The notes under the pieces: model-generated
What the model was told of the DNA's origin: nothing
Seen by the model: the letters and a program-made list of their open reading frames with translations, nothing else
Databases searched by the model: none
Source of the DNA: Sphyrna mokarran
Taxonomy: Eukaryota
Length of the DNA stretch: 64,000 bases
Assembly: GCA_024679065.1 (NCBI GenBank)
Contig: JAGIQG010000014.1
Span: 6,820,001-6,884,000, forward strand
Direction: 5' to 3'
Shown here: in pieces, positions 1-64,000 of the stretch
Position numbering within the stretch: the stretch's first letter is position 1
How the letters are laid out: each line of letters begins with the position of its first letter
Position numbers and translations under genes: made by a program

Positions 1-3000
1 GTTCAAACCTTTGGGTGCCTTCATTTAATCGTTTTCAGGATTGGAGCGCTCTGCTGAAGTGACTGTGATGAGACAGCGCGAACTTCTCTTCCTGAAGGAA
101 AAGTAATAGCTGAGGATTTGTGCCTGCTTATTTGCACTTTTATCTGCTTCTGTTGAAACGATTGGAAGAAGCACACATATTTCAGGTCAGTTTTTCTTTT
201 CCTTTCTCGAACCACACAACAATCTAATTGACTGCTAAATGTTCTCTCAGGGGCCATTTGAGATGAACAGTAAATTGTATCCGAGGCCAACAGCTCCCCC
301 GTCGCACAAATGGATAAAACCTACTCCCTTCCTTTATTCAATTTGCCATCATATGTGTGTAAGACCTGAGTCTTCCGGTTGGGTTTGACGTGTGTACTCA
401 CTCTCTTCCTTATATTGATAATTTCTTGCAGAGATATTGCCCACATAATGGAGCGTGTTTTGGGGCAATTGTTTATTACAACGCCTAAATTACATTTTGA
501 TTGTTTCATGTCTAGTTCAGTAATTTAACACGCACAGCCGCAGTGAAGGCCAGCCTGTGCACAACACTGGACAAGAAACATTCTTTTACTTTCTGGCAAA
601 CTATTCCAAATAGAGGGGTTGAAGAAGTTTGACTGGTATTTATCCTGTATTTCCCTTTCATTGCTACAGCTGCCAAACTATATCAGCTATTATGTGCTGC
701 TCAGTAATGCAAAAACAATGCAATCTCCTGGAAGAAGCGATTAATCATCTGGGTAAACTGCGCCTATTGACATTCTGCAGGTTCTGAATTGATATCAGGG
801 CAATGCATGTTGACGAATTCAGATCAGGTGACGCATACGAGAAGAACTACAACAGGATAGATGAACGCAGACTACTTGGATGAACTGATGGATCGGAGAC
901 AAATGACAAAGAGCGGAAAGATTATATTCATTTTAAGTACATTTGGCATTGATTTAGGGAATGACATTATGACACAAAAATCATCAGGTGGCACCTGCGA
1001 GTATCTGTGGTCTGATGCTGCCTGTAATCTGGCGCGTCAGTTGTAGTGCAAGGCACTAACTCTGTGTTACACAGCAACTGTAGTGTAAGTCAATCCACGA
1101 ATAAAGCAGTATCTGGTCTGAAACAATTGCGATAGTTTTAGAGGAAAAACTAGAGCAGTGTCCGGTAGTACTTGTGGTGTAATGCATTAGCTGCGGTGTA
1201 AGGCATAACCAGTTAAGGCACATGTGATTTAAGTCTGATCCAACAGTTTCAGAGGATAACTGATCTGCAAGGCAGAACTGTGGTGTAGCGTATTAACTTT
1301 CGTGCAAGGCATCATTTGTGAAATAAGGCAGTATCTGTGGTCCAAAGTGGAACATGTCGTGTAAGGCACTTCCTGCAGTTTAAGATATATCTGCGGCGCC
1401 AGGCAACGTATCTGTAGTAGATGGCACCAGTTATATAAACCTTTGATATAGTGCAGTACCTGCAATATAAGACACTAATGAAAAGCAGGCAGTTCCTCTG
1501 GTGAAGGCAGTATCTTTGGAGTGAGATATTGTCCGACGGTGTAAGACAGTACCATCTATGTGACATTTTCACTGCTCTGTGAGGAATTTCGTACAGTGAA
1601 GAGAGTATTTGGATTTGGAAGGTATACCTGTGGTGTAAAGCAATGCGTGCAGTGTAAGGGTGTGAGTATAATGCAATACAATACCTTTGGTGCAATCAGT
1701 TCCTGCGCTGGCAAAAAGCTCCCGTACTGTAAGGCCAAAGCTATGATGTAAGCAAGTGCATATGCGTAAGACAACACCTGTCTTTGCAACGCAACAACTG
1801 TGGTGTAAGGCAGTACTTGCCTGGTTAAAATCCAGGTCAGAAATTTCATGTGTTTCATGGAGTCATAAAACCTTATGTTTTACGTTTTGAATTTGGTGCG
1901 GATAACTATGAGATGCTTCACCTCAGATATGAATTAAACGACAGACCAGTGAGGTGTAATCAGAAAATTTAATTCCAGTATACAGTTAACAGACAGAAAG
2001 AAAATTAGCAGTAACTTTTACCAATCGCAAACAATAACATAAACAACCATATGTCAATCTTCACAGCACAATGTGCCGTACCAACACAACATACTTACTA
2101 ACATACGCACCTAATTTCGATTTAACACAGAAAATACAAATGCTCAATGACGTTTCAGTTCTGCAAACCATGTGGTCCTTTGGGTGGAGAAATGAAACAC
2201 TGCCTTCTGCATTCATAGACTCCCACACTGTGCATATAGTGCCACTGCTTTCCTCCAGCTAATAAACTACCAACAGCAAAATGTTCATGTTGAAAAGTAC
2301 GAAAGTCTAATTCCACTCACCAGCAGAATTTTTAATGCCAGGTAGGGATACAACACTGCATCCAGCCTGGAGTCTGAACAAGTTCTAACAAATCAGCAAG
2401 AGAAACTGAAAGCGAAAGAATTCCTGCGAGGAAAAAATAAAACTCTTCCGCTTGTCCTGTTAAAAATCTGCCCCAGCAATTCCAAAATTGCCATAAACTC
2501 CATGAGAATGCATTACACCCAGATTGAAAATAAATAAATAAACAATTTACTAACTTAAGAACAATTAAATGACATTTTGGAGGCAGCTCAATGCCAGCCT
2601 ATTACTGCAGAGAACATGATTAAATTGCATTTCTTAGAGCACAATAGTGTCACTGGTGCATTATTAAACGTTCCTTGAGGTGCAAAGTGGCATCGGTGGC
2701 AGAACACAAAACTTGTGGTTTCAGGTAGCAGCTGCGGTATAAGACAGTAACCGCTTTCTAAGGGACCATCTATGGTGTAAGGCAGTAGCTGTGGAGCTAT
2801 GTTGCGCTTGAAGTGCAGGGCATTACCTGTGATGTAAAGCAGTAGCTATGTTGTAAGGAAGTAGATTCAATGTAAGACAACATCTATGATGTAAGGCAAC
2901 ATCTGTGGTTTAAAACATCAGCTGTGGTGTAGATATCAACTGAGGTGTAAGGCAATAACTGTGCTGCAAACCAACTCCCGCAGTGAAGAAAGTACCTGCA

Positions 3001-4546
3001 GCCTGTGGAAGTACTTGTCGTGAAAGGCAAAAGCTGTGGATTAAGGTCTCAATGATAGGCCTTTTACACTGTGCTGGTGACGACAGTACCTTTATGTAAG
3101 GAAGTGTCTGAGATGAAGTCATTCCCCTCGGTGTAAGGTAGTATCATTTGTGTCGTTACTGCACTGTAATGCAGTTCGTGGAGTAAAGACAATCTACGCT
3201 TTGAAAGGTAGTACCTGCGGTATAAAATAGAACATGTAGTGGAGGGCAGTGCTTATAATGAAGGCAGCCACTACGCTGAAGGCAGACTTATGGTGGAAGG
3301 CATGCCATTGTTGCAGTGGAGTGTAAATAAAAAATACTTGTGGTAGAAGGCAGCACCTGCAATGAAAGGTAATACTTATGGTGTAAGAAAGTAGTTTCAG
3401 TTTAAATCCTGTGGTGTAATGCAGCTTCTGAAGTTCAGGGTACTACCTATGGTTTACATAGACACTGCGTTTTTAGGCAACGTACGCAGTGTGAGTTAGT
3501 TCCTTTAGGGTCAGTGATACCTGCAGTGTAAGGCAGAACCTGTGGCATAAGGCAGTAGATGTAATATCTGTTGTGCAAATCATTAGGTCTAGTGCAAGGC
3601 ATTATCTGTTGTGCAATAAAATTCCTGGCGTAAGGCGGAATCGTTTTTGCAAGAAAGTAGCCTCGGTGTAAAAACTGTTGTACAATGCGGTCTCAGTGGT
3701 TCAAGGTAGTGCCTTTGGTTCAAGTTAGTATTGTGCTCGAAGAGAGCGAATGTGTTTTCAAGGAGAACCTGCGGTGTGAGACATTGGGTGCGGAGTTCGA
3801 GAGCAACTGTGCTGTAACCAGAAACTCTGGTGTAAGGCAGTACCTGCGGTGTAAGGCAGAACGATCGGTGTAAGACATATTTGTTCTATAAGGAAGAACA
3901 TGAGAGGAATGGCAGTGGCTGTGCTGCGGTGAATCGCCTGTACGTAAGACAGAACCTGCGGTGCAAGACAGCGCTTCAAATGTAATGTAGCACGGTTTCC
4001 GGCACTAGCTGCTGGGTAAGCAGTTGCCTGCGTTGTACCTGTTGTACCTGTTGTGTTGTGAAGTAGTTCAAGTACGAAACAGCATCTTTGATTCAAGGCC
4101 GCATCTGTGGTGTAATGCAGAGTCCGCGGTTCAAGGTAATACCTGCGGTGTAATGTGGCGCCTGTGGTGTCAGGTAGTATGTGGTATAAGGCAGTCACTG
4201 TGATTTATGGGAGAAAGTGTGGTGTATGCATTGCCTGCGATGTGAGGCAGTGACGTGTAAGGTAGTACTGCGGTATCAGGCAGAAGTCGCAGCATAAGGC
4301 ATTAGTGTGATTCAGGATAGTGCCTGCAATGCAGGACGATTCCTGTCATGCAATAAATCACCTGTGCTGGAAGGTGGTTCATCTGGTTTAAGGGTGTATC
4401 TGCGGTGAGCCTGCGGAGAAAGTATAAGACAGCCCTTGTTGTGTGAGCAATACCTGCTGTGTAATGTTTCACCTGTACTGTAGTCAGTACCTGCGGTGTA
4501 GGCAGTAGCTATGGTTCAACGCAGTTCCTATACTTTAAGATAGCAC
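1..4546. repeat. Segmental duplication block (3' flank of GPCR unit), copy A; paralogous to 14267-18620
   Basis: gttcaaacctttgggtgcct at 1 matches gttcaaacctttcggtgcct at ~14267. Colinear similarity continues to cagttccta...ttaagatagcac at ~4546 and ~18620. Confidence 0.9.
1000..1830. repeat. Degenerate ~19-bp minisatellite (consensus ~GGTGTAAGGCAGTACCTGT), distal block
   Basis: Recurring gtgtaaggcagta/cctgtgg words at roughly 19-nt spacing; units heavily diverged. Confidence 0.75.
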
Positions 4547-4640
4547 TTACAATGTAAGGCAATAGATGCGCTGCAAGGCAGTACCTGCGCTGTATCGTAT
4601 AACATGCGGTGTAAGAATTCGCGTACACTGTACGGTAGTT
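2690..4640. repeat. Degenerate ~19-bp minisatellite, proximal block directly 3' of GPCR gene 1
   Basis: For example 3829 ggtgtaaggcagtacctgc ggtgtaaggcagaacgatc ggtgtaagac shows a 19-nt period. Confidence 0.85.
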
Positions 4641-4874
4641 AGGACTGATGCGAACCCATTTTACTCCACTATTGAATGATAACATTCGTATTTTCACTGA
4701 TTGCACACTGATTGGAGTAAGCCGCTACAGAAGGAAACACCAAAACTTACTGACGAATAGCAGTAGGCATCAGAAGATACAACAAAGCATGGCCCAGTCC
4801 TTCTAGAGTCCCTTATTTGAAGAAACACGTTATCTTTTTGTAGCAGGAAGGCCGGCATTCAAACATGTACTTCA

Positions 4875-5806
4875 CTACTGCCTGAACAGGAAGACTAGGT
4901 TTAATTTCACATATTTTTGCAACATCAGAATCATGGTCCAAGGAAATTTCACGATCTTCTTCAGCTCTTCCCTGAATTTAGCTTGTGTAGCTGCATAAAT
5001 GCACGTGTTCGTGCATGAACTTAAATGAATGAGCAGTGTTCCGGTTTCGGTGGCGATATATGCAGCAGATGTGTAATCCAACCGGACATAAACAAGCATC
5101 CGACTGGCTAGATAACTAATGGCTCTTGTCGCCCACAACAATACAAAACTACTAGAAATAGTGAACAATAAAATAATGGACTTCTTTCGGTTCTGTATCT
5201 CTGGATCATTCCAATTCTCACTGTTATGACTCCGCAGTCCGGCACGCGCTTTGCTGGACAACAAAATCCTTCTGACTGTCAAAAAATTAAATAGCAATAC
5301 CAAATTGAAGGGAATTAAGTTCAATAAAATACTTTCTAACAAGACAACTGCATCACCAATTTGAGAAGTATAAAAATCCTGTCGAGGGACGACACCCCAT
5401 TGAACACCATTAATAGTGTTCCTATGTTTAAATGCAAACCAAATGTACGAGTTCTGCAAATAGATAAGGACTGAGGATGTTGTTAAAACTGCAGCCGCCG
5501 TTCTCGCGGTGCAATAGATTGTTCTAAACTTCTGACTACATATAATAATATATCGGTCAAAAGTGAATGAGACTGTAAACCATACTGACATATACAGGTT
5601 ATTACAAAGCATATATATCATTAATTTGCAAACAACAGTGTAGGAGAGGAATGAATTTGGAAAACGTTTTCTCAAAACGTTGTACAAAATTACATTGATA
5701 AGCATCACTAACAAATCTGCTGTTGCCATGGCCACCATGTAGATAGAGACACATCTGGAAAGGCCGCAATTTCCTTTGGCGAGGATCACGATGGTCACGA
5801 GATTCG
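4875..5806 (-). CDS. GPCR gene 1, exon 2 (TM1-TM7): class A GPCR, probable G-protein coupled receptor 139-like (GPR139/GPR142 group); spliced product 333 aa
   Basis: 7-TM ORF with ANLVTIVIL (TM1), MATADLL (TM2), FTFDRY (TM3), LLW (TM6) and NTCIY (TM7). Acceptor ttctcccttgtttttacag|CG at 5807/5806, phase 1. Intron position matches the GLP|ANILTVIIL split as I recall it for GPR139. Confidence 0.92.
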
Positions 5807-6344
5807 CTGTAAAAACAAGGGAGAAGAACCAAGTCACGGAAACAATTTGGTTACACTCAGCATATTTTAGTGAAATGTTTGGATGCACTTTTGTTCAGTT
5901 ATAGACATGGACTCAGTTTATTGTACAAGACAGCACAGGTGATATATTTATTGATATAGATCACCTTAAACTCAATATTTAGGCACCAGCGATGTTCTCC
6001 CAGTTGCAATAACTGAAGTATAATCTTTTCTACATGTTGAGGGGAAGGTCGCCAGATTCAGTCTACAGAACGTTAATGGAAAGCTCTCCTCAGCACCATC
6101 GACAACTAATGAACTCAAATCTTAAAAGGCATCAGTTATGATTTCGCAGACTTGTATAAACCGGGTGATCTGGGATCAGCTTCTTTGCATCTATATACAT
6201 TTTATTACATTAAGCACCACCCGTGACACTGGTCGGGGAGTACATTCACCCTAATTCGAAATCAAACCTTATGCCGCGTGCCCGAAGGGAAATCCTCAGG
6301 AAGGAAATTCCGATTTCCTCAATAAATTGTACATTTTGTCATTT

Positions 6345-7410
6345 CCTCCATGAGTGTCCTACGCTCAAACGTCGTCATCTTCTTCTATATTATTCCAATG
6401 TAAGGTCAGAATTGGGAATGATCATTGATGGCTACACAACGTATCGTATCAGATTTGAGTCTCCAGATACCGGAGCAGCCGGTTCCAAATGAAGCAAGAT
6501 GTGGACAAAATCCAGATTTGGGCTGACCAGTGCGAAATAATGGCTACGTCACGCAAATTTCAGGGAATGGCCGCTTACACCAATACATAATCTAACCATT
6601 TCCCTTTGACATTCGATACCATCATTGAGTTCACAATTATTAGCATCAACCATAAACACTACCTGAACTGTGCGCGCCATATGAAAAAAAGATTAGAAAA
6701 TCTCAGCAGGGCTGCCAGCTTCGTCGGGAAGAAAATAGTCGGCACTTTTTCTAGCATTCCTTACTTTTGTTTCAGATTCCAGTTTCCACTGCGTTTTGCT
6801 TATTTTAGCAAATAAATAATGTCCACAAAAGCAAATCAGCGGTTTGGAATCCTGCAGTGAATAACAGATCTCTTGTCTCCCAAAATCTTATGCACTGTTT
6901 ATAAGTGATGGAGTGATGGAATACTCTCCACTTACTTGCCCGAACGCAGCTCCGAAGACCCTCAAGATGTTCTAGACAATGAAGGTCGATGCAGGCCTTC
7001 ATTGCATCGAATGAAGCAATGTTGGATTACTAACCCGCCCACAAAATGTTCACTATCTACCGCGGACGCACTATAGCAGCTGTGAGCAGCATTTAACGAA
7101 CTCACCAGGCACCTTATACAGCATTATACCAAACCCTCGACCGCTATCATCTAAAAAGTAACGGGCAGCAGATATGTGGGAACACCACCATTTTAACGTT
7201 GTCCCAAAGTCATTGAACGATCTGAGTGGAAAATACATCGCTGTTTCTTCGCTGTAATTGTGTCAAAATCTTTGAATTCCCTTTTCCTCTACCAGCATCG
7301 TGCGTACACTTACAACTTGGACTGCAGCGAATCAGGAAGGCAACTCACCACCCGTATCCGAAGAGCAGCGAAAAATGAAAAATAAAGTACATGGATGCCC
7401 ACATCACACA
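6345..7410 (+). mobile_element. Old decayed CR1-group LINE 3' portion in the intron (antisense to gene), with nested Penelope-like remnant at ~6685-6810
   Basis: Degenerate RT-coding sequence (SVLG..IFSCFI..L....RSEVGM..DD.T, QQDLDNIQ.WAD.WQ-like). Same position in all four gene introns. Confidence 0.7.
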
Positions 7411-8163
7411 AATAAATAAAATAAATGCGAGCAAACAAATGATTCATTTCTTTACAGTAATTCGCTGTGCTGCAGCTTTGACAACTCAATCCATCCATCA
7501 CGAGGCTTGTGTCAGGTGATGCACCGACCAATTGTATAAGTGAGGGCGGCGGCACGGTGGGGCAATCCATTGAACTTAGCGTCTTAAGTTTACTTTCAAG
7601 AGCTGCGTTCAATATCAGGGGCGGTAAGCGTAATATTCACTCGTTATGTAAATAATAATAGTCTTTCAAATAAATCAGTGAGATGAGAAAATAGCCAGAG
7701 AAATTAATTCGAGACGGTGGGATTCTAACGTTTATCATTAGCGGAAGGGAGCTGTCGGGCACAGAAAAGGAAACAACGGAACTGATTTGCTACCCTGCGG
7801 AGACAGCAGTCCCTGAACAGGTTTCTTTTTCCTTGAAATACATTCCAGTGATTTTTCCTTTCCGGAAAGGCCGCATTTCGAGGTAATGTCATCGTAATGG
7901 GGTAAGAATACAGATTGTCACTGCAAATAATTCACATACAGATCTATGAACTGTCGGAAGGGAAGAGTATCAGCCTCAATCTCCGTTAATGTTGGGAGGG
8001 AATTTAAACTTCAGGTGTCACATTCTTCTGAGCTGAACCGCGGCTCACACGCCATGCCACCCGTTGAGACTCTCACTGATATTCAACAATATATCTCGGC
8101 AGAGAAAAGACATTGCAATAATGACCTTCTCGCAATCAGTTTGCCGAATCAGTGAGCAGTGAG

Positions 8164-8738
8164 TGACAAAGAACAAAGAAGAAAGCACAAAACAGCCCGC
8201 GAAACAGGCCCATCGGCACAACGAGCCCGCGCCGCCACCTCGATGTTCCCACTTCTACCCATGATCCCTGTCATCCCTGTCTATTTTTGTAGATCTATGC
8301 ATTAGAACCAAATTTAAGACAATTTAGGGAGAATTTGGTCTGCCAATCAGCCTAAGAGCACATCGTTGGGATGTGGGAGGAAACTGGAGCACCCGGAGAA
8401 AACTCACGCAAGAACGGGGAGAATGCGCAAACTCCCACAGACACAGGCCCTAATCCATGTATCTGCACAGCACAGCAATAGTCACTGAGCTGTCGTGTTG
8501 CCCACCAACTGGCCCAGGTCAAGCGTACACTAACAATGTGAAGCAAAACGCTACTCTTGAAAAGTCCAAGAGCACCCCTCTCACGGCCCCTCGCATGTAT
8601 GCCCCTTGTTATACAAGGCGGACCGAAGTCCCTGTAGGATAAAGCAAATACATCAATATCATCGAAAATTTACACATTTCCCAGGGAACTCCCAAGGCCT
8701 ATTTTAAAATCAGTTTTCTAAATCTCTCCATTACCGGG
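8164..8738 (-). mobile_element. 5'-truncated CR1 family-B element (3' UTR with embedded V-SINE domain) in the gene 1 intron
   Basis: Matches 40352-40925 and the reverse complement of 57590-58153. The empty site cagtgag-at-actccgcaac is present in paralog gene 3 (~48373-48391). Confidence 0.85.
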
Positions 8739-8769
8739 ACTCCGCAACTATGAAACAACATTGACTTAC

Positions 8770-8839
8770 CGGGCGTACCAAAAGCTGCCAGCACGGGATA
8801 GAAAAGTTCATTGATCTGTAGAATTAATGGGCGGGCCAT
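8770..8839 (-). CDS. GPCR gene 1, exon 1 (MARPLILQINELFYPVLAAFGTP)
   Basis: 70-nt coding exon from ATG to CCC G|gtaagt. Phase 1 joins exon 2 to give FGTP-ANLVTIVIL. Same length and near-identical sequence in genes 2 and 3. Confidence 0.9.
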
Positions 8840-9700
8840 TGTGATTTCGAGAAGAATGCAAACGTTTCGCTCGATTGTGTGAAAGATTCCTAGATTGTCG
8901 CCTTTTGTACTGTAATACATTCCCGGTGGGCAAAATCAGCCTACGCAATAATTGCGTCTCTTTCAGCAAATTAAATCAAAAAATCCCTTTCCTCTGGAGG
9001 GCATCCGGGTTGGCCAATCGACACAATGTTAGACCATGAGCACATGTGTTCTGCGCTGGCTCGCTGAAGACAGAATGAACCATCCCCATGGACACAATGT
9101 TTGATTCTGTCAGCTTCATCATGGACTTATTTAAACCATGCATCAATGTTCAGCTCACGTGTATTTCGCTCCTGTGTCCATAACTTGTCATTTGATGGGC
9201 ATTGTGATGATTAGTGATGAATAGCCGTTATTATTTGTAACAATTATCTTACTTTCCAGTGTATTTACTACAAACTGAATTGTAGGAATTAAACTACAAA
9301 TTTACCATTAGTGTTAATCTATCATTATCAATGCGAATTGAACTTAAATATGTATGAGCTAATGAACCATTACTTGAAGTGATACTATTTCAGAGTGTCT
9401 CTTGCCTAACCGTGAAATATAGATTAGGCTTTGTAGCACTCTTTACCGTCCCTCTGACGCACCAGTAAGAGTTTGAGAGCCAGAGCTTGACACAGCTTGA
9501 TGGACATGTTGCATCACTCTGAACGAGTGGCAGCAAGCTACTGCTGGCGATTGACCTCAATGCAACCGAGCTGCAAAGAAAATTTCAGGGTGCGTTGATA
9601 TATTTTACCTATTTGAGATTTCAGTCAATCAATAAGCGATGAAAATAGTTCCTTGCCGTGTGGACACTATATTTCATCCATTGAAATTGTATTTGCAGAA
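8840..9700 (-). promoter_or_regulatory. Putative promoter/5' region conserved among paralogs (also 31920-32850 and 48489-49410)
   Basis: Non-TE-looking block shared upstream of all three exon 1 copies. Contains ttggccaat (CCAAT, ~9010), TTTAAA TATA-like (~9130) and tandem GATA words tatcattatcaa (~9320). Confidence 0.4.
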
Positions 9701-9769
9701 GTCTCCGCTGATCACTTGGCTAGTAATTAATTTGAGCAAATGTTTGTTGTCTTGGATGATAACTTGCAA

Positions 9770-10010
9770 AGTTCCCTTGAAACTTTTCTTTTGTGCGCCA
9801 CTGAAGCGTACGCTATTCTTCAGCCCGGCACCGAAGGTTTGAGATGAAATCAGTTGTCTGGCATTCTGGCGAATGCATCAACTCATCAGAACAGTTTTCC
9901 CAATAACATTGAGAAAATCCTGACCAAACTGCATCTTCCGAGTACATGTGTGTCTGATTATTTGTCCTGTGTCTTGATTTTGTGACGTTTGTTGAGCAGC
10001 AAAGGTCGTT
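9770..10010 (-). mobile_element. Fossil RTE-clade LINE, C-terminal remnant
   Basis: Homologous to 19680-19920 and 33890-34140, which encode QDKxPDTxVL-like residues. Confidence 0.65.
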
Positions 10011-10064
10011 GGCTTTGAAGCATTGAAACCCAGTTGTAAAATTCTGACATAAAACGTATGTCGT

Positions 10065-10340
10065 GGAGTTCTGGGTGTGAATTGTCATCAGGGTGCAGAA
10101 TTACAAATCATGATTTAAAAAAAATCCTGTGGTCACCATGAATGAATTGTCATAAATAGTTGTCGGTATCTCTTATGCCAATGGGGAAGGAAACATGCCA
10201 TCCTCACCTACTGTCGTCTGCATGCCAGTCCAGGTATACAGCAACCTATTTGACTCTAACTGCTCTCTTAAGGACGATTTGGGATTAAAAGTGAATTCTG
10301 ACTTTTACCAACAGTGTCCCCATCCCATAATGAAGAAAAA
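10065..10340 (+). mobile_element. Decayed SacSINE1/DeuSINE-like SINE
   Basis: gtcaccatgaa...ttgtcataaa...gggaaggaaacatgccatcctcacc...ttgactct motif order. Paralogs at 26480, 54835 and 58625. Confidence 0.55.
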
Positions 10341-11879
10341 GGATTGCTCACCTTGACATCAGCCGCCAACCCCGCCTCAATTGCATCATGCCCATCATTC
10401 CAATGACGTCATGCCCCGTCCTCCATCGTCTAGAGGACAGAAAAGCACAGTTCACAATAGTACGCAAGTTCATTTCTGGTTAACTGCTTTCGTGTATTTT
10501 TTTTACTTCCAAAAATCATGTCTGCAATTGCTGAATTGAAATCGACGCATACTTCATCTGAGAATGCCAAATAGAATATTCTATACTGCGGTCTCATTCA
10601 GTAGCCTTTGGTATTCTCATCCCAACATCTATCGAAATTCACAAAGATAAGTCTACAGTTTTCTTCGGGGATTCATTCTATTCTGCAATTTCATCATTCT
10701 TTGGTCACAAGTAACATTGATAGTCTCAATGATGATCTTTTATTTCCGTTCTGAAAACGGTGCCATTGTTTCTAGTTTCATCAAAAAAACTGACTTGCTT
10801 TGTCTTGCGTGCTTTTCATCATCCAAAGGTCATTTCTTTTTTTGCTAACGTTAGTGTACCTCTGCTTCCATTGAGTTGTAATCATTTTGAACACGCTTGA
10901 CAATACTCTTAACTGATGCTAACAAATCTGAAACGTTTAGTGAAGTTACATCAAACTTTAGCAATGGTTTTCTGGTGGCATTAATTTTTTGAAGCAAGTG
11001 GATCCACAAAACATTAAAAACAGCAGTATCATACATTTCAAATTTCTCTGCTAAAAATTTTGTTCAACTTTCACTCTTTTTAATTTGATTTGTTTGAAAA
11101 GACTTCTTTCATATTAACAAAGTACATTTTCAAAGTCAAAACGACCTATGCACGAGCGGGCCACCTGATATTCAAAACTCTTGACAAAAGTTTTAAATTT
11201 GCTTGTTCCAGGACTGATTGAAATACATTCCACCGATATTATTATTTGAACACTTCAATCGAAGATATAGAGCTGGATTTATTGCAGCGTTGCTGTTTTT
11301 AGTCAAAAAGAGATTGGAACATAGGATGAACAATTCACAGTTCAGTCTCCGCTAAATCTGGATAGATTCCTCCCGTCTTCATGGCATCACCAAGGCTCTG
11401 ACCAGTACCAACTTTCAAACTGTAAACCACAAAATTTGCAATGAATTCCAAACATCATTACTTCCAGACAATCAAAAATATGGAATTGTAGCTGCAAAAT
11501 ATTTCATCCCACAGCAGCGTTTTTGGCCACATAGTTCAAAAGTATTTTTAATTTGTCATACACGATTCACATCACTCGTTGAATTGACTAGTATGGAATG
11601 TTTTTTTAACATTTTTGACTTCATTCGTGAAATGGTTTCTGAATCACTCTGTCAGGCGAGTGACGAACTTAGCATAGGCCCTCAACAATAAAACGTTGGT
11701 CGTCCTAAGGCATAATAGCGATGACATTTGAAATGATCCTTGCTGAGTTTATCAAATTCACTGAGATATTCAAAAGATTTTCTTGACGCTATATGGCTGA
11801 CATTTTCCCACGTTATAAAATATTTGCGCAACGTTGCCCACTTCATTAATATATCCGAGTTATAAAATGTTTTTTATTA

Positions 11880-12175
11880 TTCTTGCAATCAGAGTTTTGT
11901 CCTATATATGTGTTCCCTATTAATTTGACTGTGGTGCATTCGCCCCCTATCTCCGAGTTATTAACATGTATTATGAACAATTGCGGCCCCAGCACTGATC
12001 CCCATGGGAGTTCATTGGTTACTGATCGCCAAAGAGAAAAGGAAACCCTTATTCCAAGTCGTTGTTTCCTTCCCATTAGCCAGCCCTCTTTCCATGGTTT
12101 ACTGACAAGAATATCATGAGCTTTCTCTTACGACTTAACCTTGTGTGAGTTAAACTTGTCGGACGCTTTCTGCGT
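11880..12175 (-). mobile_element. Old CR1 LINE RT fragment
   Basis: ORF 11846-12076 reads RKQRLGI...SFSLWRSVTNELPWGSVLGPQLFII, a decayed PQGSVLGP motif. Confidence 0.75.
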
Positions 12176-12699
12176 TAAAACGTTGAAAACGAGTCTTGCA
12201 TCCTTCCCTAAAAGAAATATTAGTCTCAAATACTCAAATAACTCACACTATATCCGGAATCTGCTTCTTGCCATTGTGCTGTGTAACTGAAGCATTAGAT
12301 TCTTATTTAATCTTCAGTTCCTCTCGAAATACATTAACCTTGTTAATAGTTGTGATATTTGGAAATAGATTGTGGATGCATTAGTGCATTAATCTGTAGG
12401 GTTATCTATGCATGGTCGGTGCAGGCTGGGAGAGCTGCGTTCCTGTGCGGTAATTTTCTTTGTTCTTTGTTCGTTTAATACAGAGAAAAAGTGACAAAAG
12501 CCTAAATCCGTAAAGAAAAACCAGAAAATACCATGAAGACAGCGGTTTTGAAGTTTAAATCAAACTAACAAAGTTGAACTAAAATTCTGGACTGATATTC
12601 CACTATAAAACAACAAGACTGGATCATAAGTGCTTTGGCATGGCGATGCCTATGCAAGCGCTTTGAATTATTGCTGAGCACAAGTGAACAAATTGAGCA

Positions 12700-12870
12700 G
12701 TGACGGCAAAATATTGCGGACGCTGCAATCTGAAGCAATTATAGAAAATGCTCAGAAATCGTATCAGGCCTGACAGCATCTCTGGAGAGTATAGAAAACT
12801 AAGTTTATGTGTTAATTTTTCGTCGGATCTCCAGACATTATTCATTGTTTTCTGTTTTGTTTTATACACA
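12700..12870. mobile_element. Penelope-like terminal repeat remnant
   Basis: gcaaaatattgcggacgctgcaatctgaa...agaaaatgctcagaaa...caggcctgacagcatctctggagag resembles the common shark PLE terminus. No hammerhead core remains. Confidence 0.5.
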
Positions 12871-13090
12871 GAACCGACTGATTGATGTTACTTAACATTA
12901 CACAGGAAAGAGTGACAAAGAATAGATGGGATCGCACTTTACAACGACAAACCGCATATTCAATAATTTTGCAATTCGTGAAACCAATCTCTGACTATTT
13001 TATTCTTCCATGGATGTTTACACAATACAGTAAGTGCCATTAATAAATGCAAATCTCAAAGCAGTCCGAAGTTTTCTGTCGCAACCGCAA

Positions 13091-13164
13091 CTGCAAATTG
13101 CTTAGTTGGTCAAAGTGCTTGGCGAGCAAACAGGGTACCCTGAGTTCAAATCTCGGCCGTGCCT
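13091..13164 (+). pseudogene. tRNA-Thr(AGT)-like pseudogene or tRNA-derived SINE head
   Basis: gcttagttggtcaaagtgcttggcgagcaaacagggtaccctgagttcaaatctcggccgtgcct aligns without gaps to vertebrate tRNA-Thr(AGT) from position 10. A and B boxes and a following T-run are present, but the 5' acceptor strand and anticodon arm are broken. Confidence 0.65.
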
Positions 13165-14266
13165 TTTTGAATTTGTTCGAAGCATGGCGTCAAATCAAAA
13201 CAGCGACATCGAAAAAGGCAGGAAATGCTGTATAAAACTTCTGGAGGCCCATAGTCTGTTGGTACCAAATTTGTTCGTTATCCTGCCTTTTTGAATCAGT
13301 TTGGTTCCAATGTCGCACCTCCCCCGCAAATACATCTCTCCTATGTTCTTACATTTTGCTTTCATAAAGTTCCAACCTTTCTTCCGATTCACACAATTTC
13401 TTACATTGCACTGCTAAAATGAACGTTAATGCTATCATCAAAATTCCCTTTGGTTTGCGTTCCGTGATGTATTTGGGAAATCGCTGTTAGCTGTCATCTA
13501 CCACTGCACATCTTTTTTGATCCGTTATTTGCTACAGCAGGTTCATACTTATTATTTTGTTTTTGTTGCAGTCTTTTGCAAATGCACAATCAACATGTTG
13601 AATGGTTCAGCGAAAAATGTGTGAAAAGATGCAACAATTTATGTTACTGTACGTGAGATAGGAAAGACTCGGGAGAGATAAATAGTGAAATTTCTTTGAC
13701 TAAGACTCGGATTTATCTCCCGACTTACAAATCTTGCTTTTATGATTCACACAATTTAGAGCACAGTTTACTGCATTGACATTCAACCCAATCGAACACC
13801 AAATAAAACCCTTTCTGACACGCACAATCCGTCTCTGTTTTTTTGTTTCCGCAAAAAACGCAATCTTTCAAATTCGCTGAAGAAGCACTGCAGACAATGG
13901 GTGACAGCAATTGTCACATCACACACTACTAGCAAGGTGAAAGTCAGACGACTTCTAAAATGAAGACTGTCTGTATGTGAGGGAAGTGCGCTGGAGAGGA
14001 TAAACTACCAAAGATCGGAATATGAAAATAAAAGCGGGAATCATGCCTTTAGCCAGGCTGCTTCAAATTGGACATAAAACATGTAGCCTGGGGGTTCAAT
14101 GTGCTACTCAGTGCATGGGCGCTGCTTTCAATCTCAGGAAACCACAAAAAATGAGCAAGTTATTGGGTCATAACTTCCGTACAGAATCACGCCGTACGGA
14201 GATTCTGTATCGCACATACGCGTCTTATCGATACCGAAATCCAACTGTGCACTGTAAAGGCGCCAT

Positions 14267-17200
14267 GTTCAAACCTTTCGGTGCCTTGATTTAATCGCTT
14301 TCAGGATTGGAGCACTCTGCTGAAATGACTGATGAGACTGTGCGAACTTCTCTTCCTGAATGAAAAGTGATAGTTGAGGATTTATGCCTGTTTATTTGCA
14401 CTATTATCTGCTTCTGTTGAAGCGAATGGAAGAAGCATACGTATTTCAGGTCAGTTTTTTTTTCCTTTCCCGAACCACAGAAGAATCTAATTGACTGCTA
14501 AATGTTCTCTCAGGGGTCATTTGAGATGAACAGTAAATTGCATCCAAGGCCAACAGCTCCCCCAGCGCACAAATGGATCAAAACTGCTGACCTTCGTTTA
14601 TTCAATTTGCCATCATATGTATATAAGACCTGAGTCTCCCGATTGGGTGTGACGTATATACTCACTCGCTTCCTCATATTAATAATTTCTTGCAGCTATA
14701 TTGCCCACATGACGGAGCGTGTTTGGGCGCAATTGTTTATGCCTAAATTACATCTTGATTGTTATTTGTCTAGTTCAGTAATTTAACATGCACAGCCGCA
14801 GTGAAGGTCAGCCTGTGCACGATACTGAACAGGAAACATTCGTTTATTTTCTGACAAACTATTCCAAATGGAGGGGTTGAAGAAGTTTGACTGGTATCAA
14901 TCCTGCATTTCACCTTTGATTGCTGCAGCTGCCAAAATATATCAGCTATTGTGCGCTGCTCAGGAATGCAAAAACAATGTAATCTCCAGGACCAAGCGAT
15001 TAATCATCTGAGTAAACTGCGCCTATTGACATTCTGCAGATTCTGAATTGTTTTCAGGTCAATGCATGTGACGAATTATGATCAGATGATGCATACGAGC
15101 AGAACTACAAAAGGATAAACGCAGACTACTTGGATGAACTGATGGATCGGAGACAAATGATAAAGAGCGGAAAGATTATATTCATTTTAAGCTCTTACAT
15201 TTGGCATTGAATCAGGAAATGACATTATGCCTCAAGAATCATCAGGTGACATCTGCCGTGTGCAAATATCTGTGGTCTGATGCTGCCCGTGTTCGAACGC
15301 GGCAGTTGTAGTGGAAGGCACTAACTCTGTGTTACACAGCAACTGTAGTGTAAGTCAATCCACACAATAAAGCAGTATCTGGTCTGAAATAATTGCTGCA
15401 GTTTTAGAGGAAACCGCAGTGTCCGGTAGTACTTGTGGTGCAATGCTGTAGCTGTGGTGTAAGGTATAACCAGTTAAAGCACATGTGATTTAAGTCTAAC
15501 CCAGCAGTTTCAGGGGATAACTAATGTGCAACGCAGAACTGTGGTGTAAGGTATTAACTTTCGTGCAAGGCAGCATCTGTGATATAAGTCAGTATCTGTG
15601 GTCCAAAATGGAACATGTGGTGTAAGATACTTCCTGCGGTTTTAGATATATCTGTGGCGCAAGGCTGCATATCTGTAGTTGGCGGCACCAGTTGTATAAA
15701 CCTTTGAAACAGAGCAGTATCTGCAATTTCTGAAGACGAGGCAGTTCCTCTGGTGAAGGCAGTGTCTATGGGGTGAGGTGTCGTCCGACCGTGTAAGACA
15801 GTACCATCTATGTGACATCGTTACTGCTCTGTAAGGAATGTTGTACAGTGAAGACAGCATTTGCATTTGCAAGGTATACCTGTGGTGTAAAGCAGTTCGT
15901 GCAGTGTAAGGATGTGAGTATAGTGCAATACAATACCTTCGGTGCAATCACTTCCTGCGCTGGCATAAGCTCCAGTAGTGTAAGGCAGAAGCTATGATGT
16001 AAGCAAGTATCTTGTGCATAAGACAGCATCTGTCTTTGTAACCCAAAAACAGCGGTGTAAGGCACTACTTGCCTGGGTACAATCCAGGTCAGGTATTTCA
16101 TGTGTTTTATGAAGTCACAAAACCGTATGTTTGCATTCTGAATTTGGTGCGGATAGCCATGAGATGACTTCAGATATGAATTAAACGACAGACCGGTGAG
16201 CTTTTATCACACAAATTTAATTCCAAAATACAGTTAACAGAAAGAAAATTAGCAGTAACTTTCACGAATCGCAAACAATAACAGAAACAACCATGATTTG
16301 TCAAACTTCACAGCATAATGTGCGTACCAACACAACATACTTACCAACATATGCACCTAATTTCGATTTAACACAGAAAATATAAATGCTGAATGATGTT
16401 TCAGCTCTGCTACACATGTGGCTGTTACTCCTTTGGATGGAGAAATGAAATAATGCCTTCTGCATTCGGAGACTCCCACACTCGAGGTGGATATAGTGCC
16501 ACTGCTTTCCTCCAGCTAATGAAACACGAACAGCACGATGTTCATGCTGAAAAGTACGAAAGTCTATTTCCACTAGCCAGCAGAATTTTTAATACCAGGT
16601 ACGGACAAACCAGCAAGCGAAACAGAAAGTGAAAGAATTCCTGCGAGGAAAAAATAAAACTCTTCCGCTTGTCCTATCAAAAATCTGCCCCCAATAATTC
16701 CAAAATTGCCATAACCTCCATGAGAATGCATTAGGCCTAGATTGAAAATAAATAAATAAACAATTTAATAAGTTAAGGAAGAATTAAATGACATTTAGGA
16801 GGCGGCTCAATGCCAGCTTATTACTGCAGAGAACATGATTAAATTGCATTTCTTAAAGCACAGTAGCGTCTCTTATGCATTATTAAACGTTCCTTGAGGT
16901 GCAAAGTGTATCGGTAGCAGAACACAAAACTTGTGGTTTCAGGTAGCAGCTGCGGTATAAGACAGTAACCGCTTTGTAAGGGAGTATCTATGGTGAAAGG
17001 CAGTAGCTGTGGAGCTATGTTGTGCTTGCAGTGCAGGGCATTACCTATGGTGTAAAGCAGTAGCTATGTTGCAAGGAAGTAGATTCAGAGTAAGACAGCA
17101 TTTATGATGTAAGGAAACGTCTGTGGTTTAACACATCAGCTGTGGTATAGAAAGCAACTGAGGTGTAAGGCAATAACTGTGCTGCAAACCAATTCCCGTA

Positions 17201-18620
17201 GTGAAGAAAGTACCTGCAGCCTACGGAAGTAATTGTCGTGAAAGGAAAAAGCTGTGGAGTAAGGCCTCCACAGTACCTGTGTGCTGGTGACGACAGTACC
17301 CTTGTGTAAGGAAGTGTCTGAGATGAAGTCATTCCCCGCGGTGTAAGGTAGTGTCATTGGTGTCGTTCTTGCACTGTAATGCAGTTCCTGGAGTAAAGAC
17401 AATATACGCTTTGAAAGGTAGTACTTGCGGTATGAAGTAGTACATGTTGGTGGAGGGCAGTACTTACAATGAAGGCAGCCACTACGCTGAAGGCATACTT
17501 ATGGTGGAAAGCATGCCATTGCTGTAGTGGAGAGTAAATAAAAAATATTTGTGGTAGACCGCAGCACCTAAAATGAAAGGTGATATGTATGGTGTAAGAA
17601 AGTAGCTTCAGTTTAGATCCTGTTGTGTAACTGATGAAGTTCAGGGTAGTACCTATGGGTTACATAGACACTGCGGATTTAAGCAACGCATGCAGTGTGA
17701 GTTAGTTCCTTTAGAGTCAGTGAGTACCTGCAGAGTAAAGCAGAACCTGTGGCATAAGGCAGTAGCTGCAACACCTGTTGTGAAAATCATTAGCTGTAGT
17801 GCAAGGCAGTATCTGTTGTGCAATAAAATTCCAGGCGTGAGGCGGTATCGTTTTTTGCAAGGTAGTAGCCTCGGTGTGAAAACTGTTGTACTTTGCGGTA
17901 TCAGTGGTTCAAGGTCGTACCTGCGGTGTAAGGCAAAACAATCGGTGTAAGACATATTTGTTGTATAAGGAAGAACATGAGAGGAATGGCAGTAGCTGTG
18001 CTGCGTTGGATAGCCTGTGCGTATGACACAACCTGTGGTGCGAGACAGACTTTGAAATATAATGTAATACGGTTTCCGGCACTAGCTGCTGGGTAAGCAG
18101 TTGCCTGCGCTGTACATGTTGTACCTGTTGTGTGAAACAGGTACAAGTGTGAAACAGTATCTTTGGTGCAGGGCCGCATCTGTGGTGTAATGCAGAGTCC
18201 GCGGTTCAAGGTAATACCTGCGGTGAAATGTGGTACCTGTGTTGTACGGCAGTCCGTGGTACAAGGCCGCCACTGTGGTTTAAGGGAGAAACTGTGTTGT
18301 ACGCATTGCCTGCGATGTAAGGCAGTGACGTGTAAGGTAGTGCTGCGGTATCAGTCAGAAGTCGCAGCATAAAGCAGTAGTGTGATTCAAGATAGTGCCT
18401 GCAGTGCAGGACGATTCCTGTCATGCAATAAATCACCTGTGCTGGAAGGTGGTTCATCAGGTTTAAGGCTGTACCTGCGGTGAGACTGCGGAGAAAGTAT
18501 AAGATAGTCCCTGTGGTGTGAGCAACACGTACTTGTAATGTTGCACCTGTAGTGTAGTCAGTATCTGCGGTGTAGACAGTAGCTATGGTGCAACACAGTT
18601 CCTATTGTTTAAGATAGCAC
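14267..18620. repeat. Segmental duplication block, copy B (gene-less unit), including 19-bp minisatellite blocks ~15240-16080 and ~16900-18620
   Basis: Colinear with 1-4546 and ends abruptly at ttaagatagcac (18620). Confidence 0.9.
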
Positions 18621-18654
18621 ACCACTAGTGACCGACCTCCAGCTAGAGAAACAA

Positions 18655-19445
18655 ATCTTACAAAGATGAACAACGAGAACAAAGAGCAACACAGCACGGA
18701 AACAGGCCCTTCTGTCCCAACTACCCACACGCCGCTAACGTCTCATGACTATCCTTTCTTTTAGGCATGCCTATTGTTGAAGATTCCCATATAGGGACAA
18801 TATAGTGCAATTTGTACCCATCACTAAGAGCAATTTTTGGGAGGTGGGAGCATACCGGAGGCACCCGGAGGAAACCACGCAACCACGGTGAGAACGCGCA
18901 AACTCCCGCAGACACAGGCCCAAATCCATGTGTCAGCACAGCAACAGCGATAGTCTCTGAGCTGTTATGTTGCCCATCAGATGGTCCAGTTTAAGCATAC
19001 ATTGACGACGTGAAGCACTAGGCAACTCCTGGAGCAACCTCCAAGAGCAGCTCTCGCACGACATGCCGCATGCATGCCCCTTGTTGGTCAACAAGGTGGA
19101 CCGAATTGCCTGCGGAAACAAATAAGACTTAATTAAACATGCTAAAAAAAAATTAAGACATTCCCGAGATGAAACTAAAAGATAGTCTACTACTATTTGG
19201 TCCTCCCGATATTCAAACAGTCCTGCTATATCCCTCTATCTGCAGACCGCTCATGTGGCTGTCCAAGAGACCCTTAAACAACCCTAGCGTGCCTGCTCCC
19301 ACCACCTTACTCGGCAGTGCATTCCACACCCCCACTATCCTTTGTGTGAAAAACTGGCCTCTAATATTCGTCTTAAACATAGCCCCCCTCACCCTGAGCC
19401 CATGACCCCTCGTTCTATCCATTTCTAATGGTGGAAAAAGCTTAC
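18655..19445 (-). mobile_element. CR1 family-B-related LINE 3' end with V-SINE-containing 3' UTR (diverged subfamily), next to a 30-bp internal RT fragment at 18621-18650
   Basis: ORF 19213-19527 contains RTRGHGLRVRG...FFTQRIVGVWNALP. The 3' UTR is homologous to 57600-58150. Confidence 0.85.
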
Positions 19446-19449
19446 CATT

Positions 19450-22400
19450 TACTGGAATCTTCGCAGGTTCCAGTGTAGTGACGACAGGACAATGAGGCTT
19501 GCAGGTGGACGATGGCAATATTCTCATGTTTTTTTTTTAAATGCCTTTGTGCTTGACACTACCCATTCCTCTCAAATGCTGATGAAATTGTGGCAATTAC
19601 ACTTTTTCAGGATCAGAGGTCCTGGGGAAATGTCTTGTACGATGCATTGTCAATTTTAAAGTCCTGAATGATAAATTGCAAGGCACTCTTGAAACATTTC
19701 TTCTGAGCGCCACTGAAGCGTCGTCTATTATTCAGTTCAGCATTGAAGATTTGAGAAGGAATTAGTTGTCTGGCATTCTGGCTGTTGCTTCAACTCATCA
19801 GAGCAGCTTTTTCTAATAACATTGCGAAAATCCTGACCATACCGCATCTTCCGAGTACCTGTGTGTCTGGGAATTTGTCCTGCGTCTTGATTTTGTGACG
19901 TTTGTTGAGGCAGCAAATATAGAAGAGGTGAATTTCACTGTGCGTCAGTTGTAGCCGGTCCAGGTCTCATTCGTGCAGAGAAGAATGGAGATTGTGCTTG
20001 TTCAGTCGACACTGAACACGGCATTTAGCCTCACCTCTCAACGCCCGGTAATGAATAGCAACGTGTTAACAATTCTGGCATTGGGCTCCTCACCCATCTG
20101 AACATACTGTGTGGAAGTGCTGCGTAGTTGGATGAACTTCTCCACAGGTCGCAATTTCTATTTGTTCACTCTTAGTACGAGCTCTTAATAGAGTTTTATT
20201 TGCAGCCGGTTGAAACATGCTTTCTGTCTTCTTTGTACTGAGGGCAAGACAGAACTTATTGCATGGAGCAGATCGATTATGCATTGCTCACTGAAAGCAT
20301 TTAGTGCAAGTTGAAATTCGTGTAGTTTATCATGGAGGAACTTCGTCTTGACTTGGCGGCGTCGCAACTTGAAAATCTGGCTGCTTAATCCATAGTTGAT
20401 TTCTGTGCCTAATCTTTCTCTCGATGGCCTAAGTGCACACGGCTAAGGTCATGATGCTCAGGAGGACCAGTGCCAGTATGCAGCAGTGTTACATTCCATT
20501 GATGACAGTGAACGGGGCCGAAATCACATTGTCAAGGTGGAGACGGTCCTGCATGCCATTGTGCAACTGTCGAACCATCTGATTGAGTTATTTTGGATAC
20601 ACAAACTTGCTCATAATCTTCCAGAGCCCTTCGCTGCATACAATGTCGAAGCCTTGGCTCGATCGATGAATTTGGTGCATTGTTCTGCATTTTGTTTTGA
20701 ACGCTTCTGCTGCATTTGGCGAGGAACACAGACCATGTTGATGGTTTCAATTCCTTCTTTTCCCTGACCCACACTGGCCTCCCGGAAACAACACTGCTCC
20801 GATGAATTGGTTTAGAAAATTTTTTGCAAAGTCCTGTCCGGAAATATTCAGCACATCTAATCAGTTGTGTTTGTCACGGCATTGGAGTTCTACTTTACGG
20901 TTGCAGATGTGAGCAAAGAAGTAGTCATTAAAATATTGTGGAAGGACCTTTTGCTCCCATGTGAACTTCAGAGCTGGCTGTGCTTTCTGAGCCTCTATGA
21001 TGCACCATATCTATAGATGTTTGCTGGAATTTGATCGGCTTCAGGGGTTTTGTCGTTTCATAATTGCTCTTCACCTTTCTCACTTTCAAACAGTGTTGGT
21101 GCATTGCCAAGACAAGTGCAGGTATTGACCTGGGAATGTTTATTTATTGCTTCAAGATCAATATAAGATGGTTAATTGAGGATATTTTTGAAAGCCACAC
21201 CCATGTCTAACAACAGAAATTATACTTTGAATAGTATCGTCTCAAAAACGCTGCAATATCAGAGAACAATTTTCTGGGTGAGCCCCAAAGAACATCATGA
21301 CAGATTCGTAGTTGTGCCTCATGTTTGTTAGTTTTTTTTTTTGGTCAACAAGGCTTGTGCTACATCTGTCTTTTGTCTCAGCCACTTGCCCTGCATCTCA
21401 TGTCGTCTGCCTGGGACAGTGCTGTGAATGGCGTGATAAACAGTTCTTTTTCCCTCCGGATTTTCCTTTAGGAATATTCTGTACAATTGACGATTTTCTT
21501 CAAAAGGGTGCCGGATTTCAGGGCCACTTTCATCAAAACAGTCCTAGTGTCTTCTTCTTGTGCGACCCAATAACTTTTAAGCTGTGGCGTACACAGTCTC
21601 CCGTCAGAAACCCCAAAGCTCCTTATCGTCGGGTTTCTGCAGGTGCCTTGGTTCCTTGGTGAGTTGCAGTTGAATGTAGTCCATCTTCAAGCTTGAGATT
21701 TTCAATAGTTCAGTCTTCGTATTCCCTTGAGGGCGTCACTTTATTTCCATCTTCAGACAAGCTTTGGAAATAATATATATGTTCTCAATACAACAGCCGG
21801 TGCCATTCATGGTCTAAATCATGTTTACATCCTGCCTGAGATCCCTCCTGACAATTATGTAGTTCATGAGAATCCAATGGCCAGTTTTCACGTCCACTCT
21901 GTCAGGATGTCTGAATTTGACATGGGAGCCAGAAAACTGCACTGGTGAACAGAAGTTCATGATCAGCGTTGAATTGTAAGCATAGCAGACCATTGTTGTT
22001 GCTTTTGCCAAATGCGTTTTTCAGTAACAGACCTCCCTAAGTCTGTGCTGATTCCGGCATTAAAGTTATCAATTTTGCTCAGCTTGTCGTTGTCGCTATA
22101 GTCAGGGAGTTGGGTCTTCACAGAATCCGCATTTGATGAATTCAGGATTGGTTCCCATGGGAGTGAAAACACTGATGATATATATATTGTCTTTTTTTTT
22201 TGCTCCCTGCCAGCCATTATGATCTTGGATGACATGAGATAGTGTAGAAGGCTGGTCAAAATGTTCACCAGTTCATTTTTTTGTGCTAAACTCCCTCCAG
22301 CCTTGGGAATGTCCTTTTTGGTTTAACTATTCCAAATTTGCTCAATGCGGCAATGCCAACTTTGAATTGGGATGGACCTCTGCCAAGGAGGTCAGTTTTT

Positions 22401-22950
22401 TTTTCTGTTCTGGTCTGTCACATGGATATTGTGCAAGAGAATGCGTGCCTACCTTGTACCAAAGTGAGATTTATCACATTTGTTTTCTTTCTCTCTTTGA
22501 TATTGCTGCCTCTAAACTGCAGGTACGCCAAAGCGGTTTTTGAAATTCAGGCAATCTTTTGGGGAACCTTCCTAGCTTTTGGTGTCTTTGAGCAGTGTTG
22601 CCTTGAAAAGGGCTGCTCAATCTCTCAACGCTTTCAAGGCTACTTCACTTCAGTGAAAGATTACCCCATCGACTAAGCCACCTATATGCAGATTCACCGC
22701 TGCAGTTATCAATGTATTATTGAAACTGCTCTGTCCCTTACTCCACGGCGTTTGGGATTTGGATGATAGAAATATGGAGACGATTTGCGCGAGGATTTGA
22801 TTTAAGTGAAGGACAGTTGCCTCACATTCTATTCCTGCATCCATTGGCAGCATAGATCCCAGATGGCTGGAGAAAATCGGGGCGCACTAGGTGATCTTCT
22901 TGTGTCTGGTTTTGCTCATCGTGCTCCAAAACACTTTGTTTTTCATTCTG
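19450..22950 (-). mobile_element. Fossil near-full-length RTE-clade (BovB/RTE-1-like) LINE
   Basis: Frameshifted pieces of APE endonuclease (HWILMNYIIVRRDLRQDV, FNAGISTD), RT (region encoding QCGF...DMVF..RQ.QEK-like sequence) and C-terminus (QDKFPDTQVL). Confidence 0.8.
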
Positions 22951-23079
22951 TTGAATCGTTTCTTCCAGTTTCTTCTTGCAGTTAGCAAGACGTCGCACTG
23001 TCAGGCAGGCTCGCCATGTTTCCCAGTAGACTTCAGCACATCTCACCTGTTTTATCCCATTCGCAGAATTTATTTACCG

Positions 23080-23326
23080 TGCTATGGAAGCGGCCGCGTT
23101 GGATTTCTGGCATGGGTCACTTTACATGTGGTCTCTGCACATTCTCCCATCTCTTCTTGTGTTTCCTTCTGTCTTCTTCGCACTGTCAGAAAGTTTACTG
23201 CTTTGGCGATGCTAACTTTTCCTTCAGATGAGCTGCATAAGCACTGGAGTATGGCGACTTGGGAATTTTGATCGTCACTTCATCGCAGAGTCAATGTTAG
23301 CCGACATGTGACACTAATAAATAAAC
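23080..23326 (+). mobile_element. Decayed HE1/V-SINE
   Basis: gggtcact...ctgcacattctccc...gtttcc V-domain and 3' end ggcgact.ggga.tttt...acttcat.gcag...gtgacactaataaataaac. Paralog at 52235-52510. Confidence 0.65.
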
Positions 23327-23659
23327 AGAGCTTAATCTTAATTTCAGTAGCTAATTGGAGCCTAAGGTGAGACATGAGTGCCACATGGTGTCCACTGCAC
23401 GTGATCCGCTCCAAAAATGACGCAACGTGTTTCCCGATTGAGGTATGGACCTTTCTCCTGTCATCATTTACACCACAAAATGCAATTAGAGTAGTTTATC
23501 TTCTCTGAACTACTTCTAAAGTATCCGCACTTTCGTTTGATAAGGAGGGCACTTTGTGGTTTGCACAACTGAGAAATTTACAGAATGATCTTTCTTCTGT
23601 AAACTCTGTCCCAACAGTATTATAAAATATTCCTATTCACGAACTCCATTTCCATGTCA

Positions 23660-24020
23660 TTGTAGATTCCCATTTCTTTAAACAGAAGAACAAGTGGGAG
23701 GAGTACGCAATTTAGCTCCTCGAACATGCTCTGCCGTTCAATACAATCATGACTAAACTTATCAGTCTTAACTCCACTTTCCAGACATTTCTTTACAAAT
23801 TTTCAACACTTTATTAATCATGAAAAAATTTCCCGCTTAAACGCATTCGCTGTCCCGCGATCCACCGCATTTATGTGCAGTGAATTCTACAGATTCACGA
23901 TGCGTTGAGAAGATTAATTACACCTCACCTTTGCTTAAACTTTGTTACCCTTTAGCCGAACAGTAAGACCTCTCGTTCTAGCCTGTCTCTTCATTAGAAG
24001 CACCATTTCCACCTCTACGT
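23660..24020 (-). mobile_element. Old CR1 LINE 3' end
   Basis: ggagtacgcaatttagctcctcgaacatgctctgccgttcaata...gaattctacagattcacga resembles a reverse-oriented CR1 terminus. Paralog at 52870-53190. Confidence 0.55.
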
Positions 24021-24457
24021 TGTAAATTTCTAATGTTGATGTGCGTCATAGAGAGACAGTGAGGTACAAAGTTATGACGTATAACTTTTAGTATCATGGT
24101 TTGTTTAATATAATTATATGATTCTTAAAATTCACTCCATATAATACCAATTTGTATTCTCTTTTCCAATATCGAAAATATACCTCAGTCTATTCTCTTC
24201 CCACTGCCAAGCAGATCAACTTGTTGTTCGAAAGTTACTTTTAATTCTGAATAATACAACTGGAAGTCAACCAGTTGCTGTATTTTTTCTCCTTTAACGT
24301 TTCTGTGAATAAAATTGCGTATTACAAAGCATTTATTCTGCAAAGTTATCAAACAATTCGGTTTCTTTTTTAAATAAATTGCAATATTTATTCTGAAATT
24401 GACCCATATGCTGATTCTGTTCTAGACTTTGTTTATTTGAAATGCATATTCTTCATA

Positions 24458-25205
24458 TGTGTAGAGTATAGGGCTAATGGTAGGGCTCTTAATAGTGTTG
24501 AGGAACAGAAGGATCTTGGTGTATGTGTCAATAGATCCCTGAAAGTAGGCAGTCAAGTGGATAAAGTTGTTAAGAAGGCATATGGAGTCTTAGCTTTTAT
24601 TGGTAGGGGGATTGAATTTAGGAGCCGCAGCATCATGTTGCAACTGTACAAAACTCTAGTGCGGCCGCACTTGGAGTATTGTGTGCAGTTCTGGTCGCCA
24701 CATTATAAGAAAGATGTGGAGGCATTGGAGAGGGTACAGAGGAGGTTTACCAGGATGTTGCCTGGTATGGAGGGCAGGTCCTATGAAGAGAGGTTGAAGG
24801 ATTTGAGGTTGTTTTCGTTAGAAAGGAGGCGGCTAAGAGGGGATCTTATTGAAGCATATAAGATGATTAGAGGTTTAGATAGGGTGGACAGTGATAGCCT
24901 TTTTCCTAGGATGGAGAAAGCTAGCACGAGGGGACACAGCTTTAAATTAAGGGGTATGAGTTATAGGACGGATATCAGAGGTAGGTTCTTTACTCAAAGA
25001 GTGATTAGGGAGTGGAATGCCCTGCCTGCAGCTGTTGTAGATGCGCCAAGTTTGGTGGCGTTTAAGAGGTTAATTGATAAGTATATGGAAGAGAAGGGAA
25101 TGGTTTAGTTTGGAGGGGCATTGCTTTTTATTTTGGTCGGCACAACATCGAAGGCCGAAGGGCCTGTTCTGTGCTGTATTGTTCGATGTTCTATGTTCTA
25201 TGTTC
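24458..25205 (+). mobile_element. Young 5'-truncated CR1-type LINE (family A), intact RT C-terminal ORF
   Basis: LYKTLVRPHLEYCVQFWSPHYKKDVEALERVQRRFTRM...FFTQRVIREWNALP, with a (ctatgtt)n tail. Empty site in paralog at ~54735. Confidence 0.95.
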
Positions 25206-26479
25206 ACTATTTACTCGGAAATGGTGTACGAAGGAAAATGCCACAAAATGACGATTCCCCATCCCATAAAGGAATTAAAACGTTTGCTCAAGACAACCCC
25301 CAACCCCGACCCAATGACACCAGGCCCGTCTTTGCAATGACGTCATGTCCTATCCAACATCAACAGAGAGAACAAAAAAGCGCAGTTCACAAAAGAATGC
25401 AAATTCGTCGCTGCTGAACTGCTTTAATGTTTTACTTTTAACTTCGGAAAAGTATGCCTGTAATTGCTGAATTGAAATCGACATATACCTCATTTGAGGA
25501 TGCCAGAAGAATGTTGTATATTGCGGTCTGTGTCTTGAAGTAGCATACGTAAAACTTATTGATCAGCAACGAGAGAGAAAACTCAGTCTGTTAAACCTCT
25601 GAAACATTGGACAATGTGTTACTGAATAAGCCACTCCTACTGACGGCATAGTTTATTTAGATTTGCAATTGAACGTAAAGCAGCAATGCTAAATTGTGGA
25701 GGAATGAGAGTTTTTTTTGGAGTTTGGGGCGAGTGAATGGGGTGGGGGAGTTGTAAGGGAAGGGGAGTGTATGATTGGAGCCTGCAGGAGGTTGCAGCTT
25801 TCTCTTCAAAAGAGATGGGAAGTTTGTGTGTGGGTGGATGTGTGTGTTGGGGGCGCAGCAGATGGTGGAAAGGCCTTCAGCCTCAGGGATGCAAGTTTAG
25901 TCGTTGTTGACCTGCAGAGTGCAGATTACTGCCTACCCGTGGCCTTTCCCTAGGCACTGAGAGTCCTCCGACTGTAGGCCCAGGCTTCTCGGGCGTTTCC
26001 CTTTCTCTGCAAGTCGCTCTCGAGGAATCCCCGTCTCTGTGGCTTCAGCGCCCGCTGCTGCTCACATGTGGGCAGCTGCTTCGCGTCACTTCCAGTCGGG
26101 AGCCTCCAGGGTCCTAAGATTCATCAGTCATAACAAAATGCAATCAAACAATATTCGAGACTTTAAGAGAGTTGGAATGAAGTTTGAGAAGCGCAGAAGA
26201 AAAGTAAAAGACAGCTTAGAAAGTATGTGGGCACAGCTTGCAAGAAGTCGCCTCGCTCCGGCGCCATCTTGGAAGACAAATACGGATATGCAACGCTCTA
26301 TTTTAAAATAGGTTGAGTGCTTATCCTGGCACTCGCCCTTGAACCAGTATCCGTCGTGGTCATTGATGATTTAAATTGACTACTATTCGCCACTTAGTCT
26401 GAAAAGATGAACGACGAAGGATATCAAAACAGAAAAAAAAGAAAACAGTAAGCATGATTTACTATATTTCTGTTTGCAG

Positions 26480-26800
26480 TTGACATTGTAGCATTGTAAT
26501 CCCGAAATAGCAGTCCAGACACCGCTCGTATGGTGTGGATTGTGGGTTAGAATGCCTTCACGTTTTGGAATTTATAAACAATATTTTTTTTCAAAAACCG
26601 TGTGATGACTATGAAGGGATTGTCGTAAATAGATTTCTCTTTCACGTATCGCGCTAGAGAAGGGAACATGTTATCCTCATCTGTTGTGAAGTCCATCCAA
26701 CCCATCGCAATCTAGTTGACTGTTAAATGGGACGATATGACAGGAACAGTTAAATATACCGACGTCAGCAGCGCCCCCATCCTAGTAATGGATAAAAAGT
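26480..26800 (+). mobile_element. Decayed SacSINE1/DeuSINE-like SINE
   Basis: gatgactatgaa...gattgtcgtaaa...gaagggaacatgttatcctca...gttgact motif order. Confidence 0.5.
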
Positions 26801-27479
26801 GTTGCTCCCTCCCCCTCCTTAGTCTGTTTAATGATCCTTCGTGTGTATATAACACGAGTCTCTAACTGTTGGGTTTAATGTATGTACTCACTCTTCCTGA
26901 TATTACTGGTTGTTTTTGCAGCGATGTTACCCACATGACTCAGCATATTTTTGAGCAGTTGTTTTGCACATTACCATGCAAATTACATGTTAGTTGCTTC
27001 ATGCCTCGATCAGTAATTATTTCAGCACAGCGTCTGTGGATTTCAACCGGTAGGCGACATTAAACGGAGTGCATTCATTAACTTTCTGGCAAGCAATTCC
27101 AAATGGAGGGGCCCAAGTTGCTTGACTGGTATCTGCTCTGCATTTCCCCTTTCATTGCTGCAGCTGCCAAACTATATAAGAAAGTACCTGCTGCTCACTA
27201 ATGTAAAAATACAGCAATCAGCTGGAGGAAGTCATGAATCAACTGGTTAAACTGCACATTTTGGCATTCTCCACATTTTGAATAGAAATCAGATGCATGC
27301 ATGTTGACGAATTCTGAACAGGTGATTTCATCTAAAACAAAGTGGGACATAATAGATAAACGCACAATACTTTGATGAACTTGCCGTTTGGAGGGAAATG
27401 ACAAGAATTTAAAGATCAAAGGAATTTTAAACTCTTTCATTTGACATTAACGTAGGGGGTCGCATGAAGCATCAGGGTG

Positions 27480-28420
27480 CACCAGCCGTGTACATTAATA
27501 TTTGTGGTGTGAGGCTGCCTGTGGTCAAACGCGACTGTTGAAGTGTAAGGCACCAAATCTATGTAACAAAGCAACTATGCTGTAAGTCAGCATCACCAAG
27601 ATAAGGCAGTATCTGGTGCAAAGCAATTTCTGCATTTTAAGAGGCAACCAGTGTACAGTAGAACGTACGGTGTAATGCATTCGCTGCAGTGTGAGGCATA
27701 ACCAGGTGAGGTATACTTGTTATTTAAGGCGGATCCAGTAGTATCAGAAGATTACTGTGTGTAAGGTTCAACATATGGTGTAACTTAGCAACTGTGTGTA
27801 AGGTAATAGGTGTGACGTAAGGCACTACCTTTATTGCAAAACCTGTGTCATTAGTCCCTTCCTGCAATGTAAGGTACTACCTGCGGCACAAGGCAGCATT
27901 TTCGTTATGCGGCAGTTCGAACTTTGTAAATCTGTGTACGATGAAGAACCTGCAATGAAAGACACTTCCTGCAGTAAGGGCAATTCCTGTGGTGAAGGCA
28001 GTACCTGTGGAGTCTGGCAATATCTGAGGTGACATCATTCCCCGCGGTCTAAGGCAGTACCTTTGTTGTAACACAGCAACCACTGTGTAAGACAGTCCTT
28101 GAGGTTCCCAGTGGTACCAGTGTTATAATCCAGATCAGAAATTTCAAGGTGTTTGTATGAAGGTTGCCTGCATCACTGAAGAGTATCCACGATGCAAAGC
28201 AGGAGCTGTGGTGTAAGCCAATATCTGCAGTGTAAGGGCATTTGGATGATGCAACACAATACCTTTGGAGCAATCATTACCTGCAGTGTAAGGACGCTTC
28301 GGTGATGTAAGATGCAACTTACTACGTAAGGAAGCAGCTTCGGTGTAAGGGAGCACTTACGGTGTAACAGCAACTGCAGTGCAAGACTTCACTTGCGGTT
28401 TCCTATGGTACCTATGTTAT
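27480..28420. repeat. Degenerate 19-bp minisatellite, distal block of the gene 2 unit (short proximal remnant at ~29010-29230)
   Basis: Recurring gtgtaaggca/gtacct words. Confidence 0.75.
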
Positions 28421-28568
28421 AATGTATGTCAGAAATTTCAATTTCAGTTTAATACAGTTGGCCTGAATGATATGCTTTGCACATTGAATTTATCGCAGGT
28501 AAGCTTGAGATGTTTCACATTTAAGTATGACTTAACTTTGTGTGACAATCTCACCAGTAGTTTATTTA

Positions 28569-28650
28569 AGAATACAGATAATACATAGAAAAATAGCAGA
28601 TTAATTTTTAGAATATAGATAATACATAGAAAATTAGCAGATTAATTTTT
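28569..28650. repeat. 41-bp local tandem duplication
   Basis: agaatacagataatacatagaaaaatagcagattaattttt occurs twice with 2 mismatches. Confidence 0.85.
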
Positions 28651-29236
28651 AGCAATTACAAACAATAAAAGAAACAACCAAAATGTGAAATAAACCTTAA
28701 CTGCTCAATGTAATGTACAAACGCAACATGCGTACCGACATATGCCTCTAGCTTCGATTCAGCTCAAAAATTACGTTTGCCGAACGAATTTTCAGTTCTG
28801 CAAGGCTTGTGGTTGTTAGTTCTTAAGATGCCGCAATTCCAAATTTCCAAAAACTCCAAGAGACTGCTTTAGTCCCAGATTAAAAATAAACAAAACACAA
28901 TTTAATCATTTGAGGACCAATTAAATGGCATTATTCAGACAGTTCGGTGTCTGGTTATTATTGCAGAAAGCACGATTAAACATACATGTCTTAAAGCATA
29001 GTAGCACTACTTCTGCAGTGTAGTTACTTGAGGTTCAAAGCAGTTCCTGCAGAAAAGTGGTACCTATGATGTAACACAGAATTTTTGCCTGAAGGTACCA
29101 TCTTCACTGTAAGACAGTAACAACGATGTAAAGGATCATGTGTGTTGTAAAGCAGTAATTGTGGGGCTACACAATGCTTGCAGTGCAGGGCAGTACATCT
29201 GCTATGAGGCAGTGCCTATGGCGTCAGAAAGTAGAC

Positions 29237-29371
29237 ATGATGTGGAGATGTCGGGGTTGGACTGGGGTAAACACAGTAAGAAGTCTCATAACACCAGTTT
29301 AAAGTCAAACATGTTTATTTGGTTGTAAACGCCACTAGCTTTCGGGGCTCTGCCCCTTCGTCAGGTGAGTT
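29237..29371 (-). mobile_element. Penelope-like element terminal repeat (solo, ~135 bp) in the presumed 3' UTR of GPCR gene 2
   Basis: gtggagatg.cg..gttggactggggtaaacacagtaagaagtctc..aacacca...ctagctttcgg...ccttcgtcaggtgagt resembles a shark PLE terminus and carries a hammerhead core. Confidence 0.75.
29332..29368 (-). ncRNA. Minimal type I hammerhead ribozyme
   Basis: Minus strand reads UCAC-CUGACGA-A-GGGGC(AGA)GCCCC-GAAA-GC-UA^GUGG: core boxes, perfect 5-bp stem II, palindromic AGCU stem III and stem I UCAC/GUGG. Confidence 0.75.
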
Positions 29372-29584
29372 CACCAATGGTTCTGCAGTAGGCATTGGAA
29401 GATACAACGAAGAGTGGAACTGTGTTTCTGATGTCCATTATTTAAAGAGACACCATTTTTTTTGTGGCAGGAAGGTCGGCATTTAAATGTGTGCTTCACT
29501 ATTACCTGAACAGGAAGATTACATTTAATTTTGCATATTTTTGCAATGTCAGAATTATTCTGCAAGGAGATTTCACGATCTTCT

Positions 29585-30426
29585 TCAGCTCTTCCTGAAT
29601 TTAGCTTGCGTAGCTGCATAAATGCACGTGTTTGTGCATGGACTTAAATGGATGAGCATTGTTCCGGTTTTAGTGGCAATATATTCAGGGGATGTGTAAT
29701 TCGCTCGGACATGAACGACCATCCCACTGGCTAAATTACTAACGACCCTTGTCAGCCGCAACAATAGAAAGCTACTGGAAATAGTGAACAACAAAATAAT
29801 AGATTTCCTTCGGTTCTGTATCTCTGGATCATTCTGATTCTCGCTGCTTTGACCCCGGAGGCCCGCACGGACTTTGCTGGACAAAAAAATCGGTCTGATT
29901 GACAAAAAGTTACATAGTAATATCAAAATGAAGGGAACCCATGTCAATAAAATACTTTGTAACCAGCTGAATGCTTCACCAGTGTCAGATGTATAGAAAG
30001 CCTCGCTGGGGATGACACCCCATTGAATGCCATTTATTGTGGTTCTCTCTTCATATGCAAACCAAATGTACAAGTTCTGTAAATAGACAAGGGCCGTGAC
30101 TGTTGTTAAAACTGCAACCTCTGTTCTCGCTGTACAATAGATTGTTTTCAATTTTTTGCATATGGCAATGTATCGGTCAAACGTGAAGGAGACTGTAAAC
30201 GATACTGACATATACAGATTATTACAAAGCATATATATCATTAATTTGCAAATAACCGTATAGGAGAGGAATGAATTAGGAAAACGTTTTCTCAGAAGGT
30301 TATACAAAATTACATTGATGAGCATCACCAACAAATCTGCTGTTGCCATGGCCACCATGTAGATAGAGACATATCTGGAAAGGCCGCAATTTCCTTTGGC
30401 GAGTATCACGATGGTCACGAGATTCG
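29585..30426 (-). CDS. GPCR gene 2, exon 2: GPR139-like receptor with a C-terminal frameshift (possible pseudogene)
   Basis: 7-TM ORF with acceptor ttctcccccgttctacag|CG. A 1-nt loss at ~29594 (cc vs ccc) gives KFRKS* instead of KFREELKK... It also has W6.48>R, HLSP and a 1-codon ICL2 deletion. Confidence 0.85.
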
Positions 30427-30944
30427 CTGTAGAACGGGGGAGAAGAGCGAAGTAATGTAAACAGTCTGGTAACGTTCAAAAGCATACTTTAGCGAAATGT
30501 TTGTATGCATTTTTGCTCAGTTATTCACCTGGTCTTATTCTACTTTATAAGCGAGTAGAGGTGTTGAAATCGTTCACCATAATTCAATATTTAGGCACCT
30601 GCGATGTTGTCCCCATTGCAATAATTTAAGTCTAATCATTTCGACATTTTGAAGGGAAAAGCGCCGATTCAGTCTACAGAATCTGAATGGAAAGTTCCCC
30701 ACAGCATCATCGACAACAAAAAACCCAAGTCTAAAACGGGATCAGTTGTGATTTCGGAGTATTGAATAAAGCGGGTGACCTGAGATCAGCTTCCTTGCAT
30801 CTATATTAATTTAACCGCATTAAGCATCACCTCTCACTGGCCAGATACTCCACTCACCCTAAGTCGAATTCACACCTCATACCGCTTGCCCTAAGGAAAA
30901 TTCTCAGTAAGGAAATTACGGATTGCTCAATAATTTTGTCACTT

Positions 30945-31555
30945 CCTCAGTGTCCTAGGCTCAAACATCTTCAGCTGCTTCATCGTGATCTTTCTTTCAG
31001 TATAAGGTCAGAAATGGGAATAAGCATTGCTGACTGCACAATGTATAATATCACATGTCAATCTTCAGGTATCGAGGCAGCCGGTGTTCTAATGTGACAA
31101 GATCTGGACAATATATAGGTTTGGGCTGACAATTGGCAAATAATGGCTGTGTCACACAAGTTTCAGGGAATGACCGTCTACAACAATGCATAATTTAACC
31201 ATGTCCCCCTGATCAGATGGGACAGAAAACAGTCTATGTTTTTTCCAGCATTTCCTACTTCTGTCTCAAATTCCAGCACCCCCTGTATTTTGCTGATTTT
31301 TGCAAATGAATAGTGTCCACAAGTTCAGCGGCTAGGAATTGGGCATGAGTAACTGACCTCCTGTTTCCCAAAATCCTGTGCACTGTTTATAAGTTGATAG
31401 AGTGATGGAATTCTCTTCACGTTTCTGCACGAGGGAGTCTCCTAAGACAGGCAAGATGCTGTAGACAATGGAGGACCAAACAGACAGTTGGAATGCTAAC
31501 TGGTCCATAGCAGCCGTGAGCAGCATTTACAAGAAATCATCAGGCATCTTACATA
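30945..31555 (+). mobile_element. Old decayed CR1-group LINE in the gene 2 intron
   Basis: Paralog of 6345-7410 (cagtgtcctaggctcaaacatcttcagctgcttcatc). Confidence 0.7.
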
Positions 31556-31849
31556 ATACAGATTGTCACTGCAAATAAATGGCATACAGATCTATGAACT
31601 GTTGGAAGGACAGAGAATCAGCCTCGATCTCCGTAAATGTCGGGATGGGAGTTAAACTCCAGGTGTCACATTCTATAAGCTGAACGGCGGCTCAGAGGCC
31701 ATGCGAACCATTGAGATTCTTATTGATATTCAACAATTTATCTCGGTAGGGAAAAGACATTGCAATAATAATATTCTCGCATTCAGTTGTTGAATCAGTG
31801 TGCAGTGAGATCCTCCGCAACTACGAGACAACATAGTATATTGACTTAC

Positions 31850-31919
31850 CGGGAGCACCAAAAGCTGTCAGAACAGGATAGAAAAGTTCCTTGATCTGCA
31901 GAATTAATGGGCGAGCCAT
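31850..31919 (-). CDS. GPCR gene 2, exon 1 (MARPLILQIKELFYPVLTAFGAP)
   Basis: 70-nt exon, ATG to G|gtaagt donor. Not in the ORF track as such. Confidence 0.88.
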
Positions 31920-33599
31920 TGTGATTTCGAGAAGAATGCAAATATTTCACTAGATGCACCGTTGTATGTAAGATTTGTAATTCTCGCCCTTTTGTACTGT
32001 AATACGTTCCCCGGGGGAGGGGGGTGGAAATCAGGCTACGCGCTGATTGCGTCAGCTTCAGCAATTATCGCAGAAGGTCCCTTTCCTCTGGAGGGGATCC
32101 GGGTTGGCCAATTGACACACTGTCAGTCCATGAAATTAACATGAGTGAGCAGAAAGGAGTACCAGAGCACATATGTTCTGGGTACTCCCATTGACACAAT
32201 GTTTGATTCTGCGAGCTTCATCATGCTCTTATTTAAACGCACGCATCTAATGCACAGCTTGAATATATTTCGGTCCGGTTTCCCTAACTTTTCATTTCAT
32301 GTGCATTGTGATCCCTAGTGATGAATCGACCTTTTTACTTGTGACAATTAACTTATTTTCCCGTGTCTTTACTGCAATCTGAATTGTGGGAACTAAACTA
32401 TAAATTTACCATTACTGTTAATCTATCATTATCAATGATAACTGAACTTAAATATGTATGGCCTACTGAATCATCACTGGAGGTGATACTATTTCACAGT
32501 GTCCTGTGCCAAGGCTTGAAATATAGAGTAGAGGTTTGACATTATTCTTTACCATCCCTCTGATGCACCAGTAAGAATTTGAGACCCAGCGCTTGCACAG
32601 CTTGATGGACACGTTGCATCACTCTGAACGAGTGGCAGCAAGCTACTGCTGGCGATTGATCTCAGTGCAGCCGAGCTACAAATAAAATTTCAGAGTGCTT
32701 TGAAATACTTTATTGACCTTAACTTGATCTTTAACCATTTGAGATTTCAGTCAATCAACAAGCGATGAAAATAGTTCCGTGCCGTGTGGACACGATATTT
32801 CATCCATTAAAACTGTTTTTGCTGGAGTTTGCCCTGATCACTTGGCCACTTGGATAATAATGTTTATTATCAAATAAACATTTGATAATAAACCAAATGT
32901 TTATTATCCCTGGATGAACAATGCCTCCATTTTAAACTCCTGATCCTTCCATTCAAATCCCTCATGGCTACACTGCTGCCCATCTGTATCATGACTTCCA
33001 CCCAAAGATTTGCTAAGATTTACTATTCTGCCATTTTGGACTTTGCTTGAATTTGACATCCGGGATTTCAACTGATTTGGCCTAAAATTGCAAATCACGA
33101 GTTTCTTTTTCTACCAAAGCAACCGTCCACCTTTGAACACGACTTTGTTACGAGGTCCGATGTCTCCTTGCGTGGTCAGCGTCAGTATTTTTATCATGTT
33201 TTATATTGATAATTTGCTTAGCAAGAAAGTTGGAAAGCTGGTTACTTTAATGGATTTCAATGACAAACTGCTCTTATGACGAATAATAACAATTATATTT
33301 AACTCGATCTTGTGGATCTACACGAACAAACGAATAGGAATCATAGAGAAAGAAAAACAAATCTCATCTCAGCCTTTAGTAAGCTTATTTTAAGCTTCGA
33401 CTCCTCGTTCCAGATTTTCTTACGAGAAGATAGAGCCTCTTCACCTTCACTCATTAATGCCCCTCAGGATGTGAAAGATTTTGATCAAGTCATCCATATG
33501 CTTGGCAATTCTGGTGGGTACAAAGTTAACTTCTCCAATCTTCCATCATCGAAAAGCCAATTATTCCTGGAGTTCGTGTAGTCATCGATCATATGTTCA

Positions 33600-36290
33600 G
33601 CATTGAAGATCATCTTCATTTGTTACCCAGGCGTTGTGCTGACCGTACGTGGAGGTCTTTAATGAGCCCGATCTTAGTAGGTTCCAATGTAGTGAGGACC
33701 GGACAATGCGGCTTGCAGGTCGTCAGTGGCACTATTCTTACGGTTTTTGTTACGTGCCTTGTGCTTGACACTATCCATTACCTCTCGAGTACTGATGTAA
33801 TTTGGGCAATTACTCTCTTCCAGGCTCAGAGGTTCTAGTGAAGTGTCTTGCATGATACACTCTAGATGTTACAGTCTTGAATCATGACAGGCAATGTACC
33901 CTCGAAGCGTGTCTTCTGTGCGCTACTGAAGCGTACTTTATTCTTCAGTTCAGCACCGACGATTTGAGAGGGAATCAGTTGTCTGGCATTTTGGTGATTG
34001 CTTCAACTCATCAGAGTAGTTTTTTTTTCCCCATAAGGTTGTGAAAATCCTGACATTAATTGGTCTTCCGAGGACCTATGTGTCTGGGAATTTGTCCTCG
34101 ATCTTGATTTTGTGATGTTTGCTGAGGCAGCAAAGGTAGAAAAGATGAAGTTCACTTGGCTGCATTAAATCATCAGTGAGCTGCAGTTGGATGTGGTTGG
34201 TCTTCAAGCTTAAGATTTTCAGTCATTCGGTGATGGTATTCCTTTGAGGGCATCGCTTTAACTGAATCTTCAGAAATGCTTTGGAGACAACATACTTGTG
34301 CTCAATCCAACAGTTGCTGCCACGCGTTGTCTGAATAATTCTTACATAGAACATGGAACATAGAACATTAGAGCGCAGAACAGGCCCTTCGGCCTTCGAT
34401 GTTGCGCCGACCAATTATGAAAAAAACAATGACCCTCCAAACTAAACCATTCCCTTCTCTTCCATAAACTTATCAACTAACCTCTTAAACGCCACCAAAC
34501 TTGGCGCATCTACAACTGCCGCAGGCAGGGCATTCCACTCCCTAACCACCCTCTGGGTAAAGAACCTACCTCTGATATCCGTCCTATAACTATCACCCCT
34601 TAATTTAAAGCTGTGTCCCCTCGTGCTAGCTTTCTCCATCCTAGGAAAAAGGCTATCACTGTCCACCCTATCTAAACCTCTAATCATCTTATATGTTTCA
34701 ATAAGGTCCCCTCTTAGCCGCCTCCTTTCTAACGAAACAACCTCAAATCCTTCAGCCTCTCTTCATAGGACCTGCCCTCCATACCAGGCAACATCCTGGT
34801 AAACCTCCTCTGTACCCTCTCCAATGCCTCCACATCTTTCTTATAATGTGGGGACCAGAACTGCACACAATACTCCAAGTGCGGCCGCACTAGAGTTTTG
34901 TACAGTTGCAACATGACGTTGCGGCTCCGAAATTCAATCCCCCTACCAATAAAAGCTAAGACTCCATATGCCTTCTTAACAACCTTATCGACTTGACTGC
35001 CTACTTTCAGGATCTATGCACATACACCAAGATCCCTCTGTTCATCAACACTATTAAGAATCCTACCATTAGCCCTATACTCTACACATTTATTATTCCT
35101 GCCATAGTGCATTACCTCACACTTTTCCACATTAAACTCCATTTGCCACCTCTCGGCCCAGCTCTGCAACTTGTCCAAGTCTCTCTGCAAACTATAACAC
35201 CCCTCTTCACTATCTACCACTCCACCGACTTTAGCGTCATCCGCAAATTTACTAATCCATCCTTCAATACCCTCATCCAGATCATTTATAAAAATTACAA
35301 ACAGCAGGGGCCCCAAAACAGACCCCTGAGGTACACCAGTTGTAACCGAACTCCACGATGAATATCCCCCATCAACCACCACCCTCTGTCTTCTTTCTGC
35401 TAGCCAATTCCTAATCCAATTAGCTAAAACACCCTGTATCCCATACATCTGCATTTTCTGCAGAAGCCTTCCATGGGACACCTTAACATGGGACATCCTG
35501 TCTGCCATCTTTCCTGACAATTATGCAGTTCACGAGATTCGAAAGGCCAGCTTTTGGGTTGCTCTTTCAGGACGTCTGATTTTGACCTACGAGCCAGAAA
35601 CCTGCGCTGCTGAGAAGAAGTTCATCATCAGCGTTGAATTGCAAGCGTAGCTGGCCGTTGCTGTTGTTTTTCCTAAATGCGTTTTTCAGGATTACAACTC
35701 CCCAAGTTTGTGCTGACTCTCGCATTAAAATTAGCAATGTTTGCTCAACTTGTCAATATCGCTATAGTCAGAGAGTGGCATTTTCACAGAATCCTCATTT
35801 GATGAATTCAGGATTGGTTCCTCTGGGGGTGAAAACAATGATGATACATATATTGTTTCTTTTTTTGTTGTTTTACTTCCTGCCAGCCACTGGATTTTGC
35901 ATGATATGAGGCAGTGAATTTAATTCTCTAGAAGGTTGGTCAACTTGTTTAATAGTGCATTTTTTTAAAAATGCAAAATCCATATCAGCCTCGGGCCTAT
36001 CCTCTTTGGCTGAACAATTCCAGAATAAAGTGCATGCATCCCCTCTTTAACCGAATTGAAATTCCTCCTTCAGACACATTTTGCTCAGTGCGGTAATGTC
36101 AACATTGAATTGGGATGGCCTCTGCCTAGGAGGCCAGTTTTACTGTTCTGGTCTGTCAGCCTGGCTGTTGTCCACGAGAATGTGTAAATTCCTTACACCA
36201 ACAGTGAGATGTTTCACTTTTGTTCTCCTCTTTTTGATATTGCTGCCGTTAAACGGGCAGGGATGCCAAAGATGATTTTTTGTAATTCAG
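33600..36290 (-). mobile_element. Fossil RTE-clade LINE (internally deleted), interrupted by a CR1 insertion
   Basis: Homologous to 19450-19940 and 21660-22560. Confidence 0.7.
34344..35492 (-). mobile_element. Young 5'-truncated CR1-type LINE (family A), frameshifted
   Basis: GVPQGSVLGPLLFVIFINDLD...KFADDAKVGG, LVRPHLEYCVQFW and FFTQRVV motifs. Near-identical to 24458-25205 in opposite orientation. Confidence 0.95.
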
Positions 36291-37664
36291 GCAATGTTTA
36301 TTGCTTCATATTTATTTCACCGCTCAGAACTTCAAGGTGTATGTTATCTCTGGGAAACCTAACAAAAATATTATAATTATGGAACAGTGAAGAGAATTTC
36401 GAAGAGATCAACATTGGCGTGTCAAACCGGCTTGAAATGAACATTTCCCGTAGGCAGTAGAGCAAAATGGGAGTTCTCGCATTGTCCAGTTTGTAGACAC
36501 CACATCTGACGTCCGACAACACGAACATTCATGAGTATACTTAATGTCTATGTCACAACTGGACGTTACAGGGAAAAAAAAAGTGACTGTGACATGTATT
36601 ATGTTGAATCAACCATTACATTATCATAAAGGATTCGATCTGTGCTGCAGATATGACAGAATTTGAGATTGATTTTGTGACAGTTCCGCAGTGATAATGC
36701 TGACTCCAGTGGACGTACCGTGAATTTGGATCCACTATTTGAGAATGGTCACCGTGCTGCAACCCTGTGTCATCATGCTGATTACAATATATGTGCTTTG
36801 AATATGGGTTGGACTCATTCCTCAGGCGGAAAGAATAAACGAAGCTGACCAGAGCTTAGCACCACAGCTCCTTAACACAAGCACTTTAAATAGAATGAAA
36901 CATTCGGATTGTATTCGAGACTGAAAATTCAAGTACGAGTGCACAAGTCCGTTTCGTGAGCATTGATATGATTTTTTTGCCCATCCATTTCTTGCTTTGA
37001 AATTTACACAAACATCTATTACAGACATACTTCACGGTTATTATTTTGGGTTTTGTAACTATGCATGCTAAGGTTTCTTGGAATATTATGAACAGTTCAT
37101 TGCTACACATCTCCCTCATTAATTCTTTGCCGACTTACATCTATTTGTGTATAACATAATTATATGATTCTTAAAATTCACTTCATTTAATACCAATTTG
37201 TATTCTCTTTTCCAATATCGATTATATGTCTCAGGATATTATATTTCCACTGCCAAACAGATAAACTTGTTTCTAGAAAGATACTTTTATTTTTTGAATA
37301 ATATAATTGTAATTCACCCAATTATAGTGTTGCGAGTATTGATCTTTTCCTGTATAGTTTCTGTCAATTAAAACTGTGTTTTACAAATTAATTATTCTCA
37401 AAGTTATCAAATAATTCTATTTCTCTTTCTGAAGTTGATGTGTGAGCATCAAATTCTATACCTTGAAATAAATTGCATATTAATCCTGAAACTGACCCGC
37501 CTGCTGTAGACTCTCCTGATTTAATATGACGAATCTTCACTTTTTAATCGGAAAATGTGAACGATGAAAAATGCCACAAAATGACGAAAAACAGTAGTCA
37601 TAATACTGAGAAGTTTCAGGGTAGTTCTTTTTTGCAGTTGGCTTAGTAGTATTGTAATCCAGTA

Positions 37665-38423
37665 GTAACAATTCAGGCACACTCCAAAAATAAACTCTCA
37701 CAGCCCTACAAACCCTAACACTAAAGAACCCATGACTTCCGAAGGACTGGCTTATTCGGTAACATACTGCCCAGTGTTTCAGAGATGTAATTGACTGCCT
37801 TTTTTCCCTCTGGTTGCCTATCAGTAAGTTTCATGTATGTTACTTCAAGACACAGCCCGGAATATAGAACATTCAAGCTGGCATCCACAGGAGAAATAAG
37901 CGTCGACTTCAATTCAGCAATTACAGTCATGCTATTTTAGAAGTAAAAAAATACTAAAATAGAACAGCAGAGATGAATTTTCACACTTTTGTGAATTCTG
38001 GTTTTCTGTTCTCTGGGTTGATGGTGGACAGGACATAACGTCATTGGAAAGACAGACATGATGTAATTCAGGAGGGTTTGGGGGCTGATTTGAAGGTGAG
38101 CATCTATTTTTTTTTATTCAGTTATGGGATAGGGACACTGCTGGTAGAAATCATAATTTACTATTAATCCTCAATCGTTCTTCAGAGAACAGTTAAGTGT
38201 CAAATAGGTTCCAGTATGTCTGGACTGATATGCAGACGACAGTGGGTGAGGGTGGCATGTTCCTTTTCCTTTTGGCTGAGGGGAAGCAAACAGGTATTTA
38301 TGACGATTCATTCATGTGATCACTGGATTTTTGGAAAAAAAAGAATATTGTTTTTTAATTCTGCAATCTGGTAGCATTCACAACTAGAACTCCAGAATAT
38401 ACGTTAGGTGCCTGAATTGTTAC
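37665..38423. other. Local inversion (~0.75 kb) bounded by a perfect 16-bp inverted repeat
   Basis: Interior is the reverse complement of paralog ~54870-55625. gtaacaattcaggcac (37665-37680) pairs with gtgcctgaattgttac (38408-38423). Confidence 0.85.
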
Positions 38424-38579
38424 CAAACTATATGAGAAATTACCTGCCGCTCAGTAATGTAAAGATGCAGCAATCTCCTGGAGGAAGCTATTAATCAACT
38501 GGTTAAACTGCACATTTTGACATTCTCCAGATTCTGAATAGAAATCAGATCCATGCATGTAACAAACAGATCCACTTCA

Positions 38580-39640
38580 TGTAACAAAACAACTATGGTG
38601 TAAATTAGCACCATTACGATAAGGCAGAATCTGATATAAAGCAATTCCCGCACTATACGGTAGCCCGTGCAGTGTAATATATTAACTGCAATGTAAGGCA
38701 TAAAAGTGTAAGGCACACTTGTTATTCATTGAGGATCCAGCAGCGTCAGAAGATTACAGTGTAAGGCAGAACCCTGTGGTGTAAGATACTGGTGTAACTG
38801 TGTGTAAGGCGGAACCTGTGATATAAGTCACAATTTGAAATGCAATAAGGTACCTGTGCTGTTAGTGCCGTCCTGTAATGTAAGGTACTATCTGCGGTGC
38901 AAGGCCTCATTTTTCATTGTGAGGCAGTACCAATTATGTAAGTATGTGGTATAATGCAATCCTGCAAAGAAAGCTTCTTCCTGCAGTGAGGGTAATTCCT
39001 GTGAAGAAGGGAGTACCTGTGGGGTATGACAATATCTGAGGTGAAATCATTCCCCGCGGTCTAAGCCAATAATTTTTTGTAACACAGCAACTACGGTTTA
39101 AAGCAGTCCTTCCCGTTTCTAATGGTATCTGTGTAATAATTCAGATCAGAAATTCCAAGGTGTAGGGATTCTATTATACTGGGATATTTAACCATAACCA
39201 CCGATTGAGTAAGTCATGGCGGTGTCTACAGAAAACTTTCCTCTGAATTCAGGTTATCAACAACAATACATTGACATAGCACCTCTAATGTAATAAAACA
39301 TCCCAAAGTGTTTTGCAGAGATGAGAAAAGAAAGTAAGGCAATTAGCTCCAGAGGCAGACATCAGGTGTTGTATGAAGGTTGCCTGCACTATTGAAGAAG
39401 TATCCACGTTGGAAAGCAGCAGATGCGGTGTAAGGCAATACCTGCAGTATAAGGACGTGTGGATGGTGCAACACAATACGTCTGGAGCAATCAGTACCTG
39501 CGGTGTAAAGAAGCTGTAGTGATGTACGGTAGAACTTATGATTAAAGGAAGTAGCTTTGGTGTAAGAAAACACTTATGGTGTAAAAGCAACTGCAGTGCA
39601 GGGCAGTACTTGCGGTTTCCGGTGGTGCAATGTGTTGTGG
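38580..39640. repeat. Degenerate 19-bp minisatellite, distal block of the gene 3 unit, with a 200-bp insert at 39164-39363
   Basis: Recurring gtgtaaggca/gtacctg words; paralogous to 27540-28420. Confidence 0.75.
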
Positions 39641-40351
39641 ACCAGGTCAGAAATTTGAATGCATTTAATGAAGTCTGCCTGAACCATGTGTTTTGCACAT
39701 TGAATTTAGCGCTCGTAAGCGTGTTATGTTTCACTCCAAGTATGAATTAAATGACCTAAAGGTGAGCTTGTGTCTCACAAACATAATTTTAGAAAGAAAA
39801 TTGGAAAATTAACTTTTAGCAATTACAAATAAGAAAACAAACAACCAAGATATTGTTTAAACCTTAACAGCTCAATGTACTGTACAAATACAACATGCTT
39901 ACGGACATGTAACCCCTACTTTCGATTTAGCACAAAAATTATGTATGCCCAATGAGTTTTCAGCTCTGCAAGACCTGTCGTTGTTAGTTCTTTGGATGGA
40001 GAAAAGAAACAACCGCTTCTCCACTCTGGAGCTCCCAGCACCTCGAAGTGGAGATAGTGCCATTGCTTTTCTCCAGCTTGCAAACCAACAACAACAAAAC
40101 GTTCACTCCGGAAAAGTAAGAAACAGTATTTCAAACTAACTAGCAGAATTGTTTAAAAGAACAGAGAGGGAAAATCCAGCCTTGAGTCCAGGCAACTTCG
40201 GAATAACCAGAAAACAAAAGTAAATGTGAAAGAATCTTGCGACTTGTCGAACGTTTTTCCGCAGCAATTCCAAAATTGCCAAAAACTCCAAGACAGTGCA
40301 TTCGGTCCAGATTAAAAATAAACAAAACGCAATTTAACTATTTGAGGAGTG

Positions 40352-41789
40352 TTTACAAAGAACAAAGCACAAAACAGCACGGAAAACAGGCCTTTCGGAC
40401 CAACAAGCCCGCGCCGCCTCCCCCGATGTTCCCACCTCTACCCACGATCCCTGCCCATGTCTATAGATGTATGGATTAAAAACCAAATTTGAGACAATTT
40501 AGGGAGAATTTGTTTTGCCAATTAGCCTATGAGCACATCTTTGGGATGTGGGAGGAAACCGGAGCACCAGGAGACAACCCACGCAAGCAGGGGGAGAATG
40601 CACAAACTTTCACAGACACAGGCCCAAATCCATGCATCTGCACAGCACAGTGATAGTCACTGAGCTGTCGTGTTGCCCATCAAATGGTCCAGGTCAAGCG
40701 TACACTAATGACGTGAAGCATTAGGATAATCTCGAAAAAAATCCAAGAGCAGCCCTCTCACGACCCATCGCGTGTATGCCCCTTGTTAGACAACAAGGTG
40801 GACCAAAGCACCTGTAGGATAAAAACAAGTACATCAATATCATCATCTATTTACACACTTCCCAGGGACTCCCAAGGCTCATGATCCCTATTTTAAATCA
40901 GTTTTCTATACCCCTCCATTCCCATTCTGTTCATGTGCCCATCTAAGTATTTCTTAAATAACTCCAGAGTACCTGCCTCCACCACTTTACTTGGCAGCGC
41001 ATTCCATACCCCCACCACCCTCTGTGTGAAAAAACTCCCTCTCGTATCCAAGTTATACCTTAACCCCCTCACCCTAAGCTCGTGACCCCTCGTGCGATTA
41101 GAGTTCATCCTAGGAAAAAGCTTAACCCAGTTTTCTCTAATTATACCCCACATAATCGTGTACACTTCTATTAGATCTCCTTTAAGTCCACGTCTTTTTA
41201 AGGAAAACAGCCCCAATTTGCCAAGCCACTCCTCGTAACTCAGACCTTCAATACCAGGCACCATCCTGGTAAACCTCCTCTGCACTCTCTCCAGAGACTC
41301 CACGTCCTTCCGGTAGTGAGGAGACCAGAACTGGACGCAGTATTCCAAATTAGGCCTAACCAACGTTTTATACAACTGCAACATTAAAGGCCAGCTCTTG
41401 TACTCTATACGCCTTCCTATAAAGGCTAACATACTATATGTTTTCTTCACAACCTTCTCCGCTTGCTCTGCCACCTTCAGAAACTTGTTCACCTGTACCC
41501 CCAGGTCCCTCTGCGTTTCTATACTCTTAATAGGTCTACCCATTACCATATACCTCCCTCCTACATTCTTTCTCCCGAAATGCATCACCTCACATTTATC
41601 AGGATTGAATTCCATCTGCCATCTATCTGCCCAAGCTACCAGCCTATCTATGTCCTGCTGCATCGCCTGACAATGCTCCTCACTGTCCGCAAGTCCAGCC
41701 ATCTTTGTATCGTCTGCAAACTTGCTGATCACTCCACTTACTCCCTCTTCTAAGTCATTTATGTATATTACAAATAGAAGAGGTCCCAG
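40352..41789 (-). mobile_element. CR1-type LINE family B, 5'-truncated, 279-aa intact RT C-terminal ORF and long 3' UTR with V-SINE domain
   Basis: ORF 40893-41732 has KFADDTK, LVRPNLEYCVQFW and FFTQRVVGVWNALP. The 3' UTR spans 40352-40892. Confidence 0.95.
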
Positions 41790-41899
41790 TAGTCAGGCAG
41801 ATCGATGCTTGTTTATTATAGTAGAAAACACGGTTAAATTTACGTTTCTTAAAGCACATCTTGGTAAAGTAAGCCGTTACTTAAGGTCTTTAGCAGTAG

Positions 41900-44170
41900 C
41901 TGGCGCAAACTGGTGCCTGTGGTGTAATACAGAATTTTTGTTTAAGGTACCACTTGCGCTTAAGACAGTAGCCGCGATGCAAGGATCATCTGTAGCCATA
42001 GGCAGTGCTCGTAGGACTATGCAGTGCTTGCAGTGCAGGGCAGTACCTGTGCAGCAAGACAGCGCCTACGATATCAGCAAACATGTCCAATAACATACAG
42101 CATCTGTGGTGAAAGGCAACCCCTGTGGTTTAAGATATCAATTGTAGTGGAAGACAGCACCCGTATGCAAAAATGGAACTGAGGTGTAAGACATTAACTG
42201 GGGTGCAAAGCAATTGTGGGTAGTGAAGGCAGTTCCTCCAGTGAAAAAAGCACCTGCGTGTATGACATGACTTGTGGTAAAAGGCGACAGCTGTAGAATA
42301 AGGCAGTAACTCAATGTAAGGTCTTGGATGCTGTGCCACTCAGTACCATTGATGTAAGACACTAACTTTGTGTATTGGAGCGTCTGATGTGAAGGCAGTT
42401 TCTGTGGCCTAAGGCAACACCTGTTCTGCAAGGCAGTACTTCCGGTCTAAGGGAATCCCCGCACTGCAGTGAAGGCAGTAGTTCTTGTGAAGGCAGTACC
42501 TACAGTGTCAAACATGCACGTAATTGCATATGGTGTAAGGCATAACTTGTGACGTAAGTTAGTAATTTTGGCCTATAACAGACTCTGCGGCCTTAAAACA
42601 GGACCTGCAGTATAAATAAGTGGATTTGATATATGGTAATACCCTGGTGCAATGCCGTTCACGTGGTGTAAGACATTGCCGGAGCTGAAATTATTTCCCC
42701 GCAGTGTAAGGCAGTACCGTTGTTAGAAAGTGGTAATGCAGTTCTTGCAGTAAAGACAATGCACGCATTGAAAGGCAGGACAGGTGATATAACGCAGTAC
42801 GTGTGCTTTGAGGATGTTCCTGTGGTGGAAGGCATGCAATTGCTGCAACGCTTTGCCGGCAATGTAAGGAAGTACTTGCGGTGTAAGGCAGTGCTTACAG
42901 TACAAGCTGGTACCTATGGCGTTATAAAATAGCTTCATTTTAAGTTTTGTGGTGTAATGCAACATCTGCGGATCCACGTACTACTTGCAGTTTGTATAGA
43001 CACTGCTGTTTTAAGGCAGTGTGAGTTAGTGTCTTTTGTAGTACCTTATACTTGAAGTGTAAGGCAGAATATGCGGTATAAGACAGGAGTTGCAGTATCT
43101 GTAGTGTAAATCAGTAGCTCCGGTAAAAGGTAGAACCTGCGGTGCAATTAAATACTTGCGGCGTAATGCAAAATTGTGTTTGCAAGGAAGTAGCTTCCAT
43201 GTAAAAAATGTTGTTCAATGCAGTATCTGTGGTTCAAGGCAGTACCTATGGTTGAAGTTAGTATTATTGTGTCAGAAAACAACTGTGTTTTCAAGGAGAA
43301 CCACTGGTGTGAGGCATTCACTGCGGAATTAGTCGGAAACTGTTCTGTAACCACAAAGTGTAATATAATGCAGTACCTGTGATGTGTGACAGAACCATTG
43401 ATGGAAGACATACTTCTTCCATTAGGAAGAATATTAGAGGTTTGCTAAGGTGCATTAACTGTGACGTAAGGCAAAACCAGTGGTGCAAGACAATGCTTGT
43501 AATATAATACATATCTATCGTTTCCGGCGCTACCTGATCTATCAACCTGCTGTGTATCTGTAGCGGAAGCGAGTAACTTAAGTGTAAAACGGAATGTTTA
43601 GTGCAATGCCCCACTTGGGGTTGTAATGGAACATCCGCTCTTTCAGGCAATACCTATATTGCAAAGTTGTACTGCGGTGTAAGGCTGCATGTGGTACAAG
43701 ACAGCGACTGCGGTTTAAGGGAGAAACTATGATGCATTGCATGCCTGCGATGTAGGTCTGTACGTCATGTGTAAGGCAGTGCCTGCGGTGTCAGACAACA
43801 GCCGCAGCATAAGGCTGTATCTGTTGTTCAAGACCGCGCCTGAAGTGCAGGGCTGTTCCTGTGGTGCAATAAAGTACTTACAGTTTAAGACATTACCAGC
43901 GGTGAGCCGATCGTGTAAGGTGGTGCCCCCTTGTATAAGATAGTCGCTATAGTGTACGCAGTACCTGCTGTATAATGTTGGACCTGCTGTGTGGTCAATA
44001 TCTGCGGTATGGGTAGTAACTAATTGCAACGCATTTCCTCCGGTTTAAGTCAGTAATCGGATGCAAGATGGTTCCTGAGGTAATGCAATAAATGTGATGC
44101 AAGGCAGTACCTGCGATTTATCGTGGTACATGCATCATAAGACTGTATACACATGCAAGGCAATTAGGGC
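41900..44170. repeat. Degenerate 19-bp minisatellite, proximal block directly 3' of GPCR gene 3
   Basis: Recurring gtgtaaggcagta/cctgtgg words. Confidence 0.8.
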
Positions 44171-44391
44171 TGATGCAAACATATTTTAATCCACTATTAG
44201 AAAGACATCATTGATGTTCTTTGTGTAGACTGACTGGGAGTAAGCCGTTACGTAAGAAAACACCAACAGTCAACGGCGAATAGCAGTAGGCGTCAGAAGA
44301 TAAAACAAAGAGTGGAACAATGCTTCTGATGTCCTTTATTTAAAGAGACGCTTTTTGTGGCAAGAAGGCCGGCATTCAAACGTGTACTTTA

Positions 44392-45323
44392 CTATTGCCT
44401 GAACAGGAATACTAGTTTTAATTTTACATATTTTTGCAACGTCAGAATCATTGTCCAAGGAGATTTCACGATCTTCTTCAGCTCTTCCCTGAATTTAACT
44501 TGTGTAACTACATAAATGCAAGTGTTTGTGCATGAACTTAAATGGAGGAGCATTGCTCCGGTTTCAGCGGCGATATACTCAGGGGAGGTATAATCCGGCC
44601 GGATATGAACGATGACGCCAGTGGCTAAATTACTAACGACTGCTGTCAGCCACAACAATAGAAAGCTACTAGAAATAGTGAACAATAAAATAATAGACTT
44701 CCTTCGGTTCTGTATCTCTGGATCATTCTGATTCTCACTGCTTTGACCCCGGAGGCCCGCACGGACTTTGCTGGACAACAAAATCCGTTTGATTGTCAAA
44801 AAATTAAATAGTAATATCAAAATGAAGGGAATCCAGTTCAATAAGATACTTTGTAACCACCTGAATGTCATACCAGCATGAGAAGTATAAAAATCTTCGT
44901 TGGGGATGACACCCCATTGAACACCATTTATTGTGCTTCTCTCTTCATATGCAAACCAACGGTACACGTTCTGTAAATAGATAAGGACCGTGGCTGTTGT
45001 TAAAACTGCAGCCGCTGTTCTAGCTGTGCAATAGATTGTTTTAAACTTCTGACTGCATATAGCAATACATCGGTCAAACGTGAACGAGACTGTAAACCAT
45101 ACTGACATGTACAGGTTATTACAAAGCATATATATCATTAATTTGCAAACAACAGTGTAGGAGAGGAATGAATTTGGAAAACGTTTTCTTAGAAGATTAT
45201 ACAAAGTTATATTGATGACCATTACCAACAAATCTGCTATTGCCATAGCCACCATGTAGATAGAGACACATCTGGAAAGGCCGCAATTTCCTTTGGCGAG
45301 GATCACGATGGTCACGAGATTCG
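44392..45323 (-). CDS. GPCR gene 3, exon 2: GPR139-like class A GPCR; spliced product 333 aa
   Basis: Intact 932-nt exon with acceptor tctctcgttcttacag|CG. Has the DRC variant of DRY. AATAAA lies ~50 nt past the stop (44335-44340, minus strand). Confidence 0.92.
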
Positions 45324-45534
45324 CTGTAAGAACGAGAGAGAAAAACCAAGTAACGGAAGCAGTCTAGGGCCACTCAAAGCATGCTTCAATGAAATGTTTG
45401 GGCGCACTTTTTCTCAGTTATTGACACGGGCTCATTCTATTGTACATACGAGCAGAGGCAATATATTTACTGGAATAGATCACCATAAACTCAATATTGA
45501 GGGACTCAATGCTTTCCCCATTGCAATAATTTAA

Positions 45535-46258
45535 TAACATTGAACATTAGAACATGGAACATTACAGCGCAGAACAGGCCCTTCGGCCCTCGATGTTGCG
45601 CCGACCAATTAAGAAAAAGCAATGAACCTCTAACCTAAACCATTCCCTTTTCATCCATAAACCTATCCACGGACCTCTTAAATGCCCCCAAACTTGGCGC
45701 ATCTACAACTGCAGCAGACCGCGCATTCCATACCCTTACCACCCTCTGGGTAAAGAACCTACCTCTGACATCCGTCCTATAACTACCACCCCTTAATTTA
45801 AAGCTATGACCCCTGTGCTAGTTTTCTCCATCAGAGGAAAAAGGTTATCACTGTCCACCCTATCTAAACCTCTAATTATCTTGTATGTTTCAATAAGGTC
45901 TCCTCTTGGCCGCCTTCTTTCTAACGAAAACAACCTCAAATCCCTCAGCCTCTCCTCATAAGACCTGCCCTCCATACCAGGTAACATGCTGTTAAACCTC
46001 CTGTGCACCCTCTCCAATGCTTCCACACCTTTCTTATAATGTTGAGACCAGAACTGTACACAATACTCCAAGTGCGGCCGCACCAGAGTTTTGTACAGTT
46101 GCAACGTGACGTTGCGGCTCCGAAATTCAATCCCCCTACCAATAAAAGCCAAGACTCCCTATGCCTTCTTAACAACTTATCGACTTGATTGCCAGCTTTC
46201 AGGGATCTATGCACATATACATCTGGATCCCTCTGTTCATCAACACTATTAAGAGTCC
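45535..46258 (-). mobile_element. CR1-type LINE (family A) 3' fragment in the gene 3 intron
   Basis: ORF 45793-46152 has LVRPHLEYCVQFW. Flanked by tttaa direct repeats, and the empty site gcaataatttaagtgt is present in the gene 4 intron. Confidence 0.93.
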
Positions 46259-46594
46259 TTTAAGTGTGATCGTTTCCACATGTTGAGGCACGGGTCGCCC
46301 GATTCTGTCTACAGAATGTTAATGCAAAGTTCCCCTCAGCACCATCGAGAACAACAAAAAAAAACAAGTCTCAAATGAGATCAGTTATGATTTTGGAGAA
46401 TTGGATAAACCGAGTGATCTGGGATGCCTCCTTGCATCCATATCGATTTAATTACTGTAAAACGTCACCTCTGACACTGGTCTGAGACTCCATTCATCCT
46501 AAGTCGAAATCACACTCATTCTGCATGCCCTGGGGAAAATCCTCAGAAAGAAAATTTTGGTTTCCTCTATAAAGTGTAGTCATATCATTTCTAC

Positions 46595-47650
46595 AGTGAG
46601 CGTCCCAGGCTCAAACATCTTCAGCTGCTTCATCGTGAACTTTCTTCCACTACACGGTCAGAAGTGGGAATGATCATACATGACTCTACAATATATAATA
46701 ACACACGTGAATCTTCAGATACCAAGACAGCCCATGTCCCATTGCAGCAAGATCTGGACAACATCCAGGTTCGGACTGACAACTGACAAATAATGGCTGC
46801 GTCACACAAGTTTCAGGGAATGATCTCCTATAACAATACATAATCTAAGCATTTCCCCTCTACATTTGATGCCATCACGGAATCTGCAACTATTAGCATC
46901 AACCATAAACACAATCTGAACTCAACGAGCGATATGAAAATAAGGTTTAACAAATGTCAGCAGGGCTGGCAGCTTCCGTTGAGGGAGAAAACAGTCATTG
47001 TTTTTTTTTTCAAGCATTCCCTACTTTTGCTTCAAATCCCAGCAAATGCTTACTTTAACAAGTAAATAGCGTCCAGGACAGCAAATCAACGGTTAGAAAT
47101 CATGCGATAATTACCTGACCCCTTGTCTCTCAAAAACCTGTGCACTATTTACAAGTTGATGGAGTGATGGAATACTCTCCACTATCCTGCACGAGGGCGG
47201 CTTCAAGGATACTCAAAATGCTCCAGACAATGAAGGACGAAGCAGGCAGTTGGGTTGTTAATCATCCACAAAATGATAACTACCTCTACCGCAGACGCTC
47301 TGTAGCAGCGGTGAGCAGCATTTACAGGAACTCACGAGGCATCTCACATAGCATTATACTAAACTCTCAACCACTACCATTTACAAAGTAACGGGCAGCA
47401 GATATATGGGAATAACACCATCTTAATGTTTTCCCAAAGACACTGACAAAACTGAGTGGAAAACATATCGTCACTCATTTACTGTAGTTGTGCCAAAATC
47501 TTGGAACTCTCTTTCCCTCTACCAGCACCGTGGGTGCACTTATTACTTGGACCGCAGCGAATCAGGAAGACAGCTCACCACCCTCATCCTAAGGGCAATG
47601 AGGAATGACCAATAAAGGACATCGATGCCCACATCTCATAAATCAATAAT
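46595..47650 (+). mobile_element. Old decayed CR1-group LINE in the gene 3 intron
   Basis: Paralog of 6345-7410. Confidence 0.7.
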
Positions 47651-48418
47651 ATAAATACGACCAAACAAATGATTCATTGCTGTACAGTAATTTCCTTTGC
47701 TGCACTTTAGACAACTAAATCCATCTACCTTGTGTAGATGGCTTGTGTCAGGTGATGCGCCGGATGCACGGTAGAGCAATCGATTGAATTTAGTGTTTTA
47801 AATTTACTTGGAGGGGTATCTCAAGAGCTGCATCCAACATCAGGAGTACATAATAGTATTTCAAATAAATCAGTGAGATGACAAAATTTAAATAAATTTT
47901 GAAATGGAAATAAGTACGAAACTGATGGATTCTATTGTTTATCACCAGCGTAAGGGAACTGTCGGACGCAGAACGGGAAATAGCGGAATGGAAAACTGAT
48001 TTGCATCTTTGAGGAGAGGAGCAGTCTTCTGAATAGTTTATTTTTTATCTCTTGAAATAGCATCCAATGATTTCTGCTTTCCAGAGAGGCGCATTTCGAG
48101 GTATTGCCATCTTAAAGTGGTAAGAATACAGATTGTCATTGCAAATAAATCGCATACATATCTATGAACTGTTGGAAGGGCAGAGAATCGGCTCGATCTT
48201 CGTAAAAGTAGGGAGGGAAGTTAAACTCCCGGTGTCACGTTCTTCTGAGCTGAACCGCGGCTCAGAGGCCATGCGAACCGTTGAGACTTTCCCTGATATT
48301 CAACAATTTAACTCGACAGAGAAAAGGCATTGCAATAATGACCGTCTCGCAATTAGTTGCTGAATCAGTGAGCAGTGAGATACTCCGCAACTATGAGGCA
48401 AATGGTACCTTGACTTAC

Positions 48419-48488
48419 CGGGAGCACCAAAAGCTGCTAGCACAGGATAGAAAAGTTCCTTGATCTGAAGAATTAATGGACGGGCCAT
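48419..48488 (-). CDS. GPCR gene 3, exon 1 (MARPLILQIKELFYPVLAAFGAP)
   Basis: 70-nt exon, start of ORF 48300-48488, with G|gtaagt donor at 48418. Confidence 0.9.
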
Positions 48489-49679
48489 TATGATATCGAG
48501 AAGAATGCAAACGTTTCACTAGATGCACCGTTGCATGTAAGATTCGTAAATTGCCCCCTTTTGTAATGTAATACGTTCCCTGGGGTGAAACATCAGGCTG
48601 CTTACGAATTGCAGCAACTTAACGCAAAAGATTCCTTTCCTCTGTTTGGCCAATCGACACACTGTCAGTTCGTCAATTAACATGTGTGATCAGAAAGGCA
48701 TCCCAGAGCATATGTGTTCTGCACTGGTCCCAGAATTCAGAATGGAACATCTCAATTGACACAATGTTTGATTCTGCCAGCTTCATCATGCACTTGTTTA
48801 AACGCACGCATTTAATTCACAGCTTGCATCTATTTCGCTCCTGTTTCCCTGACTTTTCATTTGATGTGCATTGTGACAATTAGTGATGAATCGAATTTTT
48901 TTTTATTTGTGGCCATTATCTCACTTTCCTGCGTCTTTACTACGTTCTGAATTGTAGAAACTAAACTACAAATTCACTACGAATATTAATTTATCATTAT
49001 CAATGCAAACTGTAATTAAATGTGTATGACCTACTGAATCATTACTTGAGGTGATACTATTTCAGAGACTTCCGTGCCAATCCGTGAAACATAGATTAGG
49101 CTTGGCATATTTTTTGCCATCCCTCTGACGCATCAGTAAGAATTTGAGACCAAGCGATTAACACAGCTTGATGGACACGTTACATTGCTCTAGATGAGTG
49201 GCAGCAAGCTACCGCTGGATATTGATCTCAGTGCAGCCGAGCTGCAAAGAAAATTTCAGAGTGCTTTGAAGCATTTTATTGCCCTCAACTGGAACTTTAG
49301 CTATTTGAGATTTCAGTCAACTATTAAGCTATGAAAATAGTTTCTTACCGTGTGGACACCATATTTCATCCATTGAAACAGTTTTTGCAGGAGTCTACCC
49401 TGACCAATTAGCCAGTATTTAATTGACGAAATGTTTGTTGTCTCTGGACAAGCAATGCCTCCATTATAACTCCTGATTCTTAAATTCAAATTCCACATAG
49501 CTACGCTACTGTCCATCAATATCATGACTTCCACCCAAAGATTTGCTAAGCTTTACTATTCTCTTATCTTGGCATTTTGGATACTGCTCGAATTTGGCTT
49601 TCGGGTTTTCAACTGAATTTATCTAATATTCCAAATCACGAGTTTCGTTTCCCCTTAAGAATCTATAGCAACCTTCATA

Positions 49680-52100
49680 TTTGAGCAGGATTGTTCAAGA
49701 TAGCCAGTGCCAGTATGCAGCACTATTACACTCCATTGATGACAGTAAACGGGGCCAAAATCACATTGTCAAGGAGGAGGCGGGCCTGCATGCCATAGTG
49801 CAACCATTGAATCACCGGGTTGAGTTTGTCTCGAAACCCAAACTTCTTTATAATCTTCCAGAGCCCTTTGCTGCTGACAATTTCGAAGGCTTGGCTAGAT
49901 GGAAGAATTTGGTGCATTGTTCGGCATTTTGTTTTGGGCATTTCTCCTGCATTTGGCGAGCAACACACACCATGCCGATGGCTTCAATTCAGTTTTTTTT
50001 TGACTCACACTGGCTCTCCGGAAAGAAGCCCTGCTCAAGTCAGTCGGTTTAGAAGCATTCTGGCAAAGTCCTTTCCGGAAATAGTCGGTGCATAGTTGTG
50101 TTTGTCACAGGACTGGAGATTGACTTTATTTTTGCAGATGTGAGCAAAGAAGCAGTCATTGAAGTATTGTGGAAGATCCCTTTGCTCCCATGTGAACTTC
50201 AGAGATGTGTGTACTTTGTGAGCATGTATGATGCACCATATCTATCGATTTTTGCTGGAATTTGATTGGCTTCGGGAACTTTATCATTTGACAATTACTG
50301 GAAAGGCTGTCTCACTTTCAAGCAGTGTCGATGGAGTGCTGAGACAAACGGTGGGATTAACCTGGAGATGTTTACTTTACTTCACTAATATGGGACAGTC
50401 AATTGAGAACATTATTGAAGGCTCACGCGTCTGTAACATCAGAAATTACGTTGTGAGTACTGTCGACTCTAAAACACTGAATAGCGGAGAACAATTGTCT
50501 GGGTGAGCCCTAAGGAACATCTTGACAGATTCGTAGTGGTGCCTTGTGTAATTTTTGCCATCGCAGACTTATGTTTCATCTGCCTTTTGTCTCAGCCATT
50601 TGCCCTGCATCTCATGTTTTTTGCCTTGAACTGTGCTACGAATGGGGTAGTTAACAATTATTTTGCCTCCGAATTTTTCATTTCATTTCATTTAGGTATT
50701 CTTTGTATTTTTTCTTCGAAAGGATGCTGGATTTCGGGGCCATTTTCATCAAAACAGTCCTGATGCTTTCCCTTTTTGCGACCCAATAGCCGTTAATACA
50801 CAGTATCCCATCAGAAACCCCAAAGTTCCTCGATCTTGTCTTCGGGATTCTGAAGGTCACTTGGCCTCCTTAGTCCGTCAGTAAGTTGCAGTTGGATGTG
50901 GTCGATCTTCAAGCTTGAGATTTTCAGTCGTTCGGTGACCTTGAGGGCGCCTTGAGGGCGTCACTTTAACTGAATCTTCAGGCATGCTTTGGAAGCAACA
51001 TATTTGTCCTCAATCCAACAGTCAGTGCCGCATATGGTCTGAATCATCCTTAGGTCCTGATCTTTTGTAGTTCATGAGGTTCCAAAAGCCAGCTTTTGCA
51101 TCGACGATTTCAGGATGTCTGAATTTGACATGGGAGCCAGAAAACTGCGCTGGTGAGAAGTTCATGCTCAGCGTCAAATTGCAAGCGTAACAGTCCATTG
51201 CTGTTGCTTTTGCCAAACGCGTTTTCAGGACCACACCTCCCCAAGTTTGGTTATCTGCGCTGACTCTGCATTAAAGTTACAATTTTTTGCTCAGCTTGTT
51301 GATGTCGCTATAACCAGGGGTGGAGTCTTCACAGAACACATGTTTGATGAATTCAGGATTGGTCTATCTGGAGGTGATGTACCGGCCTCGGCCCTGTCCT
51401 CTTTGGTTGAACAATTCCAGAATAAAGTGCATCCAATCCCTCTTTCCCTCAGTTGAAATTCCTCTGCCAGGCACATTTTGCTCAGTGCGGCAATGCCAAC
51501 TTTAAATCGGGATGGGCCTCTGCCCAGGAGGTCAGTTTTTCTGTTCTGGTCTGTCAGCTTGGCAGTTGGCCAAGAGAATGCGTACATTCTGAGCACCAAA
51601 AGTGAGATTTATCACGTTTGTTTTCTTCTTCTTTTTGATATTGCTGCCGCTAAAGAGGCAGGTACGCCAAAGCGGCTTCTATAATTCAGGTTTTTTTTTT
51701 GGGACACCCTTCCTAGCCGTACCTCAGACGTTTTTTTGCGCAGTGCTGTCTTTAAAATGGTTCTTCAGCCTTTCAATGCATTCAACGCTGCTTCGCTTCA
51801 GTGAAAGTTCACCCCATGGCCTGAGCTACTTACTTGCAGATTTATAGCTGCATTTACAGTGTGTCACTCAAGCTGTTTTGCCCTTATTCCACGGAATTTG
51901 AGATTTGGATGATAAAAATATGAAGACAATTTACGCGTGAATTTGATTTAAGTAAGGGACAGTTGGCTCACTCGCTACTCATGTATCCAGTGGCATTACT
52001 GAATCCAGATGTCTGGATTTAAGCAGGGCGCACTAGGTGACCTCCTTGTGTCTCGTTTTGCTCATCGTGCTCCATAATACTTTGATGATTCTGCCTTTCG
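49680..52100 (-). mobile_element. Fossil RTE-clade LINE (endonuclease plus RT N-half)
   Basis: AFEIVSSKGLWKIIKKFG...LHYGMQARL...PFTVINGV (RTE-type RT) and RFKVGIAALSKMCLAEEFQLRERGIGCTLFW (RTE-type APE endonuclease). Confidence 0.85.
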
Positions 52101-52234
52101 CCGTGCTAAACCTGTTACTCGTTTCTTCCACGCAGACAGTGAGATTTCTCACCCTCAGGTAGGCTAGCCATGTCTCACTGACGAAGTCAGCACACCCGTT
52201 ACTCTCACCTGTTTTATCTCCCTCGCAGAAGTAA

Positions 52235-52510
52235 TTTACGGTGCTGTGGAAGCAGCCACCTTGGATTCCTGGCCTGGGTCACTGTATATGCGCGCTCTAC
52301 CTGTTCTTCCCGTCTCTTCGTGGGTTTCCTCTGACTTTACCGGCTTCTTCGCACTGTCAAGAGGTCATGCTGGTTAGCTGCTTTGGCGATGCTAACTTCT
52401 CCTTCAGATTACCCGCATAGGCACTAGAATATGACAGCTTGGGAATTTTTATAGCCAATTCATTGCGGTGCAAATGTTACTCGACATATGACACAAATAC
52501 ATAAACATAG
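52235..52510 (+). mobile_element. Decayed HE1/V-SINE
   Basis: Paralog of 23080-23326, with V-domain words cgtgggtttcctc. Confidence 0.6.
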
Positions 52511-54834
52511 CTTAATCTTAATTTCAACAGCCACTTGAAGCCTAAGTTGAAAGATGAGTGCCACATGGTGTCTAGAGCGTGCGAACTGCTCCAAGAAGAG
52601 TGCAGCATGTTTCCTGACATGGACCTTTCTCCTGTCATCCCTTACACTACAAAATACAATTAGAGTAGTTTACCTTCTCTGAACTGCTTCTAAAATATTG
52701 CCATTTTCTTTGATAAGGAGGGCAAATTTCTTGCATTTTGTGATTTGCACAATTGAGAAATATACAGAATGATCTTTCTTGTATACATGCTGCCACAGCA
52801 AGCATTATATAAGAAAAAAATTCCTAGTCGCAAAATCAATTTCCATATCGCTATAGATTTCCGTTTATTTAGGGCAGAGGAAGAAGGAACCGGAGTACGC
52901 AATTCATCCCCTCGAACATACTCTGGTATTCAATACAATAAGAACTAATATATCTTATTCTTAATTCTGACAGTTCACAAAAAATCTTCGACACTTCATT
53001 AATAAAAAAAAAACGTCTCGTGCTTAAATTTACTTGATGCCCCGCCATCCACCGCATTGTTGTGCAGTGAATTCTACAGATTCACGATCCTGTGAATAGA
53101 ATAATTGCACCTCACCTTTGTTTAAACTTCGCTACCGTTTATCCGAAGACTAAATCCTCTCATTCTAGAATGTTTCTTCCAGCTCTACGCTATAAATTTC
53201 TAATGCTGACGTGCGCCAAAGAAAGACAATGAGTTACAAATGCATGACGTCCAAGGTTTTGTATCATGGTACCATGACCTTGTGTACCGTGTGAACTGAC
53301 GTTCAGAACTGAAACACCCCAGACAAGTCTCTGCACATGGCCCGTGAAAGAAATAAAATGAATACATTGGCTCATTTCAGGTGGCTGAGGAAATTGTTAA
53401 ATTATCTAGATGACAATTGACACCTTGCGCAAAATTCAAAGACATATATTGGTAAATTCCCGTCATTGATAACTGCTACAAAAAAAAAACTGTCTCTAAG
53501 CTGTATATTTATTTCAACGCTCAGAACATTAAGGCGTACGTTATTTCTGGCAACCCTAGTAAAAGTACTATAATCATGCAACAGAGAAGAGAATTTCGAA
53601 TAGATCAACACTGACACATCAAACAGGCTAGAAGTGAATATTTCCCGTAGGCTGTAGCAGAAATGGGATTTATCGCAATCTCCAGTTTTTAGACGTCATA
53701 CCTGTCGCCCAACAACATGAACGTTAATGAGTATCATTTAAGTTCTATGTCAACATCTGGACGTAACAGAAAAAAAGTGGCTATGTATTATGTAAAAACA
53801 ACAATTATATTATCAGAATGGATTCAATCTATGCTGCAGATATGACAGAATTTCATACCTCAAACTGATTTTGTGACGGTGCTGCAGTGCCAATGCTGAT
53901 TCCAGTGGACGAACCGTGAATCCGGATTCACTCTTTGAGAATGGTCACCGCGCTGCAGCCCTGTGTCACCGTCCTGATTACAAAGTATATGCTTTGAATC
54001 TGGGTTGGATTCCTTTCTGGGGCGGAAAGAATAAACGATGCTGATCAGAGGCTCAGCACCACAACTCAATATAACTCCTTAATCCTAGAACTTTAAATAG
54101 AATGAAACATTCGGATTGTATTCGAGAGTGGGAATGGAAGAACGAATGCACCTGTCCGCTTCGTGAACGTTGATATGATTTTTTTTTTAATTGTCCATCT
54201 GTTTCTTGCTTTGAAGGAACGGTTACATGGCATCCATTACAGACATATCTCAGGGTTATTATTTCGGGTTACGTAACTAGTGCATGTTAAGGTCTGTTTG
54301 AATAATACGAACAGTTCATTGCTATACGTCCTACTCATTCATTCTTCGCCGAGTTCCATCTAGTTTTGTATAACATGATTATATGATTCTTAAAATTCAC
54401 TCCATATAATATCAATTGTTTTCTCTTTTCCAATATCGGAAATATACCTTGGCCTATTTTCTTCCCACTGCCAAGCAGATCAACTTGTTGCGCGAAAGTC
54501 ACTTTTAATTTTGAATAATATAATTGTAATTCAACTAATTGTTGTGTTATATATATTTTTTCTCCTTTACCTATTCTGTCAATAAAATTGTGTTTGACAA
54601 ATCACTTATTCTGTCAAAGTTATCAAACAATTCTGTTTCTCCTTTTGAAGTTTTTTTAAATAAATTTCATATTAATCCTGAAATTGACCCATATGCAGGA
54701 TCCGCTCTGGACTTTGTTTATTTGAACTGCCTATTCTTGATTATTTATTCGGAAATGGTGTACAATCGAATGCCACAAAATGACGAAAGACAATAGTCAT
54801 AATACCGACAAGTTTTAGGATAGTTTATTTTGGA

Positions 54835-55165
54835 GTTGGCATAATGATATTGTAATCCAGTATAGCAATTTAGACACCAAACGTAAATTCTGGAATTCCG
54901 GGTGTGAATGACATCAGGTTGCAGAATTACAAATCAATATTATTTTTTAAAAAAATCCTTTAATCACCATGAATGGATTGTCGTAAATACATATTTGCTT
55001 CAAATAGGGAAAGAAACATGCCATCCTCACCTGCTGCCGGCTGAATGCCAGTCCAGAAATACAGAAACTATTTGACTCTTAAGTGCTCTGTGGAGAACGA
55101 TTTGTGATGAATGGTACATTATGACTTCTACCAGCAGATTCCCCATCCCATAACTGTATAAAAAC
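54835..55165 (+). mobile_element. Decayed SacSINE1/DeuSINE-like SINE
   Basis: Same motif order as 10065-10340, with the 5' head retained. Confidence 0.55.
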
Positions 55166-55871
55166 TGTTGCTCACCTTCAAATCAGCCTCCCACCCTGCC
55201 TCAATTGCATCATGCCCGTTTTGCAATGACGTCATGTCCCCTCCACAACCGCCCCAGAGAACGCAAAAGCAAAGTTCGCCAAAAAAAAAGATATGGAAAG
55301 TCATCGCTGCTGAAACGCTTTAGTGTTTTTTTTTCTTTTAACTTTGAAAAAAGCATGCCTGTAATTCTGAATTGAAATCGACATTTACATCATCTGACGA
55401 TGCCAGAGGAAAGTTTTATGTTGTGGTCTGTTTCTTGAAGTAGCATACATGGAAGTTATTGATAAGCAACGAGAAGGAAAACTCAGTCAATTACATCCCT
55501 GAAACGCTGAGCAATGTGTTACCGAATGAGCAAGTCCTACAGAGGACATAGATTATAGATCTGCAATTGAACGTAAAGGAGCAATGTTAGTGATTGTGGG
55601 GGGCTGTAAGAGTTTTTTTTTGGAATTTGGGAGGAGTATGGGAGCGTTGTAAGGGGAGGGGTGTGAATGATTGGAGCCTACAGAACGTTGCTGCTGTCGG
55701 CTCAAAGGGGATGGGAGTGTCTGCGCGTCTGTGTGTGGGGCGGGGAGAAGGGAGAGGGGAGACGGTGGGGACGGTGGAGGCCTTCAGCCTCAGGAATGCA
55801 AGTCCAGTCGTTGTGCACCGGCAGAGTGCGGTTCCCGGCTCTTGTGGCCTTCCCTAGGCTCTGGGTTCTCT

Positions 55872-58153
55872 TGGCATGAAATGATTTTGGCGGATAGGAT
55901 TAAGGAAAACCCAAAGGCTTTTTATTCCTATGTCAGGAATAAAAGGGTGGTTAGAGGAAAAATCGGACCTCTTAGGGACAGAGGAGAGGAACTGTGCTTA
56001 CAGCCCGAGGGAAGGCGGAGATCCTGAATGAATACTTTGCGTCGGTATTCAGGAAGGAGACGGGCTTGTTGACAGCTCCTGTCTCTGAGGGAGCTGTGAA
56101 CCAGTTGAGGGAAATATCCATGCCGAGGGAGGAAGTGTTAGAGCTTCTAGGTAGCATTAAAATTGATAAATCTCCTGGGCCTGATGGCATTTATCCCAGA
56201 CTGCTTAGGGAGGTGCGAGGTGAATTTGCTGGGCCTCTGACGCAAATCTTTGTCTCTTCCTTGGAAACAGGTGAGGTCCCAGAGGACTGGAGAATAGCTA
56301 ATGTTGTACCGTTGTTTAAAAAGGGTAACCCTGGAAATTATAGGCCGGTGAGTTTGACGTCAGTGGTAGGGAAGTTGTTGGAGGGGATTCTTAGAGATAG
56401 GATGTATAGGCACTTAGAGCGCTGCAATCTGATTAGGGATACGCAGCATGGATTTGTTAACGGGAGGTCGTGCCTTACAAATCTGGTAGAATTTTTTGAG
56501 GAGGTGGATGAAGGGCGAGCCGTTGATGTTGTCTATTTGGATTTTAGTAAGGCGTTTTACAAAGTCCCTCATGGGACGTTAGTCGAGAAGGTCAAGGTGA
56601 ATGGTATACAAAGACAGGTAGCTAGATGGATAAGTAACTGGCTTGGTTATAGGAGACAGTGAGTAAAAGTGGAAGGGTTTCTCTACTTGGAGGTCGGTCA
56701 CTAGTGGTGTGCCGCAGGGCTCGGTACTGGGACCTCTTCTATTTGTAATATATATAAATGACTTGGAAGAGGGAGTAAGTGGAGTGATCAGCAAGTTTGC
56801 AGCTGATACAAAGATGGCTGGACTTGCGGATAGTGAGGAGCATTGTCAGGCGATGCAGCAGGACATAGATAGGCTGGTAGCTTGGGCAGACAGATGGCAG
56901 ATGGAATTCCATCCTGATAAATGTGAGATGATGCATTTCGGGAGAAAGAATGTAGGGGGTGGTATATGATAAAGAGTAGACCTATTAAGAGTATAGAAAC
57001 GCATAGGGACCTGGGGGTACAGGTGAACAAGTCTCTGAAGGTTGCAGAGCAAGTGGAGAAGGTTGTGAAGAAAGCATATAGTATGTTAGCCTTTATAGGA
57101 AGGGGTATAGAGTACAAGAGCTGTCCTTTAATGTTGCAGTTGTATAAAACGCTGGTTAGACCTCATTTGGAATATTGCATCCAGTTCTGGTCTCCTTACT
57201 ACCGGAGAGACTCTGGAGAGAGTGCAGAGGAGGTTTACCAGGATGCTGCCTGGTATGGAAGGTCTGAGTTACGAGGAGTGGCTAGGCATGTTGGGACTGT
57301 TTTCCTTAGAAAGACATAGACTTAGAGGAGATCTGATACAGGCGTACAAGATTTTGAAGGGGATAGATAGAGTAAACAGGGTTAAGTTTTTCCCTAAGAT
57401 GGACTCAAATAGCACGAGGGGTCACGGGCTTAGTGTGAGGGGGTAAGGTATAATTTGGATGCGAGAGGGAATTTTCTCACACAGAGGGTGGTCGGGGTAT
57501 GGAATGCGCTGCCAAGTAAAGTGGTGGAGGCAAGTAATCTGGAGTTATTTAATAAATGCTTAGATGGGCACATGAACAGAATGGGAATGGAGGGTTATAG
57601 AAAACTGATTTAAAATAGGGAGCATGAGCCTTGGGAGTCCCTAGGAAGTGTGTAAATAGATGATAATATTGATGTACTTGTTCTTATCCTACAGGTGCTT
57701 TGGTCCACCTGTTGTCTAACGAGGGGCATACATGCGATGGGTCGTGAGAGGACTGCTCTTGGATCTTTCTCGAGAGTATCGTACTGCTTCACGTCGTTAG
57801 TGTATGCTTGACCTGGACCATCTGATGGGCAACACGACAGCTCAGTGACTATCGCTGTGCTGTGCAGATACATGGATCTGGGCCTGTGTCTATGAGAGTT
57901 TGCGCATTCTCCCCGTGCTTGCGTGGGTTTTCTCCGGGAGCTCCGGTTTCCTCCCACATCCCAAAGATGTGCTCTTAGGCTAATTGGCAAAACAAATTCT
58001 CCCTAAATTGTCTCAAATTTGTTTTTTAATTCATAGATTTATAAACATGGACAGGGATCGCGGGTCGAGGTGGGAACATCGGGGTGGCGGCGTGGGCTCG
58101 TTGGGCCGAAGGGCCTGTTTCCCGTGCTGTTTTGTTCTTTGTTCTTTGTTCTT
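55872..58153 (+). mobile_element. CR1-type LINE family B, 2.3 kb, RT with several frameshifts and a V-SINE-containing 3' UTR
   Basis: KSPGPDGIYPRLL, NYRPVSLTSVVGK, QHGF, YLDFSKAF and PQGSVLGP motifs, with a (ttctttg)n tail. Empty site in paralog at ~25960. Confidence 0.95.
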
Positions 58154-58624
58154 AGTGTAGGCCCAGGCTTCTCGAGAATTTCACTGTCTCTGGAAGCCGC
58201 TCTGGAGGAATCCCCGGCTCTAAGGCTGTCTGTAGGCAGCTGCTGCTCCGCGTTACTTCCATACGGGAGTCTCCAGGGTCTTAAGAATCGACAATCATAA
58301 CAAAATGCATTGAAGCATTATTCGAGACTTTGAAAGAGTTAGAATTAAGTTTGAGAAACATAGAGAAGAGTTTCAGATAGATTGGAAAGCATGCTGGACA
58401 CAGCTTGCAAGAAGTCGCCTCGCTCCGGCGCCACCTTGGAAGACAGATATGAGTATGCAACGCTATATTTCAAAGTAGGTTGCCAGCTAATCCTAATTCA
58501 GTATCCGTCGTGGTCATTGATGATTTAAAGTGAAATTATTTGCTACTTAGTGTGAAAAGGTGAACGAAGAAGGGCATCAAAACAGAAAAAAAACAATAAG
58601 CTCGATTTAGTGTGGTTCTGTTTA

Positions 58625-58950
58625 CAGTTGTCATTGTGACATTGTAATCCCGAGATAACAATCCAGACATCACTCGTATGGTGTGGATTCTAGTTTAGAA
58701 ACCTTAATATTGTGGATTTGAAAACAATATTGTTTTTCGAAAACTGTGTGATGACCATGAATAGATTGTCGTAAATAGCTTTCCAGTTCACGAATCCCAT
58801 TAGGGAAGGGGATATGTTATCCTCATCTATTGTGAAGTCGATTCCAACCCATCACAATCCAGTACACTGTTAAATGCTCTCTCGAGGACGATATGAGACG
58901 AACAATAAATTATATCGAGTCCAGACCGACCCAACCCAGTAATGGATAAA
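58625..58950 (+). mobile_element. Decayed SacSINE1/DeuSINE-like SINE
   Basis: Paralog of 26480-26800. Confidence 0.5.
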
Positions 58951-59619
58951 TGGTGTTGCCCTTAGTCTGTTTAAAGAACCTTCGTGTGTATATAATACGA
59001 GACTCTAACTGTTGGATTTGATATATGTACTCACTCTTCCTGATATGAATGATTTTTTGCAGCGATGTTGCGCATATGACGGAGCATATTTTTGAGCAGT
59101 TGTTCAGGGCATCATCATACAAATTACACGTTGGTTGTTTCATGTCTCGATCAGTAATAATGTACGCACAGCGTTTGCGGAGTTCAAGCGGTCGGCGACA
59201 TTAAACTGAACGCATTCATTAACTTTCTGGCAAGCAATTCCAAATGGAGGGATCCAAGTTGTTTGACTGGTACCTTTCCTGAAATTCCCCTTTCATTGCT
59301 GCAGCTGCCAAACTATATAAGAAATTACTTGCTGCTCAGTAATGGAAAGATACAGCAAACTCCTGGAGGAAGCCATGAATCAACTGGTTAATTTGCACAT
59401 TTTTGACATTCTCCAGATTCTGAATAGAAATCAGATCTATGCATGTTGACGAATTCTGAACTGGTGATTTCATCTGAGACAAAATGGAACATAATAGATA
59501 AACGCACAGTACTTGGATGAACTTGCCGTGTGGATGGAAATGACAAAGAATGGAAAGATCAAAGGGATTATAAACTCTTTCATTTAGCATTAAACAAAGG
59601 GGTCGCATGAAGCATCAGG

Positions 59620-60540
59620 TGGCACTTGCCGTGTACATTAATATTTGTGGTGTGAGGCTGCCTATGGTGAAATGCGATAGATGTAGAATAAGGCACCAAA
59701 TCTTTGTTACAAAACAACTATGGTGCAAGTCAGTATCACCACGATAAGGCAGTATCTGGTGTAACGCAATTCCTGAATTTAAGAGGAAACCACATTGAAC
59801 GGTAGAACGTACGATGTAATGCATTACCTGCAGAGTGAGGCATAACCAGGTAAGGTACACTTCTTACTTAAGGCGGATCCAACAGTGTTAAAAGATTACT
59901 GTGGTGCAAGGTAGAACATGTTGTGGAAGAAAGTAATTGTGGTTTAAGGCAGCACCTCTCATGTAAGCCACTACCTGTATTGCAAAACGGTACCTGTGCC
60001 ATTCGGCATTTCTTTCTGCGGTGCAAAGCAGCATGTTTGTTGTTAGGCAGTACAGCTTTGTAAACATGTAGTATAATGCAGAACCTGCAATGAAAGACAC
60101 TTTCCACAGTGAGGGCAATTCATGTGTAGAAGGCAGTGCAATATCTTGGGTGAAATCATTTGTCGCGGCCTAAGATAGTACCTTTGTTGTAACACAGCAA
60201 CTACGGTGTAAGGCAGTCCTTGCGGTTTAAAGTGGCACCTGTGTTATAACCCAGCTCAGAAATTTCAAGGTATTGTGTGAAGTCAGTCAGCACCAATGAA
60301 GATAGTGTCCACGTTGGAAGGCAGCAGCTCCGGTGTAAGCCAACAGCTGTAGTGTAAGGACATGTGGATAGTGCAACACAATACCTCTGGAGCAATCAGT
60401 ACCTGCGGTGTACAGAAGCTCCAGTGATGTAAGATGGAACTTATGATGTAAGGAAGTAGCTTCGGTGTAAGAGAGCACCTACGGTGTAACAGCAACTGCA
60501 ATGCAAGACATTACTTGCATTTTCTAGAGGCACCTGTGTT
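59620..60540. repeat. Degenerate 19-bp minisatellite, distal block of the gene 4 unit (short proximal remnant at ~61390-61610)
   Basis: Paralog of 27480-28420. Confidence 0.75.
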
Positions 60541-61616
60541 AGAATGCATGCCAGAAATTTCAAGGTGTTTAATGAAGTCGGCCTGAAACGTCTGCTTTGT
60601 ACATTGAAGTTGGCGCCGGGAAGCTTGAGATGTTTCACTCCAGGTATGACTTAAATGAACTACTGGTGAGCTGGTCCCATAAAGTCAACTTCAGAAATAC
60701 AGTTAACACATAGAAAGAAAATAGCAAATTGAATTTTAGCAATTACAAAAAAATAAAAGAAACAACCAAGCTTAACAGCAGCTAACAAACCTTAACAGCT
60801 CAGCACATCAGGCGTACCAGCATATGCACCCAGTCTCGATTTAGCACAAAAATTTTGTATTCCCAATGAATTTTCAGCTCTGTAAGGCCTGTGGTAGTTA
60901 GTTCTTTGGATGGAGAAAAGAAACACCTGCTTCTCCATTCTGGAACTCACAGCACATCGAAGTGGAGACAGTGCCGCTGCTTTCCTCCAGCTTGCAGACT
61001 ACAAAAAACAAAGCGTTCACTCCAGAAAATTAAGAAACACTATTTCAATCTAGCAGCAGAATTTTTAATAGAACAAAGCGGCAAAATAGTGCTTCCAACC
61101 TCGAGCCCAAGCAACTTCGAAATAAAAACAACCAAAACTAAAAGTGAAAGAATCGGCGAAGAAAAATAAAAGATATCTCTTTCCTTTTGACCTGTAAACG
61201 TTTTCCGCAGCAATTCCAAATTTCCAAAAACTTCAAGAGCGTGCTTTAGGCCCAGATTGAAAATAAACAAAATACAAATTAATCATTTGATGACCAATGA
61301 AATGACATTACTCAGATGGCCTGGTGCCTGTTTATTATTGCAGAAAACACGATTAAACATACACTTCATAAAGCATAATAGCGTCACCTCTGCAGTGTAA
61401 GTCGTTACTTGAGTTCAAAAGCAGTACCTGGTGCATAGTGGTATTTGTGGTGTAACACAGAATTTTTTTGGTTAAAGGTAACACCTTCGTTGTAAAAGAG
61501 TAACCGCGATGTAAAGGATTATCTGGGTCTAAGGCAGTAGTTTTGGAGATATGCAGTGCGTGGAGTGTAGGGCAACAACTGTGCTGTAAGGCCGTACCTA
61601 TGGTGTCAGAAAGTAG

Positions 61617-61751
61617 ACATGATGTGGAGATACCGGCGTGGACTTGTTTAAAAACAGTAAGGAGTCTCACAAATCCAAGTTAAAATCCAATATGTGTATT
61701 TAGTAGTAAAGGACACGATATTTGGGGCTCTGTCTCTTCGTCAGTTGAGTT
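61617..61751 (-). mobile_element. Penelope-like terminal repeat in the presumed 3' UTR of gene 4 (hammerhead degenerate)
   Basis: Same position as 29237-29371. Minus strand reads CUGACGA-A-GAGAC-AGA-GCCCC-AAA, with stem II mismatched and the G of GAAA lost. Confidence 0.7.
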
Positions 61752-61869
61752 CACCAACGATTCAGTACTAGCGTCAGAAGATAGAACAAAGAGTGGAATA
61801 ATGCTTCCACTAAAAGAGACGCGTGACATTGTTTGTGTCAGGAAGGCCAGCATTCAAACTTGTACTTCA

Positions 61870-62801
61870 CTATTGCCTGAACAGGGAGACTAAATTTAAT
61901 TTTACATACTTTTGCAACATCAGAATTATTCTCCAAGGAGATTTCACGATCTTCTGCAGCTCGTTCCTGAATTTAGCTGGTGTAACTGCATAAATACACG
62001 TGTTTGTGCATGAACTTAAATGCATGAGCATTGTTCCGGTTTCAATAGCGATATATTCAGGAGATGTATAATTCCGCCGGATCTGAGCGACCATCCCACT
62101 GACTAAAAAGCTAACGACTCTTGTCAGCCACAGCAGTAGAAAGCTACTAGAAATAGTGAACAAGAAAATAATAGACTTCCTTCGGTTCTGTATCTCTGGA
62201 TCATTCTGATTCTCGCTGCTTTGTCCCCGGAGGCCTGCGCGGGCTTTGCTGGACAACAAAATCCGTCTGATTGTCAAAAAATTTAATAGTAATATCAAAA
62301 TGAAGGGAATCCATGTCAATAAGATACTTTGTAACCAGCTGAATGCTACACCAATGTGAGAAGTATAAAAAGCCTGGCTAGGGAGGACACCCCATTGAAC
62401 ACTATTTATTGTGCTTCTCTCTTCATATGCAAACCAAATGTACAAGTTCTGTGAATAGGTAAGGACTGTGACTGTTGTTAAAACTGCAGCAGCTGTTCTC
62501 GCTGTGCAATACGTTGTTTTAAACTTCTGACTGCATATGGCAATATATCGGTCAAACGTGAATGAAACTGTAAACCACACTGACATATACAGGTTATTAC
62601 AAAGCATATATATCATTAATTTGCAAACAACGGTGTAGGAGAGGAATGAATTAGGAAAACGTTTTGTCAAAACGTTATACAAAACTACATTGATGAGCAT
62701 CACTAACAAATCTGCCATTGCCATGGCCACCATGTAGATAGAGACACATCTGGAAAGGCCGCAGTTTCCTTTGGCGAGGATCACGATGGTCACGAGATTC
62801 G
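61870..62801 (-). CDS. GPCR gene 4, exon 2: GPR139-like class A GPCR (exon 1 expected beyond the window end)
   Basis: Intact 932-nt exon with acceptor tcttcactttcgttcttacag|CG, FDRY and NTCIY. Confidence 0.92.
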
Positions 62802-63319
62802 CTGTAAGAACGAAAGTGAAGAGCCAATAACGGAAATAGTTTGGTGACAGAGAAAGCTTGCGTACACTTTCGCTCAGTTTTTCGCACGGAGACATTCTAT
62901 TGAACAAGTGAGCGGAGGAGATATATTTATTGAAATAGACATCATAAAATCAATATTTAGACACCACAATGGTTTCCCCACTGCAATAATTTAAGTGTAA
63001 TCGTTTCCACATGTTGAGGGAAGGGTTGCCCAATTCCGTCTACAGAATGTTAATGCGATGTTACCCTCAGCACCATCGACAACAAAAAAAAAGTCTCAAA
63101 TGAGATCAATTATGATTTCGGAGAACTGAATAAATCGGGTGATCTGGGATTAGCTTCCTTGCATCTATATCGAGTTAATTATAATAAGCAGTACCCCTGG
63201 CACTGGTCTGAAACTGCATTCACCCTAAGTCGAAATCACACCTCGTACTGCATGCCCTGAGGGAAATCCTCAGAAAGAAAATTTCGGTTTCCTCAATAAA
63301 TTGTAGTTTTTTCATTTCC

Positions 63320-64000
63320 TTAGTGACTGTCCCAGGCTCAAACATCTTCAGCTGCTTCATCGTGACCTTTCTTCCACTACAAGGTCAAAATCATTCATGA
63401 CTCCACGATATGTAATATCACACGTGAATCTTCAGATATCAAGACAACTCATGTCCAATTACAACAAGATATGGACAACTTCCAGGTTCGGATTGACACC
63501 TGGCAAATAATGGCTGCGTCACACAAGTTTCAGGGAATGACCCCCACAACATCAATGCATAATCTGAGCACTTCCTCCTCGACGTTTGATACTATCACTG
63601 AGTCTGCAACTATGATCTTCAACCATAAACACAATCGGAACTGAACGAGTGATATGAAAATAAACTTTAACAACACTCAGCAGGGCTGGCAACTTCCGTC
63701 GGGGGAGAAAACAGTCTAGAATTCCCTACGTTTGCTTCAGTTTCCAGCATCCACTCTATTTTGTTTATTTTAGCAAGTAAATAACGTCCAAAAGAGCAGA
63801 TCAGCGTTTAGAAATCCTGAGGTGATTAATTGACCTCTTGTCTCCCAAAATCCGTTGCACTATTTATATGTTGATGGAGTGATGGAATACTCTCCACTTT
63901 CTTGCACGAGGCAACTCCAAAGAAACTCAAGATGCTCTAGACAACGCAGGGCGAAGCAGACTGTTGGAATGCTGACGCGTCCACAAAATGTTAATTAACT
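63320..64000 (+). mobile_element. Old decayed CR1-group LINE in the gene 4 intron
   Basis: Paralog of 6345-7410 and 46595-47650. Confidence 0.7.

Follow-up and report, generated by a model that had tools for sequence, protein, structure and literature searches.

What kind of receptor genes stand in tandem in this stretch of the Sphyrna mokarran genome, how far does the family to which they belong extend beyond it, and what might so many receptors detect? The window considered here is the whole stretch of DNA that was analysed, 64,000 nucleotides in length.

Genes of the window

A preliminary description of this DNA had reported four same-strand paralogs with a common two-exon design (70 + 932 nt), small deletions in gene 2, a first exon of gene 4 lying beyond the window and a fifth, emptied unit. 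Coordinates and splice sites bear this out, the missing exon being located just outside the window:

8770..8839, minus strand: gene 1 exon 1, 70 nt, N-terminus and first half of TM1, phase-1 GT donor
4875..5806, minus strand: gene 1 exon 2, 932 nt, intact, Pfam 7tm_1
31850..31919, minus strand: gene 2 exon 1, 70 nt
29496..30426, minus strand: gene 2 exon 2, with two small deletions
48419..48488, minus strand: gene 3 exon 1, 70 nt
44392..45323, minus strand: gene 3 exon 2, 932 nt, intact
61870..62801, minus strand: gene 4 exon 2, 932 nt, intact
About G000:C446:6885132-6885201: gene 4 exon 1, 70 nt, some 1.1 kb past the end of the window
14267..25959, minus strand: emptied fifth unit, both flanks present and both exons missing
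18668-19418: dispersed repeat at the junction of the two flanks of the emptied unit
1..4600, strand not assigned: degenerate repeat tract with a 19-bp period, downstream of gene 1

In genes 1 to 3, exon 1 runs from the ATG to the GT donor, while exon 2, preceded by an AG acceptor and starting on the minus strand at 5806, 30426, 45323 and 62801 (genes 1 to 4), continues through the stop codon in genes 1, 3 and 4. The eight variable motifs previously quoted were all found on the minus strand at the expected places. Gene 2 has lost 3 nt near 30157 and 1 nt near 29596, the latter causing a frameshift in helix 8, and both W3.41 and W6.48 are replaced; it is likely a decaying pseudogene. Within the emptied unit, positions 14267-18620 are a copy of the flank downstream of gene 1 (87-89%) and positions 19457-25959 a copy of the upstream flanks, with no remnant of exon 1 or exon 2 between the two. 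Tracts like the 19-bp-period repeat are also present at 14267-18600, 26500-29300, 38600-44200 and 58900-61700.

All four genes matched the Pfam 7tm_1 profile (E 3e-13 to 2e-18), and an AlphaFold2 model of gene 3 exon 2 (pLDDT 79.5) has the seven transmembrane helices and a beta-hairpin in ECL2. By this profile, the seven helices and the residues N1.50, D2.50, DR, P5.50 and NxxxY, the window genes are class A (rhodopsin-like) GPCRs.

Copy number, variation and selection

Family copies were counted with three exclusive TM3 motifs matched genome-wide, each accompanied by a control motif. The motifs gave 936, 163 and 319 matches (1,418 altogether) versus 1, 8 and 2 (11) for the controls; 79 of 80 sampled loci were family copies, and 62 of the 80 had an intact main exon. 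The window belongs to a tandem array of a class A GPCR family with about 1,400 gene copies, so that the expanded repertoire proposed in the preliminary description, instead of amounting to a handful of copies genome-wide, had been understated. The family is far bigger than the known smell-receptor families of this shark; the class C NCD3G domain of V2R-type receptors yielded only 50 matches in the genome, about 36 of them on one contig. Clusters of the family lie in the outer quarter of contigs in 24 of 27 cases.

Such numbers might arise if most copies had been carried along by segmental duplication of unstable regions, few of them being functional, and if duplication in the assembly had added to the count. 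Exact duplicates do exist locally (30 intact copies become 22 when only those below 99.5% identity are kept), small contigs repeat loci of the main contigs, and about 22% of the sampled copies are broken, to which the emptied unit of the window can be added. Nevertheless, we regard this explanation as very improbable: no near-identical pairs were found in subfamilies B (23/23 kept) or C (14/14 kept), the V2R-type count from this assembly shows no inflation, members of the family turn up in many proteomes of sharks and rays, exons are 87-89% identical versus 70-78% for introns and flanks, and dN/dS is about 0.5 whether branches are terminal or internal.

One-ratio estimates of dN/dS were 0.50, 0.50 and 0.46, a ratio of 1 being rejected (LRT 59-85); the cytoplasmic half is under purifying selection and the extracellular face changes faster. 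The ratio is thus uneven along the receptor, and not uniformly near 1, the outcome that had been named beforehand as contrary to a diversifying repertoire. Comparison of models M8 and M8a (p=0.0014, 5e-6 and 8e-14 in three subfamilies; p=0.013, 0.002 and 2e-13 with separate trees per segment, recombination being detectable at p 0.003-0.04) indicates that the three subfamilies are, as judged from codon models, under modest positive selection. For the subfamily to which the window genes belong this selection is weak, with 5% of sites at a ratio of 2.6 and a top site that toggles between I, L and V. The extracellular excess in subfamily C was not significant (p=0.16), and the domain-wide ratios of 0.75-0.9 in the variable region could be produced by relaxation as well.

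Among the four window genes, variable sites accumulate in ECL2 (10/23), outer TM5 (9/15), outer TM6 (10/13), ECL3 (6/10) and outer TM7 (7/14). The near-invariance previously attributed to TM1-TM3 and ICL3 holds for the exon-2 part of TM1 (0/11), ECL1 (0/8) and outer TM3 (1/19), but neither for ICL3 (4/10) nor for outer TM2 (5/15). Similarly, the idea that variation is concentrated at the ligand pocket is correct between subfamilies, whereas within the window array it is the outer vestibule that varies and not the deep pocket. Across the family, N1.50, D2.50, C3.25, W3.41, D3.49-R3.50, P5.50, F6.44, N7.49 and Y7.53 are invariant in 40/40 groups. Eight deep-pocket sites, by contrast, have a mean of 2.74 bits, versus 1.11 for the intracellular helices, and define 36 distinct signatures in the 40 groups.

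Ancestry of the family

The preliminary description had also argued that these genes are not GPR139 orthologs. The shark has a single GPR139 of its own, at C749:56.37 Mb (98% to Mustelus and 86% to human), as well as a single GPR142, at C783:12.53 Mb, both separate from the family. They form a clade (100/99) apart from it in the tree, and a joint clade of the family with GPR139/142 was rejected in a quick tree of 22 rows (p-AU 0.0004). Human GPR139 is the best PDB sequence match of the window proteins (E 3e-7), yet identity of GPR139 and GPR142 to the family is only 24-33%. Residues F3x33, H5x43, W6x48 and N7x38 have been implicated in agonist action on GPR139 (PMC5430874), as has R6x51 (PMC8807744). 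The window subfamily carries C, Q, W, T/A and R/A at 3x33, 5x43, 6x48, 7x38 and 6x51, respectively, so that F3x33, H5x43 and N7x38 are not kept, and these sites vary widely across the family. Orthology to GPR139 or GPR142 is rejected by the tree, the separate loci and the differing agonist residues.

A more distant relationship is nonetheless evident. Family members share with GPR139 and GPR142 a phase-1 intron in TM1 just before N1.50, whose acceptor lies at the same codon in all of them and whose donor position also matches in GPR142 (no exon 1 of GPR139 itself was found within 40 kb of its locus). They also share W3.41 and W6.48, along with R6x51 in 20/22 local members. Unlike GPR139 and GPR142, they have C3.25, a cysteine in ECL2 in 36/40 groups and longer ECL2 and ICL3. 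By the TM1 intron, the family belongs to the broad GPR139/142-related lineage. Its nearest relative in the tree is an unnamed amphibian gene annotated as 'probable GPR139' (joined with the family at 100/100), followed as successive outgroups by coelacanth/teleost sequences, by anchovy, caecilian and the shark's own L066, and by amphioxus; L057 was left out after the first tree, its translation reading as somatostatin-receptor-like. Amphibians and sturgeon each have about one conserved cluster of this sister gene in every species (20 amphibian and 1 sturgeon among 25 matches, with no amniotes among them), in contrast to the roughly 1,400 family copies in S. mokarran.

Conservation of the amphibian gene at 66-74% identity resembles that of a dedicated signalling receptor, GPR139 responds in the brain to L-Trp, L-Phe and alpha-MSH (PMC8807744), and it groups with invertebrate neuropeptide receptors (PMC8514136). 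The shark receptors might accordingly respond to an expanded set of endogenous peptides, or act in gonad, sperm or brain in the recognition of gametes or mates. However, the 36 pocket signatures would then require a matching expansion of ligands. Receptors for endogenous ligands rarely occur in hundreds of copies with frequent pseudogenes, which also counts against a role in internal or reproductive signalling, and we consider it improbable.

The expansion, initially thought to be lineage-specific, turned out to be common to sharks and rays: the family is widespread in both, in many proteomes, under the automatic name 'probable GPR139'. No holocephalan name appears among the family matches listed, chimaeras not having been queried directly. 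No description of the family was found in the literature searched. The term GPR139 is absent from the supplement of a nurse shark spleen paper and from the available portion of the little skate genome supplements; in the available portion of the whale shark supplements, GPR142 occurs in a single orthogroup line and GPR139 does not occur. Of 226 orthogroup rows for the rhodopsin family, the first 30 carry no breakdown by species.

By language-model features, nematode srw-type receptors and MIP/FMRFamide-type peptide receptors are neighbours of the shark family, with srw-type clusters at a score of 0.96, and GPR139 orthologs carry Srw/Srx matches. Membership in srw is rejected, Pfam PF10324 being absent from the window proteins and from P0002, P0327 and P0333. 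The srw genes arose from peptide-type rhodopsin receptors (PMC3963977); we infer, with trees that comprise non-nematode sequences, that the shark expansion is independent of theirs.

A putative role in chemical sensing

The shark family is large and clustered, evolves by birth and death and diversifies at its ligand face. The vertebrate chemoreceptor families (OR, TAAR, V1R/ORA, V2R/OlfC, T2R and FPR) likewise form birth-and-death clusters with pseudogenes, a constant signalling face and a variable ligand face, and mammalian OR repertoires are comparable in size. They differ in their ancestry, and the shark family has one coding-region intron. Membership in OR, TAAR, V1R, V2R, T2R or FPR is rejected, since the window proteins match 7tm_1 alone; none of these families occurs among the best 120 homologs.

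Immune and somatosensory repertoires evolve in the same manner. An innate-immune or host-defence repertoire, carried by leukocytes, granulocytes or barrier epithelia, similar in role to FPR or MRGPR and detecting microbial or parasite peptides, would fit the birth-and-death arrays, the recombination and the positive selection on the outer face equally well, as expected of host-pathogen conflict. The location of most clusters near contig ends is in line with this, and fold neighbours include GPR15, CCR3, C3aR and FPR1. These matches are not separable from opioid, somatostatin and orexin receptors (E 3e-7 to 3e-6), the fold search failing to separate peptide receptor families, and the sequence lineage is related to GPR139 and not to chemokine receptors or FPR. 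In addition, ETS, NF-kB, IRF and octamer motifs were not enriched in 15 promoters, and an octamer-like word near the window ATGs was discarded as a clue (0/15 proximal promoters of other subfamilies). An immune function therefore seems rather unlikely. Promoters gave little indication of olfactory expression either: an O/E-type site was present in 1/15, and none of the motifs examined, as generally defined, showed clear enrichment. A TATA-like element lies about 77 nt upstream of the ATG of gene 3, and TATAAA occurs upstream of 10/18 diverse family members versus 0-1 in control windows.

Chemosensation is the likeliest role of the family, with a probability of about 0.5; the approximately 1,400 copies derived from one GPR139/142-related gene would constitute a putative repertoire for many different external chemicals. 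According to this proposal, a single orphan gene of that lineage would have been amplified in sharks and rays, all members may share one G-protein output, ligand classes would differ from subfamily to subfamily, and entry and selectivity may be tuned at the vestibule by recent duplicates. Since GPR139 and the MIP/FMRFamide receptors are relatives of the family, its putative ligands are probably small peptides or derivatives of amino acids.

More tentatively, about a thousand GPR139 cousins, sparse in olfactory or other chemosensory cells, could be a further vertebrate chemoreceptor family, supplying the odour discrimination that the few dozen receptors known from sharks and rays seem unable to give. 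The catshark has only 2 OR, 6 OR-like, 3 ORA, 3 TAAR, 2 TARL and 32 V2R genes (PMC11979771). Its olfactory neurons are nearly all TRPC2+/Go+ microvillous cells (PMC10116579), already accounted for by V2Rs, and this is a point against a chemosensory role.

If true, the chemoreceptor reading would provide a vertebrate counterpart to the expansion of srw from peptide-type receptors in nematodes. Olfaction in cartilaginous fishes has been described as relying on 8-43 V2Rs plus a few other receptors (PMC10116579), a view that the family makes directly testable with existing catshark organ transcriptomes, and the ancestral ligand could be approached in the laboratory through the conserved sister gene of amphibians (Xenopus, axolotl). 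Whatever the tissue in which they act, some 800-1,100 apparently intact receptors would overturn the description of cartilaginous fishes as GPCR-poor (PMC8455134).

The window genes and their surroundings

All four genes in the window encode class A GPCRs (Pfam 7tm_1) on the minus strand, with a 70-nt exon 1 and a 932-nt exon 2, exon 1 of gene 4 being located 1.1 kb past the window end. A fifth, emptied unit retains both flanks and neither exon. This arrangement was present as the preliminary description had stated. Gene 2 is likely in decay, given its 3-nt and 1-nt deletions and the loss of both W3.41 and W6.48. The four proteins share 77-84% pairwise identity, and their differences cluster in ECL2, ECL3 and the outer parts of TM5 and TM6, as had been proposed, and also in outer TM7, while ICL3 and outer TM2 were less constant than stated.

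Repeat features in the window
1-4600, 14267-18600, 26500-29300, 38600-44200, 58900-61700: degenerate repeat with 19-bp period, from autocorrelation
8166-8735, 24457-25203, 34344-35426, 40355-41791, 45536-46259, 55976-58150: dispersed repeats

Each unit carries 3-5 kb of the 19-bp-period repeat downstream of its gene (autocorrelation 0.33-0.35 vs 0.26). Several dispersed repeats contain reverse-transcriptase fragments, and they are likely non-LTR retroelements; one lies inside the gene 3 intron and another at the emptied-unit junction.

Extent of the family

The window occupies C446:6820001-6884000 of a 2.77-Gb genome. A search of this genome with gene 3 gave 2,443 candidates, of which 128 were scored, all at E < 1e-73 and mostly located on the window contig (C446) and contig C1548. 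Three mutually exclusive TM3 patterns had 936, 163 and 319 matches genome-wide (1, 8 and 2 in reversed controls), a repertoire expanded as previously read and much larger than reported. Of the 80 loci fetched, 40 came from two stretches of 20 adjacent loci each and 40 from two sets of 20 scattered ones, all taken among the first 100 entries of each match list and hence not at random; 79 were family copies, one of them badly decayed, and one was a chance match. The second exon was intact in 62. When exon 1 was sought at 33 loci, it was located no more than 10 kb away in 23. In the local array 30 of 35 copies are intact, and redundancy reduces these 30 to 22 distinct ones; two other arrays showed no redundancy. 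We estimate 800-1,100 distinct intact main exons genome-wide. The class C NCD3G domain had 50 matches in the same assembly, near published V2R numbers, so that the family count cannot be put down to an overall inflation of the assembly.

About 36 of these NCD3G matches are on one contig (C882:3.46-8.45 Mb and 39.9-40.3 Mb), where they likely mark V2R/OlfC clusters; a family copy is found at C882:13921. Large array blocks at C446:6.38-7.53 Mb and on contigs C796 and C855 have exact duplicates, some of them in inverted orientation or on small contigs, and represent either segmental duplication of very recent date or a duplicate created in assembly. Among the matches listed, on 16 contigs, 24 of 27 cluster positions fall in the outer contig quarter and 14 in the outer tenth. 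A TATA promoter is conserved in 10 of 18 members. Promoters of loci L162-L201 show mild enrichment of a few AT-rich words in the 200 nt upstream of the TATA box, uncorrected for multiple testing; one such hexamer occurs in 9 of 15 promoters vs 0 distal.

A search of the protein collection gave 1,075 relatives, the best 120 of which were all from sharks and rays, most bearing the automatic name 'probable G-protein coupled receptor 139'. Skates and electric rays were found to have members too in further look-ups. No chimaera was seen among the relatives in this search and the look-ups, none of which was aimed at chimaeras.

A third GPR139-related lineage

The genome has a single GPR139 gene, with 98% identity to its Mustelus counterpart and 86% to the human one, and a single GPR142 gene (55% identity to GPR139). 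In the search that located them, the remaining 126 scored matches showed 24-33% identity, and 26 of the 28 fetched among them were family copies. A phase-1 intron directly before N1.50 is common to GPR139, GPR142 and the family. In a 35-row tree rooted on three unnamed invertebrate-like proteins, GPR139 and GPR142 together (100/99) stood apart from the family, which joined a salamander gene (100/100) within a lineage also including coelacanth, teleost, caecilian and amphioxus proteins and the shark's own locus L066. Grouping the family with GPR139/142 was rejected (p-AU 0.0004, 22 rows), in agreement with the earlier view that these are not GPR139 orthologs. In the family, a third lineage related to GPR139 has expanded in sharks and rays.

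The amphibian gene may branch before the shark radiation or just within it (88/62). It occurs about once per species: of 25 matches in a word-limited search, 20 were amphibian clusters, one came from a sturgeon and none from an amniote. L066 (C1104:25011285-25012169), a divergent single gene, clusters with 'probable GPR139' proteins of anchovy and caecilian, and together these constitute a further unnamed vertebrate paralog. Proteins P0333, P0339 and P0374, unnamed GPR139-like receptors of coelacanth and teleosts, form a clade that branches beside the family.

Selection, ligand face and putative role

Codon models were run with our own code, not PAML, on 22, 23 and 14 genes of subfamilies A (window), B (C1548) and C (C224), keeping branch lengths at the values obtained from nucleotide trees. 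The dN/dS ratios were 0.50, 0.50 and 0.46, which differ significantly from 1, and terminal branches were not relaxed. These values argue against passive amplification, by which most copies would accumulate without a role and which is improbable; the uniform ratio near 1 named beforehand as a refuting outcome did not occur, and in A the ratio was uneven, reaching 0.75-0.9 in the region described as variable vs 0.3 for TM1-TM3 plus ICL3. Circular-shift tests gave p=0.03, 0.01 and 0.16 (A, B, C). M8 was better than M8a in all three; recombination was detectable, and when each of three segments was given its own tree the tests were weaker but held (p=0.013, 0.002 and 2e-13). Sites with posterior > 0.9 were extracellular in 2 of 2, 15 of 20 and 12 of 18 cases (expected 0.9, 8.8 and 7.9). 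The family is under selection as a receptor repertoire.

The 17 GPR139 agonist contacts (PMC8807744) were transferred by alignment. In A, dN/dS was 1.3 at the eight outer sites and 0.3 at the nine deep ones. When 40 groups sharing less than 70% identity were compared, the deep sites proved highly variable (2.74 bits, 36 signatures) and activation motifs invariant. The variation previously placed at the ligand pocket therefore concerns outer sites in the window subfamily and deep sites between groups, but not deep sites within A. The ECL2 cysteine pairing with C3.25 is present in 36 of the 40 groups but lost in the clade of the window genes and loci L001-L035, L038, L039, L043, L049 and L050; in its place, the window subfamily has one at position 3x33. 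GPR139/142 are without both canonical cysteines.

A constant signalling core, a ligand face diversified at two depths, and birth and death in arrays suggest that one common output would serve many inputs, as expected of a repertoire built for sensing. Sensing of external chemicals is the role we favour, with a probability of about one half. Immune sensing would be a considerably weaker candidate, and internal or reproductive signalling rather unlikely. Olfaction specifically is disfavoured, as catshark olfactory neurons are apparently all microvillous, matching V2Rs (PMC10116579), and family promoters showed no enrichment of any olfactory motif.

Among the papers listed for GPR139/GPR142 in open full-text literature, judged by title and opening of the abstract, none was seen to describe the family; a relative paucity of GPCRs in cartilaginous fishes is stated in PMC8455134. 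Many such genes are already in RefSeq, where they share an automatic name; being publicly available, they may have caught the attention of others. The feature is real and far larger than first reported.
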